This document shows, piece by piece, positions 1 to 61,336 of a DNA stretch of 61,336 nt (positions within the stretch are counted from its first letter, which is position 1; the number at the start of each line of letters is the position of its first letter). The notes under the pieces are model-generated. The model was not told where the DNA came from. It saw nothing but the letters and a program-made list of their open reading frames with translations, and did no database searches. Source of the DNA: Candidatus Saccharimonadota bacterium (GTDB lineage: Bacteria > Patescibacteriota > Saccharimonadia > Saccharimonadales > UBA10212); contig JALHRM010000006.1 in the NCBI GenBank assembly GCA_022841445.1, positions 1 to 61,336 of the forward strand, read 5' to 3'. Position numbers and translations under genes: made by a program.

Positions 1-1565
1 GTACCCGTAGTAAACGTATTACTGCCACTGACTGATGTATTGCCGTTGAGAGTAACTGCTCCTGTTCCGGTAGCGAAGGTACCGGTGCCGGATTGGGAGA
101 AGTTGCCATTAAAAACAGCATCGTTACTAAATGTTTTGGCGCCGGCAAAAGTCTGCGCTCCCGTCGAAACAAGTCCCGGAAAACTACCATCGGCTGTTTG
201 CATATATAATGTGTTGCCGACAATCACCGCTCCGTTAGCGCTTTTCGCTTGCGAGTCTACAACCCCGATAGCCGTAACACCGCTACCGGCATTAACACAG
301 TCTGTCCATGCACTGTTTTCAAAGCAGCGGAACTTGCCTGCTGAGCTGTTGTAGTACACCGCCCCGTTGACTCCAGCCGGATCTCCGGCTGTATTCTTAG
401 TGTCCAAAACCAGGAAGTTCGCTGTGCCATCGGCCGTTGGGTTTCCTATATATAGACGGCTGTTGGTGCTGTCTGCAACTAGTAGTGGCGTTGCGGCACT
501 ATTTTGAATTTGGAACGAAGATGTAGAATCAGCCGTTGGCCGGAAGACTGCTGCACCCGCTGCGCCAAACAAAGCTACCGGATTATTGTTCACCTCTAAA
601 TTAAGACCAAAATTGTCGTTTGTACCGATGGTGATGACTGAACCAAATGCATTACCATTGCTATTGATATTGCCACCACCAAGCCCACAATTATTCGACG
701 AATCACATATCGTATTGCCGTTCTGAGTACCAACTGTGTTCAATGTTAGCCCTTGGAATGTGGGGCTACTTAGCTGTCCAATATCCTGCGGCGTACTCAG
801 TGTTATGGTATTTCCCGAAACACTAACCGAAATTCGATTGGTCGTACCCTGCAAGTTCACTGCTCCGCTCGCACCACTTAAATTCAAAACGCCTGTGTTT
901 ACAACCCGATTATCGACAATTGCTGTACCGGCACCGCCCTGCAAAACAACAGGCTCCTGCCCTTGTAGCGCAGCAATTTGAGCAGCTAGCAAATTGTATT
1001 GTGCGACAGTACTAAACTGACAGTTATTGGCGTCAAGACATAATGTTCCAGATGCGTTCGGGAGCACAAACTCCCGATTTTCGGTTAGTTCATTAGCCTC
1101 AAATACGCCATAGGTGGATTGGTTGTACAGCCGAATTGAGCCCTGCGAATAGATATTTCCATTTACAACAAGCGTGTCAGCGGTTGTTTGCAGCGAAATG
1201 CCGGACGGTTTTGCGGCTGGCGCCTGTATCTCAATAGATTGCACTGGGACTGTTTGGGAACGGGCGGCTTCCTTACCCTGCTGGCGACGATTATTGGCAA
1301 TTGTCAGCATGCCAATAGTAGCCACCAGTATTAGTAGTCCAATCAGGACAATAAGTAGTCGCTGAAAGCCAAGTTTTTTACCTGATCGGTCGACAGTAAC
1401 TTCTTGCGAAGCCTGCGGCATATACGCAGCAACAGGTTGTGATGCAACCGTCTGCTGACGCATCTGATTAATAAATCCGTCGGTGGTCGGCTCACTGTCT
1501 AGTGATTCTGGAACGAGATTAGGCAATCTGTTGTCATCTGGTGCAGGGGTGTTTATCGGATTCAT
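1..1565 (-). CDS. Giant N-anchored surface protein, N-terminal ~521 aa only (C-terminus lies beyond window start)
   Basis: Absent from the supplied ORF track because no stop codon is in-window. My own minus-strand translation from the ATG at 1565-1563 gives MNPINTPAPDDNRLPNL.... It continues with a TM helix LLIVLIGLLILVATIGMLTIA and then T/G/N/S-rich sequence containing FQIQNSAATPLLVADSTNSRLYIG and LVLDTKNTAGDPAGVNGAVYYNSSAGKFRCFENSAWTDC. Both motifs recur in 18529..25485. The frame stays open to position 3. Confidence 0.8.
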   Translation of the reverse strand, partial: MNPINTPAPDDNRLPNLVPESLDSEPTTDGFINQMRQQTVASQPVAAYMPQASQEVTVDRSGKKLGFQRLLIVLIGLLILVATIGMLTIANNRRQQGKEAARSQTVPVQSIEIQAPAAKPSGISLQTTADTLVVNGNIYSQGSIRLYNQSTYGVFEANELTENREFVLPNASGTLCLDANNCQFSTVAQYNLLAAQIAALQGQEPVVLQGGAGTAIVDNRVVNTGVLNLSGASGAVNLQGTTNRISVSVSGNTITLSTPQDIGQLSSPTFQGLTLNTVGTQNGNTICDSSNNCGLGGGNINSNGNAFGSVITIGTNDNFGLNLEVNNNPVALFGAAGAAVFRPTADSTSSFQIQNSAATPLLVADSTNSRLYIGNPTADGTANFLVLDTKNTAGDPAGVNGAVYYNSSAGKFRCFENSAWTDCVNAGSGVTAIGVVDSQAKSANGAVIVGNTLYMQTADGSFPGLVSTGAQTFAGAKTFSNDAVFNGNFSQSGTGTFATGTGAVTLNGNTSVSGSNTFTTG

Positions 1566-1755
1566 CTGTAAATCCTTCCGCTGAAATACGGTATTCGCAC
1601 TTGAGCATCAGGTGCAATTTCTCTACGAGAAGTAACGCGAGCCGTACATACGGTACGGTGAAGTGAGCCTCGCAAGAGAAAATTGTGCATGGTGCCAAGA
1701 AGATAGCGAATTAATAACTCAGTTGTTAAGCAAGTTAGCTGTTGCGATTGCCGTA

Positions 1756-2649
1756 TCATACCCACAGTATCCCGGCTATCGATGCCATGCCGACCAGCAG
1801 CACCATCATCGCCATTAACACACCCTTGATTGATTGTCGCTCGATCATAAATTTGGCCAGCGGATTGCGGCCGGTTGCCGAAATTGTGCTGGTCACCGTC
1901 CCATGCACTAGCGCACTTTCAACGGCTAGTAGCGCCAGAAACACGACTAACGCCGTAAGTACGCGCAGCTCATCGACAGATTTACCAGTAATGGTATAGC
2001 CGATGCTTTGTAGCCAATTATCGGATTCATCTTCGGCGCTATAGGTTTTGATGTCCACATTGACGCTCATCAGTGCGAAGGTGGTAGTCATTTTTTTGCC
2101 ATCACCATCACTTACCTCCGTGGTCTGTACATCCCTATCTGATAAATCTTCAAGGGCAACTCCTACGCTGTACTGGCTAATCGTTCCTGCTTTCTGCAAA
2201 ACACCTTTAATCGGCGAAGCTACAAGTATGTCACCCTTTTTCACATCTCCGTTAAGGTTTGATACAAACACGTTTGCCTGTCCGTTTTCGGCGATAAATA
2301 CATCGCTCAGACTAGACCCAACAGCGATCAAGCTGTCAGAGCGATCAACTATCACGCCTAGCGGCACCCTATCAGATGCTGAAGTCGCAGGCTCAACAAT
2401 GAGCTTTAGGGGTGTACTGTCACGACTAAGCACCACTGCCATCCCTGGCTGCAGTGTCGCATCCGAGGTCTGGTAACCTTGCGCTACGGCAAGCGCTACG
2501 GCAACGTTGGAAAATAACAACCCACTGAAGACGCAAATTACGGAGGTAATAACCACTTTTTTTAAAGAACAGTGAATAGCAAAAAAACGTACTTTCAAAA
2601 GTACGAGCAAATAAGGCACGTAAGTTTTTCGAGACACTTTTTTGGCCAT
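1756..2649 (-). CDS. Hypothetical membrane protein (N-terminal signal/anchor, soluble middle, two C-terminal TM helices)
   Basis: 297-aa ORF co-oriented with its neighbours. Hydrophobic stretches are VVITSVICVFSGLLFSNVAVALAVA, LRVLTALVVFLALLAVESALV and GVLMAMMVLLVGMASIAGILWV. No family motif recognised. Confidence 0.6.
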   Translation of the reverse strand: MAKKVSRKTYVPYLLVLLKVRFFAIHCSLKKVVITSVICVFSGLLFSNVAVALAVAQGYQTSDATLQPGMAVVLSRDSTPLKLIVEPATSASDRVPLGVIVDRSDSLIAVGSSLSDVFIAENGQANVFVSNLNGDVKKGDILVASPIKGVLQKAGTISQYSVGVALEDLSDRDVQTTEVSDGDGKKMTTTFALMSVNVDIKTYSAEDESDNWLQSIGYTITGKSVDELRVLTALVVFLALLAVESALVHGTVTSTISATGRNPLAKFMIERQSIKGVLMAMMVLLVGMASIAGILWV

Positions 2650-3089
2650 TGCGAGCGACCTTTGTTGTTTCGTTTTTGGATTTTAAAATTACAACTACAG
2701 GAATTATCCCTTATCCACCTCCGTAATACAAGAGTTCTTATGCTTTAATTTGTTTGAAGTTGATGTGTTATGAACATCATTAATAGTATGAGTGCCCCTA
2801 CTAGTTACTCTGGATAGTTATCCACAATGCCACGTCAAATTCGTGTGCGACACTAGCAAGTAATTCAACATTGATGGCACACGGCGCTTTCTTCGCATGG
2901 TCTTCGATGCTCAGCATTGAGCTCTATGTCGAATACGGGCTATCCACGCGAGACCATGCTTTAAATAATTGACTTTGAACTTCACACTAACATCTATTTG
3001 AGTTATTTCTCTAAGCCCATGTCATTTATTTAAGCGAGTAATTAGTAGCCGTATAATACTAGCTTTTAGGTACTACTTAACAGGTAAAC

Positions 3090-4115
3090 TCACACCCGAA
3101 GAACTATGGCTGAGCCACCAATACCAACTTTAAGACCTTCAAGAAGAATAGTATCTCCCGGTTTAACCCGTCCAGATTCATACAACGCCTTCAAGGCCTG
3201 CGGTACGGTCGCGGCCGAGGAGTTGCCGATACGGTCAATTATACGTACAATAGCTTCCCCTCTTATACCGGTTCGTTTAGGTAATTTCTCAAAGAAGCGA
3301 TCGTTGGACTGATGAAACACTGCGTGATCTAGTTGTTCCGGAGGCACCCCAGCATTGCTGAGCGCTTCCAAGGCTAAGCTTACCGCCATTCGGCTGATTG
3401 CTTGGGCTAAATGTTTGCCATCCATCGCCGCAGTGCTGCCGTGCTCTACTATAAAGAAGTCTCTGTCTGAACCAGCATTATCCCAAGCCGCCCTACCAAG
3501 TAGACCCGCCGAAGAGCCATCACTACGTCGCAGCAGTGCTGCACCTGCCCCATCGGCAAATAATATAGATGTGTCGAAGTCGCCTGTGTCAACAATGCTC
3601 CGTACCCGATCGGCGCCTATCACCAATGCACAGTCGCCGTCTTCTCCTTGCTGGGACAAAAGACTACTTGCAGTTATCACCCCATGAACAAAGCCAGAAC
3701 AGGCTGCACCAAGATCAAAACTGAAGCACTTGCGCAGGTTAAGCGTGTCTTGTGTTTCTTCTACCGCGTTGGGGAGACGACGGTCTTGTGTAGAGCTGGC
3801 GAATATCAGAAATCGTACTCTGTCGGGATTGCCGGGGTCTATGCCAGCGTTTTCCAATGCTGCCCGCCCTGCCCATATGCCGAGGTTCGTGGTCGTTTCG
3901 CCAAGCTTCTCACTCGCCCATGGCCGCTCACGTATGCCAGTCAGATCGTATACTGCCTGAGCAGTTGCCATTGGACCGCCATGGGCGTGAATCATCATAG
4001 CAAGGGCATGATTATTGATCCTGCGCTGAGGCAACTCAACGCCTAAACCAGCAATTTCCAAACCCACAAGAGGCGGTCTAAGTTCGCTGACTCTGTTGCT
4101 GCTTTCGATGGTCAT
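3090..4115 (-). CDS. Beta-ketoacyl synthase III (FabH-like, thiolase fold)
   Basis: Cys-His-Asn triad in FabH-type contexts: FDLGAACSGFVHGV, AVFHQSNDRF and IDRIGNSSAATVPQAL. The start lies 6 nt after the stop of the upstream ketosynthase gene, so the two form an operon. Confidence 0.8.
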   Translation of the reverse strand: MTIESSNRVSELRPPLVGLEIAGLGVELPQRRINNHALAMMIHAHGGPMATAQAVYDLTGIRERPWASEKLGETTTNLGIWAGRAALENAGIDPGNPDRVRFLIFASSTQDRRLPNAVEETQDTLNLRKCFSFDLGAACSGFVHGVITASSLLSQQGEDGDCALVIGADRVRSIVDTGDFDTSILFADGAGAALLRRSDGSSAGLLGRAAWDNAGSDRDFFIVEHGSTAAMDGKHLAQAISRMAVSLALEALSNAGVPPEQLDHAVFHQSNDRFFEKLPKRTGIRGEAIVRIIDRIGNSSAATVPQALKALYESGRVKPGDTILLEGLKVGIGGSAIVLRV

Positions 4116-4121
4116 ACAATT

Positions 4122-5474
4122 TTAGAGTTCCTCTTCACGTACCGTCACCAGTTCACCATTCATACCACCAAAGCCAAATGAATTGTAAAGTGTAGCTGAC
4201 GACCTTATTTCGATCGGCTCATTCATGATAAGCGGCATTCCCTCAGCAGCCGGATCCGGATCAGCAAGGTTAACGGTAAAAGGTAGCACGCCCCTTTGCT
4301 CTGCCTCGATTCCTGCGGCAAGTTCACTGAGACCCGAAGCGCCCATACCATGGGCAAAAGAACCCTTAAGGGAAAAGATTCCAGCAATACCAACGCCTTT
4401 ATCGGCTACCATCCGTATAGCGGCAAGCTCTGCTTCATCTCCTCTTGGTGTGCTTGTAGCATGAGCCTTTATAGCTACCCTAGAGCGCAATTCTTCATTT
4501 AGTGTGCTTAAGGCTTGTAACATTGCAGCAGAAGTCCCTTCCGGATTAGGTTCGGTAGGTGCGCCGGTTGATCTGTCGGTATTGTGGCCGTAACCACCAA
4601 CGAAAGATAATATTTTGGCGCCACGCTCCCTAGCGTGACTTTCTGCTTCAATAACAATAGCAGCACCAGCCTCACCCATGACAAAACCGTCACGATTTAC
4701 ATCAAAAGGTCTCGAGGCCGTACGTGGATCTCTAGATTTACTAAGTGCGCCCAAACCGGCAAAAATGGCCAACGCCTCGGGTGTCATCGTTGATTCAGAT
4801 GCAGCTGCGACGCCTATATTAACCTCTCCGAGTAGGATCATACGTATTATATTTATAGCACCTATGCTTGATGATGCGCAGGCAGCTACCACAGATTCCG
4901 ATGGACCACCCATCCCTGCAAGTCGCGCCGATCTGGAAGAACCTTGTTCAAAAAGCGAGGACAGTCCAGTTCCGGGATTCGGAAGCATTCCGGCATATAC
5001 TTTGGTTCCATGCTCACCCGTTTCGTAAGCATGAAGCATCGTACTGATATCAATGTAGGCATCCGTGCCTGAGCTACCAGAACCCATGACAATTGCCATG
5101 CGTTCTGCGATACCCTCAGGTAAGACCATGCTGCCTTGAGAGGTGAGGCCTGCATCATGGAGTGCCAAGGCAACTGCTGCAACGCCAAGCTTGTTGCTTC
5201 GATGGATAGCGTTTACGACGTTGCCCTTTTTTATACCAGTGATTTCTTTGAACACTTCGTCGGTGAACCCTAATATCGGAGCCGCAACATGAACATCGTA
5301 TGGAAACTTTATACCAAGATCTCGATCAACGTAGACCAGTTCATCGCGCAAATCCCGTACAGCGGTTTCGCCACGCAGCGCTGCATCAAGCGTCTGAGCC
5401 CTGTTCATACCAAGACCAGTAATACACTCCGCGCCCGTTATGACGATTCGCTCGCCCTCAAGAGTCGTAAGCAT
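4122..5474 (-). CDS. Beta-ketoacyl synthase I/II-like elongating condensing enzyme (FabF/FabB-like)
   Basis: Cys-His-His plus Lys motifs: VVAACASSSIGA, IKAHATSTPRGDEAE and SLKGSFAHGMGASG. A GGAGGG Shine-Dalgarno lies 5 nt upstream of the ATG. Confidence 0.85.
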   Translation of the reverse strand: MLTTLEGERIVITGAECITGLGMNRAQTLDAALRGETAVRDLRDELVYVDRDLGIKFPYDVHVAAPILGFTDEVFKEITGIKKGNVVNAIHRSNKLGVAAVALALHDAGLTSQGSMVLPEGIAERMAIVMGSGSSGTDAYIDISTMLHAYETGEHGTKVYAGMLPNPGTGLSSLFEQGSSRSARLAGMGGPSESVVAACASSSIGAINIIRMILLGEVNIGVAAASESTMTPEALAIFAGLGALSKSRDPRTASRPFDVNRDGFVMGEAGAAIVIEAESHARERGAKILSFVGGYGHNTDRSTGAPTEPNPEGTSAAMLQALSTLNEELRSRVAIKAHATSTPRGDEAELAAIRMVADKGVGIAGIFSLKGSFAHGMGASGLSELAAGIEAEQRGVLPFTVNLADPDPAAEGMPLIMNEPIEIRSSATLYNSFGFGGMNGELVTVREEEL

Positions 5475-5554
5475 CTAACCCTCCATTATTGTTAAAATTC
5501 TAGAATAATTATATGCTACTTGATCAAATTACTTTGTGGTGGTTTTCAGAACAT

Positions 5555-6409
5555 TTAATTCAAGGTGAGCAAGTTTATGTAATCTTCCCAAACCGCGTTT
5601 TCCATCTTGCGGTCGGAGCGAATAAAAACTAACAGTTTATCAGTTTTAAGTAGTGCGATTTGTTCTGTTGATACGGTCGAATTGCCAGTTGTTTCGGTAG
5701 TTTTACTCTCGGTAGTATAGGCATCGCCTTTTTTGGTGTCCAGCTTCTGTGTCGCATTAAAATTAGTAGCCAATGTTTTGAAAGATGCCGGGTCGGATTT
5801 GAATTTCGCCGGTAATGCCTGCTGGCTGATCGTTAGTTTTGCTTCCGCCCAAGTGTCTTGATAATTGAGCGTCCGGCGAGTTTTATCATAGTTAAAGCCA
5901 TTTTCGGAATTTACCTGCTTATCGACTTTGGATTTGGGCACTAGCGGAGTGAATGACATACCATCCTTTAACCCTGTTTCGGCAGTGGCCTGTTTCGTTT
6001 TTGAATCAGAGCCGCTTAATCCGTTAAACACAAATACACCAACGATAAGCAGCACAGCGATAGAACCTGATGCCAGCAGTGTGCGTCGGGATACTTTTTT
6101 TATTTTTGAAGCTGCGCGGCGAATAGTATTCTTGATTTTTTTGAGATATCGAGAAGTATCAGGCAGTGCAGGTGCGGTAACATTGATTGTTACGGTGCGG
6201 CTCCGCTCGGCCTTTTTTTTAGCCTTTTCAGCTTTTTCACGCTCTGCCCAAGCTTGTTCTTTCTTTTGCCGCTCAACATCAGCCTGGCGGTTGCGGTAAT
6301 CCTGTGCCTGCAGACGCTCAGCAGGCAACTGTTTACGGAGTCGGCTACTTAAGTTCTCGGTGTCGCCTTCTAGCCAAAAATCGTATGATTCGTCCTCGTT
6401 TTTTTGCAT
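5555..6409 (-). CDS. Hypothetical single-pass membrane protein with K/E-rich N-terminal tail
   Basis: 284-aa ORF with a charged segment QKKEQAWAEREKAEKAKKKAERS, then TM LLASGSIAVLLIVGVFVF and an extracytoplasmic domain. No family recognised. Confidence 0.6.
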   Translation of the reverse strand: MQKNEDESYDFWLEGDTENLSSRLRKQLPAERLQAQDYRNRQADVERQKKEQAWAEREKAEKAKKKAERSRTVTINVTAPALPDTSRYLKKIKNTIRRAASKIKKVSRRTLLASGSIAVLLIVGVFVFNGLSGSDSKTKQATAETGLKDGMSFTPLVPKSKVDKQVNSENGFNYDKTRRTLNYQDTWAEAKLTISQQALPAKFKSDPASFKTLATNFNATQKLDTKKGDAYTTESKTTETTGNSTVSTEQIALLKTDKLLVFIRSDRKMENAVWEDYINLLTLN

Positions 6410-6479
6410 AGTAATACCCTTAAGCCTAGCACGCTGTCAAATTAAAGCACAAGAGTTTATGCAGGATACCAGCAACAAC

Positions 6480-8693
6480 CTAGAGTGGCCAGAGTCTCAG
6501 CTGGTCAACCCAAAGGTTACGGTCATTGGTGGCGTTTTTGTACTTATCGTTTAAGAAAACTACTTTTATAGTATGGGTAGTGCCCGCATTGAATGTCTTT
6601 TGTACCGAATACATCGTGAAGGAGGTATTGATAGTGCGATTACTGATTACCTTCACTCCGTCGACGTATATGTCGGCCTTCGCAGCACCATCATATGATT
6701 GCGACCGCAGCTGTGCGCCGATTCTGTATGAACCAGTTGCGCCTATCGTGAATCGATGTTCTACTGACGAGCCAGTACCACGCAAGTTTAGTGCGTACCC
6801 GCCAATCGCCTTACTATCAACTCCTCTAATCGCATTGCTAACTGTCGTGGCATTTTCGGCCTCAACCGTTTGTGCGATCGGTAGATTCTGAACGTTAATG
6901 GTTATGGATTGGCTAAGCGTTTTGTCGTTGTCATAGCGCATCGTCACACTCAGGGTGTGTGCCCCGTTGGACAACGTGCGCGTATCAAAACCGATTGACG
7001 TAACACCACTTTCTCCACCAAGATTATACGGCGAGGAAGTGTCAGTATTAACGACGATACTATCTATGACGAAATCAATGCCACTTATGTTGGCTGCATA
7101 CTGAGGCAGCGCCTCCGCGTATATTTGGCCCGCTACTGTTTGATTATTGGATATACCGTTAATGCCGAGCGTTGCCGGCGGAATATTATAGACATCAACT
7201 GAAACAATCTTTGTTAAGGATTGGCCATTATCATAGGTCATAACGGCTTTTATCAGGTGAACTCCGTTGACTAATTGGTTGGTGTCATACCCGAACGGCA
7301 TACCGCTGTTGTCACCACCCAAGAAGTATGGTGACTCTGAATCGGTGTTCATATATGTATCGTCGATGTAAAAATCTACATTAGTTATGTTTTGCGCGTT
7401 TTGCGGTGAGGCCTCTGCGTACATAGTGCCAGCAACGGTTTGGCCGTCAATTACTCCGCTTATATCAAGCGAAGCTGGTGGAATATTATCAACGTTCAAC
7501 GTAACAGATTTTTGGATTGTTTTGTCGGTATCGTAGGTGGCAACCGCCGTAATAGTGTGCTGCCCATCGGGCAGCAATGCCGTGTTGTAGCCCATTGGAA
7601 GCGACGGATCTTCGTTTCCTAACAGGTAGGGGCTTGTTGGGTCAGTATTTAGTGTAGTGCCATTGATTAAAAAGGCTACGTTGGATATATCGGGTAGTCC
7701 ATTTGGCACTGCCTCAGCACTAATGTAACCAGAAACGGTTTGACCATCACTGAGCCCGTTGATACCCAGACTTATCGAAGGCGGTGGAGGTGGCGTAATA
7801 TCAGGGTATGGGTTTTCTGAATAAACCTTCAAGCCGTGTACCGTAAACCGTTGATCCGGTGTGTGGTTCGAATTTCGGTATATTCCCTTCTTGAGGTAGC
7901 CAGATGTCGCATTGAAAGCAGTGCCGTTTGTTGAACATTTAACTGATGTTGCTCCAAGAGTGGCAGCAGGCGTCTGCGGTAATACATTGACGTCATCGAC
8001 ATCAAATTCTACCCAGCCAAGCGCAGGGTCAGCTGAAAATTTAACACCGAGCGTAAAATGATACCAGCGATTTGGTTCGATAACCGTCCCACTCCACTGC
8101 GTGTTTGTACTACAGCCTGTCGAAGTTTTAAGCTGTATGTCGTTAAGACTACCGGTAGCCAACTGGATGTTCGGCTGACTCCCGCCACCAAAGTAGTGAG
8201 TCTGTAGCCATATGTCCCAGCTGGAACCGGGATGCGGATCAGCCATCTGATCAAAACGCTGCCAAAAGTCGATATACCAAACATCGCCCTCTTGGAACGT
8301 AAATTGATTATTGGAAGCCGTGGCGTATTCGGCACGTTCGTTACCGTTCCACAAACAACCATCTTTTTGAAATATATCGAGCGAAGTCCCGGTCTTTCCA
8401 GGAGGTGCATCTTCGATGTCTTTGAGCCACGAACCGCAAGACGCTTCAACTTGTTTGCCGCTCCAGTTTGCCGAAACTGAACCATCGAATAATACTGGAG
8501 TCTGTGCGTTAACCTCGTCTTTAACTGACGGATAAAGCGCTGTCAGAAATATACCAGTAGCCAAAATTGGCACTATTAAAGCTGCCGCCACCATTTGACG
8601 CTGCTGTCGTACATTCTGGGAATTAAATGAAAGTATCAGTGATTGCTTCTGCTGGTCGGAAGCGTTACTGCGCCGTAAGAAAGATATTTTCAT
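6480..8693 (-). CDS. Secreted/anchored multidomain protein: polysaccharide-lyase-like jelly roll + 4 Ig-like repeats + C-terminal beta-sandwich (CBM-like) module
   Basis: N-terminal TM. Residues ~70-300 carry NERAEY..GDVWYIDFWQRF..WDIWLQTHYFGGGSQPNIQL..NRWYHFTLGVKFS..GWVEFDVDD..SGYLKKGIYRN, which from memory fits the concanavalin-like Polysacc_lyase family pattern. Four ~95-aa repeats follow (GQTV.G.I.AEA....NI..V.F.I......TD..SPY.LG). The C-terminus ends ...VVFLNDKYKNATNDRNLWVDQLRLWPL. Confidence 0.75.
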   Translation of the reverse strand: MKISFLRRSNASDQQKQSLILSFNSQNVRQQRQMVAAALIVPILATGIFLTALYPSVKDEVNAQTPVLFDGSVSANWSGKQVEASCGSWLKDIEDAPPGKTGTSLDIFQKDGCLWNGNERAEYATASNNQFTFQEGDVWYIDFWQRFDQMADPHPGSSWDIWLQTHYFGGGSQPNIQLATGSLNDIQLKTSTGCSTNTQWSGTVIEPNRWYHFTLGVKFSADPALGWVEFDVDDVNVLPQTPAATLGATSVKCSTNGTAFNATSGYLKKGIYRNSNHTPDQRFTVHGLKVYSENPYPDITPPPPPSISLGINGLSDGQTVSGYISAEAVPNGLPDISNVAFLINGTTLNTDPTSPYLLGNEDPSLPMGYNTALLPDGQHTITAVATYDTDKTIQKSVTLNVDNIPPASLDISGVIDGQTVAGTMYAEASPQNAQNITNVDFYIDDTYMNTDSESPYFLGGDNSGMPFGYDTNQLVNGVHLIKAVMTYDNGQSLTKIVSVDVYNIPPATLGINGISNNQTVAGQIYAEALPQYAANISGIDFVIDSIVVNTDTSSPYNLGGESGVTSIGFDTRTLSNGAHTLSVTMRYDNDKTLSQSITINVQNLPIAQTVEAENATTVSNAIRGVDSKAIGGYALNLRGTGSSVEHRFTIGATGSYRIGAQLRSQSYDGAAKADIYVDGVKVISNRTINTSFTMYSVQKTFNAGTTHTIKVVFLNDKYKNATNDRNLWVDQLRLWPL
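6890..7790 (-). repeat. Four tandem ~95-aa Ig-like coding repeats inside 6480..8693
   Basis: Repeat starts are visible in the translation: ISLGINGLSDGQTVSGYISAEA, LDISGVIDGQTVAGTMYAEA and LGINGISNNQTVAGQIYAEA. Each ends T(L/V).V(D/Q)N(I/L)P. They are diverged at DNA level. Confidence 0.7.
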
Positions 8694-8818
8694 ATCTAAT
8701 AATGTTCCTTTTTGAATTAATTTGTTTTTGATTTTTGTTTTATTTGGTTTAGCTAGACTTTAACACACATTGCGCCGTATGCACAATGTGATCGAACCGT
8801 CTTGGCTTATTAAGAATT

Positions 8819-10930
8819 TTATAGCTTAACTAGCTGCCAGTAGTCTATGAACAGGTTGCGGTCATTGCTTTTTTTGCAGGATTCCATGAAGAAGCGATTA
8901 CCGCACTGATCATTTACAAACTCAATGCGCATGGTGTGTGATCCTGCGCTCAGCGTACGATCAGAGTAGTAAAGATTGTACTTGTCCGGCTTGATACTTA
9001 TTTCTTTGTACGCAAGTCTGTTGTCAATGTAGATATTGACCTTGGCGTCACCTCGGTAACTTTCGCTCCGTAGCGACGCACCGATTCGATAGCGTCCCTC
9101 GGTTGGTATTTGCATCGTTTGCGATATTGAGTCGTTCTTGCTTATTAAAATAACCGCTTTGCCGTCGGAAGCTAATGCGTCATTGACTAGCAGACTTTGA
9201 CACCCGCCAGGTATAGGTTGCCAGGACGCACACTTGGTTGATGTCTCGGCGTTTGTGATTGTACCGGTTGGCACAGTTGAACCGCCACCAGTCCGGGTAA
9301 AGTTCAACCAGTTGGTATTGACTGCCGGCCCAGACATCTCCATGCGGACCACCTTACCATTGCCGCCAGCCAGCGGAATGTTCTTGAGGCTGAAGGTTTG
9401 CCAGCTTTGCCAACCACCAGTTGCTGGTATGGCAAGAGTGCCAAGAGTGGTACCGTCTTGCTTGAGCGTAATCGAACCGCCACCTAGTAAGGTTGCTGCC
9501 CGAACATTAATATCATAGTTGCCGGCTGTCACATTAGTGGTGTACTCTAGCCACTCGCTATCTGCAACCCAACCGATGTTGTAAGTTTCGTCACTCGATG
9601 CTTCGATGTCTACCGCAGTTGAACGGTATAATCCTTGCCCGTAGTTGGTGTCGGTCGTGTCGTGGTAACTAACGCCTTCGCCGCCCTCATCAAAATCTTC
9701 TGTCTGGATTGTACCGGGTATAGGGCGAGCTGTGCCTTTGTATGGTGTTTGCTTTGTTGTTGTTGGCGGTGTGGGTGGATTTGGTGTTGGGGTTGGGGTG
9801 GGAGTAGGCGTCGGTGTTGGGGTTGGGGTTGGCGCAGGACCTGGTGTTCCCGTGGAGCCATTTACCTTGGTTGGCAAGCCGGTTGGGTGAAATGAACCCC
9901 ATGGGCTACCAGCGGTATTGTAGAGCGTTTGATTAGCAATAAATCCATTCGGACTAATACTTCGATAAGCGTTAAAGTCACCACCAGGATAGGTAATTAC
10001 AATGTGAAAGGCTGTGCCTCTGGTTAATGGTGATTGAGTTGCCCACTGCGAAGATCGCAGATACGGCGTCCAATAGCCAAGCTCTCCAGCGGAGTGGTGT
10101 TCAACACAAGATCCATCAGCCAGAGCATTACCGGATACATTACGGTTTGGATAACCAGCTCCGTGACTACCTTCCCACCCACCATTTGGTATGAACATCA
10201 GATTGTACTTATCTGCAACTGAACGGAATGTCTTAGATAGCGCTACCGCTGCCTGGTAATATTCTTCTTTTGGTAGTTTCGCCTGGGTGTGACCATTGTC
10301 ACCACCGAGGTCATCGGCAAAGAACCCGCCAATATGTGGATTCTCACGAACAATCATTTCTAGTATGCAAGGGAGTTTCTTCTGCAGTGCCCCGTTAACG
10401 CGGACATCATTGACAAACCCCCAGCCATTAAATCGTTGGCCGCCAGGCCACAAACCGATAGCCGGCCCACACTCAGATTGGTTGAGCATTTTGTCGTGAT
10501 ACCTACCCACTTTGTTATTAATAATGGCATCGATGTAGACAAGCACTGTTCCACCAGCCGCTGAAACGTTCTTGAAGCCCTGGCCGCCGCAGTTAGCACG
10601 ACCACATATAACTAATGCGCCAGGTTTTGCCCATGCCGATGAAGGCTCGCTATTATAGAAGAACCCAGCCGGCTGCGTTGGTTGCGCCGACAGCGGCCCG
10701 GCGGCCGACGAACTGCCCTGATCACGAACTACCAAAAAACCAATAAAGGCAAAGAAAATAACAAACAACCCAATTAGTACTAATACCGGCGGCTTAGATA
10801 AAATCGACAAATCATAGCGATCATTATAAGAGCGGACTAGTTTGCCAGATTTTTTCTTTGTTGTTCGTTTATTTGTTGTTCGTGTACTTTTTGGTGATTT
10901 TTTTGAAGACCTGGTTGTAGCTTTGGGCAT
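8819..10930 (-). CDS. Secreted/anchored protein: putative glycoside-hydrolase-like domain + PT linker + CBM6 + C-terminal module shared with 6480..8693
   Basis: Basic N-tail plus TM VLVLIGLFVIFFAFIGFLVV. The catalytic-like region (VLVYIDAI..., GGFFADDLGGDNG) is only weakly assignable. The linker is PTPTPTPTPTPTPTPNPPTPP. A clear CBM6 pattern follows: IQTEDFDEGGEGVSYHDTT..YRS.AVDIE..YNIGWV.DSEWLEYT.NV.AGNY...ATGGWQSWQTF. The C-terminus SLRSESYRGDAKVNIYIDN...NDRNLFIDYWQLVKL parallels the neighbouring gene. Confidence 0.75.
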   Translation of the reverse strand: MPKATTRSSKKSPKSTRTTNKRTTKKKSGKLVRSYNDRYDLSILSKPPVLVLIGLFVIFFAFIGFLVVRDQGSSSAAGPLSAQPTQPAGFFYNSEPSSAWAKPGALVICGRANCGGQGFKNVSAAGGTVLVYIDAIINNKVGRYHDKMLNQSECGPAIGLWPGGQRFNGWGFVNDVRVNGALQKKLPCILEMIVRENPHIGGFFADDLGGDNGHTQAKLPKEEYYQAAVALSKTFRSVADKYNLMFIPNGGWEGSHGAGYPNRNVSGNALADGSCVEHHSAGELGYWTPYLRSSQWATQSPLTRGTAFHIVITYPGGDFNAYRSISPNGFIANQTLYNTAGSPWGSFHPTGLPTKVNGSTGTPGPAPTPTPTPTPTPTPTPTPNPPTPPTTTKQTPYKGTARPIPGTIQTEDFDEGGEGVSYHDTTDTNYGQGLYRSTAVDIEASSDETYNIGWVADSEWLEYTTNVTAGNYDINVRAATLLGGGSITLKQDGTTLGTLAIPATGGWQSWQTFSLKNIPLAGGNGKVVRMEMSGPAVNTNWLNFTRTGGGSTVPTGTITNAETSTKCASWQPIPGGCQSLLVNDALASDGKAVILISKNDSISQTMQIPTEGRYRIGASLRSESYRGDAKVNIYIDNRLAYKEISIKPDKYNLYYSDRTLSAGSHTMRIEFVNDQCGNRFFMESCKKSNDRNLFIDYWQLVKL

Positions 10931-11205
10931 GACAAAACCTTTACGTTTAACTTAAGTTTGATTATACGATGATTTTCATAAAATCAATATTGTATTTTGA
11001 GTCACTGAGGGTTGACGCAGCGGGTTAAGACAGCCATTATTAAGTAGAAACTATCTCGCAACTTATAGTTTTTTGTGACTAATGACTGCCTTAACGCGGG
11101 GCATCAAAACCCTCGTTTTAGGGCGTTATTTTTATTTTTGCTACTATTGCTTATTGTTATGTCATTTTAAGCTCCTTTGGTTTATCGCATCAGCGTTTAT
11201 ATACA

Positions 11206-14200
11206 TCATGGGAATGGTGTGTCGAGCGGTTGCTGCTCGCCTCCGGTAAATGTTTTGCCATGCCGCAGTCGCTTACTCGGATCGGCGGTAAAGAACAGAG
11301 TTAGGTCGGAAAGGGTCGGCCCACGGTCAACATCTTCTGGATAACCAAAAGTCTGTGAGGCATCAATACTGACATTGAAGAAGAAGTACCTCGCACAATT
11401 AATGTCTGCCCCGCTACTGTTCACTGGTGTATAGGTACCAGGACTACCAAGCGTCACATCACCTACGTTTGTTTCTTGCCCATAACCGGTCATCGTAGCC
11501 ATTGTGGCACTATCGCCGCAGTCTTCGCTCGGGTTTACTAATGTATCAAGATCGTGCATGCTGCGATACTTTAGTTGCCATCGAGCGCCAATGGAATTAT
11601 CAAGACCATTCATTAACCATTTTGTTGGGAAGACGTCGGTGTCGGTGTCAATTAATCGTGAATACTTGGCCAGTTGTGGTTGTGAATATACTGCGCTTTG
11701 TGTAACACGACTATCTCCGGTGAGTGTCGCGTAAGCGGGCCGAATGGCTACGGTATAGGTTACACTGTCCTGACTTGCGTTCATAGTAAAGGTTCCAGGA
11801 TCTTGACTTGATGTAGCCGAAGCAAGACGAGCCGATGATGCACTTGCCCCCGTATTGTCAGAAGTTGAAGTATTGGCATGGGTATTGGTACCGTAGCCAG
11901 AAGGTGCCGACGTAATTGATGTATATGTACTACCCGCTGTGTAGGCAATCCAGAGTGTTTGCTCTATATCCCAGTTAGCAGGATTAAGTGAAGGTGGATT
12001 GGGGTTTTGTGTAGTTGCGCTAGCGGGTGTAGTAGTAATATCAATACCGGCTGTCGTGATATCTCCTGACCATTCGGCATCCAGTATGCGGTAAATTTGC
12101 CACGCAGTACGCTCGTTGGCGGATGTTGCAAAGTTAACCGTGGAACCATCCTCAGAACCCGTTGCTTCTTTAGCATAAACTGTCCCTCTTACTGCCGTAC
12201 CATTCGCATCGCTGTCTATTGCAGTCCAACCACCGGCTCCATCGGGATCGGTTACTGTTGCACTACCATCATTAGTGAAAAGTAGTAGCAGTAGGTCTCC
12301 TGCCTCAACCGTCGCTGGCATAGTCACGTTGTTCGTAGTGTTTGATTGATCATTATCACTTCCTGTAGTGATGGAGGAGACGGTCGGTGCAGTTTGACAG
12401 CCACCTCCGAATGCGTAAATTCTGCCTAGGGAATATGTTACTGAATTTCCATAACGATCTCCTGTGTAGCGGGCATTTGTTTCGTACCACTCACCTACTC
12501 CAGTTGGGTTATTGCCACTCGCTATGGTGGTATTGGCACTGATCGGTGCGACAAGGGTATTCGGCGAGCAGTCAAACTCACTACCCCTACCACCAACTAG
12601 GTACATGTAGCCATTTGCCGCAAATGCATCACCTCCGGCAATAGGACCAGGCAGCGATGTGGTAAACGTCCAGGCACTTAGGTCTCCGGTTGTGCCGTCT
12701 ATCTTAGAGAACTGCACATCGTTAAGGTAGTAACCGCCATCATCATACCCCCCTAGTACATATAGATTATTAGCGTAGGCCACAACAGACGTATCAATTC
12801 TATCTACATCGAATTCATTAACGGCTTGTGTCCAACTATCTGCAGCTATATCTCCGCCTGTAGGCAGTGATGGGCTGATAAATATTTCGTTTCTGTCGTC
12901 ACTACTACTACTAAACCCACCAACTACATAAATGCGATTATTCCAAACGGTCGCCGCATGTCGCATTCGAGCCTGACCGGGCTGGCTAGCAGTATCCCCG
13001 AGACTACCGCTAAGTGTTGTCCATGTGCCAGCACCAGCCGCAGGTATAGTGCCATCGCTATTCGGTACCGCATAATTACTGCCGGCATGAATGGTTCCAT
13101 TATTCGCCAAACCACCGAGATAATAAAGCGAGCCGCCAACCGCTACAAGTTGGCCCCAAACCCTCGCGGCAGGCAGTGCCGTAGTGGAATTCCATGTCCC
13201 AATATTGCCGTAGGCATCCAGCAATGCGTACTGAACACTTGAGGTTGCCGTATTACATTCCGCCCTGCTATTTACAGTTTGGGTAGTTGTGCCTGTACAA
13301 CCCCCGGCTACATACAAGTAGCCGTTCAAAATAGCCGAGCCGGCACCGATTCTGTCGGTTGTAAATGAGTTGGTTCCTGACCCGGTGGCCTGACTACAGC
13401 TGGCATCTGCACATTTTAGTACGGCGACGTTGTTACTGGTAATATCAAAATGTGATACAACAGGTAAACCATCAGCCGGAACTGCTAACGACGTAAATTC
13501 GATGCCTACATCAAAACCAGCGCCGGTAAACGTAGTTGTTGTATTGCCAGAAGCGCAGCTAGCAACCCCACATTTAGTTACAACCAGGTCATTACTTGTG
13601 AAATTGATGTAAGAGATGACTGGTAGGCCATCATTACCGATGGCAACTGATGTCCATCTACCAACATTGTCGGCGGGGTCAATAGTTGTTGTAGTGTTTC
13701 CAGAAGAACAAGCCGCATTACCACACTTGACTATTTTAAGAACCTCGCTCGAGGAGTTCTCCATACTGGTTATTATCGGGAGGTCGTCAGTGCCAATAGC
13801 GATAGAGGTATCGAAACCGCCACTTGTAAATGCAACAGTGGCTGTACTCCTAGATGAACAATTAGCCGTGGAGCACTTAGTTATAGCAAGATCTGAATTA
13901 CCACTATCTCTATGACTGATAATTGGAAAATCATCGGAACCAAGAACTATATCTGAGTAGGGACCGTAATTTCCTGATGAGTCTTGTATGGTATTGAGTG
14001 CCGTACAGTCTATAGTTGTACATTCACTAATCATAAGGTCGGTGTCGGTGGTATTGCGATAGGCCATTATCGGCAGACCGCTAGCTCCTATTACTATAGA
14101 CGGTGCACGACCTGTTGCATCAGCATCAGCGAACTTGGTTGTAGTATTTGAACTACAGCTGGCGTTACTACATTTAGTGATTGCTAGGTCGGTGTCAGTT

Positions 14201-17200
14201 TCGTTCCAGTGTGCAATCACCGGGTAGCCATCAGTACCGATTGCGATATTTGTTTCACGCCCCCAAATATCTCCACCACCATCTGCTATTTTAGTAACTG
14301 TATTACCCGATGTACAGGCAGCATTACCACATTTCAAAACCGCGAGATCATCGTTTGTATCATCAAAGTATGAAATGACCGGCAGACCGTCAGTACCAAT
14401 TGCGAGGGAGCTTTGGTTACCTGCAGTATTGGCATCGGCAATACTTGTTTGAGTCCTAGTTGTTGAAGATGTATAGGCAGCAGGTGCGCCACTATCATTG
14501 TTGTATATCTGAAATACCTGAATAGTGTTTGTGCGGCTCGAACAACTCCCCGGCGCCGCCCCAGCGGTACAGCCACCTACTACATAGGCATAGGAATTAG
14601 ATACTACCGTCGTAAGCGCCCAGCGCTTTTGAATAGATACAGTTGATCTATCAAAAGCGCCCCAACTACCATCACTAACATTGATTTTGGCAAACTCAAT
14701 ATCGGCAATGGCATCCGCGCCGTCATATCCACCAAGCACATAAAGATACCCATTATACCCAAAGCCGGCACCACGGCGCCGCCCGGTGTTCATCTCGTTG
14801 GTGCCCTCTATCCAAGCGCCACCGCTGACCGCCACTACGTTGTTGCTATCATCAAACCGAGCATATCGCACATCAGTTAAGTCAGTAATGCCAGGGGCTA
14901 GACCGCCCATTAAATATATGTAGTTGGCATAGACCGCACCAGCATGCGCACCAAGGCCTGCACTGCTCCCGCCGGTTACCGTGCCAATTTGTAGCTGTCC
15001 GGTGATCGTGCAGTTTGATGGCACCCCAGTAGTGTTTAAATCACACTTGTATACTGAGTCGCTATAGCTGGAACAGCCGATTCCACTGGTATCTCCAGTA
15101 CAGCCTCCGAAGATAAACAGGTTTCCAGGAATACTGCTGGCAGATGCGGGGTTCGCCCTGGTATAGGCAAATGAATAGGATAAGTCATCATCAATACCGT
15201 TTACGGCAATGTCGGTAAAGTCTGTGTTCGACCAACTGCCAATGCTTCCATCTGCATTTACGGTAGTGTACGAAATGTTGGTGATTGTCGGAAAGCCACC
15301 AATCAGGTAAATTCTGTTATTAAATACAGCCGTTGCAGCCGCACCACGAGCACTTGGCAATGCAACACTGCTGTCACAATAGGAGTCAACAAAGCTGCCG
15401 TTACAAGTTGCCGGACGCGTTAAGCTCCCATTACTGTTAATCGCCTGGTATGTTACCCCATCTGAGTAGGTGGTACAGGCATTGTTGGTACAACCGCCCA
15501 TTATATATAGATAGCCATTGAGTACGACGGTTGCATTCAACATATTGCCAATTGCTGAACTCGGAATGTCACAGTTGTAAGCCGTACCACCGATGCAAGT
15601 ACTCACCCCACTTGCGCTTGTGCTTGCTACGGTAGAGGCCTCACCGTCGGGATTGATAACGCCATAATCAACATCGGCAAGTGTCGCCGTGCAGTTACCG
15701 GTTGAAGTATTCTGCAGTGTACAACCACCCAATCTGTATAAACCGCCCTGCCAAGCCACAAAGGTATAGCCAACCCGCTGATTAGTAAGACCCAGTATTT
15801 CGTTCCACGGCGCTAATGATCCATCGGCATTAATGCTAGCGAGCTGGGTGTCATCTTCAAACGTCGTACAGTACCCACTGCCATTCACCGCCGTACAACC
15901 TCCGGCCAGGTAGACATATCCACCCCAGATCGCCGTCATCGTACCGCCCATTGATTGCCGTCCATTGGCAAAGCTAGTTGTCGCAGTCCAGGCATTCATT
16001 GTGCCGGTAGAACTCAGCTTACTATAATGCGTCGTAGCAACTGGGGTACCGGTGTAGCTTGCATTACCGCCAATAAGATAAATAACGTCATTATAGACTT
16101 GTACACTATGACCATAGCGGGCAGTCGGTAAAGCCTGCATACCTGTAGTCGACCATGTGCCGAGGTTGCCATTCGGCAGAATGTCAGCCGCATATGTCGT
16201 GGAAGATACACCGTTACTACCATCGGCGCCACCCATTAAGTACATTTTATTGTTATAGGCGACTACACCAGTGTAGGCTCGTTCGGCTGGCAAGTCAGTC
16301 GCCCGGTACCAGTACACCCAATTGTTTTTGTTGGTATCGGTCGGGTGCCATAACGCTGGTTCACCATTAGCCCCAAGTTTCGAGATATATACCGTGTCAC
16401 AAGTACCGGTCACTCCAGTGCCATTACCAACCGTACAGCTGGAATCACGACCGCCAACGGCATATAAATAACCGTTATAGGCAACCAATGAATGACCGAC
16501 AAGTGGTGTTGGTAAATCATAATCAGTGTCAGTGCACCAACCGGAACAAGCTCCGGTACCTGGATTTGGACTATCGATAGCTTTGGTTGAATTGTTGAAT
16601 TCTGCCCAGTAAACGGAATCGGTCGGGCCGGCAGTCACGGTTGCTGGATTAATAGCAATAGTTGCGGCACCGTAATCATCGTTGATTGTGGCATCATTAG
16701 TCAGCGCTTGCGTACCCGTAGAAACACCTGAAGCTGGTGGTACATCAAGCGATGCGGCGGTAAATCCGCAGCTACCATTTCCACCATTACTACTGCTTTC
16801 GGAGTCAATCTTTGTGTGACCGGATGGTACCCAACCTGTACTGCTCGGGTCATCCTGATCAAAGCCAGCAGCTCTGACAACTAATGTCGCATCACTGTCC
16901 GGAGTGGTCGCCGGATAGACCGGTACCGCATCGGTGGTACTAAAGCCAGTACCGGCCGTACCACTCACTGGGTCAGAACTATTAAAGCCGGTTACCCGAA
17001 TAACTACTCCAGCCCACTCTTCGCTGTTGCCAGTCCATTGGTATGATGCAGATTCGTTACCCCCGCCCTGGTCGGTTCCGATTTTGTAGTATGCAGCTAG
17101 CCCTTGCAAATCAGCATATTTTGTCCAGCCGCTAGGTGTCGATATGGTATTGCCGCTAGTACTGCCTCCAGTGCCGCTACCATTACTGCCGTCGTGGCAC

Positions 17201-18525
17201 ATCATTGCAATATATAGATCGCCGGCTGGTCTAGTGGTTGGCATATTCATCGTAAATGTACCGGTATTACTGCCCGCCAAAGTCTGCTGCTGACCGACAA
17301 TCTGAGGTTTACTAGGATCAATGCGGCCACCTGCTCGGTATATATATCCGCCGGCAGTTGCCGTGGAATGATTCCAAGTGTTACTGTTCATGCCGGTAGT
17401 TGATTGCCAGGCGCTGATTCGTGCACCAGTAGTCTGCGACTTCTGGATCAGTTCATTGTCAATGTCGAAATCAACGTTGGTTTCGTTATTTCCCCGCATC
17501 AATTTGTCTGCAGTTTCGATGTAGATACTAGGGTCAATACTGAGCGGGTAGCTGGCTGTCTTGAGATTTTCAGCTCGAACTGTTAAATGCTTCCCCTCTA
17601 GTCTGTACTCAGCTTTTGCATCGGATACTTGCTTATTAGCTTCGACAATAAATGGCGCAGGAACGGTGAATATAAGATGGGTTTTTTTGCTGTTTTTTCG
17701 GGCTTTGTCTAGTAGGGCTTGGTCAGCTTCAGTACCCGCCGAAACGCTGCCTAGTAGCTGTGGCTGCACACCGTAAACGCCTATATCGCCGTTCTTTTCA
17801 AGACGTGCCTCCAACCCATCTGAAAGACCAATATCATACGTAAACTCCATGCTGTCTTCTTGGTAGCTATTAATGATTATGTCTTCCTTGATTTGAGCAG
17901 CCCTCAATGTTACTACTTTTTGACCATCAATACCCCGAAGCGGGTAAATAAGTCGATTCACATCTTTTGTTGGCAACGCCGTGTCAAACTTTGGCGTAAA
18001 TGTAATGCCAACGTTATTAACGACATCAGTTATGGTGTAAGCTTTGTCACCACTAGTCTTGAATTTGGCTGAGAACCGGGGGCCCGAAACCAAGCCAGTA
18101 TCTCCAGATGGTGCGGCAGTATAGTCTTTGTTATAAATGTAGGCCTGTTCTTCAGAATCAAAACTCAATTTTATACCGTAAGCTGGAACTGTGCGCCCAG
18201 CCAGTGTTGATGCTTCACTATTCAATTCATACTCGGCTGGCCGCAGTCTCCATGCTTCCATTAGTCCGGGTATGAGGCCAACCAGCATCAGTAGTGCCAT
18301 CAAAGCCAGTACTGCTCGAGTTGCTACACGATGCCGGCGCATCAAGCCACTAAATTTCCTTACTAGCCCTGATTGTTTGGCAGTTGCTCTTGGTGCCACA
18401 ACGCTTGACTCAGCGGGCTTCAAAATTGGCGTCACTGTCTTAACCGGCTGAGCCACCGACAAGTAGCCAAAGTCGTTTCTTCTGTTAATTGGTCGATTGG
18501 ATTGTGGTGAATTAATGTCTCTCAT
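11206..18525 (-). CDS. Giant (2439 aa) N-anchored surface protein with two Kelch-type repeat blocks flanking a Cys-pair propeller-like repeat block
   Basis: TM AVLALMALLMLVGLIPGLM near the N-terminus. More than 15 Kelch-like units are present (YNGYLYAVGGRD, NNKMYLMGGADG, NDVIYLIGGNAS, NGYLYVLGGYDG, NNLYVLGGYDDG). Eight ~47-aa KC-x4/5-C repeats sit in the middle. The ATG lies 3 nt after the stop of the upstream giant ORF. Confidence 0.9.
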   Translation of the reverse strand: MRDINSPQSNRPINRRNDFGYLSVAQPVKTVTPILKPAESSVVAPRATAKQSGLVRKFSGLMRRHRVATRAVLALMALLMLVGLIPGLMEAWRLRPAEYELNSEASTLAGRTVPAYGIKLSFDSEEQAYIYNKDYTAAPSGDTGLVSGPRFSAKFKTSGDKAYTITDVVNNVGITFTPKFDTALPTKDVNRLIYPLRGIDGQKVVTLRAAQIKEDIIINSYQEDSMEFTYDIGLSDGLEARLEKNGDIGVYGVQPQLLGSVSAGTEADQALLDKARKNSKKTHLIFTVPAPFIVEANKQVSDAKAEYRLEGKHLTVRAENLKTASYPLSIDPSIYIETADKLMRGNNETNVDFDIDNELIQKSQTTGARISAWQSTTGMNSNTWNHSTATAGGYIYRAGGRIDPSKPQIVGQQQTLAGSNTGTFTMNMPTTRPAGDLYIAMMCHDGSNGSGTGGSTSGNTISTPSGWTKYADLQGLAAYYKIGTDQGGGNESASYQWTGNSEEWAGVVIRVTGFNSSDPVSGTAGTGFSTTDAVPVYPATTPDSDATLVVRAAGFDQDDPSSTGWVPSGHTKIDSESSSNGGNGSCGFTAASLDVPPASGVSTGTQALTNDATINDDYGAATIAINPATVTAGPTDSVYWAEFNNSTKAIDSPNPGTGACSGWCTDTDYDLPTPLVGHSLVAYNGYLYAVGGRDSSCTVGNGTGVTGTCDTVYISKLGANGEPALWHPTDTNKNNWVYWYRATDLPAERAYTGVVAYNNKMYLMGGADGSNGVSSTTYAADILPNGNLGTWSTTGMQALPTARYGHSVQVYNDVIYLIGGNASYTGTPVATTHYSKLSSTGTMNAWTATTSFANGRQSMGGTMTAIWGGYVYLAGGCTAVNGSGYCTTFEDDTQLASINADGSLAPWNEILGLTNQRVGYTFVAWQGGLYRLGGCTLQNTSTGNCTATLADVDYGVINPDGEASTVASTSASGVSTCIGGTAYNCDIPSSAIGNMLNATVVLNGYLYIMGGCTNNACTTYSDGVTYQAINSNGSLTRPATCNGSFVDSYCDSSVALPSARGAAATAVFNNRIYLIGGFPTITNISYTTVNADGSIGSWSNTDFTDIAVNGIDDDLSYSFAYTRANPASASSIPGNLFIFGGCTGDTSGIGCSSYSDSVYKCDLNTTGVPSNCTITGQLQIGTVTGGSSAGLGAHAGAVYANYIYLMGGLAPGITDLTDVRYARFDDSNNVVAVSGGAWIEGTNEMNTGRRRGAGFGYNGYLYVLGGYDGADAIADIEFAKINVSDGSWGAFDRSTVSIQKRWALTTVVSNSYAYVVGGCTAGAAPGSCSSRTNTIQVFQIYNNDSGAPAAYTSSTTRTQTSIADANTAGNQSSLAIGTDGLPVISYFDDTNDDLAVLKCGNAACTSGNTVTKIADGGGDIWGRETNIAIGTDGYPVIAHWNETDTDLAITKCSNASCSSNTTTKFADADATGRAPSIVIGASGLPIMAYRNTTDTDLMISECTTIDCTALNTIQDSSGNYGPYSDIVLGSDDFPIISHRDSGNSDLAITKCSTANCSSRSTATVAFTSGGFDTSIAIGTDDLPIITSMENSSSEVLKIVKCGNAACSSGNTTTTIDPADNVGRWTSVAIGNDGLPVISYINFTSNDLVVTKCGVASCASGNTTTTFTGAGFDVGIEFTSLAVPADGLPVVSHFDITSNNVAVLKCADASCSQATGSGTNSFTTDRIGAGSAILNGYLYVAGGCTGTTTQTVNSRAECNTATSSVQYALLDAYGNIGTWNSTTALPAARVWGQLVAVGGSLYYLGGLANNGTIHAGSNYAVPNSDGTIPAAGAGTWTTLSGSLGDTASQPGQARMRHAATVWNNRIYVVGGFSSSSDDRNEIFISPSLPTGGDIAADSWTQAVNEFDVDRIDTSVVAYANNLYVLGGYDDGGYYLNDVQFSKIDGTTGDLSAWTFTTSLPGPIAGGDAFAANGYMYLVGGRGSEFDCSPNTLVAPISANTTIASGNNPTGVGEWYETNARYTGDRYGNSVTYSLGRIYAFGGGCQTAPTVSSITTGSDNDQSNTTNNVTMPATVEAGDLLLLLFTNDGSATVTDPDGAGGWTAIDSDANGTAVRGTVYAKEATGSEDGSTVNFATSANERTAWQIYRILDAEWSGDITTAGIDITTTPASATTQNPNPPSLNPANWDIEQTLWIAYTAGSTYTSITSAPSGYGTNTHANTSTSDNTGASASSARLASATSSQDPGTFTMNASQDSVTYTVAIRPAYATLTGDSRVTQSAVYSQPQLAKYSRLIDTDTDVFPTKWLMNGLDNSIGARWQLKYRSMHDLDTLVNPSEDCGDSATMATMTGYGQETNVGDVTLGSPGTYTPVNSSGADINCARYFFFNVSIDASQTFGYPEDVDRGPTLSDLTLFFTADPSKRLRHGKTFTGGEQQPLDTPFP
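13390..14450 (-). repeat. Eight tandem ~47-aa coding repeats, consensus DL(A/V)(V/I)(T/L)KC.(N/T)A(A/S)C(S/T)..(N/T)(T/S)...(I/F)......(T/S)(S/I)(I/V)AIG.DGLP(V/I)IS(Y/H)
   Basis: Read directly from the translation: DLAVLKCGNAACTSG, DLAITKCSNASCSSN, DLMISECTTIDCTAL, DLAITKCSTANCSSR, LKIVKCGNAACSSG, DLVVTKCGVASCASG and VAVLKCADASCSQA. Each is followed by ..IAIGTDG(L/Y)P(V/I)I... Confidence 0.8.
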
Positions 18526-18528
18526 AGC

Positions 18529-21500
18529 TTACCTACCTGTCGTGGTGAAGCTTAACGTGCCGACATACACGTTGGCGTTGCTATTCGCCTTCACATTAAT
18601 CTTGAATATTACAAAGGCATTGGCCGAGTTAGTAGTAAATCCGCAACCAGTCGCTTCGTTACCATTAATACCGACCGTTTGCCAAGTATTAATAGTACTG
18701 GTAACCGTCGTTTCCGTACCGCAGGCACTGATTGATCCGGATTCACTGCGGTACATCTGGTAGGTGACGACACCGTTAGTGGTATTGTCGGTTCGTGCGG
18801 TCAACTGGACAGTATCGTCACTGGCAAATTCCTTGAAGGTGGCAGGTAGCTGATAGGTCACGTAGATACTGTAAGTTTGCTGTGTTGCTTGTGGGCTCGT
18901 CCACTGGTAGTAGTTACGCGCTTCACCGCTGGCACACAACCCAGTATTGACCGACAAGCCGCCACCATTACCACAGAAGTCAGCCGTCATCGTACCAACT
19001 CCCGTACCATTTAGTACAGCGCCGGCAAATTCTGGGTTAAGGTTGGCGATGTTGTCTGGCGCTGAACCGCAAGCTCCCCAGCCATCAGCTTCGTAACATT
19101 GGATGCGCCCGGTTGTTGTGTCGTAGTACATTGAGCCAAGGTACGCATCGTTATTCGCAGCAATCGGCGCAGTTGATGCCCGGTCGAGCGTGAATAACGT
19201 GGTTGGTCCGCCCTTGTTGGCACCACCAATTTGTACATTGTTGGCATTATTTGTGTTCAGAGTGACAGTAAGAGCATCGATATAGATGGAGCGTGTTCCG
19301 CCAGGAGCTGCATTTTGAGTAAATATTAGGTCAGCATTGCTCGGTGCGCTGGAATCGGTCGTAAATAAGCAGGTGATTTTTGTCCATCCAGTCGTTACAA
19401 GAGTCTGTGTATTGTAATCAACACAGGATTCAAGATCAGTACCACCATCACGCGAGTAACGCACCGTTAGATCAGTGATTGAGCCAGTGGCCGTACGACC
19501 ATAGAAGCTTACCAAATATTGGGTACTGACCGCTGGCGTAATAGCCAAGTTGTTTCGGATACCCATGTTAGCATGGTTGCTGGTATCGACTCGGGCTGAG
19601 CCGCTAGAGTCGTAAAGCACAGTCGTATCTCTTGCAGCTGTCGCTGTACCAGCACCACCACCATCACCATCAAAAGCTGTCCAGTTTGTTCCGAAAGCAC
19701 CAGCGTTGTCAACGCTTCCATCTGCCGCATAGGTAGCACTAGCGTTAATATTGACGCTAAGGTTATCTACATAGAACGTACGGGCTGTGGCATCTGTCTG
19801 ACGAATAAGCATGGAATTGCTGCTGGTTATTGTGCCGCTTGCTACAAAGGTACATGCAATTCTAGTCCAGATCCCGCTGGTGACAGTCTGACCAGTTGCA
19901 CAGGTTGTAGTACCAGAAGTTGTGCCATCCGGTGAGTAGAGTACCTGTAGTGTAGTAAAGTTGGCTGCCCCACGAACTGCAACTGACACGGAGTATGTTA
20001 AACCTGATGTCAGTGAAGTACTAATACGGTTTCTGGCACCATGGTTAGTGGTAGTGGTCTGCACACGAACTGAAGCCTGACCGGTAGCTACGTTATCACC
20101 AGTAGTTGTCCAGCGATCTACGGTACCGCCGGTGGTTGTATCCCAAGTATTACTCGGGAAGGTAGATGCACTGCCACCGGCAGTTTCGGCACCACCGTTT
20201 GTGGCAAATTCCGCTGCATTGTTGTTCACACTAAATAAATTACTCCCAATCGAAGTCTGGGCTTCGAGAATACTGCCAATTATCGGGGTTGTGGCGTTGT
20301 TTCGAATAGTCAAACCATCAGCCGCACCACCTGGCGCGTTAAGTACCAGCTCGGCGCCACCTGCACTTGAAATAGTGTTGTTGTAGGCAGACTGAAGGTC
20401 AGTTGAGCTACTTGCACCAGCGGCCGTCCAACCAGTGCCGTTCCAGATGAGTGTGGCTGTACTGTTTTCTTTCATGACAATCGTAATAGAAGTACCGGCA
20501 AGCGAAATCGTAAAGTCGTTGGAGTTATCAACTGCCGCGATATAAAGCAGCCGTCCAACGACCTGGTTGGCAGCTGCCGGTGCTGGTATGGTAACGGTCA
20601 GGCTGGCTGCCGTCGCATTAACTGGGATTGTGCTGTACTGATCAACTAATCCGGCCGTTAGGCTCCCATTACTACCGAATGCCTGGGTTGACGCAGAAGT
20701 AAATGCTGACGTAGACAGGTTGACTAACCCTTGCACACCACTGCCTGTTCCAGTACCACCTTGTATTATTACGTTACCGCCATTTTGGTTAGTGCCTTGG
20801 CCGTCTCCACCCGATACCGTCAGTACGCCACCAGCACCTGCATTGCCCTGGCCCGCCTTAACAGTCAGGCCTCGTCCGGCACCAGCAGAAGTATTTTGAA
20901 GCACCTGCACCATTCGGTTAGCATCGCCGCCGAACTGGATATCGCCGTTAAATGTTGCTGTTCCACCTACACCAAGCGTGCCGTTAATCTGGACAGTCCT
21001 GCCAACATTCAACGATCCGCCAACATAGGCATTGTTACGAACATTTGCGTCTTGTGTATCAATGGTACTGGCTTTGATACCACCAGCTTCAAGTTGTTGT
21101 ATATACGCGCCGCCAATATCAAATACCTGGAATTGGTCATTATTATATATAGGTACATAAGCATAGCGACCATTTACCGCCAAGTGATATGGGCTGTTAC
21201 CTGTTGTCACGCTGTTAAGTGCTACTGGGGCTGCTGGGTTCGACAGGTCGTAAGTCATGAGTTTACTTGTAGCACCTTGGTTACTAACTCCGTACATAAA
21301 CCTGCCTTGTACGTGGAGTTCTTCGATGTCAGCATCGCTAAAGAAGGTCGTCACATCAACCGGATCAGCCGGATTAGAAACATCCAAAACATTAATGTCG
21401 TCATCTGTATCACTTACATAGACATACTTGCCGTATTTGGCGATAGCCAGACCGGCCAATCCGGTTTGTAATGTTTCGGTGTACGTGACTGGGCTGGCGG

Positions 21501-24500
21501 GGTTGCTGACATCTACCACTCGTAAGTTGGCTGCAGCCGCGAGGTAGACGTAGTTGCCTTCAATGTACGCTTTACGTGGACTGTTTAAGCTTGATGCTGT
21601 GCCAAGCAACCTTGGGCTGGCGGGGTTGCTGATGTCAAATATCTGCAGTGAATCACCTGACGCTCCATCGTTAACTACGTAAAGGTAGTTACCGCGAGCC
21701 TCAAGCCACAACGGGTAGTCGTTTGTGGAAACGCTTGTCACGGCTGTTGGTACTGCTGGGTTCGTAACATTCACTACGGCAACTTGGTCAGTGGCGCTCA
21801 TTGCTAAGTAGGCGTAGCCGCCAGAAACAGTAATTGCTTCCGGACTGGTGCCAAGCGCACTAAAGTCCGTACTGCTTACAACCGTAGGACTAGCGGGATT
21901 GCTGATGTCAATGATATCCAGGTCAGATTCATCGTAACTAGCGACGTAGGCATAGTTACCAACCACATCAATATCGTCACCACCAAGACTCAGAGAACCA
22001 CCTGATAGAGTCGTCAGTGCTACACTTGGCGTGCTGCCACTCACGTACAGCTGCGCAGTTTCCGTACCGTATGTTCCAATGTTAACCCGGCCGTTGGTTG
22101 TATCAACATCGAGCAGGCTTGTTCCCGCCGCATTTTGAACAGATAGTGCCGATGTTGAGTTGTTAGCATTTCGTAGTGTGACCATACCATCGACCGACAG
22201 ATTACTCCTAAAGCTTGCCACTCCTTGCACACCAAGCGTACCAATAATCTGTGTATTGCCGGCTGTTAGGGTTCCGCCTGTTCCGCCTTCGGCTAAGTTC
22301 TCACCGGAAAGACCAACGAGGTCTAGTCCACCGCCTATGGTAACTCTTGGAGTAGATACATAGTGGACTTCGTTATCACTTGCACCCATGCCAAGAGCGT
22401 ATAAGTACCCATTGGTTGTGAAGAAGCCAATGTCGCTTTCTGTGGTAGTCATTAGAGTAGTGTTAGTAGCCCAAGCTCCTGTACTTCCGTCACTGTTAAG
22501 TTGAGCATAGAAAACTTCGTCTTGAGAGCTTGTTCCGTCAGTACCGCCCCAGTAGTAGAGATAGCCATTGGCTACGCCTGCTCCACCCCACGCGCGCCCT
22601 GAAGGCAACAAGTCAGCCTCTTCTGTCCATGTACCAATTGTTCCATCAGAGTTAAGCCTAGCGTAGAAGACTTCTGTCTCATCAGGTGAGGCACCCTCTT
22701 GTCCGCCAATGGCGTAGAGGTAACCATTCGCTGCAACCGCTCTTGTCGCCCGGGCAACTTTAGCTGTTGGGAATACATTGCCGCTTACTGTCCAAGAACC
22801 AAGTGTTCCGTCAGCGTTTTGCTTGGCATAAACAGTGGATCCTATTGCAGATGATGTATCACTACCAGCCACTAGGTATATATAGCCATTGTAGGCAACC
22901 GTACCTGAAGTGGAACGTCCCGTTGGCAGTGCAGTTGTAGTGTTCCAAGAACCAATCGTTCCATCACTATTTATCTTGGCGTAGTTAGCAGTAGTTACAC
23001 CAGTTGTAGCTGTATCATCAGTGCTGTTACCGCCAATAGCATAGAGGTAGCCATTCATAGCTACAGTTGAGATGTCTTCTCTAGCTACAGACAATGCAGT
23101 TGTACTAGTGAATGAGCCTAGGGATCCGTTGGCATTAACTCTGGCATAAAGCACGCTGGTTGTAAGTGAACCAGTGTCACCACCAACAATATATGCATAG
23201 CCATTGGCGTAAGTAACAGAACCTTGGTTGTAGCCTGAAGGTAGGTTATTGCTGTTGGTAGTCCATGAGCCTACTTCCCCTCCATTGTTCCCAAGCACGG
23301 TAATGTTGCCTGCATTGGTGGAATCAATATTGAATAGTGAAGCACCGGCAGCGTTTTGGACTTGGAAGGCAGCGGTGGAGTTAGTTTGATTACGGAAGGT
23401 TGCAGCTCCACCATCGGCAATGGTCAGTACGTCTGTTGCCGTAGCGGTCGTGTCTCGTACTCGAAGTAGGTTGCCTGTGCCAGCAGACTGGATGTCGAGG
23501 CCACCGACTGCACCTGTAGCAAGTTGGTCAATGGTGACTACGTAACCAGTACCATTAGTACCGCCTGAGCTTGGGTTGCGGAAGATAAGCGAGTCATCGT
23601 CAGCGGTCAGTGAGATGACTGAGTCACTGCCATCAGTGTCATTATTGTATGCATCCTGCAGCGAGGTGAAGCCATCTAAACAGTCTCCCCAGGCACTATT
23701 CTCATAACAGCGGAACTTGTTAAGGTTGCTGTTGTAGTACATACCCCCATTAACGCCAGTTGGGTCAGTACCGTCTGTTTTTGTATCAAGTACTAGGATT
23801 GTGCCGATTGTATCACCGGTTGTATCACCAACGTAAACTCGGTTGTTAGATGTATCGACAGAGAATAATTCGTTGGTGCCAGCAGCATTCTGAATCTGGA
23901 AAGCGGTTGCTGAGTTAGTTGAATTAACTAAAGTTACCGCACCAGTACCTGATACACTCGCAACGGTAGTTGCACCGGAGTTGTAAAGATTCAGGATATT
24001 TGTTCCATCAGCGTTAGTACCCAAATTAGTCCAGGCAGATGTTCCGGTTGTTCTTACTTGCAGGCCGGCTGCACCGCTCAATTCGATAAGTTCATCCCCG
24101 GTATCGCCGTATATCTTAAGCCCTTGCTGGCTACCGGTATCGACGGTTAGTCTTGCTGAACCATCAGCCTGCTGAATCTGAAAGGCGGTTGAAGAATCGG
24201 CCTGATTTCTGAAAATTGGGCTGTCCTGACCAGCATCTACCGTTACGAAAATGCTAACCGTGCCAGTTCCTGAGGCGAGGGCGGTCAAAGCTCGGCCAAT
24301 TATTCCAGTTGTAGCATTATTGTCTTTAATTACACGTCCTGTAGTGGTTGACGTTACAAGCTGATCACCTATTGCTATTGCACTTGCCCCACCACCTCCA
24401 GCGTCAGCATTAACCGTTGTGTTGCCAAACACAACCACATTCATAGTTCCACCAGATGCTGTTGTGCCTGACGATGCATTTATACCGTAAACTCTAGGAT

Positions 24501-25485
24501 TTCTGGCAGTAGTAGTCGTGCTAGCCGTGTATCCAGATGCATCGAGCACCAAGACATCATTTTGATCAGCGCCGGTCGTACCCGCTATTGTGTACTTATT
24601 GAACGCACCGCTATTTGTAGTAGTACTCGTAAACCTAAAATTACCTGCAGTCGCGATCGTTCCAGTCACTTCTAGCCCACCGGCGCCAACATTGGCTGCA
24701 GTATTGTTCCCGATTGCTACTTTCTGATTAGTTGTATCAACTGTGAGTACTTTAGTCGCACCCGATTCTAGAACCTGAAAACCAGCCGCAGAGTTAATAG
24801 AGTTCTGGAAGGTCGTTGCTCCACCAACTGCTATGGTTGCTTGGGTAACATTATTAGTTTCAAAGGTTAATGAGTTGCTGTCGTTAGTACCAAGTACTGC
24901 TGTTGCAGCGAATGTATTGCCACCCTGTACAAAGGCAGCACCTGCACCAGTGGTGTTACAGGTGGATATGATGTTGCTAGTGTTTCTACATAGGTAAGTA
25001 GCACTGTCAGCAGTACCCAGTGTAGTTATTGCTACTCCACCAGCTGACTGTAGTGTGGTGAGACCAGCAATAGTAGAACCAATAGTTACGTTAGTAGTAG
25101 AACCAGCGGTGCCGCTGTTTCCTATATTAATAGTCTGGGTGTTACCGTTACCGGCTGCTCCACCTATTGAGATGGTGTTGGTGGCGGTGGAGCGCCCAAG
25201 TGTCATAGTACCGGTTTGAGCAGTACCACCGAGGGCAATTGTACCGGTGGTAGTAGCAGCTGCCAGATCATAGGTAGTTGCTGCTACGCCGTTAAGACTA
25301 AAGTTGCCTGTGCCAGCTTGCAGATTCAAAGCTGTTGCACCCGTTGTGTTTCCTATGTTAATGGTCTGAGCTACTGCGTTATTACCGACATTAAGTGCAC
25401 CGGTGCCCTGAGTCGTAATATTAAGTCCGCCTGTTCCAGCCTGGACAGTGGTAGCGCTGGTTGTGTTAGTAGAACCAACGTTCAC
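18529..25485 (-). CDS. Giant surface protein, distal 2318 aa; probably the 3' part of one gene with 25548..27917 (frame-disrupted)
   Basis: The track start is an internal GTG with no Shine-Dalgarno. The frame stays open a further ~130 nt upstream and encodes the same repeat style. Content includes recurrent FQIQN...VDT.N motifs, Kelch-like units (GYLYAIGGNS, GYIYLVAGSD) and seven LVIVD-type units (GNYAYVASYDESDLDIIDISNPASP ...). Two CBM4/9-like jelly rolls each end in FYVDNLSV or IYIDALTV, and the tail is Cys-containing. Confidence 0.85.
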   Translation of the reverse strand: MNVGSTNTTSATTVQAGTGGLNITTQGTGALNVGNNAVAQTINIGNTTGATALNLQAGTGNFSLNGVAATTYDLAAATTTGTIALGGTAQTGTMTLGRSTATNTISIGGAAGNGNTQTINIGNSGTAGSTTNVTIGSTIAGLTTLQSAGGVAITTLGTADSATYLCRNTSNIISTCNTTGAGAAFVQGGNTFAATAVLGTNDSNSLTFETNNVTQATIAVGGATTFQNSINSAAGFQVLESGATKVLTVDTTNQKVAIGNNTAANVGAGGLEVTGTIATAGNFRFTSTTTNSGAFNKYTIAGTTGADQNDVLVLDASGYTASTTTTARNPRVYGINASSGTTASGGTMNVVVFGNTTVNADAGGGGASAIAIGDQLVTSTTTGRVIKDNNATTGIIGRALTALASGTGTVSIFVTVDAGQDSPIFRNQADSSTAFQIQQADGSARLTVDTGSQQGLKIYGDTGDELIELSGAAGLQVRTTGTSAWTNLGTNADGTNILNLYNSGATTVASVSGTGAVTLVNSTNSATAFQIQNAAGTNELFSVDTSNNRVYVGDTTGDTIGTILVLDTKTDGTDPTGVNGGMYYNSNLNKFRCYENSAWGDCLDGFTSLQDAYNNDTDGSDSVISLTADDDSLIFRNPSSGGTNGTGYVVTIDQLATGAVGGLDIQSAGTGNLLRVRDTTATATDVLTIADGGAATFRNQTNSTAAFQVQNAAGASLFNIDSTNAGNITVLGNNGGEVGSWTTNSNNLPSGYNQGSVTYANGYAYIVGGDTGSLTTSVLYARVNANGSLGSFTSTTALSVAREDISTVAMNGYLYAIGGNSTDDTATTGVTTANYAKINSDGTIGSWNTTTALPTGRSTSGTVAYNGYIYLVAGSDTSSAIGSTVYAKQNADGTLGSWTVSGNVFPTAKVARATRAVAANGYLYAIGGQEGASPDETEVFYARLNSDGTIGTWTEEADLLPSGRAWGGAGVANGYLYYWGGTDGTSSQDEVFYAQLNSDGSTGAWATNTTLMTTTESDIGFFTTNGYLYALGMGASDNEVHYVSTPRVTIGGGLDLVGLSGENLAEGGTGGTLTAGNTQIIGTLGVQGVASFRSNLSVDGMVTLRNANNSTSALSVQNAAGTSLLDVDTTNGRVNIGTYGTETAQLYVSGSTPSVALTTLSGGSLSLGGDDIDVVGNYAYVASYDESDLDIIDISNPASPTVVSSTDFSALGTSPEAITVSGGYAYLAMSATDQVAVVNVTNPAVPTAVTSVSTNDYPLWLEARGNYLYVVNDGASGDSLQIFDISNPASPRLLGTASSLNSPRKAYIEGNYVYLAAAANLRVVDVSNPASPVTYTETLQTGLAGLAIAKYGKYVYVSDTDDDINVLDVSNPADPVDVTTFFSDADIEELHVQGRFMYGVSNQGATSKLMTYDLSNPAAPVALNSVTTGNSPYHLAVNGRYAYVPIYNNDQFQVFDIGGAYIQQLEAGGIKASTIDTQDANVRNNAYVGGSLNVGRTVQINGTLGVGGTATFNGDIQFGGDANRMVQVLQNTSAGAGRGLTVKAGQGNAGAGGVLTVSGGDGQGTNQNGGNVIIQGGTGTGSGVQGLVNLSTSAFTSASTQAFGSNGSLTAGLVDQYSTIPVNATAASLTVTIPAPAAANQVVGRLLYIAAVDNSNDFTISLAGTSITIVMKENSTATLIWNGTGWTAAGASSSTDLQSAYNNTISSAGGAELVLNAPGGAADGLTIRNNATTPIIGSILEAQTSIGSNLFSVNNNAAEFATNGGAETAGGSASTFPSNTWDTTTGGTVDRWTTTGDNVATGQASVRVQTTTTNHGARNRISTSLTSGLTYSVSVAVRGAANFTTLQVLYSPDGTTSGTTTCATGQTVTSGIWTRIACTFVASGTITSSNSMLIRQTDATARTFYVDNLSVNINASATYAADGSVDNAGAFGTNWTAFDGDGGGAGTATAARDTTVLYDSSGSARVDTSNHANMGIRNNLAITPAVSTQYLVSFYGRTATGSITDLTVRYSRDGGTDLESCVDYNTQTLVTTGWTKITCLFTTDSSAPSNADLIFTQNAAPGGTRSIYIDALTVTLNTNNANNVQIGGANKGGPTTLFTLDRASTAPIAANNDAYLGSMYYDTTTGRIQCYEADGWGACGSAPDNIANLNPEFAGAVLNGTGVGTMTADFCGNGGGLSVNTGLCASGEARNYYQWTSPQATQQTYSIYVTYQLPATFKEFASDDTVQLTARTDNTTNGVVTYQMYRSESGSISACGTETTVTSTINTWQTVGINGNEATGCGFTTNSANAFVIFKINVKANSNANVYVGTLSFTTTGR

Positions 25486-25547
25486 AGTTTGCGCAGCAGC
25501 ACCAGTACCAACATTGGTCGTTCGGGCTTGGGCGGTTGTACCAATGT

Positions 25548-27917
25548 CTATGTTGCCAGTACCTGAGTTAATAGTCGTAGAACTCGTACTAGCAGTGAAC
25601 CAAGAGTTGTCGTCTTCGCACCGGTGCCACCAGTAGCGAGGTTAATGGTCTGAGCTCCTGTACCTGTACCCAGGGCAATGGTTCCTGTTTGGGCGCCGGT
25701 GCCACCAATAGTGATGGTGCCGGTGGTAAAGGCAGCACCTATGTTAACAGCCCCGGCCGTGTTGGCGTTAGCAATGTTCACAGTTGTAGCACCAGTACCA
25801 TTACCTATTAATACCGAGTTAGTGCCTGATGAGCTACCCAAAGTTATGTTGCCTGTCTGGGCGGTACCACCGATTGCAATGGTGCCGGTTGTTAGATTAG
25901 AGCCAATCGTGTAAGTAGCCCCTACTGTACCCTGCAGAGTAATAGCTGCCGTATTAGTGGTGTTGCCTATGTCGACGCCGGTAGCAGTCGTACCGCCCAG
26001 GGCTACAGCACCTGTTATGGAGTCAAACAGCGGTGCCGTAAAGCTGGTGTTCGCTCGACCAGTGCCACTAATTCTAAAGTCAGCGGTTTGGTCGGATGCG
26101 TTTTGGTTGAGGATCGAATTGGCACTGGCACCAGTACCGGCTATCTGCCAAGATGCTCCACCGTTCGTATTACTCCAAACAACCGTAATGGCTGTGCCGG
26201 GACTAACTACAGTGCCCAGCATTGTGAAGCTAGTAGTCCCTATGCTGGATATATATAAGAGTCGTCCGTAATTGGTGCTGGCAGTTGGGGTTGGGAGAGT
26301 AATGGTTTGACTGGCTGTCGTTTGAGCAATGGAGATAGAGGTGTAGACATCAACTGACGCTGAGGCAGCAAGACCACCTCCGAGCGCCCCACCATTTGCA
26401 TCATCCGTGACTGCCAGTGTGGTATTAAATGTCGCACCATTATTTGTAAACACTCCGGAGCCAGCAGCGTTACCTAGCGTGGTATTAGCATTCCGTACGG
26501 TTAGAGTGCCGGTAGTTGCACCTAGACCAATACTAGTCGCAGCCTGCAGGGCTGTAACGGTACTAGCATTAGTGTTAAAGAGTGCGAGTGTTGTGGCCGT
26601 TGTCGAGACGGTAGGACTGTTAATATTTGTCGTTGCCGAGTTGATCGTAGTCGAACCAGCGTTAACATTGTTACCGATAGTGACATTAGTAACACCGGTT
26701 CCAGTTGGGGTGCCTGCTCCAATGTTTATAGTTTGGGTATTGCCGTTTGATGTATTACCAGATCCTATTGCAATGGTGTTGGTAGCGGTAGATTGGCCGA
26801 GGGTGATAGTGCCAGTGCCAGCGGTAGAGCCAAGGGTAAGCCCGCCGTTAGTAGTGTCAGCAACAAACTGTGCAACACCGGAAGCATTTTGTATTTGGAA
26901 GGCGGTGGTTGAGTTAGTGCTGTTTTGGAACAGTGCTGCGCCGGTACTGCTGAGGCTGGCGACTAACGTGTTGTTAGTTTCGAACTCGAGACCAAATCCA
27001 TCATTACTGCCAATACGAACTGCCGCCCCAAACGTGTTGCCACCCTGCAAAATATCACCTGTACCACTACAACTTCCCCAAGACGGAGCCGAACCTGTCG
27101 TTGCCCGGAAACATTCGCCCGATGATCCTGCTGCAGTAGTGACGACATTACCCGATGCATCACGGTAATAAACACCGTTGTTCGTGCCACCCGCTATACT
27201 CACTGCACCCTGCAACAATGTCGTGATACCACTCCGACCAATAGTGATTCCAGATTGATTAGCCGTGCCGATGCTGATAGTCCCAGCGGTCTGCGTCGCC
27301 GTACCGACATCGATGCTGATATTACCTGAGTTACTCGTTGCACCGGCTGCATTACCAGAAGTTATCGACACATTTGCGGAATTAGTACTTGCGGCATTGG
27401 TGTTGTTACTGGCGACATTGAGCGCCACACCCGCCTTGAAGGCGTATGGCACGGCGGTCAGTTTGGTTCGGGGCGACATCTCGCCGTCATAAGTCGGTGT
27501 TGCGGTTTGAGTCGCGCCGCCAATGTTCATCGTCAGCCATAGCTCTTGATCCCAGTCGATTGTGCCCGGGAAACTGGTCAACGATCCAAGGTAGGCGCTG
27601 AAGTAACCATTCACTACCCGCAGTCGATTGTCCTGTCCAGCAGTCACGCCGTTGGCGTCGTAGTACGTCTCCGTCCAGAGCGCAGAACCACCAGACGAAG
27701 CACCGTAGAGCTTGAACTCTACATTGTAGTAGCCATCAGGTACGATTGCCCCGCTACTACTGAGGAGACGGGCTTGAAAATTGAGCGTTGAGCTCGTTGC
27801 TGCTTGTACCGGTTTGCCAGAAGTAGCAATAACGACAAATAGCAGCATCAGTGATGCTGCTATTAGCAGGCGAATACATAGCCCTACTGAACCGTTGCGA
27901 GCCGGTTGTTTGGTCAT
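25548..27917 (-). CDS. Giant surface protein, proximal 789 aa with signal/anchor; probable 5' part of the gene continuing in 18529..25485
   Basis: N-terminus MTKQPARNGSVGLCIRLLIAASLMLLFVVIATSGKPVQA. It is followed by LNFQARLLSSSGAIVPDGYYNVEFKLYGASSGGSALWTETY...EMSPRTKLTAVPYAFKAG, an N-domain pattern I recall from many large CPR surface proteins. The last ~15 codons (LLVRVLRLLTQVLAT*) break the T/G/A/N repeat style, which is what an out-of-frame tail looks like. Confidence 0.85.
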   Translation of the reverse strand: MTKQPARNGSVGLCIRLLIAASLMLLFVVIATSGKPVQAATSSTLNFQARLLSSSGAIVPDGYYNVEFKLYGASSGGSALWTETYYDANGVTAGQDNRLRVVNGYFSAYLGSLTSFPGTIDWDQELWLTMNIGGATQTATPTYDGEMSPRTKLTAVPYAFKAGVALNVASNNTNAASTNSANVSITSGNAAGATSNSGNISIDVGTATQTAGTISIGTANQSGITIGRSGITTLLQGAVSIAGGTNNGVYYRDASGNVVTTAAGSSGECFRATTGSAPSWGSCSGTGDILQGGNTFGAAVRIGSNDGFGLEFETNNTLVASLSSTGAALFQNSTNSTTAFQIQNASGVAQFVADTTNGGLTLGSTAGTGTITLGQSTATNTIAIGSGNTSNGNTQTINIGAGTPTGTGVTNVTIGNNVNAGSTTINSATTNINSPTVSTTATTLALFNTNASTVTALQAATSIGLGATTGTLTVRNANTTLGNAAGSGVFTNNGATFNTTLAVTDDANGGALGGGLAASASVDVYTSISIAQTTASQTITLPTPTASTNYGRLLYISSIGTTSFTMLGTVVSPGTAITVVWSNTNGGASWQIAGTGASANSILNQNASDQTADFRISGTGRANTSFTAPLFDSITGAVALGGTTATGVDIGNTTNTAAITLQGTVGATYTIGSNLTTGTIAIGGTAQTGNITLGSSSGTNSVLIGNGTGATTVNIANANTAGAVNIGAAFTTGTITIGGTGAQTGTIALGTGTGAQTINLATGGTGAKTTTLGSLLVRVLRLLTQVLAT

Positions 27918-28130
27918 AAATTTAAATTGTTTGTATGTGTTTCTGCTGTTCTACTATTTTTGTGTCACAAAACAGCTGTTTACAGATTACACTCGTGCTT
28001 ACTTCGGTGTCAATCTGTTTATGCTTCACTTGTACATGCTAGACCGATTGCTGTGGATAAACTACCCTGTTAGTCTAGATTTAGTATTTTTTACACACAA
28101 GTAATTAAACTGTTAAAATGCATTTTTTAT

Positions 28131-28160
28131 GTAAAAAACACTACAAATTATAGTGTTTTT
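28131..28160 (-). terminator. Rho-independent terminator after rplU (hairpin is symmetric, could act bidirectionally)
   Basis: Minus-strand RNA reads AAAAACACUA-UAAUUUG-UAGUGUUUUUUAC. The ACACUA/UAGUGU stem is extended by A-U pairs and followed by a U6 run, 18 nt downstream of the rplU stop. Confidence 0.7.
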
Positions 28161-28177
28161 AAGATATTTGCCCGAAT

Positions 28178-28489
28178 TTAGGCAATTTTGCTGATTTTGA
28201 GTGTCGTGTGGCGTTGACGATGGCCGCGTACTTTGTGTACGCGTTTCTTAGCTTTGTAGCGAATAGCCATAACCTTTTCGCCTTTTTCATCAGCTTCTAC
28301 AACATCAGCGGTGACCTTAATGCCACTTACCAGCGGAGTGCCTACTGTTGTTTTATCACCGTCCATAACCAAAAGTGCTTCGAAGCTAGCTGTCTTGCCG
28401 GCATCTTTGATCAGATCAACTTCGATTGTTTCGCCTTCGGTAACGACATACTGCTTGCCACCGGTGAGTATTACTGCTTTTTTCGTCAT
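28178..28489 (-). CDS. rplU: 50S ribosomal protein L21
   Basis: MTKKAVILTGGKQYVVTEGETIEVD...AIRYKAKKRVHKVRGHRQRHTTLKISKI is the characteristic L21 pattern (GGKQY, RxKxxKRxxxRxGHRQ), and the protein is 103 aa. Confidence 0.9.
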   Translation of the reverse strand: MTKKAVILTGGKQYVVTEGETIEVDLIKDAGKTASFEALLVMDGDKTTVGTPLVSGIKVTADVVEADEKGEKVMAIRYKAKKRVHKVRGHRQRHTTLKISKIA

Positions 28490-29179
28490 GAGTTTTTAGT
28501 TCCAGAATTTTTAAAAGTTACCGACTAAGCCTAACAGATGTAGCGGCCATTGTAAAGCCATGATATACCCCAATACCGCAAGACCGGCTAATGAGCTTCC
28601 AGTAGCTTTACTGCAAAGGTGTCGCCATCCCCTAGCAAGTCCCCGACTCGCAACTAAATCATTACTTTGTACCGACAAAGCTACCCATTCCCACTTTTGA
28701 CAGCAAAAGTGACTCAAAACTGCTGGGGCGACTGCCTCGACTCGATACATCTGTTGATCAAAAAGAAGTTTGCCCGCGGAACTCTTTCATAAGACTGCTT
28801 TAGAGCAGTCTTACTCAGTCAAACAGTCCTCGGCAATCAAATACACTTCTTGTTTGACAACATCTGTTCGGGTCTTATCAGAGCCCCAGAACCCAAGCCG
28901 CAGTTAGGCTCGGGCATCAAGCCACTTACCCTGAAAGAACACGTCAGTAAAACAACATCTAGGGCGAGGACTAGTTGAGATCATTCCTTGAAAAGCAATA
29001 AAGATCGAAACCGATCCCTTTAGGGTCGTTCCGCAGCCTGTTGTTTTATTCTGACTAGTGGTCTTATCAAGGTAAGTGAGCTGCCCGGAGTTTGGCAACA
29101 CCTTTGCGATCAAAGGTGTTAGCAGAGTGTTGCTATCAAAAGTGGGAATATTTGGCAAGTCGCAGACTTGCACCATAGT

Positions 29180-32092
29180 TTAAGCTTTGGAGAGTTTAAC
29201 TGCCACTTCTTGGCCTTCAACCTTGACAGTGACTTGATAGTCACCATCGCCATCCAACCCACCGGTTGCTAAGGCTTCCGTGAATATAGTGTCTTTAAAT
29301 GTCGTGATGGCCTCTGTTATTTCAGTAGATTCTGAAGAAATTTGCAGCAAAATCCTATCCTCTACATTCAAGCCAGCCTGCTTGCGAGCGTTTTGCACAT
29401 GTCGCACAATATCCCGCATTAGCCCCTCCGCCTTCAGCTCCGGTGTTATTTCAAAATTCATAGTGATTCCATTGGGCTCTGAACTACTAACTTTGTATAT
29501 GCCAGACTTCACATTTAACTCTTCCTCCAGAAGCTGTTTTAACCCTTCAGAAAGTTCTCTTTTAGTAGTGACAATTGGACCTAGTAAAGGTTTTCTAACA
29601 TTTATGCTTTCTAAAGCGCGGCCTTGAAGCCCTAAGCTGATCATAGCTCTGATTGTCTCCATATCTTCTAATATTATCCGGCTAGCGTTATCTTGCTGAT
29701 TAACAGATGGCCAATGACTGAGGTGTACGGATTTTGCCAGCTCCGTTCCCTTAGTCAGTTCACGCCATAAATGGTCGCTGATAAACGGCGCCCAAGGAGC
29801 TAACAATTGTGCGACGCGCAGCAATGTATACCACAGCGTCTCATAGGCCTGCTTTTTATCAGTATCATCATCGGCTTTCCAGAACCTGCGGCGTGAGCGC
29901 CTAATGAACCAATTACTCATATCATCGACTAATTCGAATATTGGCGTAATCGCGTGGGCTATTTTGTAATCATCAGCTTGGCGAGTGGTTTCGGCAATCG
30001 TTTCATCAAGTCGCGCCAACATCCACTGATCCAACACATTTGTGCTAACTGGCCGCTCGCCCGGGTTCGCCGGCTGCCACTTGTCCAACTCGGCATACAT
30101 TGTGAAGAACTGATACGAATTAAGCAGCGTACTAATGATGTTGCGGTTGATGTCTTTCATACCACCGCGATCAAAGCGCATATAGTCAGCCACCTGTGTG
30201 GCCTGGGTGCTCGATAACAGATACAGTCTGAGGCTATCGACACCCTCACTGTCAAACACCTCGTCAAGTGGAGGGTAGTTTTTGAGGCGCTTGCTAAGCT
30301 TCTGACCATCGGCAGCCATGATCATGCCATTCACTGTTACATTGCGGTAGGCTGGCTGCTCAAACAGGATTGTCGCCACGACATGTTGGACGTAAAACCA
30401 TAACCTCGTCTGATCCAAGCCTTCGATGATGAAGTCGGCCGGAAAAGTTTTGTCGAATGTCTCTTTGTTCTCGAATGGATAATGCTGCTGCCCAATGCTC
30501 ATGCAGCCGGACTCGAACCAGCAGTCCAGAACTTCTTCGACACGCTTGTAGGTCCTTCCGTCCTTGGTAAAACTGATTTTATCGATGGACGGTCGATGCA
30601 GATCATCAACGTCGATATCGTTACCGGCAAGCTTTTTAAGCTCTTCAATACTGCCGACTACAATATAATCGCTGGCGTCATTTTCATTTACCCAAATAGG
30701 TAACGGCGCGCCCCAATAACGGTTACGCGAAATCGCCCAATCCCTAGCACCTTCCAGCCATTTGCCAAAGCGGCCGGTCTTGATGTGTGCCGGTGTCCAA
30801 TTGATTGCCTCGGCTGTTTTAAGCAGTTGCGGGCGGATATCTGACACCTTAATGAACCAACTATCGATGGCGTAGTACAGTAGCGGCGTTTCACATCGCC
30901 AACAAAACGGATAGGTGTGCTTAAACGTCTCCGCTGCATATACATTCCCCTTCTTGGTCAGATGTTCAATGATGTATTTATCAGCTTTTTTGAAGAACAT
31001 GCCGTTGACTTCGTCATAGTCTTTCACGTCCCGGACATGCCCGCTTGGGCTAATCGTGTTAAGCACCGGAATATCGTTCTCTTGACCTAACGCAAGATCA
31101 TCTTCACCGAATGCCGGTGCAACGTGTAGTACACCAGACCCGTCTTCGATACTGACAAAATCTGCAGCCCAGATCTTATAAGTATTAGTTGAGTCAAAAT
31201 CAGATGTCAGTTCGAATAATGGCTGATAGGAACGACCCACCAAGTTCTCACCTAGAACTTCTTTGGTAATATGGTAGTCTTCGCTGCTTAACGCTTCCAG
31301 GCGCTTCTTAGCCAAGACTAATGTTTCGGCATTGCCTTTGTCGTCTTTCAGTTCTACATAGACGTATTGTTCTTTCGGATTCACAGCGATAGCGGCGTTG
31401 CCGGGCAAACTCCACGGGGTCGTTGTCCAACCAAGCAGATAGGCATCCTCATCAGTAAGCTTGAACTTCACATATAGGCTAGGATCCGGCACGTCATCAC
31501 GGTAGCCATCATTCACTTCAAAATTAGATAGCGGCGTCTCGCAACGTGGGCAGTAAGGTGTACTTTTATACCCCTTATAGAGCAGGCCTTTTTCGTTGAT
31601 TTGGCTGAGTGCCCACCAGACACTTTCAGTGTAATCACGGTCTACCGTCGCATAATAATTGTCATACTCGCTCCAACGCCCCAGCCGTGTTAGCAATCTC
31701 TCCCACTCATCCTTGTAGCGAAAAATAGAATCTCGGCAAGCGGCATTAAACTTATCAATCCCATACTCGATGATCTGTTTCTTGCCAGATAACCCCAGTT
31801 CTTTTTCGATGGCAAATTCGACAGGCAGGCCATGGCAATCCCAGCCATTACGCCGTGGAACATAGTAGCCACGCATCGTTTTATAACGCAGCATTGAATC
31901 CTTGATACTGGTGACGAGGCTATGACCGAAGTGAGGCAAGCCATTCGCGAACGGTGGTCCGTCGTAAAAACTGAATGTCTCCTGGCCTTCTCGCTGCTTT
32001 ATGGATTGCTCGAAGGTGCCTTCTTCTTTCCATAAAGCCAGCATTCGTTCTTCGATTTCGGCCTGCTTGGATTTTTCGGGTTTTTGACTCAT
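29180..32092 (-). CDS. ileS: Isoleucyl-tRNA synthetase (appears type 2/eukaryote-like: no C-terminal Zn-finger Cys cluster)
   Basis: HIGH region PPFANGLPHFGH, KMSKS variant GQKLSKRLKN, and editing-domain and WFESG motifs; 970 aa. The type-2 call is an inference from the HIGH context and the Cys-free C-terminus. Confidence 0.9.
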   Translation of the reverse strand: MSQKPEKSKQAEIEERMLALWKEEGTFEQSIKQREGQETFSFYDGPPFANGLPHFGHSLVTSIKDSMLRYKTMRGYYVPRRNGWDCHGLPVEFAIEKELGLSGKKQIIEYGIDKFNAACRDSIFRYKDEWERLLTRLGRWSEYDNYYATVDRDYTESVWWALSQINEKGLLYKGYKSTPYCPRCETPLSNFEVNDGYRDDVPDPSLYVKFKLTDEDAYLLGWTTTPWSLPGNAAIAVNPKEQYVYVELKDDKGNAETLVLAKKRLEALSSEDYHITKEVLGENLVGRSYQPLFELTSDFDSTNTYKIWAADFVSIEDGSGVLHVAPAFGEDDLALGQENDIPVLNTISPSGHVRDVKDYDEVNGMFFKKADKYIIEHLTKKGNVYAAETFKHTYPFCWRCETPLLYYAIDSWFIKVSDIRPQLLKTAEAINWTPAHIKTGRFGKWLEGARDWAISRNRYWGAPLPIWVNENDASDYIVVGSIEELKKLAGNDIDVDDLHRPSIDKISFTKDGRTYKRVEEVLDCWFESGCMSIGQQHYPFENKETFDKTFPADFIIEGLDQTRLWFYVQHVVATILFEQPAYRNVTVNGMIMAADGQKLSKRLKNYPPLDEVFDSEGVDSLRLYLLSSTQATQVADYMRFDRGGMKDINRNIISTLLNSYQFFTMYAELDKWQPANPGERPVSTNVLDQWMLARLDETIAETTRQADDYKIAHAITPIFELVDDMSNWFIRRSRRRFWKADDDTDKKQAYETLWYTLLRVAQLLAPWAPFISDHLWRELTKGTELAKSVHLSHWPSVNQQDNASRIILEDMETIRAMISLGLQGRALESINVRKPLLGPIVTTKRELSEGLKQLLEEELNVKSGIYKVSSSEPNGITMNFEITPELKAEGLMRDIVRHVQNARKQAGLNVEDRILLQISSESTEITEAITTFKDTIFTEALATGGLDGDGDYQVTVKVEGQEVAVKLSKA

Positions 32093-32349
32093 AGTCCTGC
32101 TCCTTACATAAAAAATATCTCAGCTAGATTCTGGAACCCTGGTTCAGGGCGGTACCATCCAGATTCTTCCGAGATACGGTGGAAGCGCTTGATTGTTGGC
32201 TGTTACGGGCCTAATCCGTCGCGGTCTAGTAACCATTAAGGTGTTCTTCGCGAAGCTTCGTGGTTGATAGCCACTTATCCGAATAAATACCCGGAGCGCA
32301 TATAGTAAACTACCCTTTCACTATAGCTAACAACCCCGCTGCTAGCAAA
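32093..32349 (-). promoter_or_regulatory. ileS 5' leader with T-box riboswitch signature (Ile specifier AUC)
   Basis: Minus-strand RNA contains GAAUCUGGAUGGUACCGCCC (plus 32147-32166), which matches the T-box core ..GGGUGGUACCGCG. A competing helix GAAUCUGGA...UCCAGAAUC encloses the CCCUG-AAC-CAGGG hairpin and is followed by AUAUUUUUUAU. Upstream, a hairpin GUGG-CUAUCAA-CCAC (plus 32260-32274) presents AUC-A in its loop. The AAGGAG Shine-Dalgarno precedes the ileS ATG. Confidence 0.55.
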
Positions 32350-32619
32350 TTATTGGCCAGAATAGGAATCGAGCTCGTTCATCAGTGGCATCAACTCATC
32401 CTGCCATAGCTTAAGTAGCCTGCCGTCCTCGGCTAAGGCCAGCAGTGCAGGATAGCTCGTAACATCGTAGAGTTTAGCCATGTCAGCACCCTGCCGTGTT
32501 TCCAGACTTACTAACTCTATATTTTTATCTTGTCCCTTAAACATCCGATAATCGCGAACGTAGTCGGTAACCGTGCGTTCGTGCTCGCTGTTAGGGTGGT
32601 ATAGGATTATTACTTTCAT
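32350..32619 (-). CDS. Small hypothetical protein (thioredoxin-fold-like pattern, no CxxC)
   Basis: 89-aa ORF MKVIILYHPNSEHERTV...SYPALLALAEDGRLLKLWQ. The beta-alpha-beta start and the YPAL..(D)G motif resemble a Trx/Grx-like fold, but there are no redox cysteines. Confidence 0.5.
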   Translation of the reverse strand: MKVIILYHPNSEHERTVTDYVRDYRMFKGQDKNIELVSLETRQGADMAKLYDVTSYPALLALAEDGRLLKLWQDELMPLMNELDSYSGQ

Positions 32620-32653
32620 GCCTGTTTATTATTTTAGCCTATTTATTAAGTCT

Positions 32654-34954
32654 TTACTCACCAAAATTTCCGATATTACTCCTGTGGATGAAGAAGCGCA
32701 CACCAAACCAAGTGGCTATCGTCATGGTGATTAAGCCAGAGAACACACCGGCGGCTATCAGCTTAGGTTTGGTTAGCGTTAATTTGGATACGGCCGGTTT
32801 TGCCCCTGCCTCCGTTTTTGATGCGTTATTTCCCGAACTACCCTCGTTTACAGATGAACCAGTGTGCTCACCCACGATACTCGGGTTATCTACTTTGAGG
32901 TTCGGGACTGGGGTGTTATTGACGGTTACTTCTCCTGTTTGCGTAATGTTGACTATCGACACACTGGTTGAAGCAGAGGTACTGCCGCCAGCGTTAGTGC
33001 ATGTGAGCGTGTAGGTTGCTGCATTGGTGAGCTGCTTGGTGTTTTCGGTACCAGACGAAGGCTTCGTGCCAGTCCAGTCACCTGAGGCGGTACAACTGGT
33101 TGGAGCGTTGGTGGCGCTCCAGGAGATGGTACTCTTTTGATTGGTTTCTACGGTTGAGGGGGTAGCGGTCAGGGTAACAGTTGGTTTGGAAACATTTGGG
33201 TTGATGGGGTTAGCTGGCGTAGAGACACTCAGTGTTGTAGACGCTGAAGCAGAACCGCCAGTGTTAGTGCATGTGAGCGTGTAGGTCTTGCTGTTTCCAG
33301 CACTAACCGTGCCAGTAGACTGGGAACCGGAAGCGGCTTTGCTGCCAGTCCAGTCACCTGAGGCGGTACAACTGGTTGGAGCGTTGGTGGCGCTCCAGGA
33401 GATGGTACTGGTTCCTCCGCTATTGATAGTGCCGGGAGACAGCGAGATGGTGACCGTTGGTTTTACAGGAACAACTACTAAAGCCACAGAACCAGTTGTT
33501 GTTCCCCCACTATTACTGCAGCTGAGGGTGTAGGTGTACGTCTTGACGGTAGACAGAGTGCCGGTGGATTGAGAGCCGGAGGCTGTTTTGGTACCACTCC
33601 AGTCACCGGAAGCGGTACAACTGGTTGGAGCGTTAGTGGCACTCCAGGAGATGGTGCTACTCCCCCCGGCATTGATGGTGCTGGGGTTAGCACTCAATGT
33701 GATGGTTGGTTTGGCGGGAGGAGGTGGAGGTGTGGCAGATACTGCCACGGAAGCCGTGGCACTGCCGGTTCCCCCGGCATTGGTACAAGCCAGGGTGTAG
33801 CTGTACGTCTTGACGGTAGACAGGATACCGGTAGATTGAGAGCCGCTGGCAGTCTTTGCTCCGCTCCAGTCACCGGAGGCAATACAACTAGTTGGAGCAT
33901 TGGTGGCACTCCAGGTCAATGTAGCAGCACTGCCCTGCTGCAAGCTGGTGGTGGATGCAGAGATAGAAACCACTGGGGCGGAGGGAATGGAAGGAGGGGG
34001 AGGCGGAGGTGGGCTGGCACCAAGTGGATTCACACTATGAACGGCAAGCCCATACATGGTGTACTTTTCGTCACCACTGATTGATCCATTACGGTAGATA
34101 CCCTTCTTTAAGTAGCCGGTTTGGGGATAATCAGTACCGAGTGTCGCCACTGCTTTTCTGGGGAGCACGGGCTGTCCATCTTTATATAATTCCACCCAAC
34201 CTGCCGCACTTGAAATCGAAAATTTCACACCAAGCGTAAATCGCTGCCAAACGCCGGTTTGGATGACCGGACCAGTCCATTGCCCACTATGCCCACCACC
34301 AGTAGATGTTTTGAATATCATCCTGTTTGATCCGTCAGTTGTAAGTATTAAGTTGGGCTGCGAACCGCCCCCCGTAAAATGGGTTTGCAGCCACATGTCC
34401 CAGTCAGAGCCACTATGCGTATTTGCTAGCTGATCAAACCGCTGCCAAAAATCTATATACCAGATTGTGCCTTCCACGAAAGTGAGCTGACCCTGTGCCG
34501 TATTAAGCTCTGTGCGTTCTCTTGGATTTGCTCCCGCATCACCACTCCAAACACAGCCATCTTTTACAAAAATCTCAATCGAAGTACCTGTTTTGCCTGG
34601 AGGCACATCGTTCACATCCCTAACCGATGATCCGCAGCCGCTACCAAGTTGCTTACCTTGCCAATTTGATACTTGTGAGCCACTAAACAGTGTTGTCGTT
34701 TGAGCGTGTGGCCGCTCAAGATGAGACACGATAAAAAAACCGGCAATAAAAGAAACAAGCAAGAGCAGGCTGTGAAATGTTAGCAAAAATCGTGGATTAA
34801 AATAAATAATTTCTTGATCTACACCTTTTAGACTGCTTTGGGATTGACGGAAAGTAATATCGGGCGTGTATGATTCGGTATCATTATCCGCTGCTTCTTG
34901 CCTTGCTACTTCATCGATGTACTTTGCAAATTGTGTTTTTTTATTCCTAGTCAT
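32654..34954 (-). CDS. Doubly anchored surface protein: lyase-like jelly roll (paralogue of 6480..8693 N-domain) + 4 Cys-pair Ig-like repeats + C-terminal TM
   Basis: Colinear with 6480..8693: DVPPGKTGTSIEIFVKDGCVWSG, GTIWYIDFWQRFDQL, WDMWLQTHFTGGGSQPNL, VWQRFTLGVKFS and TGYLKKGIYRNG. A poly-Pro hinge follows, then four repeats with WSATNAPTSC(T/I)ASGDW(S/T)G...Y(T/S)YTL(S/A/T)C(T/S)N.GG. The C-terminal TM is LIAAGVFSGLITMTIATWFGVRFFI. Confidence 0.8.
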   Translation of the reverse strand: MTRNKKTQFAKYIDEVARQEAADNDTESYTPDITFRQSQSSLKGVDQEIIYFNPRFLLTFHSLLLLVSFIAGFFIVSHLERPHAQTTTLFSGSQVSNWQGKQLGSGCGSSVRDVNDVPPGKTGTSIEIFVKDGCVWSGDAGANPRERTELNTAQGQLTFVEGTIWYIDFWQRFDQLANTHSGSDWDMWLQTHFTGGGSQPNLILTTDGSNRMIFKTSTGGGHSGQWTGPVIQTGVWQRFTLGVKFSISSAAGWVELYKDGQPVLPRKAVATLGTDYPQTGYLKKGIYRNGSISGDEKYTMYGLAVHSVNPLGASPPPPPPPSIPSAPVVSISASTTSLQQGSAATLTWSATNAPTSCIASGDWSGAKTASGSQSTGILSTVKTYSYTLACTNAGGTGSATASVAVSATPPPPPAKPTITLSANPSTINAGGSSTISWSATNAPTSCTASGDWSGTKTASGSQSTGTLSTVKTYTYTLSCSNSGGTTTGSVALVVVPVKPTVTISLSPGTINSGGTSTISWSATNAPTSCTASGDWTGSKAASGSQSTGTVSAGNSKTYTLTCTNTGGSASASTTLSVSTPANPINPNVSKPTVTLTATPSTVETNQKSTISWSATNAPTSCTASGDWTGTKPSSGTENTKQLTNAATYTLTCTNAGGSTSASTSVSIVNITQTGEVTVNNTPVPNLKVDNPSIVGEHTGSSVNEGSSGNNASKTEAGAKPAVSKLTLTKPKLIAAGVFSGLITMTIATWFGVRFFIHRSNIGNFGE
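32950..33980 (-). repeat. Four tandem ~250-280-bp coding repeats with near-identical DNA cores
   Basis: The ~60-nt core agtccagtcacctgaggcggtacaactggttggagcgttggtggcgctccaggagatggtact occurs at ~33070-33132 and again at ~33347-33410. Close variants occur at ~33597-33660 and ~33855-33915. Confidence 0.8.
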
Positions 34955-35098
34955 GATGCATTAATACGCTAACAGTTATATGATGGCACACATCATCACG
35001 TAAACAAACATCTACTACCCACTAATCCATGATCTGTCTTTGGGCTTGCTAGTATTGATTGTCGTGAAGCTATCTTGTAAGTTCTAACCTTAGTACTG

Positions 35099-35542
35099 CT
35101 ACTGTGGATTCATTCGAATTTCGCGGGTGATATTTCCATCCGGATCAATCGTCTTTATAGTAACAAACGGTCCAAGCTGTCTGGTACAAATTTCATATTC
35201 TCTTGAAGCCCGCAATTCAAATCGACAGGCATACTCCGTTACCTGCCTTGACCAGGTTCGAAATGCTTCGCCTGTTCGATCGATTCTTTCGATACCATTA
35301 TTTGCACGGTCTGCTAGCTCACCAAGTGGCGCCACTCTTTCAATTGGATTGTCATCTGAAAAGTGCGTTGCTAGCGTTAAAGCACCACCCGCGCCGGCAA
35401 GTACTGAAGCGCAAGCGACTGCGGCTATTTGCCACCATGGTCTTGCTATACGAACGCGCGGAATCTTCGTAGGATCAGCATCGAATAGTGGTTGTGCTTG
35501 AGGTGGATCAGGTTCGCCACTTGATTGATCGGGTGTTGTCAT
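35099..35542 (-). CDS. Hypothetical small membrane-anchored protein (trimmed from track ORF 35099..35773)
   Basis: The track ORF overlaps the nrdJ 3' end and its terminator. An internal ATG at 35542 lies downstream of the terminator and gives MTTPDQSSGEPDPP...RPWWQIAAVACASVLAGAGGALTLA (TM) plus a ~90-aa domain. Confidence 0.55.
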   Translation of the reverse strand: MTTPDQSSGEPDPPQAQPLFDADPTKIPRVRIARPWWQIAAVACASVLAGAGGALTLATHFSDDNPIERVAPLGELADRANNGIERIDRTGEAFRTWSRQVTEYACRFELRASREYEICTRQLGPFVTIKTIDPDGNITREIRMNPQ

Positions 35543-35559
35543 ACAAATAATTATAAATT

Positions 35560-35605
35560 CTTTATAAAAATATAAAAGAGGACTCGTGTAAAGTCCTCTT
35601 TTTAG
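35560..35605 (-). terminator. Rho-independent terminator after nrdJ
   Basis: Minus-strand RNA reads AAAAGAGGACU-UUACACG-AGUCCUCUUUUAUAUUUUUAU. It has an 11-bp stem and a U-rich tail, 14 nt after the nrdJ stop. Confidence 0.8.
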
Positions 35606-35618
35606 GTGCGCTGGACTA

Positions 35619-38447
35619 CTAAGAGCAGCCGGTGGTTGATCCACAGCTTGTGCAAACGTAGCAGCTCCCCGCTCGCTGCGTCTGGTTACCACAGTTATAG
35701 CACAGTGGTGCGGTGTCATCTTGCTTTGGTTTCTTGGCGACAGGTTTGGTGGCCGATGGTACTGCAGCAGCAACCGGTTGTGAGGCTGGCGGTGCTTCAG
35801 CGACTACTGGCGCTGACTCACTCACCCCCAGATCAGTTTTTTCACTGACCGTCGCTTCTTCCAGCAAACTCGTCTGGGTGTCAGGCATGTCGTCAAAATC
35901 AGCCAAGCCAAGTTCTAATCGATCATCAAAGCTAAGGTAGTCAAGTGCTAGTCGACGGAAGATGTAGTCAACAATAGAACTTGCCATTCGAATATCTGGG
36001 TCATCAGTGATACCGGATGGTGCAAAGCTGCGGCTCATGAGCGTTCGGACGTAACTCTTGAGCGGCACACCATAGTGCAAGCCATGACTGACCGAAATAG
36101 CGAACGAATCCATCAAACCAGACAGCGTTGAACCCTGTTTGGCGGCGCTAATGAACAGCTCACCAGGGCTACCATCTTCATACTCACCGACGGTAAAGAA
36201 GCCCTTTAAGTCCGCGATGCGGAATTCGTAGGTTTTAGAATTACGGCGTTTCGGTAGTTCGCGTTTAACAGCGCCCTTGACGATAAACGTATCAGTTGCG
36301 GCGGATGCGACTACAGCCGGAGCGGGTGTCACGGCAACATTGGTCGGCGCATCCTTGGTATCGCCCTCTTTCTTGGCCATACTTAGCGGCTGGGCAACCT
36401 TGCAATTGTCTCGGTAGATAGCAACGGCTTTAAGCCCCATCTTCCAGGAATCGATATGGATTTGCTCAACATCTTCAATGGTTGCTTCTTCGGGCATGTT
36501 GACCGTTTTACTAATCGCACCGGACAGAAACGGCTGAACAGCGGCCATCATCTTAACGTGACCAAGATAGTGGATGGCGTTATCACCCATAGAGCAAGCA
36601 AATACTGACTCATGCTCAGACTTAAGATGCGGCGCACCGAGAATGGTTTTTTCTTTATCGATATAGTCGATGATATCTTGTGCCTGAGCAGTGTTATAGC
36701 CAAGAGCTTTTAATGCACGAGGCACTGTCTGGTTAACAATAAACATCGTCCCACCGCCGACCAGTTTTTTGACTTTAGTAAGACCAAGGTCAGGTTCAAC
36801 TCCAGTCGTGTCACAGTCCATCATGAGGCCAATTGTGCCAGTTGGTGCCAAAACTGAAGCTTGGCTGTTTCTTACCCCATAGCGCTCGCCAAGCTCAACA
36901 GCTTCGTCCCAAGCCGATGCTGCGGCACTTAACAAATCTTCAGCAACATGTGATGCATTAATGTTGCCTACTTCATTACGGTGCATTCGAAGCACATGAT
37001 TCATACCCTCAGAATCTTTGTGATAACCGCTAAATGGTCCTACTCGGCGAGCAATCTTGGCACTTGTTGCGTATGCGTGACCAGTCATGAGCGCAGTAAT
37101 GGCGGCAGCTTGAGCTCGCCCTTCGTCAGAATCATAAGCCAGACCCTGAGCCATTAGCAAGGCACCTAAGTTAGCATACCCCATGCCGAGTTCGCGGTAA
37201 GCCCGAGCGTTCTTATCAATATTCTTTGTCGGGTATTCAGAATAACCGACCAGGATTTCCTGCGCTGTAAAAATGACTTCGACAGTGTGACGGAAGGCAT
37301 CAATATCAAAGCTAAAGTCATCGTTGAGATACTTGAGCAGGTTAATGGATGCCAGATTACAAGCAGAGTTATCAAGGTGCATATATTCACTGCAAGGGTT
37401 GCTGGCATTAATGCGGCCGGCGTTTGGTGTTGTATGCCACTTGTTGATGGTGGTGTCATACTGCATGCCGGGGTCGGCGCATTCCCACGCTGCCTCGGCA
37501 AACTGACGGAACAGTTCCCGTGCTCGGACGGTCTTGACCGGCTTACCGGTCTGGACTGCTACTAGGTTCCATTCTTCGTCATTTTCAACTGCCTGCATAA
37601 ATTCGTCGGTAACTCGCACTGAGTTATTGGCGTTTTGGTACTGCACGCTAAAGATGTCCTTGCCATCGAGGGTCATGTCAAAACCAGCTGCTTCTAGCAC
37701 CCGTGCTTTGCGCTCTTCAATAGCTTTTGCCCAGATAAATTCTTCAACATCCGGGTGGTCAACATCCAAAATTACCATCTTGGCCGCTCGACGTGTTTTA
37801 CCGCCAGACTTAATGGCACCGGCGCTGGAATCCGCGCCACGCATGAAGCTTAGTGGTCCAGAGGCCGTGCCACCACTACTACTTAAGCGCTCCTGCGAAC
37901 TGCGAATCGGGCTCAAGTTGACTCCGGAACCAGAACCACCCTTGAAGATCATTCCTTCTTCGTAGTACCAGTTAAGAATGGATGGCATACTGTCTTCGAT
38001 ACCAAGAATAAAGCAAGCACTAGCCTGCTGAGCACGACCGACAGCACCAATATTAAACCAGACTGGCGAGTTAAAAGCTGCCCGCTGGGTCGCCAGAATA
38101 TACTTTAGTTCTTCACGAAAATCTTCGGCTTCGAGCTTGCTGGCAAAATAATCTTCCTGCAGTCCATGTCGAGTGATAGTATCCGCAACGCGGTTAATAA
38201 GTGTTTTGAGTGAGGCTTCCCGTTCCGATGTTCCGGGCGTACCAGAAAAGTACTTCTGCGAAACAATGTTAATGGCATTAAGTGACCAGTTTTCTGGAAA
38301 TTCAACATCTTTTTGTTCAAACACGGCCTTACCGGTCATCGGATTAACCAGCGAACTATCCCTCTTAACCCATGTTAGTGAATCATACGCTTTGGATTTC
38401 GCTTTTGTGAAAAATCGACCGACCCCTAAACTAGTTACTTGTGCCAT
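35619..38447 (-). CDS. nrdJ: Ribonucleotide reductase, class II (adenosylcobalamin-dependent), long form with Cys-rich C-terminal tail
   Basis: Motifs FNSPVWFN, SACFIL, GGSGSGVNLSPIRSS, RRAAKMVILDVDHPDVEEFI, ASNPCSEYMHLDNSACNLASINL and C-terminal CYNCGNQTQRAGSCYVCTSCGSTTGCS. There is no R2 partner, and nrdR is immediately upstream. Confidence 0.85.
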   Translation of the reverse strand: MAQVTSLGVGRFFTKAKSKAYDSLTWVKRDSSLVNPMTGKAVFEQKDVEFPENWSLNAINIVSQKYFSGTPGTSEREASLKTLINRVADTITRHGLQEDYFASKLEAEDFREELKYILATQRAAFNSPVWFNIGAVGRAQQASACFILGIEDSMPSILNWYYEEGMIFKGGSGSGVNLSPIRSSQERLSSSGGTASGPLSFMRGADSSAGAIKSGGKTRRAAKMVILDVDHPDVEEFIWAKAIEERKARVLEAAGFDMTLDGKDIFSVQYQNANNSVRVTDEFMQAVENDEEWNLVAVQTGKPVKTVRARELFRQFAEAAWECADPGMQYDTTINKWHTTPNAGRINASNPCSEYMHLDNSACNLASINLLKYLNDDFSFDIDAFRHTVEVIFTAQEILVGYSEYPTKNIDKNARAYRELGMGYANLGALLMAQGLAYDSDEGRAQAAAITALMTGHAYATSAKIARRVGPFSGYHKDSEGMNHVLRMHRNEVGNINASHVAEDLLSAAASAWDEAVELGERYGVRNSQASVLAPTGTIGLMMDCDTTGVEPDLGLTKVKKLVGGGTMFIVNQTVPRALKALGYNTAQAQDIIDYIDKEKTILGAPHLKSEHESVFACSMGDNAIHYLGHVKMMAAVQPFLSGAISKTVNMPEEATIEDVEQIHIDSWKMGLKAVAIYRDNCKVAQPLSMAKKEGDTKDAPTNVAVTPAPAVVASAATDTFIVKGAVKRELPKRRNSKTYEFRIADLKGFFTVGEYEDGSPGELFISAAKQGSTLSGLMDSFAISVSHGLHYGVPLKSYVRTLMSRSFAPSGITDDPDIRMASSIVDYIFRRLALDYLSFDDRLELGLADFDDMPDTQTSLLEEATVSEKTDLGVSESAPVVAEAPPASQPVAAAVPSATKPVAKKPKQDDTAPLCYNCGNQTQRAGSCYVCTSCGSTTGCS

Positions 38448-38586
38448 CCCTCTTACTCCCCTCGCTTCTTTGTTAGAGCTTTAAGCTTCGCACAACCACC
38501 GTGCGAGACTTTTGTTAATTTTGAAATTTTTATTTATGAAGCTTTAACCAGCTATTTTTGCTGATCACTCCCAACGAGACATTTTT

Positions 38587-38615
38587 ATAGTACGCCTCTA
38601 CGCTGCCTTTGGCAA
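38587..38615 (-). promoter_or_regulatory. Candidate sigma70-type promoter for nrdJ
   Basis: The minus strand reads TTGCCA-N17-TACTAT(AAAAA), about 140 nt upstream of the nrdJ ATG. This is a sequence match only. Confidence 0.35.
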
Positions 38616-38630
38616 CGATATCTATGATCT

Positions 38631-39095
38631 TTATTTAGGGTCTTTTCGTTGGCGGATCTTACTAAGTTCCCGCTCAAAACTAGCGATATTCTTAAAGCTG
38701 CGATACACACTGGCGAAGCGCACGTAGGCAACTTCGTTTAGCCGGGGCAAGCGGTCCATAACCATCTCGCCAATATCAGTCGATGATACTTCTGGCTCAC
38801 CTAACGAATACAGTTCACGCTCAATGTCAGCTACAAAAGCTTCTAGCTGCATGTTCGTAACAGGTGTTTTTTCGGTAGCTCGCTGCAGTCCGCCGAGCAG
38901 TTTTTCACGGTTGAACAACTGCCTAATACCGTTGCGCTTTACGATGACTAAGTTTGGTCGTTCGATTCGTTCGTACGTCGTAAATCGATGTTGGCATTTT
39001 AGGCATTCTCGGCGACGACGTATTGCTTCACCTTCGGCGACATCACGCGACTCGATTACCTTACTCTCTTGTGATTGACAGTGGTGACACTTCAT
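38631..39095 (-). CDS. nrdR: Transcriptional repressor NrdR (Zn ribbon + ATP-cone)
   Basis: MKCHHCQSQESKVIESRDVAEGEAIRRRRECLKCQHRFTTYERIE is the canonical NrdR N-terminus. An ATP-cone follows; 154 aa. Confidence 0.9.
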   Translation of the reverse strand: MKCHHCQSQESKVIESRDVAEGEAIRRRRECLKCQHRFTTYERIERPNLVIVKRNGIRQLFNREKLLGGLQRATEKTPVTNMQLEAFVADIERELYSLGEPEVSSTDIGEMVMDRLPRLNEVAYVRFASVYRSFKNIASFERELSKIRQRKDPK

Positions 39096-39136
39096 CGTTA
39101 TATCTTTAACCCTCTGTTTTTATTTAAGGTACCTAA

Positions 39137-39192
39137 CCCCATATATAGTGGTTGTAGCATTTATAGTACCCCCACCATTAGCGCTTATGCAA
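39137..39192 (-). promoter_or_regulatory. Candidate nrdR promoter with an NrdR-box-like AT palindrome just downstream of the -10
   Basis: The minus strand reads TTGCAT-N18-TACTAT(AAAT), followed by CCACTATATATGGGG. The right half ATATAGTGG fits the NrdR-box consensus I recall (acaCwAtATaTwGtgt). The left half is one base short. Confidence 0.3.
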
Positions 39193-39240
39193 GTGCAATT
39201 TTGGTGTATTAAATACACGCATATGTTCCAGTTACCGATG

Positions 39241-40593
39241 TTATTTCTTATCTTCCTTGGGAGAAGATTTATCGTCGCCTTCAGTCGCTCGGCGAGTCAA
39301 ACGGCGCAGGAACGACGGCTTTTCCAGCTCATCTTCAAGTTCGGATTGATCAACCGGGGAATCATCACTGCGTAATAACGATGCAGACGGCTGCGGCACT
39401 TCTGGAATTAGAGTCTCTGCTTCGATCTTGTGGTCGTCAGGCAAAGCCCAGATGTTCGCCGGTTCGTGATCTGATGTAAAGTCAGTGACCGGGTTTTCTG
39501 ATTTATCTTCTAAATTCATATCGATACCCTTCATGGCAGTATCATCCATGCGTCCAATAGAAGGCGTTTCATGCAAACCTGCTGAACCTGACGATCCAGT
39601 GCCCACGTCGTCCAGAGCCGCATTGCGATTAGCAAAATACGCCGAATCAAAACCAGTAGCGACGACAGTCACGATTAGCTCGCCTTCCAGATCACTATTA
39701 ATAGTCGCGCCAAAAATAATATTGGCTTCGGGGTCGGCTGCTGCGGTAATAGTCTCGGCCACGGTATTAATTTCGTGCATGGCCATGTCAGACCCACCGA
39801 TAACGTTAAACAATATGCCACGAGCGCCATCAATCGATACTTCAAGAAGCGGTGAGCTAATGGCTTGCTGGGCAGCTTCGACGGCACGGTTTTCACCAGA
39901 TGCCCGACCGATACCCATTAAAGCCGAACCGGCGTTCTTCATGACAGCCTTTACATCAGCAAAATCGAGGTTAATTAGTCCGTGAACGGTAATCAAATCA
40001 GAAATACCCTGCACACCTTGGCGCAACACGTCATCAGCTACCTTGAAAGCTTCTACTAGTGGCGTACGGCGATCAATAGTCTGAAGCAGTTTGTCGTTAG
40101 GCACAGTAATAAGTGTGTCGACTTTTCGTCGCAAATTCTCGATGGCGGCTTCGGCATTGCGACGGCGCTTTTCACCCTCAAAGGCAAACGGCCGAGTGGC
40201 AAACCCAACTACCAATGCACCAGCATCTTGTGCCAGCCCGGCAACCACGTGTCCGGCGCCCGAACCCGTGCCACCACCCGCACCAATCGTAATAAACACC
40301 ATGTCAGCTCCCGCCATAGCGGTAACCAGTTCTTCGCGCGATTCTTCAGCCGCTTTTTGGCCAACACCTGGGTCAGCTCCGGCGCCAAGTCCCCTGGTAG
40401 CTTCGCGGCCAATATGTATCTTGGTATGGGCTTTGCTGTGATGTAGTGCCTGAGCGTCAGTGTTAACGGCAATAAAATCTACACCTTCGACTCCGGCTTC
40501 TACCATGCGGTTAATCGCCGCACAGCCTGCCCCACCAACACCGATAACTTTAATACGGGCAAACGTTTCAATGGCCGGATCAACTTGTGGCAT
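39241..40593 (-). CDS. ftsZ: Cell division GTPase FtsZ
   Basis: [17 protein letters not shown], tubulin signature [13 protein letters not shown], and NTDAQAL. A long acidic C-terminal linker ends in a basic tail; 450 aa. Confidence 0.95.
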
Positions 40594-40732
40594 GAATTTT
40601 CGTTCCTCTCATAAACTAACAATTAAGCACCTAAGCTACACCATATTATAGATGCTTTGCAGGGTTGAATGCAATTACTACTCAACCAAAATTACTAATA
40701 CGAACTTTGAGCAGAAAAAATATACAAACTGC

Positions 40733-41962
40733 TTATTTTTTTATTCGTTTCAAAATACTGCTCGCAGATCCTTTAAGGGTCTGCATAAAACCAGGCTGCA
40801 CGTCGTCATAAACTGCAGCCGGACCAAGCAGCATGTCAAGCAGCATAAGCCCAACAGCCGTAGCATAGCGAGGACCTTTAATGTTATCAACGACAATTGG
40901 CAATGATTCCCATTTCCCAAGTCGTACAGGTAACTGTAGCTCTTCTTTGGCAAAGTCGATCAAACCAGGCAACTGTGAACCGCCACCAACCAATACTACC
41001 CCGCCGGGCAATTTCTTGGATCGATGTATTCTCTTTAACTCTTTATCGATAAATTCAAAAAGCTCTTCCATGCGGGCAGACACAATCATACGCATCAGGC
41101 TACGGTCAAAGTGGTATTGCTGCCCGTCTTTTACGAGGGATGTTTCACCATCCGCTTTGGCGTGCAGCGTAGCATGCTTGATCTTTACCATTTCAGCAAT
41201 TTCAAGCTCAGTCTTGAGCCCAATAGCCAAGTCGTTCGTGACGTGCATACCACCCATTGGAATAACCGCAACGTGTTCGACTTCGCCGTCTTCGATAACT
41301 GTTAAATTGGTTGTTCCGGCGCCAATGTCTACAACTAACGCCCCCGATTCTTTTTGTTTACGGTCGAGTACCGCTTCTGCGGCAGCCAGCCCAGATACTG
41401 TGCGGTGTGACGGCCTGACTTCCGCTCGCTCCAACACTTGTTCAAGGTTCTTTAGTGCCGGTGTTGCGGCTAGAACAATGTGCGTATCAACTTCCAGCCG
41501 AACGCCATGCATCCCAACTGGATCCTTAATATTATCCTGCCCGTCGACGCGGTAATTTTTGGCAAATACCTGAATGATGTCTTTGTTAGCTGGAAGTTGG
41601 ACGATAGTTGCTGCTTCTTCAACTCGAGCTCGGTCATCAACAGATATTTCGCGGTTAGCCGAACTAATTGCGATAACGCCCTTGCTGTTTAAGCCCTGTA
41701 CATGGCTACCGTTAACGTTAATGGTTGCTGACTTAATGGTGCGGCCACTAGTACGTTCGGCTTCGTTAACTGCCGACACGAGTGCCTGGACGATCTCTTC
41801 GGCGTGAGCAACGTTTCCCTTGCGCATGCCGCTGTTTTCGACTTCTGAAAATCCTATAATACTTGGCTGGGTGGCATCACCAGCCATTTCGCCCACCACG
41901 CAGCGTACAGCCGTCGTACCAATATCGACGCCAACAAAGAAAGGAATGCTCGGTTCCTGCAT
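40733..41962 (-). CDS. ftsA: Cell division protein FtsA (actin-like ATPase)
   Basis: FVGVDIGTTAVRCVVGE, VVDIGAGTTNLTVIEDG and GGVVLVGGGSQLPGL. The track ORF starts at 42025, but the ATG at 41962 (MQEPSIPFFVGVDIGT) gives the usual short N-terminus, so the start is uncertain. Confidence 0.85.
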   Translation of the reverse strand: MQEPSIPFFVGVDIGTTAVRCVVGEMAGDATQPSIIGFSEVENSGMRKGNVAHAEEIVQALVSAVNEAERTSGRTIKSATINVNGSHVQGLNSKGVIAISSANREISVDDRARVEEAATIVQLPANKDIIQVFAKNYRVDGQDNIKDPVGMHGVRLEVDTHIVLAATPALKNLEQVLERAEVRPSHRTVSGLAAAEAVLDRKQKESGALVVDIGAGTTNLTVIEDGEVEHVAVIPMGGMHVTNDLAIGLKTELEIAEMVKIKHATLHAKADGETSLVKDGQQYHFDRSLMRMIVSARMEELFEFIDKELKRIHRSKKLPGGVVLVGGGSQLPGLIDFAKEELQLPVRLGKWESLPIVVDNIKGPRYATAVGLMLLDMLLGPAAVYDDVQPGFMQTLKGSASSILKRIKK

Positions 41963-42063
41963 GAGCGTCAGTATAGCACAAACTTGTTGATCGGACTGTT
42001 CTAAAAAAGAACATTGCATACCCACTTATTTACTAAACTTTATAAAGGTTGTATAATTACTTT

Positions 42064-42420
42064 ATGTTAAAAATTAGAGAAATCGCCCGCTCTCCACTAA
42101 CGTATGCCGGAGGTACACTTCTTGCGGCAGCAACGACCGCAAATTTATATATGAATACCGGCAAGGAAAGTTTGGAGCGTGCTGTTGATTGCGGCACACC
42201 TGAACTACAGCGCATCGGCGGACAAATCTGTCGGAATGCTTCAAGCGAATTTATGATAGACAGCAGCGCTACTCTTGCAGGCATGGCAGCGACGGGTGCG
42301 CTTATCGTAGCGACAGCCATCACAGGCTCTAGGTCTCTAAGACGACGCGTTCTTGAAAATGAAGAAAGAATCCAGGCCGCTATTACTCCCACCGACCAGC
42401 AGTCAGCTATAAGCTTGTAA
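42064..42420 (+). CDS. Hypothetical small membrane protein, possibly leaderless
   Basis: A TATAAT at 42052-42057 lies 6 nt before the ATG at 42064. The product MLKIREIARSPLTYAGGTLLAAATTANLYM...ATLAGMAATGALIVATAITG has two hydrophobic segments. An equally long antisense ORF (42057..42392) makes the call uncertain. Confidence 0.4.
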   Translation: MLKIREIARSPLTYAGGTLLAAATTANLYMNTGKESLERAVDCGTPELQRIGGQICRNASSEFMIDSSATLAGMAATGALIVATAITGSRSLRRRVLENEERIQAAITPTDQQSAISL

Positions 42421-42468
42421 GAACCTCGGTATCTTTAATGACTGGCATGGTAGAGTTGCGACGAAGTG

Positions 42469-43335
42469 TTAAGCTGCTAGCACACGCTCCACCTGACTAA
42501 TAATGTCAGTATTCGAACCTACTCGTCTATCAAGTGATACTGCACCATTGGAGTGCGCATGGACATAAAAAGAATCCGCGTTAACCTCAAGTACTAGTCC
42601 GTCACCATATAATCCACTCCAGATACTCCCCTTAACCACATTGGCTAGGGAAAGTAAGTCTGATGCAGTAGCACTGAAATGAATTTCTGGCTTGAGCAAT
42701 TCACCTCCTGAGCCACCGTCATCTTCACTCTCGATAGTAATTGCTACTCGCTGCATAGGTCTACTAACCCCTAACGCTCGTCTAACTATAGGACGTTGTC
42801 TATCAGTTAATTCACTGCTATACACATAGAAGTTATGAAAACCACTTCTGCCTTGATATGGGTATACTTCTGATTTCATATTTTCAGGGTCGCAACTCGC
42901 TGAGAAAGCCTCCAATGACCCGCCAAGAGCAGTAAAACCAGCACCTAGTGTAGCAAGATAGTATGGTCGTGCACGTTCAGCCATGTGACTTACAAGACCG
43001 TCATACTCGGTGCCGACTGATCGTAGCTTTTCACCAGTTTCCTCTGCAAATGTTGCCTCACCATTTAGATCACGATCAAAAGGAACATCTCCAGAAACAA
43101 ACGATTCCGCTATATCCAAGCCTACATTTCCTTGCACTAGACCAGCGACAGTTAGAACTTTACCAATATTACGACAGTGTGCCGGCAAGTCTTCCGGCTT
43201 TCTAAGTGAATACTCCGCCTGGTCAGTGCCTGGCAGTGCTCGAACAAATTCAGCAACATCATCTTTTAGATGAACTACTAGGCCGGGGTAAGCCGGATGA
43301 CACTCTGTAATATTTACAGATCCCAAAGTCGTCAT
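42469..43335 (-). CDS. Hypothetical protein (288 aa), no recognisable motif
   Basis: Long ORF co-oriented with its neighbours, cytoplasmic-looking and acidic. No family recognised by eye. Confidence 0.6.
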   Translation of the reverse strand: MTTLGSVNITECHPAYPGLVVHLKDDVAEFVRALPGTDQAEYSLRKPEDLPAHCRNIGKVLTVAGLVQGNVGLDIAESFVSGDVPFDRDLNGEATFAEETGEKLRSVGTEYDGLVSHMAERARPYYLATLGAGFTALGGSLEAFSASCDPENMKSEVYPYQGRSGFHNFYVYSSELTDRQRPIVRRALGVSRPMQRVAITIESEDDGGSGGELLKPEIHFSATASDLLSLANVVKGSIWSGLYGDGLVLEVNADSFYVHAHSNGAVSLDRRVGSNTDIISQVERVLAA

Positions 43336-43423
43336 ATAGACACTCCAATAATATTTATAATTGTAGTACTATTTGGCGCAATAGACAAATATACTTTTAA
43401 AAAGTATAAATCCGTGTACGCCT

Positions 43424-44182
43424 TTATGAGGTTAGTATTTCAGCACCGTCTTTATTGATAAGCACAGTGTGCTCGAAGTGTGCGGCCAATGAGCTATCAC
43501 GTGTCACCACCGTCCAATCATCAGGGAGTATGTTGACATGCCAGTCACCTAGTGTGGCCATCGGCTCTACCGCAATAGTCAACCCAGACGGCAAAGAAAC
43601 GCCTTGGTTGGGTAGTCCATAGTTCGGCACATTTGGGTCTTCGTGCACACTGTAACCAACACCGTGACCAACCAAATCACGAACAATCCCTAGCCCTGCC
43701 TTATCTAATACTGCCTGCACCGCTGCGCCTATCTCGCCCGTTTTCGTCCCGGCTCCGTGGATGGCATCAATCCCGGCATGAAGCGCCCGCTTAGTATGCT
43801 CCATCAACTTCTGAACATTTTTTGGGGCAGTAGCGATATCACCTACATAATACGTTCTTGCACTATCAACCACCATCTGCTCGTACCAGATTGTCAGATC
43901 AACACTCACCAAATCGCCTTGCTTGATAATCCGCTTCGGCGATGGAATTCCGTGAACAACCTCTTCATTGATAGAGATGCAGAGATATTCCGGGAACCCT
44001 TCGTAGCCGATGACTGCCGACCGACCGCCCTTTTGTTCGATTAGAATATTAATCTCATCGGCAAGTTTTTTTGTTGATTTTCCAGCGCTTACCAGATCAG
44101 ACACCTGCTCAAAAACTTCTGCCAGGACGCGCCCGCCGCGCCGCATAGCCTCTATTTCAGCTTCAGTCTTTGGCTTCATCAT
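43424..44182 (-). CDS. map: Methionine aminopeptidase type I
   Basis: EEVVHGIP, the metal ligands DLVSVDLT..DSARTY, GHGVGYSVHEDP, IAVEPM and FEHTVLI; 252 aa. Confidence 0.9.
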   Translation of the reverse strand: MMKPKTEAEIEAMRRGGRVLAEVFEQVSDLVSAGKSTKKLADEINILIEQKGGRSAVIGYEGFPEYLCISINEEVVHGIPSPKRIIKQGDLVSVDLTIWYEQMVVDSARTYYVGDIATAPKNVQKLMEHTKRALHAGIDAIHGAGTKTGEIGAAVQAVLDKAGLGIVRDLVGHGVGYSVHEDPNVPNYGLPNQGVSLPSGLTIAVEPMATLGDWHVNILPDDWTVVTRDSSLAAHFEHTVLINKDGAEILTS

Positions 44183-44279
44183 ACCTATCCTAGCCTATCT
44201 TCTGATGAAAAACGAGGTACATGCCCATCAAGGTTATCCGCAGCCAGACCCAGTCTGGTGAGGACTCTAACCGAGACGG

Positions 44280-44831
44280 TCATGTGCTGCTTATTTTTTC
44301 ACTCACCGCTTCCCAAACTCGCCGATGAATTTCTTCTGGTGTGCCTTCCCCATCGATATTGCAAACTGGGTAGCCTTTTTCTTCCATAAACTTCAGTAGC
44401 GGTGCGGTCTTTTGTTCATATTCGTTGAAGCGAATCTTGATCGTTTCTTCTGCGTCATCAGAACGCCCCCTGGATAGTAGCCGTTCCATAACGGTTTCAA
44501 GTGACAGATGTAAGTAGATAACCGCCGTTAGCTTGGCTGAACCGCTTTTTACCTTGGCATCGAGCCACTCTGCCTGCGGAACAGTCCGCGGAAATCCATC
44601 CAGTACAAACTCTTTGCTTGAAGCGTCAATCTCAGCAAACTCGCCTTCGAGTAGCTTGTACATTTCCTCATCAGGAAATAGCTTGCCCGAATCAAGAATC
44701 GCCTGCTGGCGCTCATCTGCACGTGTCCGCAAAATGTTGCCAGTACTAATCCATGGGCCACCAAGCTTTTCGGCCAACATCTGACCCTGGACGGACTTTC
44801 CCGCCCCGACAACGCCCATGAATACGACCAT
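44280..44831 (-). CDS. adk: Adenylate kinase (short-LID form)
   Basis: P-loop GVVGAGKSVQG, LDGFPRTVPQAEWL, and the short LID SRGRSDDAEETIKIRF. It sits directly upstream of map, as in the secY-adk-map arrangement. Confidence 0.8.
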   Translation of the reverse strand: MVVFMGVVGAGKSVQGQMLAEKLGGPWISTGNILRTRADERQQAILDSGKLFPDEEMYKLLEGEFAEIDASSKEFVLDGFPRTVPQAEWLDAKVKSGSAKLTAVIYLHLSLETVMERLLSRGRSDDAEETIKIRFNEYEQKTAPLLKFMEEKGYPVCNIDGEGTPEEIHRRVWEAVSEKISST

Positions 44832-44833
44832 CT

Positions 44834-45295
44834 CTAGCTGGCTCCTAGCTTCTCTTTTACAAGTTTTGCGGTGAGCGCGCCGTCCGCCGTGCCACTACTA
44901 GCCACTTTTACTGCTCCAATCACTTTACCCATGTCCTGCACAGTACTGGCCCCAACAAGTGTAATTTGCTCGTCAATCAGCGTCGACAAATCTTCTTCAC
45001 TCATAGCGGCGGGCAGGAACGTTTCAATCAATGCTTTTTCAGATGATTCTTTAGCAGCTCGCTCTGTTTCGCCGGCTTTTTCGTATAAATCCGCCGATTC
45101 CGCGCGCTTTTTAGCTTCACGCCGAAGCACTGCCTGAATTTGCTCTTCATCCAAGCCCTGCTCGCGCTGACCTTTCTGGACTTCTTCATACAAAATAGCA
45201 CTCTTCAGACCTTTGAGTGTATCAACGACTTCCGTTTCACGAGCAAGCATAGCCACTTTAAGGGCTTTATCAATATCTTCCTTGAGCATTAACAA
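44834..45295 (-). CDS. GatB/YqeY-domain protein
   Basis: MLKEDIDKALKVAMLARETEVVDTLKGLKSAILYEEV...EKALIETFLP...VIGAVK follows the YqeY family pattern; 153 aa. Confidence 0.8.
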   Translation of the reverse strand: MLMLKEDIDKALKVAMLARETEVVDTLKGLKSAILYEEVQKGQREQGLDEEQIQAVLRREAKKRAESADLYEKAGETERAAKESSEKALIETFLPAAMSEEDLSTLIDEQITLVGASTVQDMGKVIGAVKVASSGTADGALTAKLVKEKLGAS

Positions 45296-45311
45296 ACTCC
45301 TCGAGGTTAGA

Positions 45312-45527
45312 TTACTTTAAACCTAGTCGGGTGCGCTTCATCTTGATAAGCTTTCGCTCACGTCGAACGATAGCTTTGGCACGTCGGTCTCGCTTACTCA
45401 TAGGCTTTTCAAAATACTGGTTCTGTTTAGCGGCGACAATAACGCCTGACTGCTGTACTTTGCGACTAAATCGGCGCAAAAGGTTTTCTACGGACTCTTT
45501 AGAGTCTTTACGTGTGACTTGAATCAT
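45312..45527 (-). CDS. rpsU: 30S ribosomal protein S21
   Basis: MIQVTRKDSKESVENLLRRFSRKVQQSGV...YFEKPMSKRDRRAKAIVRRERK follows the S21 pattern; 71 aa. Confidence 0.85.
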   Translation of the reverse strand: MIQVTRKDSKESVENLLRRFSRKVQQSGVIVAAKQNQYFEKPMSKRDRRAKAIVRRERKLIKMKRTRLGLK

Positions 45528-45585
45528 ATAAACTCTATTCTACCGAAGTTAATAAATTTTTACAAGCTGATTTACTTAGCCCTAC

Positions 45586-46128
45586 TTAACGAGACAGCTC
45601 TGCGCCAACTTCAGTAGTAGATCTAACGGCTTGAATACCCTTTAATATACCTTCCGTCACACGATTAAAAACACTCAGCTCTGCTGTCGACAGCGAAGTA
45701 ATCATTGCATCTGGCTGTGTTGTACTCATTCGACTACTGGGACTACGCTCGATGCCCCTTATGCCAAGATGCCCTAAATAAGCCACAAACAGACCCGCAT
45801 TATTTCTCTCCAGTAAAAAATCTGGCCTTCGTTCTTCCGCACGACGTGCGGCAATTCTGCTTCCATAGGTAACTTCCAGTACACCTGCTCGCTCTGGAAG
45901 GTCAAAGGTAGTAACCTGACCCTCCATGCACGCTCCGTCGACACGAATTGTTAACGGATCTACGGATCCTACCACCCTAAACACATCCCCCCCATAGGTA
46001 CTAGAAGGAGCAACGTGCTCAAGCTGGCTATTGACGCCAAGGTCTAACCGCCAGATTTTGGTTTGTAATGCACTCCAAACATCACCGACCACCGCTGCTT
46101 CAGGAAATGCCTGTACTTGCTTGGGCAT
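45586..46128 (-). CDS. Hypothetical protein (180 aa)
   Basis: The ORF starts 10 nt downstream of the winged-helix gene and is probably co-transcribed with it. No motif recognised. Confidence 0.55.
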   Translation of the reverse strand: MPKQVQAFPEAAVVGDVWSALQTKIWRLDLGVNSQLEHVAPSSTYGGDVFRVVGSVDPLTIRVDGACMEGQVTTFDLPERAGVLEVTYGSRIAARRAEERRPDFLLERNNAGLFVAYLGHLGIRGIERSPSSRMSTTQPDAMITSLSTAELSVFNRVTEGILKGIQAVRSTTEVGAELSR

Positions 46129-46138
46129 TGCTTAATCC

Positions 46139-46426
46139 TTAGCGGCCGGCGCGCTTTTGAGTCATACGTTGTGACTTAAGCACGATACTTTGGAGTTCTT
46201 TAAAAATGATAAATTGCTTATTAGTGTAGTAGATCTTGGTGTTGGCTTGTTTTTCGGAAATTAGAAAGCCTATTTTTTCCAATCGCTTTAGCTCACGCTG
46301 GATATTGCCGGCATCTTCTTTGATAAGTTTAGCGAGTCCTCGTACGTGCGTTTTAAAATCAGGATATTTGGCATAGACGACTATGATCTTGCGACGAACT
46401 CGTGAAGTTATGAACGCATCCAACAT
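46139..46426 (-). CDS. Small winged-helix DNA-binding protein (ArsR/MarR-like fold)
   Basis: VRGLAKLIKEDAGNIQRELKRLEKIGFLISEKQANTKIYY fits an HTH plus wing pattern; 95 aa. Confidence 0.6.
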   Translation of the reverse strand: MLDAFITSRVRRKIIVVYAKYPDFKTHVRGLAKLIKEDAGNIQRELKRLEKIGFLISEKQANTKIYYTNKQFIIFKELQSIVLKSQRMTQKRAGR

Positions 46427-46565
46427 ACACTTTGACCTTCCCTTACATAAAGTTGCTCTGGTACGATTACCATAAACACCTTTATTGTTATCCTAACAAC
46501 ACTTATTATAATCACCTGCTAGTCGCTTTGCAAGTATGGCAATTTAAGTGTGTCAGAATAGTACC

Positions 46566-48512
46566 ATGCACTACTACGAAGTTTGGGTGGCCGACAGTAA
46601 ATACAAAGGCGTAAAGCCGCTTACTTACAGTTATGAGACTGAACTTTTACCTGGCACTGCCGTAACCTTACCGCTGCAGCAACGGACGGTATCCGGCTTC
46701 GTAGTTAAGCAAGTCGATGAACCGAGCTTTAAGCTCAAACCGTTATCAGCAGTCCTATCTGATAAGCCCATTCCTCACTATTATTTGCTGCTCGCAGAAT
46801 GGATGAGTGAATATTACGGTAGTTCTTTGGGTGACAGCATGCGCCTGCTGGCACCTAGCCAGCCGATAAAGCGCAAGTCTGCACTGGCAGAAGCACCAGA
46901 CTCGCAGTATAGCGCTTCACCCAATAATAAATTTACGCTGACTACAGACCAGCAGTCAGCCCTCACGTCTCTACAAAATGCTAATGCACAGACTATGCTA
47001 CTACACGGCGATACCGGCACCGGCAAGACCGAGCTTTACGTGCGGATTGCCGAAGATACAGTTGCTGCTGGTAAGTCCGTTCTGCTGCTTGTGCCTGAAA
47101 TTGCCCTGACCGCCCAATTAGTGAAATATTTTGAGCAGCGGCTGAGTACGCCAGTCATTAGTCTGCATTCCCACCTAAGTGTTTCCAAGCGCAAGAAGTT
47201 CTGGATGCAGATACTGGAATCAACTGAACCACAACTGATTATTGGTCCTCGTTCGGCTTTATTTGCGCCTATCACTAACCTCGGTCTAATTATTGTGGAT
47301 GAAGCTCACGAACCGGCATACAAGCAGGAACAACAGCCCTATTATCACGCTATAAGAGTAGCCAGTCGTTTATCAAATCTAAGTGGCGCTCAGCTAATAC
47401 TCGGTTCTGCTACCCCTGATGTTGTTGACTACTATATGGCTGAGCGAAAATCTTCTATTATCCGCATGCAACAAATTGCTCGCTCAGCTGATGCGCCCAC
47501 TGATGTCAAAGTAACTGTTGTCGACATCAAAGACCGCGGACAGTTCAGCAAAAGTTCTTTCTTGTCGGACGAACTGCTGGCTCAGGCTCGCCAGACGCTA
47601 TCTGCCGGGCAACAAGTTCTGTTTTACCTCAACCGCCGCGGTACTGCTCGAGTAATTCTATGTGAAAAATGTGCTTGGCAGTTACTGTGCCCGGCTTGTG
47701 ACGTACCAATGGTCTACCATGGCGATACCCACAAGGCCCGGTGTCACACCTGCGGTCAGCAGCAAACCCCGCCACATTCTTGCCCTAACTGTAAAAATCC
47801 GGAACTGGTTTATCGCGGAATTGGCACCAAGATGATTGAACAAAGCCTCGTTAAACTGTTTCCTGACAAAGTAATCATGCGCTTTGACGGCGACAACACC
47901 GAAGAAAACCAAGCCGAACGCCAATACGACAAACTACTCAGCGGCGAAGTGCAGATTATTGTTGGAACCCAGATGATGGCCAAAGGCTTTGACCTACCCA
48001 AGCTTGGTATGGTCGGTATTGTTGTAGCCGACACACCACTATTCCTCCCGGACTACCGTGCTAATGAAAGAACCTACCAGCTTTTGACTCAGGTTATGGG
48101 TCGAGTTGGGCGAGGTCATGGTAAAGCCACAGTTGTACTACAGACCTACCAACCGGAAAATCAGGCCATAAGCGCAGCCATCAATCGAGATTGGCAGTCC
48201 TTTTATGAGGCCGAAATCAAGGAACGCCGCAACTACCACTACCCACCATTTCGCTATGTACTGAAGTTGATCTGCCGCAGAAAAACCCAAAAAGGCGCAA
48301 CTAGCGCCAGTGAAAAGCTGGCTGCTGAGTTAGCCAGAACTTATAGGGGAATCGAGATAAGCAGTCCCACTCCAGCGTTTTTTGAAAAACAGCACGGCAA
48401 TTACACCTGGCATATTATCGTCCGCAGCCCGCTACGGCCTCGTTTGGTCGAAATCAGCCGAAACCTGCCCTCCGGTTGGGTTGCCGACCTCGACCCCGTA
48501 AACCTATTATAG
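46566..48512 (+). CDS. priA: Primosomal protein N' (PriA helicase)
   Basis: Walker A LLHGDTGTGKTE, DEAH box IIVDEAHEPAYKQ, and Zn-binding CEKCAWQLLCPACDVPMVYH...CHTCG...CPNCKN. The ATG at 46566 (MHYYEVWV) is preferred over the track's GTG at 46548. Confidence 0.9.
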   Translation: MHYYEVWVADSKYKGVKPLTYSYETELLPGTAVTLPLQQRTVSGFVVKQVDEPSFKLKPLSAVLSDKPIPHYYLLLAEWMSEYYGSSLGDSMRLLAPSQPIKRKSALAEAPDSQYSASPNNKFTLTTDQQSALTSLQNANAQTMLLHGDTGTGKTELYVRIAEDTVAAGKSVLLLVPEIALTAQLVKYFEQRLSTPVISLHSHLSVSKRKKFWMQILESTEPQLIIGPRSALFAPITNLGLIIVDEAHEPAYKQEQQPYYHAIRVASRLSNLSGAQLILGSATPDVVDYYMAERKSSIIRMQQIARSADAPTDVKVTVVDIKDRGQFSKSSFLSDELLAQARQTLSAGQQVLFYLNRRGTARVILCEKCAWQLLCPACDVPMVYHGDTHKARCHTCGQQQTPPHSCPNCKNPELVYRGIGTKMIEQSLVKLFPDKVIMRFDGDNTEENQAERQYDKLLSGEVQIIVGTQMMAKGFDLPKLGMVGIVVADTPLFLPDYRANERTYQLLTQVMGRVGRGHGKATVVLQTYQPENQAISAAINRDWQSFYEAEIKERRNYHYPPFRYVLKLICRRKTQKGATSASEKLAAELARTYRGIEISSPTPAFFEKQHGNYTWHIIVRSPLRPRLVEISRNLPSGWVADLDPVNLL

Positions 48513-48550
48513 CCAAAATTACAGAGGTGCGGTATACTGCTTCAGAACTT

Positions 48551-49126
48551 ATGAGCGCCAAAGACACCATCATCACCCTCCCGAACAAGCACCTCCGTGA
48601 ATCTTCACAGAAAATCGCGAAGATCGACAAGGTAGTGCTCGATGTTATAGGCAAAATGAAGCAAGCCACCCTTGACTGGGAAGATTCCCGTAAACATGAG
48701 CTCGGTGTCGCCCTGGCTGCCGTTCAAATAGATCACATGCAGCGCATTGTCATTATCCGCGACAACTTTGATGACAAATCTAACCGCAACTTTCAGATAT
48801 TTATTAACCCGGAAATTACCAAAAAAGAAGGCGAAATTGTCGAGGATTTTGAAGGCTGCTTGAGCATAAAGGATGTTTATGGCAAAGTCCCCCGCCACTT
48901 CAAGGTACGTATCAAGGCGTTGAACGAAAAAGGCCAAGAAGTACGCATTAAGGCTGAGGGCTTTTTAGCTCGCGTCTTTCAGCACGAGATAGACCATACT
49001 AATGGTATCGTCTATATTGACCATATAAAGAATAAGCGTGATAATTTTTACCACATCAATGATGACGGAAAGCTAGACCCGCTCGATTATGACGAATCAA
49101 TCAAAAAAAATAGTCTTCTTTGGTAA
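48551..49126 (+). CDS. def: Peptide deformylase
   Basis: Motifs GVALAAVQI, EGCLS and QHEIDH. The ATG at 48551 (MSAKDTIITLPNKHLR) is preferred over the longer track ORF, which overlaps priA. Confidence 0.9.
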   Translation: MSAKDTIITLPNKHLRESSQKIAKIDKVVLDVIGKMKQATLDWEDSRKHELGVALAAVQIDHMQRIVIIRDNFDDKSNRNFQIFINPEITKKEGEIVEDFEGCLSIKDVYGKVPRHFKVRIKALNEKGQEVRIKAEGFLARVFQHEIDHTNGIVYIDHIKNKRDNFYHINDDGKLDPLDYDESIKKNSLLW

Positions 49127-50018
49127 CGAACGCCTAGCTACTGGTGTCAGAAGCAGCACGCCGACTCTCATAAAACTAATTGAAAACGGTTACGAAATTT
49201 CTGCTCTTGTATTGAATCAAAGATTCGTACACTCAAGATCAGATCGTGATCCGGAAATTATAAAAATAGCTGCACGATATGACATACCAATACTAAGTCC
49301 TGACATACCAGGTGGGCTAATCGAGAAACTTAGCAATACGAGGGCTGATATCGGTGTCCTCGTAGCCTTCGGACGGATAGTCCCCAAAGGGCTTATAGAC
49401 CTATTCCCATATGGAATTATAAATGTTCACCCTTCTCTACTTCCGAAACACCGCGGCTCTACGCCAATAGAAAGCGTCATCCTTAGTGGTGATGCCCAAA
49501 CCGGCGTTTCCATCATGCAGTTAGCTGAAACCATGGACAGTGGACCGGTTTTTAGTCAGAGAGTGATTGAGTTAACGGGCAAAGAATCAAAACAGGAACT
49601 ATCAGATGCGCTTAGTGAACTTGGAAGTACTATGATAATTGAAGTTCTTCCAAAAGTACTTGAAGGAACATCTACCCAAAATGAGCAGAACGAATCAGAA
49701 GCAACGTTCGATAAACTTATCAATAAAGCCGATGGTGAAGTTAATTGGAGTAAATCAGCAATACAAATTGAACGGGAAATTCGAGCGTTTGCTGGCTGGC
49801 CGAAAAGCTACACCAAACTTGGTGATGTCAAGTTAGTCATCATAAAAGCTAACGTTGTTGAAAATTCATCATTATCTTCCGGTGAAATAGATATAACAGA
49901 TGGGTTGCTGGTAGGTTGTGGTCAAAATGCGCTTCGTATACATGAACTGAAACCGGCCGGTAAAAACAATATGGATGCAAGCGCATTCATTGCAGGCTAC
50001 AGAAATCGAATTACATAA
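49089..50018 (+). CDS. fmt: Methionyl-tRNA formyltransferase
   Basis: KIVFFGNERLA, the SLLP motif INVHPSLLPKHRGSTPIE, and a C-terminal beta-barrel. It overlaps the def 3' end by 38 nt. Confidence 0.9.
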   Translation: MTNQSKKIVFFGNERLATGVRSSTPTLIKLIENGYEISALVLNQRFVHSRSDRDPEIIKIAARYDIPILSPDIPGGLIEKLSNTRADIGVLVAFGRIVPKGLIDLFPYGIINVHPSLLPKHRGSTPIESVILSGDAQTGVSIMQLAETMDSGPVFSQRVIELTGKESKQELSDALSELGSTMIIEVLPKVLEGTSTQNEQNESEATFDKLINKADGEVNWSKSAIQIEREIRAFAGWPKSYTKLGDVKLVIIKANVVENSSLSSGEIDITDGLLVGCGQNALRIHELKPAGKNNMDASAFIAGYRNRIT

Positions 50019-50031
50019 CTTCTACTATCTA

Positions 50032-50706
50032 CTAGGATTGAGTCGATGGTGTTTGTGGCGGTAGGCCGTCTTGTTGTGGATCAACATAAGGTTGTGGTTG
50101 GGCTGGCGGTGCGTACTGCGAGGGTTGAGTATAAGGGTCTGTGCTTTGTGTAGATTGCTGAGGTGAAGCCTGATGCTGTGGTTGCAGGGTTGGATCGGGT
50201 TGAGCGCCGGGAACTTGTGCCGGCTGCTGGTATGCTTGCGCTTGAGGTTGTACTGCATGAGCTTGAGCGGCAGCAATAATCTGTGGGGCTTGAGTTTTAA
50301 TCTCATTCTTTAGCTTATCAAGCTCATCAGCTACTACCTGCTTATAATCCGGGAAGTTAGTCTCCAGCCAACGAAGTGCGGCATATTCAGGAATAATCGC
50401 ATCAGGGTTAAACTGCCGACCAGCACGCTGTGCCGCCTGCTCGGCCTGAGTGCGCTGGGTGACAAAATCCTGGGCTTGTTCCCAACCCGGAAAACCGGCG
50501 TTTAAGTAGTCACGAGCAACATTGATATCGCCGTTTACAAACCCTTCGAACTCATTTAACTGGTCGTCGCTCATCTGTTCTGCCAAACGCATCCCGACAC
50601 GAAGTTCTAGTGTTTCGTAAATATGACCGAGCATGCTGGACTTATCCTGAGCGGGTAGCCCACCAAGGCCTAGTTCCTGCAGTAAGTTATCGTCAAGCTT
50701 AAACAT
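50032..50706 (-). CDS. Hypothetical protein with helical N-domain and Q/P-rich tail (DUF5663-like from memory)
   Basis: MFKLDDNLLQELGLGGLPAQDKSSMLGHIYETLELRVGMRLAEQMSDDQLNEFE, followed by low-complexity QPQAQAYQQPAQVPGAQPDP.... Confidence 0.6.
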   Translation of the reverse strand: MFKLDDNLLQELGLGGLPAQDKSSMLGHIYETLELRVGMRLAEQMSDDQLNEFEGFVNGDINVARDYLNAGFPGWEQAQDFVTQRTQAEQAAQRAGRQFNPDAIIPEYAALRWLETNFPDYKQVVADELDKLKNEIKTQAPQIIAAAQAHAVQPQAQAYQQPAQVPGAQPDPTLQPQHQASPQQSTQSTDPYTQPSQYAPPAQPQPYVDPQQDGLPPQTPSTQS

Positions 50707-50830
50707 TGATTTGTATCCTTTTAATTAATTATACAAGCTTACACCTATCACCTGCAAAACTTCTTTAAAAGTTTTTATGATTATAATAAAAATTTGTTAT
50801 TTATAATAATATGTTATACGCTATCAATCA

Positions 50831-51478
50831 ATGAATTTACAGAGTCCGAGACAACCTGGCTTATTACCTATTAGCCGTCGACCAAGTGTTAGACTGTGCT
50901 TGGCTTTAGCCTCTGCCGGTATAGCCAGTTCTTTCGTGCCGGAACAACTGGCTGCGGTGTCGCCCGCTATTAATGGAGCAGTCGTATCTAGTTCAGCCGA
51001 TTTATATACTAAATCAGATGCATTTACACCAACACTCACCCCTGCTGTTTTAGCACCAACTGATCAATCAATTACTAGCACTCAAAAGAGTAACGAAATA
51101 CCATTTTGCAGTATACCGCCACAAAAACACCGTTTTGAGGTCGTGAATAGACGCCAAGGCCGGATTCGCTCCATTGTTCATACGGCAGTGCAGAGCTGCT
51201 ACGGTGATTTTCACCGTCAAGGAATTGATTTACCGATAGAAGCATACGATAAAGATCATAATTTAATCGGTGGAACACCTGGCGTAAACTACAGCCAGGA
51301 ACGACAACGAAGAAGAACAACAAAGACAACATCAATATACCGATGTGCTCCAGTGGGAAAACGACAAATGACGACTTTTTTCACCGAAATGAAACCATGG
51401 ATTATTGAAAAAGAAGGTGGCAGCAAAAAAGGTCCGGGTGTCGATTCGGCTCAGTTTGGTTTGCGCGTGATGTGCTAA
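50831..51478 (+). CDS. Hypothetical secreted protein
   Basis: ATG-initiated 215-aa ORF downstream of an AT-rich region with TATAAT-like boxes. The signal-like N-terminus is RLCLALASAGIASSF. No family recognised. Confidence 0.5.
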   Translation: MNLQSPRQPGLLPISRRPSVRLCLALASAGIASSFVPEQLAAVSPAINGAVVSSSADLYTKSDAFTPTLTPAVLAPTDQSITSTQKSNEIPFCSIPPQKHRFEVVNRRQGRIRSIVHTAVQSCYGDFHRQGIDLPIEAYDKDHNLIGGTPGVNYSQERQRRRTTKTTSIYRCAPVGKRQMTTFFTEMKPWIIEKEGGSKKGPGVDSAQFGLRVMC

Positions 51479-52050
51479 GCGGTGACCATAGCTGACACTG
51501 CATGAGCATATATACTAACTGATTCCTCAACCCTACTAAGTGAACGACTTAAATCTCGTGCGTCGGGTCTAGCAACAACCTCTCTGGCATATACTTCTCC
51601 TTGCACAAGAGCGGTCTGTGCGGTCATGGGATTATCCTCACCAAGTAAATAGTCAACCTCAGCAGCAGGAAAATACTCAGCCATATGTATCCATTCCGCC
51701 CCCAAATAACTTGCGCTTTCCTCTGTTACATCTATACCCCCGCAAAGATAGCTAAGCCGAAGATAGATTGCCGGCATACGCCGAGTCATGGAATCTTCCA
51801 CCACTTGAACAGCAGGAGTATGCAACATTAAACTGCCAGTATCCCCCTCTTGACTATCGCCAATCAAAGCAATAACGCCTAGTTCTAAAGCCCGCCATCT
51901 ACTTTCCTGTCGCTCACTACGCTGACTACAGGATGCCCTGTCACTAATGTCGATTGCTGGTACAACCCAATCAGAACCGTTTATCCCTCTCCCTCTCTCC
52001 AGGTATCTTACCCGGCGTCGAGAAGTATATACTGCTTCTTCTATAGTCAT
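51475..52050 (-). CDS. Hypothetical protein (191 aa)
   Basis: ORF 18 nt downstream of infB on the same strand. It ends convergently against 50831..51478 with a 4-nt overlap. No motif recognised. Confidence 0.55.
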   Translation of the reverse strand: MTIEEAVYTSRRRVRYLERGRGINGSDWVVPAIDISDRASCSQRSERQESRWRALELGVIALIGDSQEGDTGSLMLHTPAVQVVEDSMTRRMPAIYLRLSYLCGGIDVTEESASYLGAEWIHMAEYFPAAEVDYLLGEDNPMTAQTALVQGEVYAREVVARPDARDLSRSLSRVEESVSIYAHAVSAMVTA

Positions 52051-52068
52051 TTGAATATCTTGCCCTAC

Positions 52069-53832
52069 TTAGAGTGTTCTGGTTTTGGCTTCGCGGGTAA
52101 AGAGTTCGATGTGGTCACCTTCTTGGACTTCCACGCGCTTGGTACTCTTAAAACTAAGACCGCACATTTCGCCCTCAACCACTTCTTTGGTTTCTTGTGG
52201 ACCACGTTTTAATATAACTACTTCGACTTCTGCCAAAACATTTTTATCTCTTACCACCCGTGCCAGTGCCGGGACGGTTAATTTGCCTTTGGTGACTTCT
52301 CCGCCACAGATGACTTCGTTCTTGGTGATTTTGAAGATGCCTTTTACTACTAAGCGGCCAAGTTCAGTTTCGACGATTTCGGGGCTCAGCAGTGACTCAA
52401 GTTCGTTCTTTACATCGTCAATAAGCTCATAAATAATGCTGTAAAGCCGCACGGGCACTTTGTCTCGGGCAGCGAGAACTTTACTGCTGGCAGGCAGGCT
52501 GACATGGAAACCATAAATAATCGCGTTACTGGTCGCGGCCATATGAAGGTCATTTTCGTTGACTGGTCCAATGCCTGAACCGACAATTCGCACCGCGACT
52601 TCGTCGGTATCCATAGTCTTTAGGCTGTCAATAACGGAAGTAAGTGAGCCCTGCACATCAGCTTTTACGATAATGTTAAGTTCTTGCAGCTCGTTACTAC
52701 GCGAGATGATTCGAAGTAGTTCTCCGCTACTCATGGCCGTCAAACTACCTTCGCGAGCAAGTTGAGCCGAAGCCTGCGCCTGCTGACGGGCAGCTTTTTC
52801 GTTAGCTTGGGCGGTAAATTCATCACCAAATTCCGGCAAGTTCTTCAACCCGGTAATGACAACCGGTGTCGATGGTCCAGCAGTCTTGAGTGGTTTGCCA
52901 TCTGTTGCCTCCAGATTACGTATTTTACCGTAGGTGTTGCCAACCAGAATGAAACTTCCGGGTTTTAGTACGCCATGTTCTACCAAAGCAATGGCCACTG
53001 GTCCACGGCCTTGTTCCATGTGTGATTCGATAATTAAGCCCTGGGCTGGTACGTCGATGTCCGCTTTAAGCTCTTCCACATCAGCAACGAGCAGTATCAT
53101 ATCCAGAAGTTCCGGCAATCCTTCTTTGGATTTGGCCGATACCGGCATAATGATCGTGTCACCACCCCAGTCTTCTGGCAGCAGTTCGTTTTCAGCCAGT
53201 TGTTGCTTGAGTCGATTAATGTCGGCTTCGGGCTTGTCTACCTTGTTGGCGGCAATAATCATCTTGACGCCGGCCTTACGAGCAAAGCGAATTGCCTCGA
53301 GTGTTTGTGGTTTGATCCCATCATCTGCTGCAATAACGACCACTACCACGTCGGTTAGAGAAGCACCATGCTCGCGTAGCGCTGCAAAGGCTTCATGGCC
53401 AGGTGTATCAAGAAATGTTATTGAACGGTCTTTGTGCTTGATCTGGTAGGCGGATATATGCTGGGTGATGCCACCGGCTTCGCCCTTAACAATTTCGGCA
53501 GTGCGAATGGCATCAAGCAAGCTGGTTTTGCCGTGGTCGACATGACCCATGACCGCCACAACTGGTGGGCGCGTTTCGGCCTTGTCACTAACGACGTGTT
53601 TTTCGCGCTGAGCAACCACCACCTCGGTGGCCTTTTTCTTTTCAAGTTCAACTTCAAGACCAAGTTCACCGACAATTATCTGAGCGGTGTCAAAGTCAAT
53701 CTTTTCATTAACAGTAGCCAAAACCCCGTTCTTAAAAAGTTCGGTTATTAGCTTACTGACGGGCAAACTAAGGAGTTCCGCCAAAGCGCCAACGGTAATA
53801 CTTTCGTCAATTTCGATGACTCGTGCTGACAT
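52069..53832 (-). CDS. infB: Translation initiation factor IF-2 (short form)
   Basis: G-domain VVAVMGHVDHGKTSLLD, DTPGHEAF and ANKVDK. The C-terminal domains are conserved; 587 aa. Confidence 0.95.
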   Translation of the reverse strand: MSARVIEIDESITVGALAELLSLPVSKLITELFKNGVLATVNEKIDFDTAQIIVGELGLEVELEKKKATEVVVAQREKHVVSDKAETRPPVVAVMGHVDHGKTSLLDAIRTAEIVKGEAGGITQHISAYQIKHKDRSITFLDTPGHEAFAALREHGASLTDVVVVVIAADDGIKPQTLEAIRFARKAGVKMIIAANKVDKPEADINRLKQQLAENELLPEDWGGDTIIMPVSAKSKEGLPELLDMILLVADVEELKADIDVPAQGLIIESHMEQGRGPVAIALVEHGVLKPGSFILVGNTYGKIRNLEATDGKPLKTAGPSTPVVITGLKNLPEFGDEFTAQANEKAARQQAQASAQLAREGSLTAMSSGELLRIISRSNELQELNIIVKADVQGSLTSVIDSLKTMDTDEVAVRIVGSGIGPVNENDLHMAATSNAIIYGFHVSLPASSKVLAARDKVPVRLYSIIYELIDDVKNELESLLSPEIVETELGRLVVKGIFKITKNEVICGGEVTKGKLTVPALARVVRDKNVLAEVEVVILKRGPQETKEVVEGEMCGLSFKSTKRVEVQEGDHIELFTREAKTRTL

Positions 53833-53868
53833 AGCGTGACTCCTTTCTTGCTACACATCTGTGAGCAG

Positions 53869-54930
53869 TTAGTTTGCGTCTTTCAGGCTAAGGGCAATCT
53901 TGCGGTTTTCGGTGTCGATGTCGAGGACTTTGAACTTCTTCTTCTCATTTAATTTGAACAGTTTTTCCGGATCGACGCTCTCGTCGTTACTCATTTCGGA
54001 TACATGCACCAAGGCCTCTACGGCAGATGAAAGTTGCACAAATGCGCCGAATGGAGTGATACGGGTAATCTTACCTTCAACCATTTCGCCAACCTTGAAG
54101 TTCTTTACCTCGGATAGCCATGGATCTTCACTAAGCTGCTTAATACTAAGGCTCAAGCGATCCTTATCAATGGCGATGATCTTAGCCTGAATGGTTTGAC
54201 CGTTCTTGACGTACTTGCGAGGGTCTTCGACACGCTCCCAAGAAATCTCGGAAATGTGAATCAACCCTTCAATACCGGAAACGTTCACGAAAGCTCCGAA
54301 GTCAATGACGCCTGTTACCAAACCTTCGACGCTATCGCCGACCTTGAGTTCAGTTAATCGTGAAGCCATGTCGTCCTTGACGGCTTCTTTTTCAGAAAAA
54401 ATGAGCTTGTTGTCCTTGCGACTGACATCCAAGATGCGGGTACGGATCGGTTTACCAACTAGGCTGTTGAGCTTCTGTAAAATCTCGTCTTTGTCAGCGC
54501 CAGATACGCGTGGATAGTGTTCGGCAGCCAGCTGCGAAACCGGCAGGAATCCACGGATACCTTCTAGCTCGACCAACATACCACCTCGATTGGCATCATA
54601 AGCGGTTACTTCGACAATTTCCTGGTCGTCGAACATACGCTGCAGTTCGTCCCAGCCACGGTCTTTAGCGGCGCGGCGCATCGACAAGTAGGCGTGGCCT
54701 TCATCGAGTTCGGGTTCAATGACGCTAGCGGTAATTGTCTGACCTTCTTCTAGTTGCTGATGGCCGACTTCACGGCGTGATACAACTCCGACACCACGGG
54801 CACCTAGGTCAATCCAGACTTCGTGTTTGCGAACAGATGTCACAACACCTTCGATGACATCGCCCGCCTTTAATTGCTCAATTTCTTCGTTGGACGCGAG
54901 CAGTTCGTCCATAGTTATGCTCTTTGACAT
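53869..54930 (-). CDS. rpsA: 30S ribosomal protein S1 (four S1 domains)
   Basis: Four OB/S1 repeats: GDVIEGVVTSV, IVEVTAYDANRGGMLVEL, GDSVEGLVTGVIDFGAFVNV and GEMVEGKITRITPFGAFVQL. A GGAGG Shine-Dalgarno is present. Confidence 0.85.
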   Translation of the reverse strand: MSKSITMDELLASNEEIEQLKAGDVIEGVVTSVRKHEVWIDLGARGVGVVSRREVGHQQLEEGQTITASVIEPELDEGHAYLSMRRAAKDRGWDELQRMFDDQEIVEVTAYDANRGGMLVELEGIRGFLPVSQLAAEHYPRVSGADKDEILQKLNSLVGKPIRTRILDVSRKDNKLIFSEKEAVKDDMASRLTELKVGDSVEGLVTGVIDFGAFVNVSGIEGLIHISEISWERVEDPRKYVKNGQTIQAKIIAIDKDRLSLSIKQLSEDPWLSEVKNFKVGEMVEGKITRITPFGAFVQLSSAVEALVHVSEMSNDESVDPEKLFKLNEKKKFKVLDIDTENRKIALSLKDAN

Positions 54931-55000
54931 GATAATTCATGCCTCCTTCAGTATTCTCACGGCAACTCGTAAGCTGTTATTCCGTTCAGACTTAAGAAAA

Positions 55001-55029
55001 ATTATATCTGTTCTTTCTCTGTAAGTAAA
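55001..55029 (-). promoter_or_regulatory. Candidate promoter for rpsA-infB
   Basis: The minus strand reads TTTACT-N17-TATAAT, about 70 nt upstream of the rpsA ATG. This is a sequence match only. Confidence 0.35.
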
Positions 55030-55058
55030 GCTCCGGCCAGACTCCCGAGCGCCCCACC

Positions 55059-55445
55059 CTAGCGATGATTGGGAGCAATACCCTCCGCACGTCTTACCAA
55101 CCTGCTTTTGCCGGCATCAATCGCTCTTATATCAGAGCGTTCCTGAAATACCATAACTATGGTAACTGCGGTGGCTATGGCTGCAAGCGAAAAACTAGTG
55201 GCTAAGACACTTTGCCCAATATAGTCCGGCGTAGTTTCTCTAGTTGCTGCTGACGCAATCAGCGAACCGCTCATCAGTACTGCGCATGCACCCAGCCTCG
55301 CCTGAATGCGGTTCACTATAGAGCCCCGAAGCTCGGTATCCGATAACTCCCGTATTCGTCTTCTTGGCTCAAGATTGCGCTCCAGAATCTGTCGCAAATT
55401 AGTAGTATCATCTAGATTTTGTCGATTCGTAAATTCCAGTCCCAT
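55059..55445 (-). CDS. Hypothetical two-TM membrane protein
   Basis: 128-aa ORF with hydrophobic segments LGACAVLMSGSLIASAA and VLATSFSLAAIATAVTIVMVF. Confidence 0.5.
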   Translation of the reverse strand: MGLEFTNRQNLDDTTNLRQILERNLEPRRRIRELSDTELRGSIVNRIQARLGACAVLMSGSLIASAATRETTPDYIGQSVLATSFSLAAIATAVTIVMVFQERSDIRAIDAGKSRLVRRAEGIAPNHR

Positions 55446-55551
55446 AAGTTTCTATTTTTACAATATTTGTAAGAGTTTTGTCAAAATATCCTGCCGAGAA
55501 TTCGTAAGACTTTATTGGAAATGACCGATATTCACCGTATACTTGAGTGTA

Positions 55552-56367
55552 ATGTATTTGGCAGTCGATGTCGGAGGGACAAAAACGTTACTGGCCGTCT
55601 TTGATAAGGACGGTGCTATTACTACGCAGTACAAGTTCCCCACCCCTCAAGATTATGAGGAGTTCAAGGTCGAGTTGAAGAAAGCTGTTGAAACGCAGTT
55701 GGCAGGTAGTCGGCCGGAACATGCTTGCATTGCAATTCCAGGCAGGTTCAGCCCTGATAAGAAATTTGCACTTGGCTACGGTAATCTCACTTGGCAAACT
55801 CCAACTCCAATTGTTGATGATCTAACATCTGTGCTAGGATTCCCATTTATTACTGAGAATGATGCAAAGTTAGCTGGTTTATCCGAGGCTATTTTAGTCC
55901 AGCAAAAGTATAAAAAAGTTCAGTTCTTTACTATTTCAACTGGAATAGGCGGGGCTATTATCATAAATGGTGTTTTAGACCCAAATCTTATTACTGCCGA
56001 ACAAGGTCATATGAAATTTTCCACCCAAGCCGGACTTACGGATTGGGAAGATATTAGTTCCGGGAAGGCACTAGTTGCGAAATACGGTCAACGTGCATCA
56101 GAGCTAGAAGATACATCAGCCTGGGAGGAATTTTCTAAAATGCTTGCACTCGGAATCCACAATGCTTGTGCAAATATCCAACCGGATTGCGTAATTTTAG
56201 GTGGTGGTGTGGGTGCACATTTTAAGAAGTACGGCCACTTCGTTAATGAAGAACTCAGGAAGTTAGAGAACGGGCTAGTTCCCTATGTTCCAGTAATAGG
56301 TGCGCAGCGTGCGGAAGAAGCAGTAATTTACGGGTGCTATGAGCTCATCAAGCAAAAGCTGGCCTGA
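55552..56367 (+). CDS. ROK-family sugar kinase-like protein (lacks the ROK Zn Cys motif)
   Basis: MYLAVDVGGTKTLLAVFDKDG (phosphate-1), ENDAKLAGLSE, and ISTGIGGAII. No CxCGxxGC motif is present. The ATG at 55552 is preferred over the track's TTG at 55543. Confidence 0.65.
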   Translation: MYLAVDVGGTKTLLAVFDKDGAITTQYKFPTPQDYEEFKVELKKAVETQLAGSRPEHACIAIPGRFSPDKKFALGYGNLTWQTPTPIVDDLTSVLGFPFITENDAKLAGLSEAILVQQKYKKVQFFTISTGIGGAIIINGVLDPNLITAEQGHMKFSTQAGLTDWEDISSGKALVAKYGQRASELEDTSAWEEFSKMLALGIHNACANIQPDCVILGGGVGAHFKKYGHFVNEELRKLENGLVPYVPVIGAQRAEEAVIYGCYELIKQKLA

Positions 56368-56833
56368 TCTGCTGGCTCAGGTTAAGAAGGATTTTCCGGA
56401 ACTGACTTTTACTCCGGCACCAAGAAGTAGTTGGTCTCCAAAAAATAAAACCGTTTTTTATAATATGTCGACAACTAGTAAGCACCGGCAGTGCTCGCTG
56501 CTACATGAGATTGCCCACAGTTTGCTTGGGCATACTAATTTTGGCTCCGACTTTGAACTACTACAGATAGAACTTGAAGCCTGGGAGAAAGCCAAGATAC
56601 TAGCCAAGAATTACGGCCTTAGCGTTAGCGACTTACATGTTCAGGACTGTCTTGATACCTATCGAGACTGGCTGCATGATCGTAGTAGCTGCCCCGATTG
56701 TGGACTTAGTAGTATTCAGCACAACAAGACGACTTACCGCTGTTTAAATTGCCGAAAATCTTGGTCGGTAAGCACAAGTAGGATGAATCGGCCTTACAGA
56801 AGAACCAAACAAAAAGCCACTCCAGAGGAGTAG
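56339..56833 (+). CDS. HExxH metallopeptidase-like protein with C-terminal Zn-ribbon (ImmA/IrrE-like)
   Basis: LLHEIAHSLLGH plus CPDCG...x13...CLNC. It overlaps the ROK gene by 29 nt. Confidence 0.55.
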   Translation: MSSSSKSWPDLLAQVKKDFPELTFTPAPRSSWSPKNKTVFYNMSTTSKHRQCSLLHEIAHSLLGHTNFGSDFELLQIELEAWEKAKILAKNYGLSVSDLHVQDCLDTYRDWLHDRSSCPDCGLSSIQHNKTTYRCLNCRKSWSVSTSRMNRPYRRTKQKATPEE

Positions 56834-56859
56834 CTTTTTGTATGTTGTAGTAGTTACTA

Positions 56860-57063
56860 CTAAACAGTTTTTTTGGTGCGACGACTAATGCGTCCACCTT
56901 TGGCACCAGCTACACGAGCTAGTTCACGGTTGGCGTAGAATCCACCAGTACGACCTAATTTACCACCGGCTGCACCGATTTTTGCGTAAAAGTCAGTTCC
57001 GTACTTTGTCTTGTTAGTTGCAGCGGCCTTTTTGCCACCAGCTTTTGTTCCAGCCATTTTCAT
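56860..57063 (-). CDS. KGG-repeat small stress-protein-like basic protein
   Basis: Repeats G(A/T)KAGGKK, GAAGGKLGRTGG and GAKGGRISR follow the KGG-motif general-stress family pattern; 67 aa. Confidence 0.65.
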   Translation of the reverse strand: MKMAGTKAGGKKAAATNKTKYGTDFYAKIGAAGGKLGRTGGFYANRELARVAGAKGGRISRRTKKTV

Positions 57064-57103
57064 GACTCCTATAATTAAGTAGTTATGTCACACCTTCGTT
57101 GGA

Positions 57104-57142
57104 TAAAAAAAGAGGGCTCTGGCCAATCCAGATACCCTCTCT
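57104..57142 (-). terminator. Rho-independent terminator after 57222..57722
   Basis: Minus-strand RNA reads AGAGGGUAUCUGGAUUGGCCAGAGCCCUCUUUUUUUAUCC. The GC-rich interrupted stem (AGAGGG/CCCUCU plus CUGG/CCAG) is followed by a U7 run. Confidence 0.75.
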
Positions 57143-57221
57143 CATTCCGCTTGAATTGCGGTTATGATATCACTGAGTTGTTCTTATGTCAACAATAATT
57201 ATTCGTTCTACTACTAGCTTC

Positions 57222-57722
57222 TTAACGATCATCCGCTGGGCCACGAGAACCACTGCCGGTTTCCACGCTATCGGACGCACTTTTCTTATCATCGTTTACT
57301 GGCTGACTGGTAGTGTTTGTCTGGTTATTACCGATGTTAATTGGTGCAACTTCAACAATCTTACCAGTTGATGGACGATAGAGTATGGCCTTTTTGGCCT
57401 GCGGGAAAATTAACACCCTGTCACCATTCCTCGCGTTAGCAAAAAACTGCTGCGTCTTGAGTTTGGCAACATCCGTAACAGTAGCGACGGTAGGTTCCTC
57501 GTTGGGAAGTTGGATTAGTTTGGCAACATCAGCTTTTAGTTGTGCTGTTTCTAACTTAGCGGCTTCTCCTGGTGTTGAAAGTCGCTTGTTTTCTTCACGC
57601 AAACTATTAGTAGTGTTTATCTGATACGCCAACATTGCTGCCAGCAGTCCTACTATTAATACACTGATTAGCACCATGCCATTTTTACGACTCAAACGCA
57701 GCTTGTTCTTCACACTCATCAA
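57222..57722 (-). CDS. Hypothetical single-pass membrane protein
   Basis: 166-aa ORF with TM MVLISVLIVGLLAAMLAY, a coiled-coil-like segment, and a polar tail. Confidence 0.6.
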   Translation of the reverse strand: MMSVKNKLRLSRKNGMVLISVLIVGLLAAMLAYQINTTNSLREENKRLSTPGEAAKLETAQLKADVAKLIQLPNEEPTVATVTDVAKLKTQQFFANARNGDRVLIFPQAKKAILYRPSTGKIVEVAPINIGNNQTNTTSQPVNDDKKSASDSVETGSGSRGPADDR

Positions 57723-57807
57723 CTAACCCCTTACTCCTCTGACAGATTTTTAAAACTTGTTCTCATTCTAACCGCTTATGAATTGATGAGCAAATGCAAC
57801 AATGCAT

Positions 57808-60800
57808 TTATGGACTATTGACCTGAACCGCCGTCCAGGAGAAGGTCAATTCTTCGGGAGCTGGTTCTTTCAAGATAATTTCGAAACCTTCTTTGGTAAC
57901 GTTCTGATAACTGTAGCTGTTAAACTTACCCCCACCAAGACTCAATGTAATGATTGGCACGTCTTCATACGGCACTTTGAAGGTAACTTTTGCCGATGTA
58001 GCACCCGGCAGAATCTTGGCGTAACCTGCTGCATCCTCATTAAACGTTGTCTTACCCTTTACTGTGACATTGCCTGCGAACGTCGCATCGGCTTCGAAGC
58101 GTACCATCTGCTTGAAGGTAGCTGGTCCGTCGACTACTAGCGCGCCCTGGACTATTAGGTCAAGCTGAACTGTCAAAGCTCCAACACTTAGATCATTAAG
58201 GTTTATGCGTTGCCCGGTGTCGGTAGTCAGGCCGTTGCTCTCTTCTGACGATTCATCGATACCTCGATTGTTAGTGCTTGATAGTTGATACTGTTCAACT
58301 TCATTAAGTGCTTGACTTGCCTCAGCAGTGTCATCGTCAGCCACGTCCTCGCTGATAGCTTGTAAATCAATTGGTGCTTCGTCGTTGGGCGCCTGTTCAT
58401 CCACTGATAATCCGGAACTTACTGCTGCATCATCTTGCCAGATGCGAAAGAAATCGACATCAAGGTTAGCGGCATTGGTGTTGGCGTCCCAGTCGGCCTT
58501 AAGAAAAGCCGTCATACCAGCTGTATTAATGTTGGCTGTGTTACCGGTTCCACACTCTGTTAGGCTAACGCCGTTACTGACGTCGGGATCAATATAGAAT
58601 TTAACCAAAGATGTCGACATTACTTTGATGATAAGCAGTGCGAATTGGGTCTCGGAAACGGCTACTCCACAAGCAGTGTTAGTAGAAGCACCACCATTGT
58701 CAGTTACCGCATACCAGTCAGCCGTACCGGTAGTACCGGCGGTGTTACTGGCATTACTAAAGTAGATACCGTTAGTTGGTGCGCCAGACGCAGGAGCATT
58801 CGTCATGCCACCGTCCCACATGCCAGCAAAGAACTGATGGTCAGTATCTGGTACACCAGCGCCAGCGACGGATGGGCGAACCTTCATAACAATCGTCGGC
58901 AAGTTATCGGCATCGAGCCAGGTATTAGCAGTCGCGGCACCCAAATCAGTGTGCATTAGTGAACAAGATGCTGCAACCGCGTTAGCTACCATAGTGGTAT
59001 AGCCATTGATACCATCTGCTGCGCCATCCCATGTGCAAGTACCTGTTTCCCCAGTACTCCATTCGGTATTATCACCCCAGTTCTGGTTACCGTCAGCAAC
59101 TACCTGAGCGCGGTCTTTAAAGAATTCATCAACATACATGGAGTTATAGTCGATAAATGCCCCTGCTTCCAAAGAAGCACCAAAGTTAGTTGAGTGATCC
59201 TGCATTCTTAGCAGTGTGTTGGGTGTTGCAGCACTATCAGTGACGCTGAGTACTGCAGTATTGTCGGTAGCTCCAAGCTTTATAACTGGACTGGCATCGT
59301 CAAAACGTATATCTTCATCCCAACCGGTGCCAATCCTGAGCGCCCGCTCGAGTACCGTCGCATCTGCTGAGGCAAGGTTATTTATGTTAAGCCCGTAAAG
59401 AATGTCTGCATCACCGGTATTGGCGCTCGTTACATCAATCTGCAAACCAGCCACAGTATCAACATTGGCATCAGCCCCAAGCGTCAGATTAATATCGGTC
59501 ATAAGTCCATCGTCTGTCACCGTGCCGTTCATGACAAAACTTGAATCATTATCTAGTGTAAAGGTGATGTCCGATGCGCCGTTTGGTGCGAATGTAATCC
59601 CACCAATGTTATCAAAGGTGGCAAAAGCCGTAGTACCGTCACGGATAGCCAAATCACCGGTAGTGGTTAAATCGAGTAACAGGCCAGTAGTACTATCAAT
59701 ATTTAATACTTTGTCAGTGTCAGCATCGTACACATTATCAAGATCAAATCCACCGCAGGCCCAGACATCAGTCGTTTCATTCCATTTTAGAGTCTGCGTA
59801 TCTGTGCAGCCTTGTAGTAAGGCTAGTCCCGATGACAATACTTCTAGTCCAGAACCTGAGCTGGTGTTCGCGCTCAGGCCATCAGCGGCAGCCGCCAGCG
59901 TAAGAGTGATGTTATTTGCTCCGACGACGATAGCACCATTAGCAGAAGCAACATCTAATGCATCACCATTGACCGCTAAACCGGCACCTGCCAGCGTCGA
60001 TTCAGAAATATCAAAATCAATGGTGTCGGTGCCGGAATTGCCAGTAATGGTCAGATTTGAACCTGTTGCAGTCAGATTGAGCGTATCAGTTGCACTGTCT
60101 GCCACTGGATCAGTGCCAGCCGGTGCGTTAAATGTTTCGAAAGAATTGCCGGCTGCCCCTCCAGCATCGGCGGCGCAAGCCCAGACGTCCGTGGTTTCGT
60201 TCCATTTTAGTATTTCGTTGTTGGCACAGCCCTGTAATAGGGCGAGGCCGGAGCCTAGGACTTCTAGACCAGAACCAGAACTGGTCGTAGAACTAAGCCC
60301 ATCGGCCGATGCAGCGAGAGTTAAGTTAATGTCATCAGCATTGACGACAATCCCGCCATTACCGGAAGCAATGTTCAGTGTTACGCCGTCTGCTGCTCCT
60401 CCACCCGTCAAACCAGTACCCGCAGTCACAGATTCAATCTCGCCGGTCACTTCGGCTTCGGTAAGTCCACCATCGAGTACATTAAGTTCAGTGCCTGATA
60501 TTAACGTACCTTGGTTATCAATTACGGTAGTGTAGCCACCGCCGCCGCTATTTTGGATGCGAATAGCAGTCGTTATTGCCAAGTTGGTATCGGCATTATC
60601 GATAGTTAATCCTTCGTCTAATCCGTTACCGTTCGCGGAGTCGGCCTGCTGTATAAAGAGCCCTCTTGTTGTTCCGGCTGTAGCTGATGGAGTCCCCTGA
60701 AGCGCAAAAATATCTACAGTACCGCCCAGGTCGCTTATTACATCCAGGTCTTCGGTACCAGCAAGTGTCCAAGTTTGATCAGCCGTCCAACTGAAGCTGG

Positions 60801-61336
60801 TATTTTGATTGATAGCAACGTCGTTAGCGTTCACAGTGATGCCAGTTCCTGCACCGATATCCAGGGCATCACCGTTTACCGCCAAACCCGCGCCAGCGAG
60901 TGTTGATTCGGAGATATCAAAGTCCAATGTGTCAGTCCCTGAATCGCCAGTAATTGTTAGATTTGTCCCCGTTACGGTAAAGTTTAGAGTATCCGTTGTA
61001 CTATCTGCAACAGGATCTGTTCCAGAAGGTACGTTTATGGTTCCGAAAATGTTGTTACTTGCACCGGTAGCATCGCTTGCGCACGCCCAGACATCTGTTG
61101 TTTCATTCCATTTGAGTATGTCGTTATCTGCACAGCCCTGGAGCAGAGTGAGTCCAGATGCCAGTACTTCGAGACCAGAGCCGGAGTTGGTTGTCGAACT
61201 AAGACCATTGGCAGATGCGGCAAGCGCCAACGTAATGTCATCAGCATTAACCGTAATACCATTGCCAGCACCAATAGCCAGGGTGGGAGTCGAGCCTTCA
61301 CCGGAAGCACTACCAGTTAAGCCACCACCAGCGCTG
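57808..61336 (-). CDS. Giant surface protein, C-terminal 1176 aa (N-terminus beyond window end)
   Basis: The track start at 61230 is an internal TTG. My translation of 61335-61231 continues in frame (SAGGGLTGSASGEGSTPTLAIGAGNGITVNADDIT-LALAASANGLSS) and repeats the downstream module. There are three modules with LLQGC..N.ILKWNETTDVWAC and a jelly-roll-like middle. The C-terminus VTFKVPYEDVPIITLSLGGGKFNSYSYQNVTKEGFEIILKE...FSWTAV resembles an H-type-lectin pattern. Confidence 0.85.
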   Translation of the reverse strand, partial: SAGGGLTGSASGEGSTPTLAIGAGNGITVNADDITLALAASANGLSSTTNSGSGLEVLASGLTLLQGCADNDILKWNETTDVWACASDATGASNNIFGTINVPSGTDPVADSTTDTLNFTVTGTNLTITGDSGTDTLDFDISESTLAGAGLAVNGDALDIGAGTGITVNANDVAINQNTSFSWTADQTWTLAGTEDLDVISDLGGTVDIFALQGTPSATAGTTRGLFIQQADSANGNGLDEGLTIDNADTNLAITTAIRIQNSGGGGYTTVIDNQGTLISGTELNVLDGGLTEAEVTGEIESVTAGTGLTGGGAADGVTLNIASGNGGIVVNADDINLTLAASADGLSSTTSSGSGLEVLGSGLALLQGCANNEILKWNETTDVWACAADAGGAAGNSFETFNAPAGTDPVADSATDTLNLTATGSNLTITGNSGTDTIDFDISESTLAGAGLAVNGDALDVASANGAIVVGANNITLTLAAAADGLSANTSSGSGLEVLSSGLALLQGCTDTQTLKWNETTDVWACGGFDLDNVYDADTDKVLNIDSTTGLLLDLTTTGDLAIRDGTTAFATFDNIGGITFAPNGASDITFTLDNDSSFVMNGTVTDDGLMTDINLTLGADANVDTVAGLQIDVTSANTGDADILYGLNINNLASADATVLERALRIGTGWDEDIRFDDASPVIKLGATDNTAVLSVTDSAATPNTLLRMQDHSTNFGASLEAGAFIDYNSMYVDEFFKDRAQVVADGNQNWGDNTEWSTGETGTCTWDGAADGINGYTTMVANAVAASCSLMHTDLGAATANTWLDADNLPTIVMKVRPSVAGAGVPDTDHQFFAGMWDGGMTNAPASGAPTNGIYFSNASNTAGTTGTADWYAVTDNGGASTNTACGVAVSETQFALLIIKVMSTSLVKFYIDPDVSNGVSLTECGTGNTANINTAGMTAFLKADWDANTNAANLDVDFFRIWQDDAAVSSGLSVDEQAPNDEAPIDLQAISEDVADDDTAEASQALNEVEQYQLSSTNNRGIDESSEESNGLTTDTGQRINLNDLSVGALTVQLDLIVQGALVVDGPATFKQMVRFEADATFAGNVTVKGKTTFNEDAAGYAKILPGATSAKVTFKVPYEDVPIITLSLGGGKFNSYSYQNVTKEGFEIILKEPAPEELTFSWTAVQVNSP

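Follow-up and report, generated by a model that had tools for sequence, protein, structure and literature searches.

The block of genes filling positions 1-27917 of the window (the whole stretch of 61,336 nt analysed here) is probably the form taken in this organism by a variable cell-surface locus that occupies a fixed chromosomal position in Saccharibacteria. That is, the locus would follow ftsA-ftsZ-nrdR-nrdJ-ileS-rplU and, in relatives, precede parA-parB, and the block would be an unusually swollen version of this rplU-parAB surface locus. Its size of more than 28 kb is a lower bound, as the left border lies beyond the window. Ten ORFs fill the block (Table 1), all on the minus strand from the left edge to rplU, as the preliminary description had stated. 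This uniformity had been regarded as a mark of an island, but the minus-strand run extends to 46128 and, beyond the block, takes in rplU, ileS, nrdJ, nrdR, ftsZ, ftsA, map, adk and yqeY. Since the run spans 13 housekeeping genes, co-orientation does not mark an island; altogether, about 29 of the 36 window genes lie on the minus strand.

The organism is of Saccharibacteria type; L21 and the synteny partners belong to Saccharibacteria MAGs. The order nrdJ-ileS-rplU is kept in four related lineages (five loci: L033, L035, L036/L037 and L066), preceded by ftsZ-nrdR where the related loci reach that far, with identities of 74-76% for nrdJ, 66-69% for ftsZ and 56-64% for rplU. In all four lineages the gene after rplU encodes a secreted protein that shares the N-terminal domain of the window protein (61-72% identical in L033, L035 and L036; 39% over a longer stretch in L066), and in three of them this protein measures 914-1265 aa and parAB lies 3-6 kb past rplU. 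The interval between rplU and parA is 94 bp in L001, where it contains no surface gene, 3.3 kb in L035 and L036 and 6.3 kb in L066; in the window, the block past rplU takes up more than 28 kb. At L067, large surface-protein genes, three paralogs among them, occupy at least 21 kb upstream of parAB. Two other Saccharibacteria genomes (L003 and L004) carry a different gene after rplU, encoding an M50 protease, and the arrangement is therefore not universal. The comparison set consists of distant relatives (IleS about 41% identical), and the variability described is variability between lineages. Block content thus varies among relatives, as expected from the preliminary description of an accessory locus, but the first gene is not accessory, having orthologs in the four lineages. 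Similarly, rpmA is indeed missing from the window, although not as the sign of insertion that it had been taken for. Of 27 non-Saccharibacteria loci, 24 have rpmA after rplU, but none of the nine Saccharibacteria loci does; because the two genes are uncoupled in all nine, the absence of rpmA next to rplU is a lineage trait.

Table 1. Features of the surface-protein block and its surroundings (coordinates within the window).
Feature	Coordinates	Strand	Characteristics
Third anchored giant, N-terminal 521 aa	1..1565	-	gene cut by contig end; TM residues 71-89
297-aa membrane protein	1756..2649	-	1-2 N-terminal hydrophobic segments (one marginal), exposed domain, two C-terminal TMs (predicted)
FabH-like ketosynthase	3090..4115	-	Cys139/His268/Asn298
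FabF-like ketosynthase	4122..5474	-	Cys199/His338/Lys370/His375; GGAGG ribosome-binding site
284-aa protein	5555..6409	-	one predicted TM (residues 110-128)
737-aa anchored protein	6480..8693	-	polysaccharide-lyase-like jelly-roll 7809-8519, Big_7 Ig domains, CBM60/35 6492-6863
703-aa anchored enzyme candidate	8819..10930	-	TM, GH-like TIM barrel, Pro/Thr linker, CBM6, CBM60-like
Modules of 703-aa protein (domain matches, AF2)	GH-like barrel 9860-10693; CBM6 9293-9622; CBM60-like 8834-9070	-	
2439-aa membrane-anchored protein	11206..18525	-	several Kelch propellers; Kelch families 1e-28 to 3e-33
Giant secreted-protein gene	18529..27917	-	~3,130 aa if read through; two ORFs at present
Accreted modules, giant protein	19315..23427	-	Kelch-like propeller(s), LVIVD propeller, two CBM4_9
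1-base frameshift splitting giant gene	25595..25600	-	frame switch of family-like sequence
Signal peptide and N-terminal beta-sandwich domain, giant gene	27423..27881	-	residues 13-31; residues 37-165
A/T-rich terminator-like hairpin 3' of rplU	28134..28160	-	12-bp stem, -10 kcal/mol, z = -2.8
rplU	28178..28489	-	PF00829 1.4e-26; conserved right-hand anchor of locus
Paralogous polysaccharide-lyase protein, outside block	32654..34954	-	PF14099 1.5e-12, above Pfam cut-off

Judged from its sequence, the giant gene next to rplU is an expanded ortholog of the gene found after rplU in relatives, whose proteins match it collinearly at the N-terminus, middle and C-terminus. Its signal peptide (followed by VQA|ATSS) leads into a domain that defines a family of large exported Saccharibacteria proteins, named 'S-layer family protein' or 'exported protein of unknown function' by NCBI. 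This domain stands at the N-terminus, directly after the signal peptide, in 116 of the 119 database matches (42-78% identity), and the family shares the post-rplU position. The domain is modelled as an Ig-like sandwich (AF2 pLDDT 87), and it gave no PDB match below E = 0.03. The window gene differs from the matches listed, which range from 440 to 1375 aa, in its length, its frameshift and its extra propeller and CBM modules (PF08309, 1.7e-29; PF02018, 1e-14; Kelch, weak), the Kelch part being 44% identical to the L033 ortholog. The second giant gene starts 3 bp past the stop of the preceding gene and encodes a protein with a predicted TM segment (residues 71-89) and six or seven repeats, each about 50 aa long and containing Cys (~13426-14418), for which no Pfam or PDB match was found. 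The third has 45-48% identity over 86-97 aa to both ORFs of the first, i.e. they have modules in common. As noted in the preliminary description, the giant proteins are rich in T, G, S and N (39-50% together vs about 22% in housekeeping proteins), and one strong N-terminal hydrophobic segment is predicted in every protein of the block except the ketosynthase pair; contrary to that description, 18529-27917 is not a single ORF. Similar secreted proteins are also encoded outside the block, at 32654-34954 and 57808-61230 (a 1140-aa lectin-like protein).

The block is rich in carbohydrate-binding and carbohydrate-active modules, its predicted exported or anchored proteins together combining Kelch, LVIVD, CBM4_9, CBM6, CBM60, PL-like and GH-like domains. 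Two of the shorter proteins had been described as lyase/CBM proteins. Of these, only the 737-aa protein is lyase-like: its N-domain and the PF14099 domain found in the paralog at 32654-34954 share 52% identity over 243 aa. That paralog is itself inserted, relative to other genomes, between nrdJ and a conserved 88-aa ORF (32359-32619), relatives having nrdJ-88aa-ileS with nothing interposed. The 703-aa protein instead carries a predicted (beta/alpha)8 fold (residues 80-357; AF2 pLDDT 90), for which Foldseek returned GH168, GH114, GH191 and PelA (probability 1.0, E down to 4e-7, TM 0.44-0.64). The predicted fold thus resembles GH114, GH166 (the PelA hydrolase domain), GH168 and GH191, which are TIM-barrel glycosidases acting on exopolysaccharides and fucans, but no sequence relationship to them was detected (10-15% identity), nor any Pfam or PDB sequence match. 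The domain family has invariant acidic residues, and its other members come mostly from short metagenome contigs with no visible Saccharibacteria link. By its modelled fold, the protein is glycosidase-like; its family is rare and unclassified. Of the two small membrane proteins, the 297-aa protein matched no known family, while the 284-aa protein has a 248-aa homolog in L066 (31% over 136 aa), whose gene occupies the corresponding place there, after the surface-protein gene and before parA.

A FabF/FabH-like pair had also been proposed, and it was recovered as two genes 6 bp apart, neither of whose products has a predicted membrane anchor. Both proteins have thiolase-fold domains in which the catalytic C-H-H and C-H-N residues of FabF (KAS II) and FabH (KAS III), respectively, are intact, and true FabF and FabH are their best PDB and NCBIfam matches and closest structural relatives. 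The pair could therefore be the remainder of an ordinary type II fatty-acid synthase, with acpP, fabD, fabG, fabZ and fabI elsewhere in the genome, in which case it would be neither orphan nor related to the surface locus. Our view of the genome being limited to 61 kb, this is a serious possibility, if on balance a doubtful one. Both proteins score well under the curated NCBIfam cut-offs (219 vs 494 bits for FabF, 200 vs 249 for FabH). The FabF-like protein has four insertions, its best non-self homologs are 33-34% identical, and no relative above about 34% was found among 5.8 billion proteins; the FabH-like protein has four relatives (40-47% identity), none with a FabF neighbour. Moreover, fatty-acid synthesis is reported to be generally absent from Saccharibacteria (PMC10633639), and the pair sits within a surface-protein locus with no reductive enzyme nearby. 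The term 'orphan' is accurate to the extent that no ACP gene occurs in the 61-kb window, and it holds for the window only; other parts of the genome may encode ACP and the reductive enzymes. Most likely, the pair would join malonyl units to acyl-CoA or acyl-ACP, with a carrier protein that is encoded at another locus or acquired from another source.

Instead of host adhesins or processors of host glycans, the giant proteins could be structural envelope or S-layer parts that shape and protect the organism's own surface. An outer layer has been seen by cryo-ET in a related parasite (PMC11880426), one homolog carries the NCBI name 'S-layer family protein', and few parts of the locus are conserved as well as the N-terminal domain (61-78% identity in close homologs vs 41% for IleS), a pattern suggestive of a conserved interaction with the envelope of the cell itself. 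We nevertheless consider this reading unlikely. No SLH or other S-layer anchoring domain was found, length and domain content differ so extremely between relatives that an interaction interface fits better than a lattice, and the CBMs and catalytic domains point towards an external polysaccharide. The locus resembles the secreted glycan proteins of Southlakia epibionticum (PMC10633639), of the same phylum, which are also exported and combine lectin-like or carbohydrate-binding domains with degrading domains, host-cell glycans being the proposed target. The likeness is one of domain type, and the domains themselves differ: VCBS, dockerin and fn3 in Southlakia as against Kelch, LVIVD, CBM4_9, CBM6, CBM60, PL-like and new GH-like domains here. 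In gene layout, the block recalls Giant1-5 of the small-genome symbiont Apilactobacillus kunkeei (PMC12863079), which are tandem, co-oriented genes for giant extracellular proteins of thousands of residues and fill a considerable part of that small genome. That lineage is unrelated, and in the window enzymes and the ketosynthase pair are interspersed among the giants.

The two ORFs of the giant gene, 25548-27917 (789 aa) and 18529-25485 (2318 aa), lie in different frames. In the upstream frame the sequence is family-like through '...AKTTTLGS' and then junk until the stop at 25548, whereas the downstream frame, open from 25641 onwards, is family-like from 'TASTSSTTINSGTGNIDIG'. The family-like sequence therefore changes frame at about 25595-25600, indicating a 1-base indel, which may have left the largest gene inactive or may have arisen in assembly. 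More broadly, repetitive giant genes could have caused mis-joins and indels, so that the frameshift, the contig end and possibly the ketosynthase neighbourhood would be unreal. In line with this, a giant repetitive gene is cut by the contig end, the frameshift sits in a repeat-rich stretch, and the ortholog in an independent MAG is frameshift-split too. An artefact on this scale is, however, very unlikely, given that the join between rplU and the giant gene is seen in five independent assemblies, composition is uniform across the block, no long exact repeats able to cause mis-joins were found, and the ketosynthase genes are preceded by normal ribosome-binding sites and do not differ in codon use.

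The border next to rplU had been described as a terminator. The hairpin is present, yet with fewer than three G-C pairs it escaped the consensus terminator scan. Compositionally the block is indistinct, contrary to what an island would lead one to expect: its GC content is 0.46-0.51 vs 0.44-0.51 elsewhere in the window, and its GC3 and synonymous codon use fall inside the housekeeping range. A recently acquired mobile island that displaced rpmA beside rplU would fit the large size of the block, its non-housekeeping genes, its differences from relatives and its start directly past the hairpin, but is extremely improbable, as the block has no compositional or mobility signature of foreign DNA (no tRNA, integrase/transposase domain or flanking repeats were found), its first gene is orthologous to the same-position gene in four lineages, and the lack of rpmA is common to all nine Saccharibacteria loci.

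If the block is instead the expanded resident surface locus, the ancestral occupant would have been one Sec-exported protein with two conserved domains, the N-terminal beta-sandwich and another at the C-terminus. Here, this gene would have become about threefold larger through uptake of propeller and carbohydrate-binding modules; it is now interrupted by the frameshift. Behind it come at least nine more genes, including the giant Kelch gene, the GH-like and lyase-like enzymes, the two small membrane proteins, the third giant and the ketosynthase pair. The two enzymes, each predicted to be N-terminally membrane-tethered and each with CBMs, would act alongside the other anchored proteins, which would project from the cell with their CBM, Kelch and LVIVD modules bound to polysaccharide, while the TIM-barrel and jelly-roll domains would cut it. 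The glycan target could be an environmental polysaccharide rather than the host envelope. In a cultured Saccharibacterium, secreted glycan-binding and glycan-degrading proteins were found by Tn-seq to be essential for epibiotic growth (PMC10633639), and the functional reading is therefore reasonable. Host attachment and glycan processing are thus plausible roles for the locus, which would serve to attach the cell to a host bacterium's envelope or exopolysaccharide, or to feed on either.

The surface-protein block at the left end of the contig (positions 1-27917) is best read as an extreme form of a variable cell-surface locus that is typical of the lineage and occupies a fixed site. Homologs of the 789-aa ORF next to rplU led to five comparison loci from four related lineages, namely L033 (GCA_016219345.1), L035 (GCA_029288365.1), L036 and L037 (two JGI metagenomes) and L066 (another JGI metagenome). 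All five carry the order nrdJ, small ORF, ileS and rplU, followed by an exported protein with the same N-terminal domain, and ftsZ-nrdR precede nrdJ where the locus extends so far (ftsA too in L033 and L035). Identities to the window are 74-76% for nrdJ, 66-69% for ftsZ, 56-64% for rplU and 40-42% for IleS, and the nearest matches of the window's L21 are Saccharibacteria MAGs at 53-60%. The protein encoded after rplU in L035, L036 and L066 has 914-1265 aa and is collinear with the window's broken giant gene; its N-terminal domain is 64-72% identical in L035 and L036, and in L066 the identity is 39%, taken over a longer stretch. An internal module and the C-terminal domain match as well (30-41%). 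This gene is followed in the same three loci by parA-parB, a signal peptidase of the S26 family and LytR; in L066 a 248-aa gene homologous to the window's 284-aa protein (31% identity over 136 aa) stands between the surface-protein gene and parA. The L033 ortholog, at which the contig stops, already has Kelch-like propellers, which are 44% identical to those of the window.

In other Saccharibacteria loci rplU is followed directly by parA-parB (L001) or by an M50 protease (L003 and L004), and in L067, a 303-kb Saccharibacteria-like contig, at least 21 kb of surface-type genes (439-21661) lie directly upstream of parA-parB. The L067 proteins have 1611, 1034, 1279, 1414 and 873 aa; three are tandem paralogs with the family N-terminal domain, the others being a DUF2341/Laminin_G_3 protein and a Big_7/fn3 protein, and the contig represents an independent expansion of the same locus. 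The interval between rplU and parA holds 0, 1, 2-3 or at least 5 genes in the relatives and at least 10 in the window. This synteny means that the site is conserved and the first gene ancestral, with a surface-protein coding content that ranges from nothing to more than 28 kb. The preliminary description had treated the block as accessory: its content is indeed variable among relatives, but its position and first gene are conserved. In this reading the ancestral gene would have accreted domains, and more anchored proteins that bind and cut glycans would have joined it.

The lack of rpmA, which had been pointed out as a departure from the usual gene order, can be placed in the same context. The gene is absent after rplU here, but this is not an insertion scar. 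When rplU-bearing loci were searched for the L27 signature, 24 of 27 from outside Saccharibacteria (mostly Chloroflexota, L005-L031) had rpmA no further than about 0.7 kb downstream of rplU, whereas the nine Saccharibacteria loci with rplU (L001-L004, L033, L035-L037 and L066) and the window gave none. The missing rpmA is therefore a lineage trait, and the rplU-rpmA operon appears to have been broken up across Saccharibacteria.

Features of the surface-protein block and of neighbouring regions of the window
Feature	Coordinates	Strand
Partial giant protein, 521 aa, truncated by contig end	1-1565	-
Membrane protein, 297 aa	1756-2649	-
FabH-like, 341 aa	3090-4115	-
FabF-like, 450 aa	4122-5474	-
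One-TM protein, 284 aa	5555-6409	-
Lyase-like + CBM protein, 737 aa	6480-8693	-
GH-like (predicted fold) + CBMs protein, 703 aa	8819-10930	-
Kelch giant, 2439 aa	11206-18525	-
Cys-pair repeats in Kelch giant	13426-14418	-
Broken giant gene, downstream part, 2318 aa	18529-25485	-
Broken giant gene, upstream part, 789 aa	25548-27917	-
Hairpin after rplU	28134-28160	
rplU	28178-28489	
ileS-rplU gap, 690 bp	28490-29179	
Conserved 88-aa ORF	32359-32619	
Polysaccharide-lyase protein, 766 aa	32654-34954	
TTG-start ORF, 224 aa	35099-35773	-
Thr/Gly/Ser/Asn-rich protein, 1140 aa	57808-61230	-

The block contains 10 minus-strand ORFs, and the terminator that had been placed after rplU was recovered as an A/T-rich 12-bp hairpin (-10 kcal/mol, z = -2.8). 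The N-terminal anchoring of the block proteins was likewise borne out by topology prediction, with a single strong N-terminal hydrophobic segment in all eight non-ketosynthase proteins. In the 789-aa ORF this segment is a classical signal peptide ending in VQA, directly followed by ATSS, and in the others it is a predicted TM preceded by a cytoplasmic tail of 35-110 residues. No usable Pfam match was obtained at low stringency for the 284-aa protein and nine unassigned segments, and a PHROGs search of the giant and small proteins gave no phage relationship within the block. Promoter and terminator scans of positions 1-11400 yielded counts equal to chance, so that transcription units were not definable there.

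The 789-aa ORF belongs to a family of exported proteins in which the signal peptide is directly followed by a domain of about 127 aa. This domain (residues 37-165) is N-terminal in 116 of 119 database matches, at 42-78% identity, and the matches with a named source mostly carry Saccharibacteria or Saccharimonadales labels. In an alignment of 38 members N46, R50, D61-G62, Y64, W81, G104-Y105, W122, E146-M147 and P157 are invariant. The AF2 model (pLDDT 87) is a generic Ig-like sandwich, for which no informative PDB match was found. The remainder of the broken giant protein consists of Kelch-like and LVIVD propellers and two CBM4_9 modules. Among the module matches in the block as a whole, Kelch_1 (98.6/20.1 bits), LVIVD (101.3/20.2) and CBM_4_9 (55.5/25.9) score above the Pfam gathering cut-offs. 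Several Kelch propellers are also present in the 2439-aa protein, together with a tandem array of six or seven repeats, each some 50 residues long and containing a CxxxxC pair (consensus ...AIGTDGLPVISY..D.TN.DL.V.KC.N..C.S.NTTT); these repeats have no Pfam or PDB sequence match and may form a propeller.

Of the two proteins initially described as lyase/CBM proteins, the 737-aa one is lyase-like, whereas the other, of 703 aa, has a GH-like TIM barrel in its predicted structure. The N-domain of the 737-aa protein, with its PL-like part at residues 59-295, is 52% identical over 243 aa to the PF14099 polysaccharide-lyase domain of the paralog outside the block, which scores 48.3 bits against a gathering score of 29.9. 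The 737-aa protein itself gave no PF14099 match at E <= 0.01 in a Pfam search and no match in a PDB sequence search; its N-domain is followed by Big_7 domains and a CBM60/35 module (CBM60 41.9/28.2 bits, above the cut-off). The 703-aa protein carries a CBM6 (68.1/28.9 bits, above the cut-off) and a CBM60-like module (26.3/28.2, just below), and its N-domain is a member of a rare family, which has 178 representative clusters among 1.84 billion and no Pfam or PDB sequence matches, also when the family profile was used. The AF2 model of this N-domain (pLDDT 90) is a (beta/alpha)8 TIM barrel that spans residues 80-357, and its Foldseek matches are GH168 fucanases, TM1410, GH114 and GH191 galactosaminidases and the PelA hydrolase domain (prob 1.0, E 4e-7 to 5e-5, TM 0.44-0.64). 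This suggests a domain that is glycosidase-like and not lyase-like, resembling the GH114/GH166/GH168/GH191 TIM-barrel glycosidases by fold but not by sequence-family membership. Candidate catalytic acids are D137 and E208, both invariant, and the almost invariant D138 (domain numbering); in the full-length protein these are D206, E277 and D207, respectively. A metagenome scan with the narrower GH-like alignment returned 23 mostly short contigs, none with other island genes.

The proteins of this surface locus may function in host attachment and in the processing of host glycans, which would be consistent with Tn-seq data from a cultured relative (PMC10633639). They may also have roles in the envelope or S-layer, where the S-layer name has as its sole origin one source's label on a homolog and no S-layer anchoring or lattice domain (e.g. 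SLH) was found in Pfam or NCBIfam scans, or they may serve in the use of environmental polysaccharides.

What had been described as a single gene at 18529-27917 consists of two ORFs in different frames. The upstream frame is of typical Thr/Gly-rich sequence up to '...AKTTTLGS' and then has 15 junk residues before the stop at 25548; in the downstream frame, which is open from 25641, typical sequence starts at 'TASTSSTTINSGTGNIDIG'. Since typical sequence ends in one frame and starts in the other, a one-base indel at about 25595-25600 is indicated, and reading through it would give a protein of about 3,130 aa. An assembly artefact could lie behind this frameshift but not behind the locus, because the rplU-to-surface-gene join is found in five assemblies. 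In L033, an independent MAG, the giant-gene ortholog is likewise split by a frameshift inside a repeat motif (13040-13200), its halves being two overlapping ORFs of 1040 and 1233 aa. The breaks in this gene family may reflect either proneness to assembly indels or a biologically recurrent event.

A recent mobile island, for which the variable presence at a conserved site among related genomes would speak, is unlikely, as neither the composition and codon use nor a search for mobility genes, tRNA targets and direct repeats pointed to one. GC is 0.46-0.51 in the block versus 0.44-0.51 elsewhere, GC3 0.40-0.49 versus 0.30-0.54, and the synonymous codon use of island genes correlates with the housekeeping set at 0.57-0.84 (housekeeping genes, 0.53-0.93), placing the island genes inside the housekeeping spread in the comparison that the preliminary description had proposed. 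The tetranucleotide deviation of the giant genes is common to the Thr/Gly/Ser/Asn-rich gene at the other end of the window and therefore reflects amino-acid composition. Scans of the window gave no tRNA, no Rfam match at gathering thresholds, no integrase or transposase domain (Pfam, NCBIfam) and no long or flanking repeats, the left border of the block lying beyond the window. Nor is the single-strand run a mark of an island: it extends to 46128 and takes in rplU, ileS, the polysaccharide-lyase gene, nrdJ, nrdR, ftsZ, ftsA, map, adk and yqeY. The window has about 29 of its 36 genes on the minus strand, and the GC skew falls steadily over its entire length.

The FabF/FabH-like pair embedded in the surface locus is real and unusual. 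Both proteins have ribosome-binding sites and no predicted membrane anchor, and in the PDB they match true FabF and FabH best. In alignment with seven FabF proteins, C199, H338, K370 and H375 of the FabF-like protein are invariant (Cys-His-His triad plus Lys), as are C139, H268 and N298 of the FabH-like protein in its alignment (Cys-His-Asn triad). The pair is probably active. The scores are far below the NCBIfam cut-offs for TIGR03150 (FabF-like, 218.9 bits; cut-off 493.75) and for TIGR00747 and PRK09352 (FabH-like, 177.5 versus 292.1 and 199.6 versus 249 bits), and below those of all other ketosynthase models. Four insertions mark the FabF-like protein, whose closest non-self homologs among 5.8 billion proteins reach no more than 33-34% identity. 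For the FabH-like protein four relatives were found at 40-47% identity, each solitary, with no FabF-like gene in the recovered flanking DNA; their loci (L038, L039, L068 and L069) are short contigs with prephenate dehydratase and/or Band_7 genes as neighbours. No ACP or other FAS-II gene was found within the 61-kb window, and no ACP candidate by tblastn with the E. coli ACP, by a DSL-motif scan or among the ORFs of the 440-bp gap that follows the FabH-like gene. A type II polyketide synthase minimal set was rejected, as the partner is of KAS III type with an intact Cys and no ORF for an ACP was found in the window. The mycolic-acid theme of PMC11880426 was also set aside, since it concerns host genes only. 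Saccharibacteria have been described as lacking fatty-acid synthesis (PMC10633639), and our literature search found no paper on ketosynthases in this group. It is a long shot that the divergent pair would be a self-contained part of a host-interaction locus, needing no complete FAS-II of its own and extending or rebuilding host-derived acyl chains or making a small polyketide-type lipid active at the host interface, and that, separately, the rplU-parAB interval would be a general Saccharibacteria hot spot where host-range determinants are gained and lost.

Outside the block, the gene for the 766-aa polysaccharide-lyase protein (PF14099) separates nrdJ from the conserved 88-aa ORF. These two are adjacent in four related lineages, so that the lyase gene, coding for a secreted glycan-active protein, represents a second, smaller insertion in the housekeeping array. 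The ileS-rplU gap has no ORF above 90 aa and no Rfam match; at this position L036 and L037 have a gene for 380-405 aa, of which tblastn detected no remnant in the window. The 1140-aa protein has weak matches to an H-type lectin and to the PHROG 'baseplate wedge tail fiber connector', internal 300-nt repeats spaced by 906 nt and, with the start codon used, no N-terminal hydrophobic segment. The 224-aa ORF, for which no family match was found, overlaps the nrdJ 3′ end by 155 nt; either its start is mis-set or it is not a gene.

To our knowledge, little has been established so far on how Saccharibacteria recognise and exploit their host bacteria, and the small body of genetic data on this interaction implicates secreted adhesins and glycan-active proteins. 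Surface proteins of giant size and variable make-up are a known kind in ultrasmall symbionts, and most of the block is an ordinary though extreme example of such a locus. The fixed rplU-parAB position, the scale of the expansion, the unclassified glycosidase-like family and the embedded divergent ketosynthase pair appear to be new, our literature search having returned no description of any of them. The rare glycosidase-like family deserves attention, as does the ketosynthase pair, which occurs in a lineage regarded as reliant on lipids of its host. If it is true that such genes accumulate and turn over between rplU and parAB, this interval would provide a simple handle for genome comparison, from which alone host-range differences could be predicted and which would supply candidate adhesins and enzymes.
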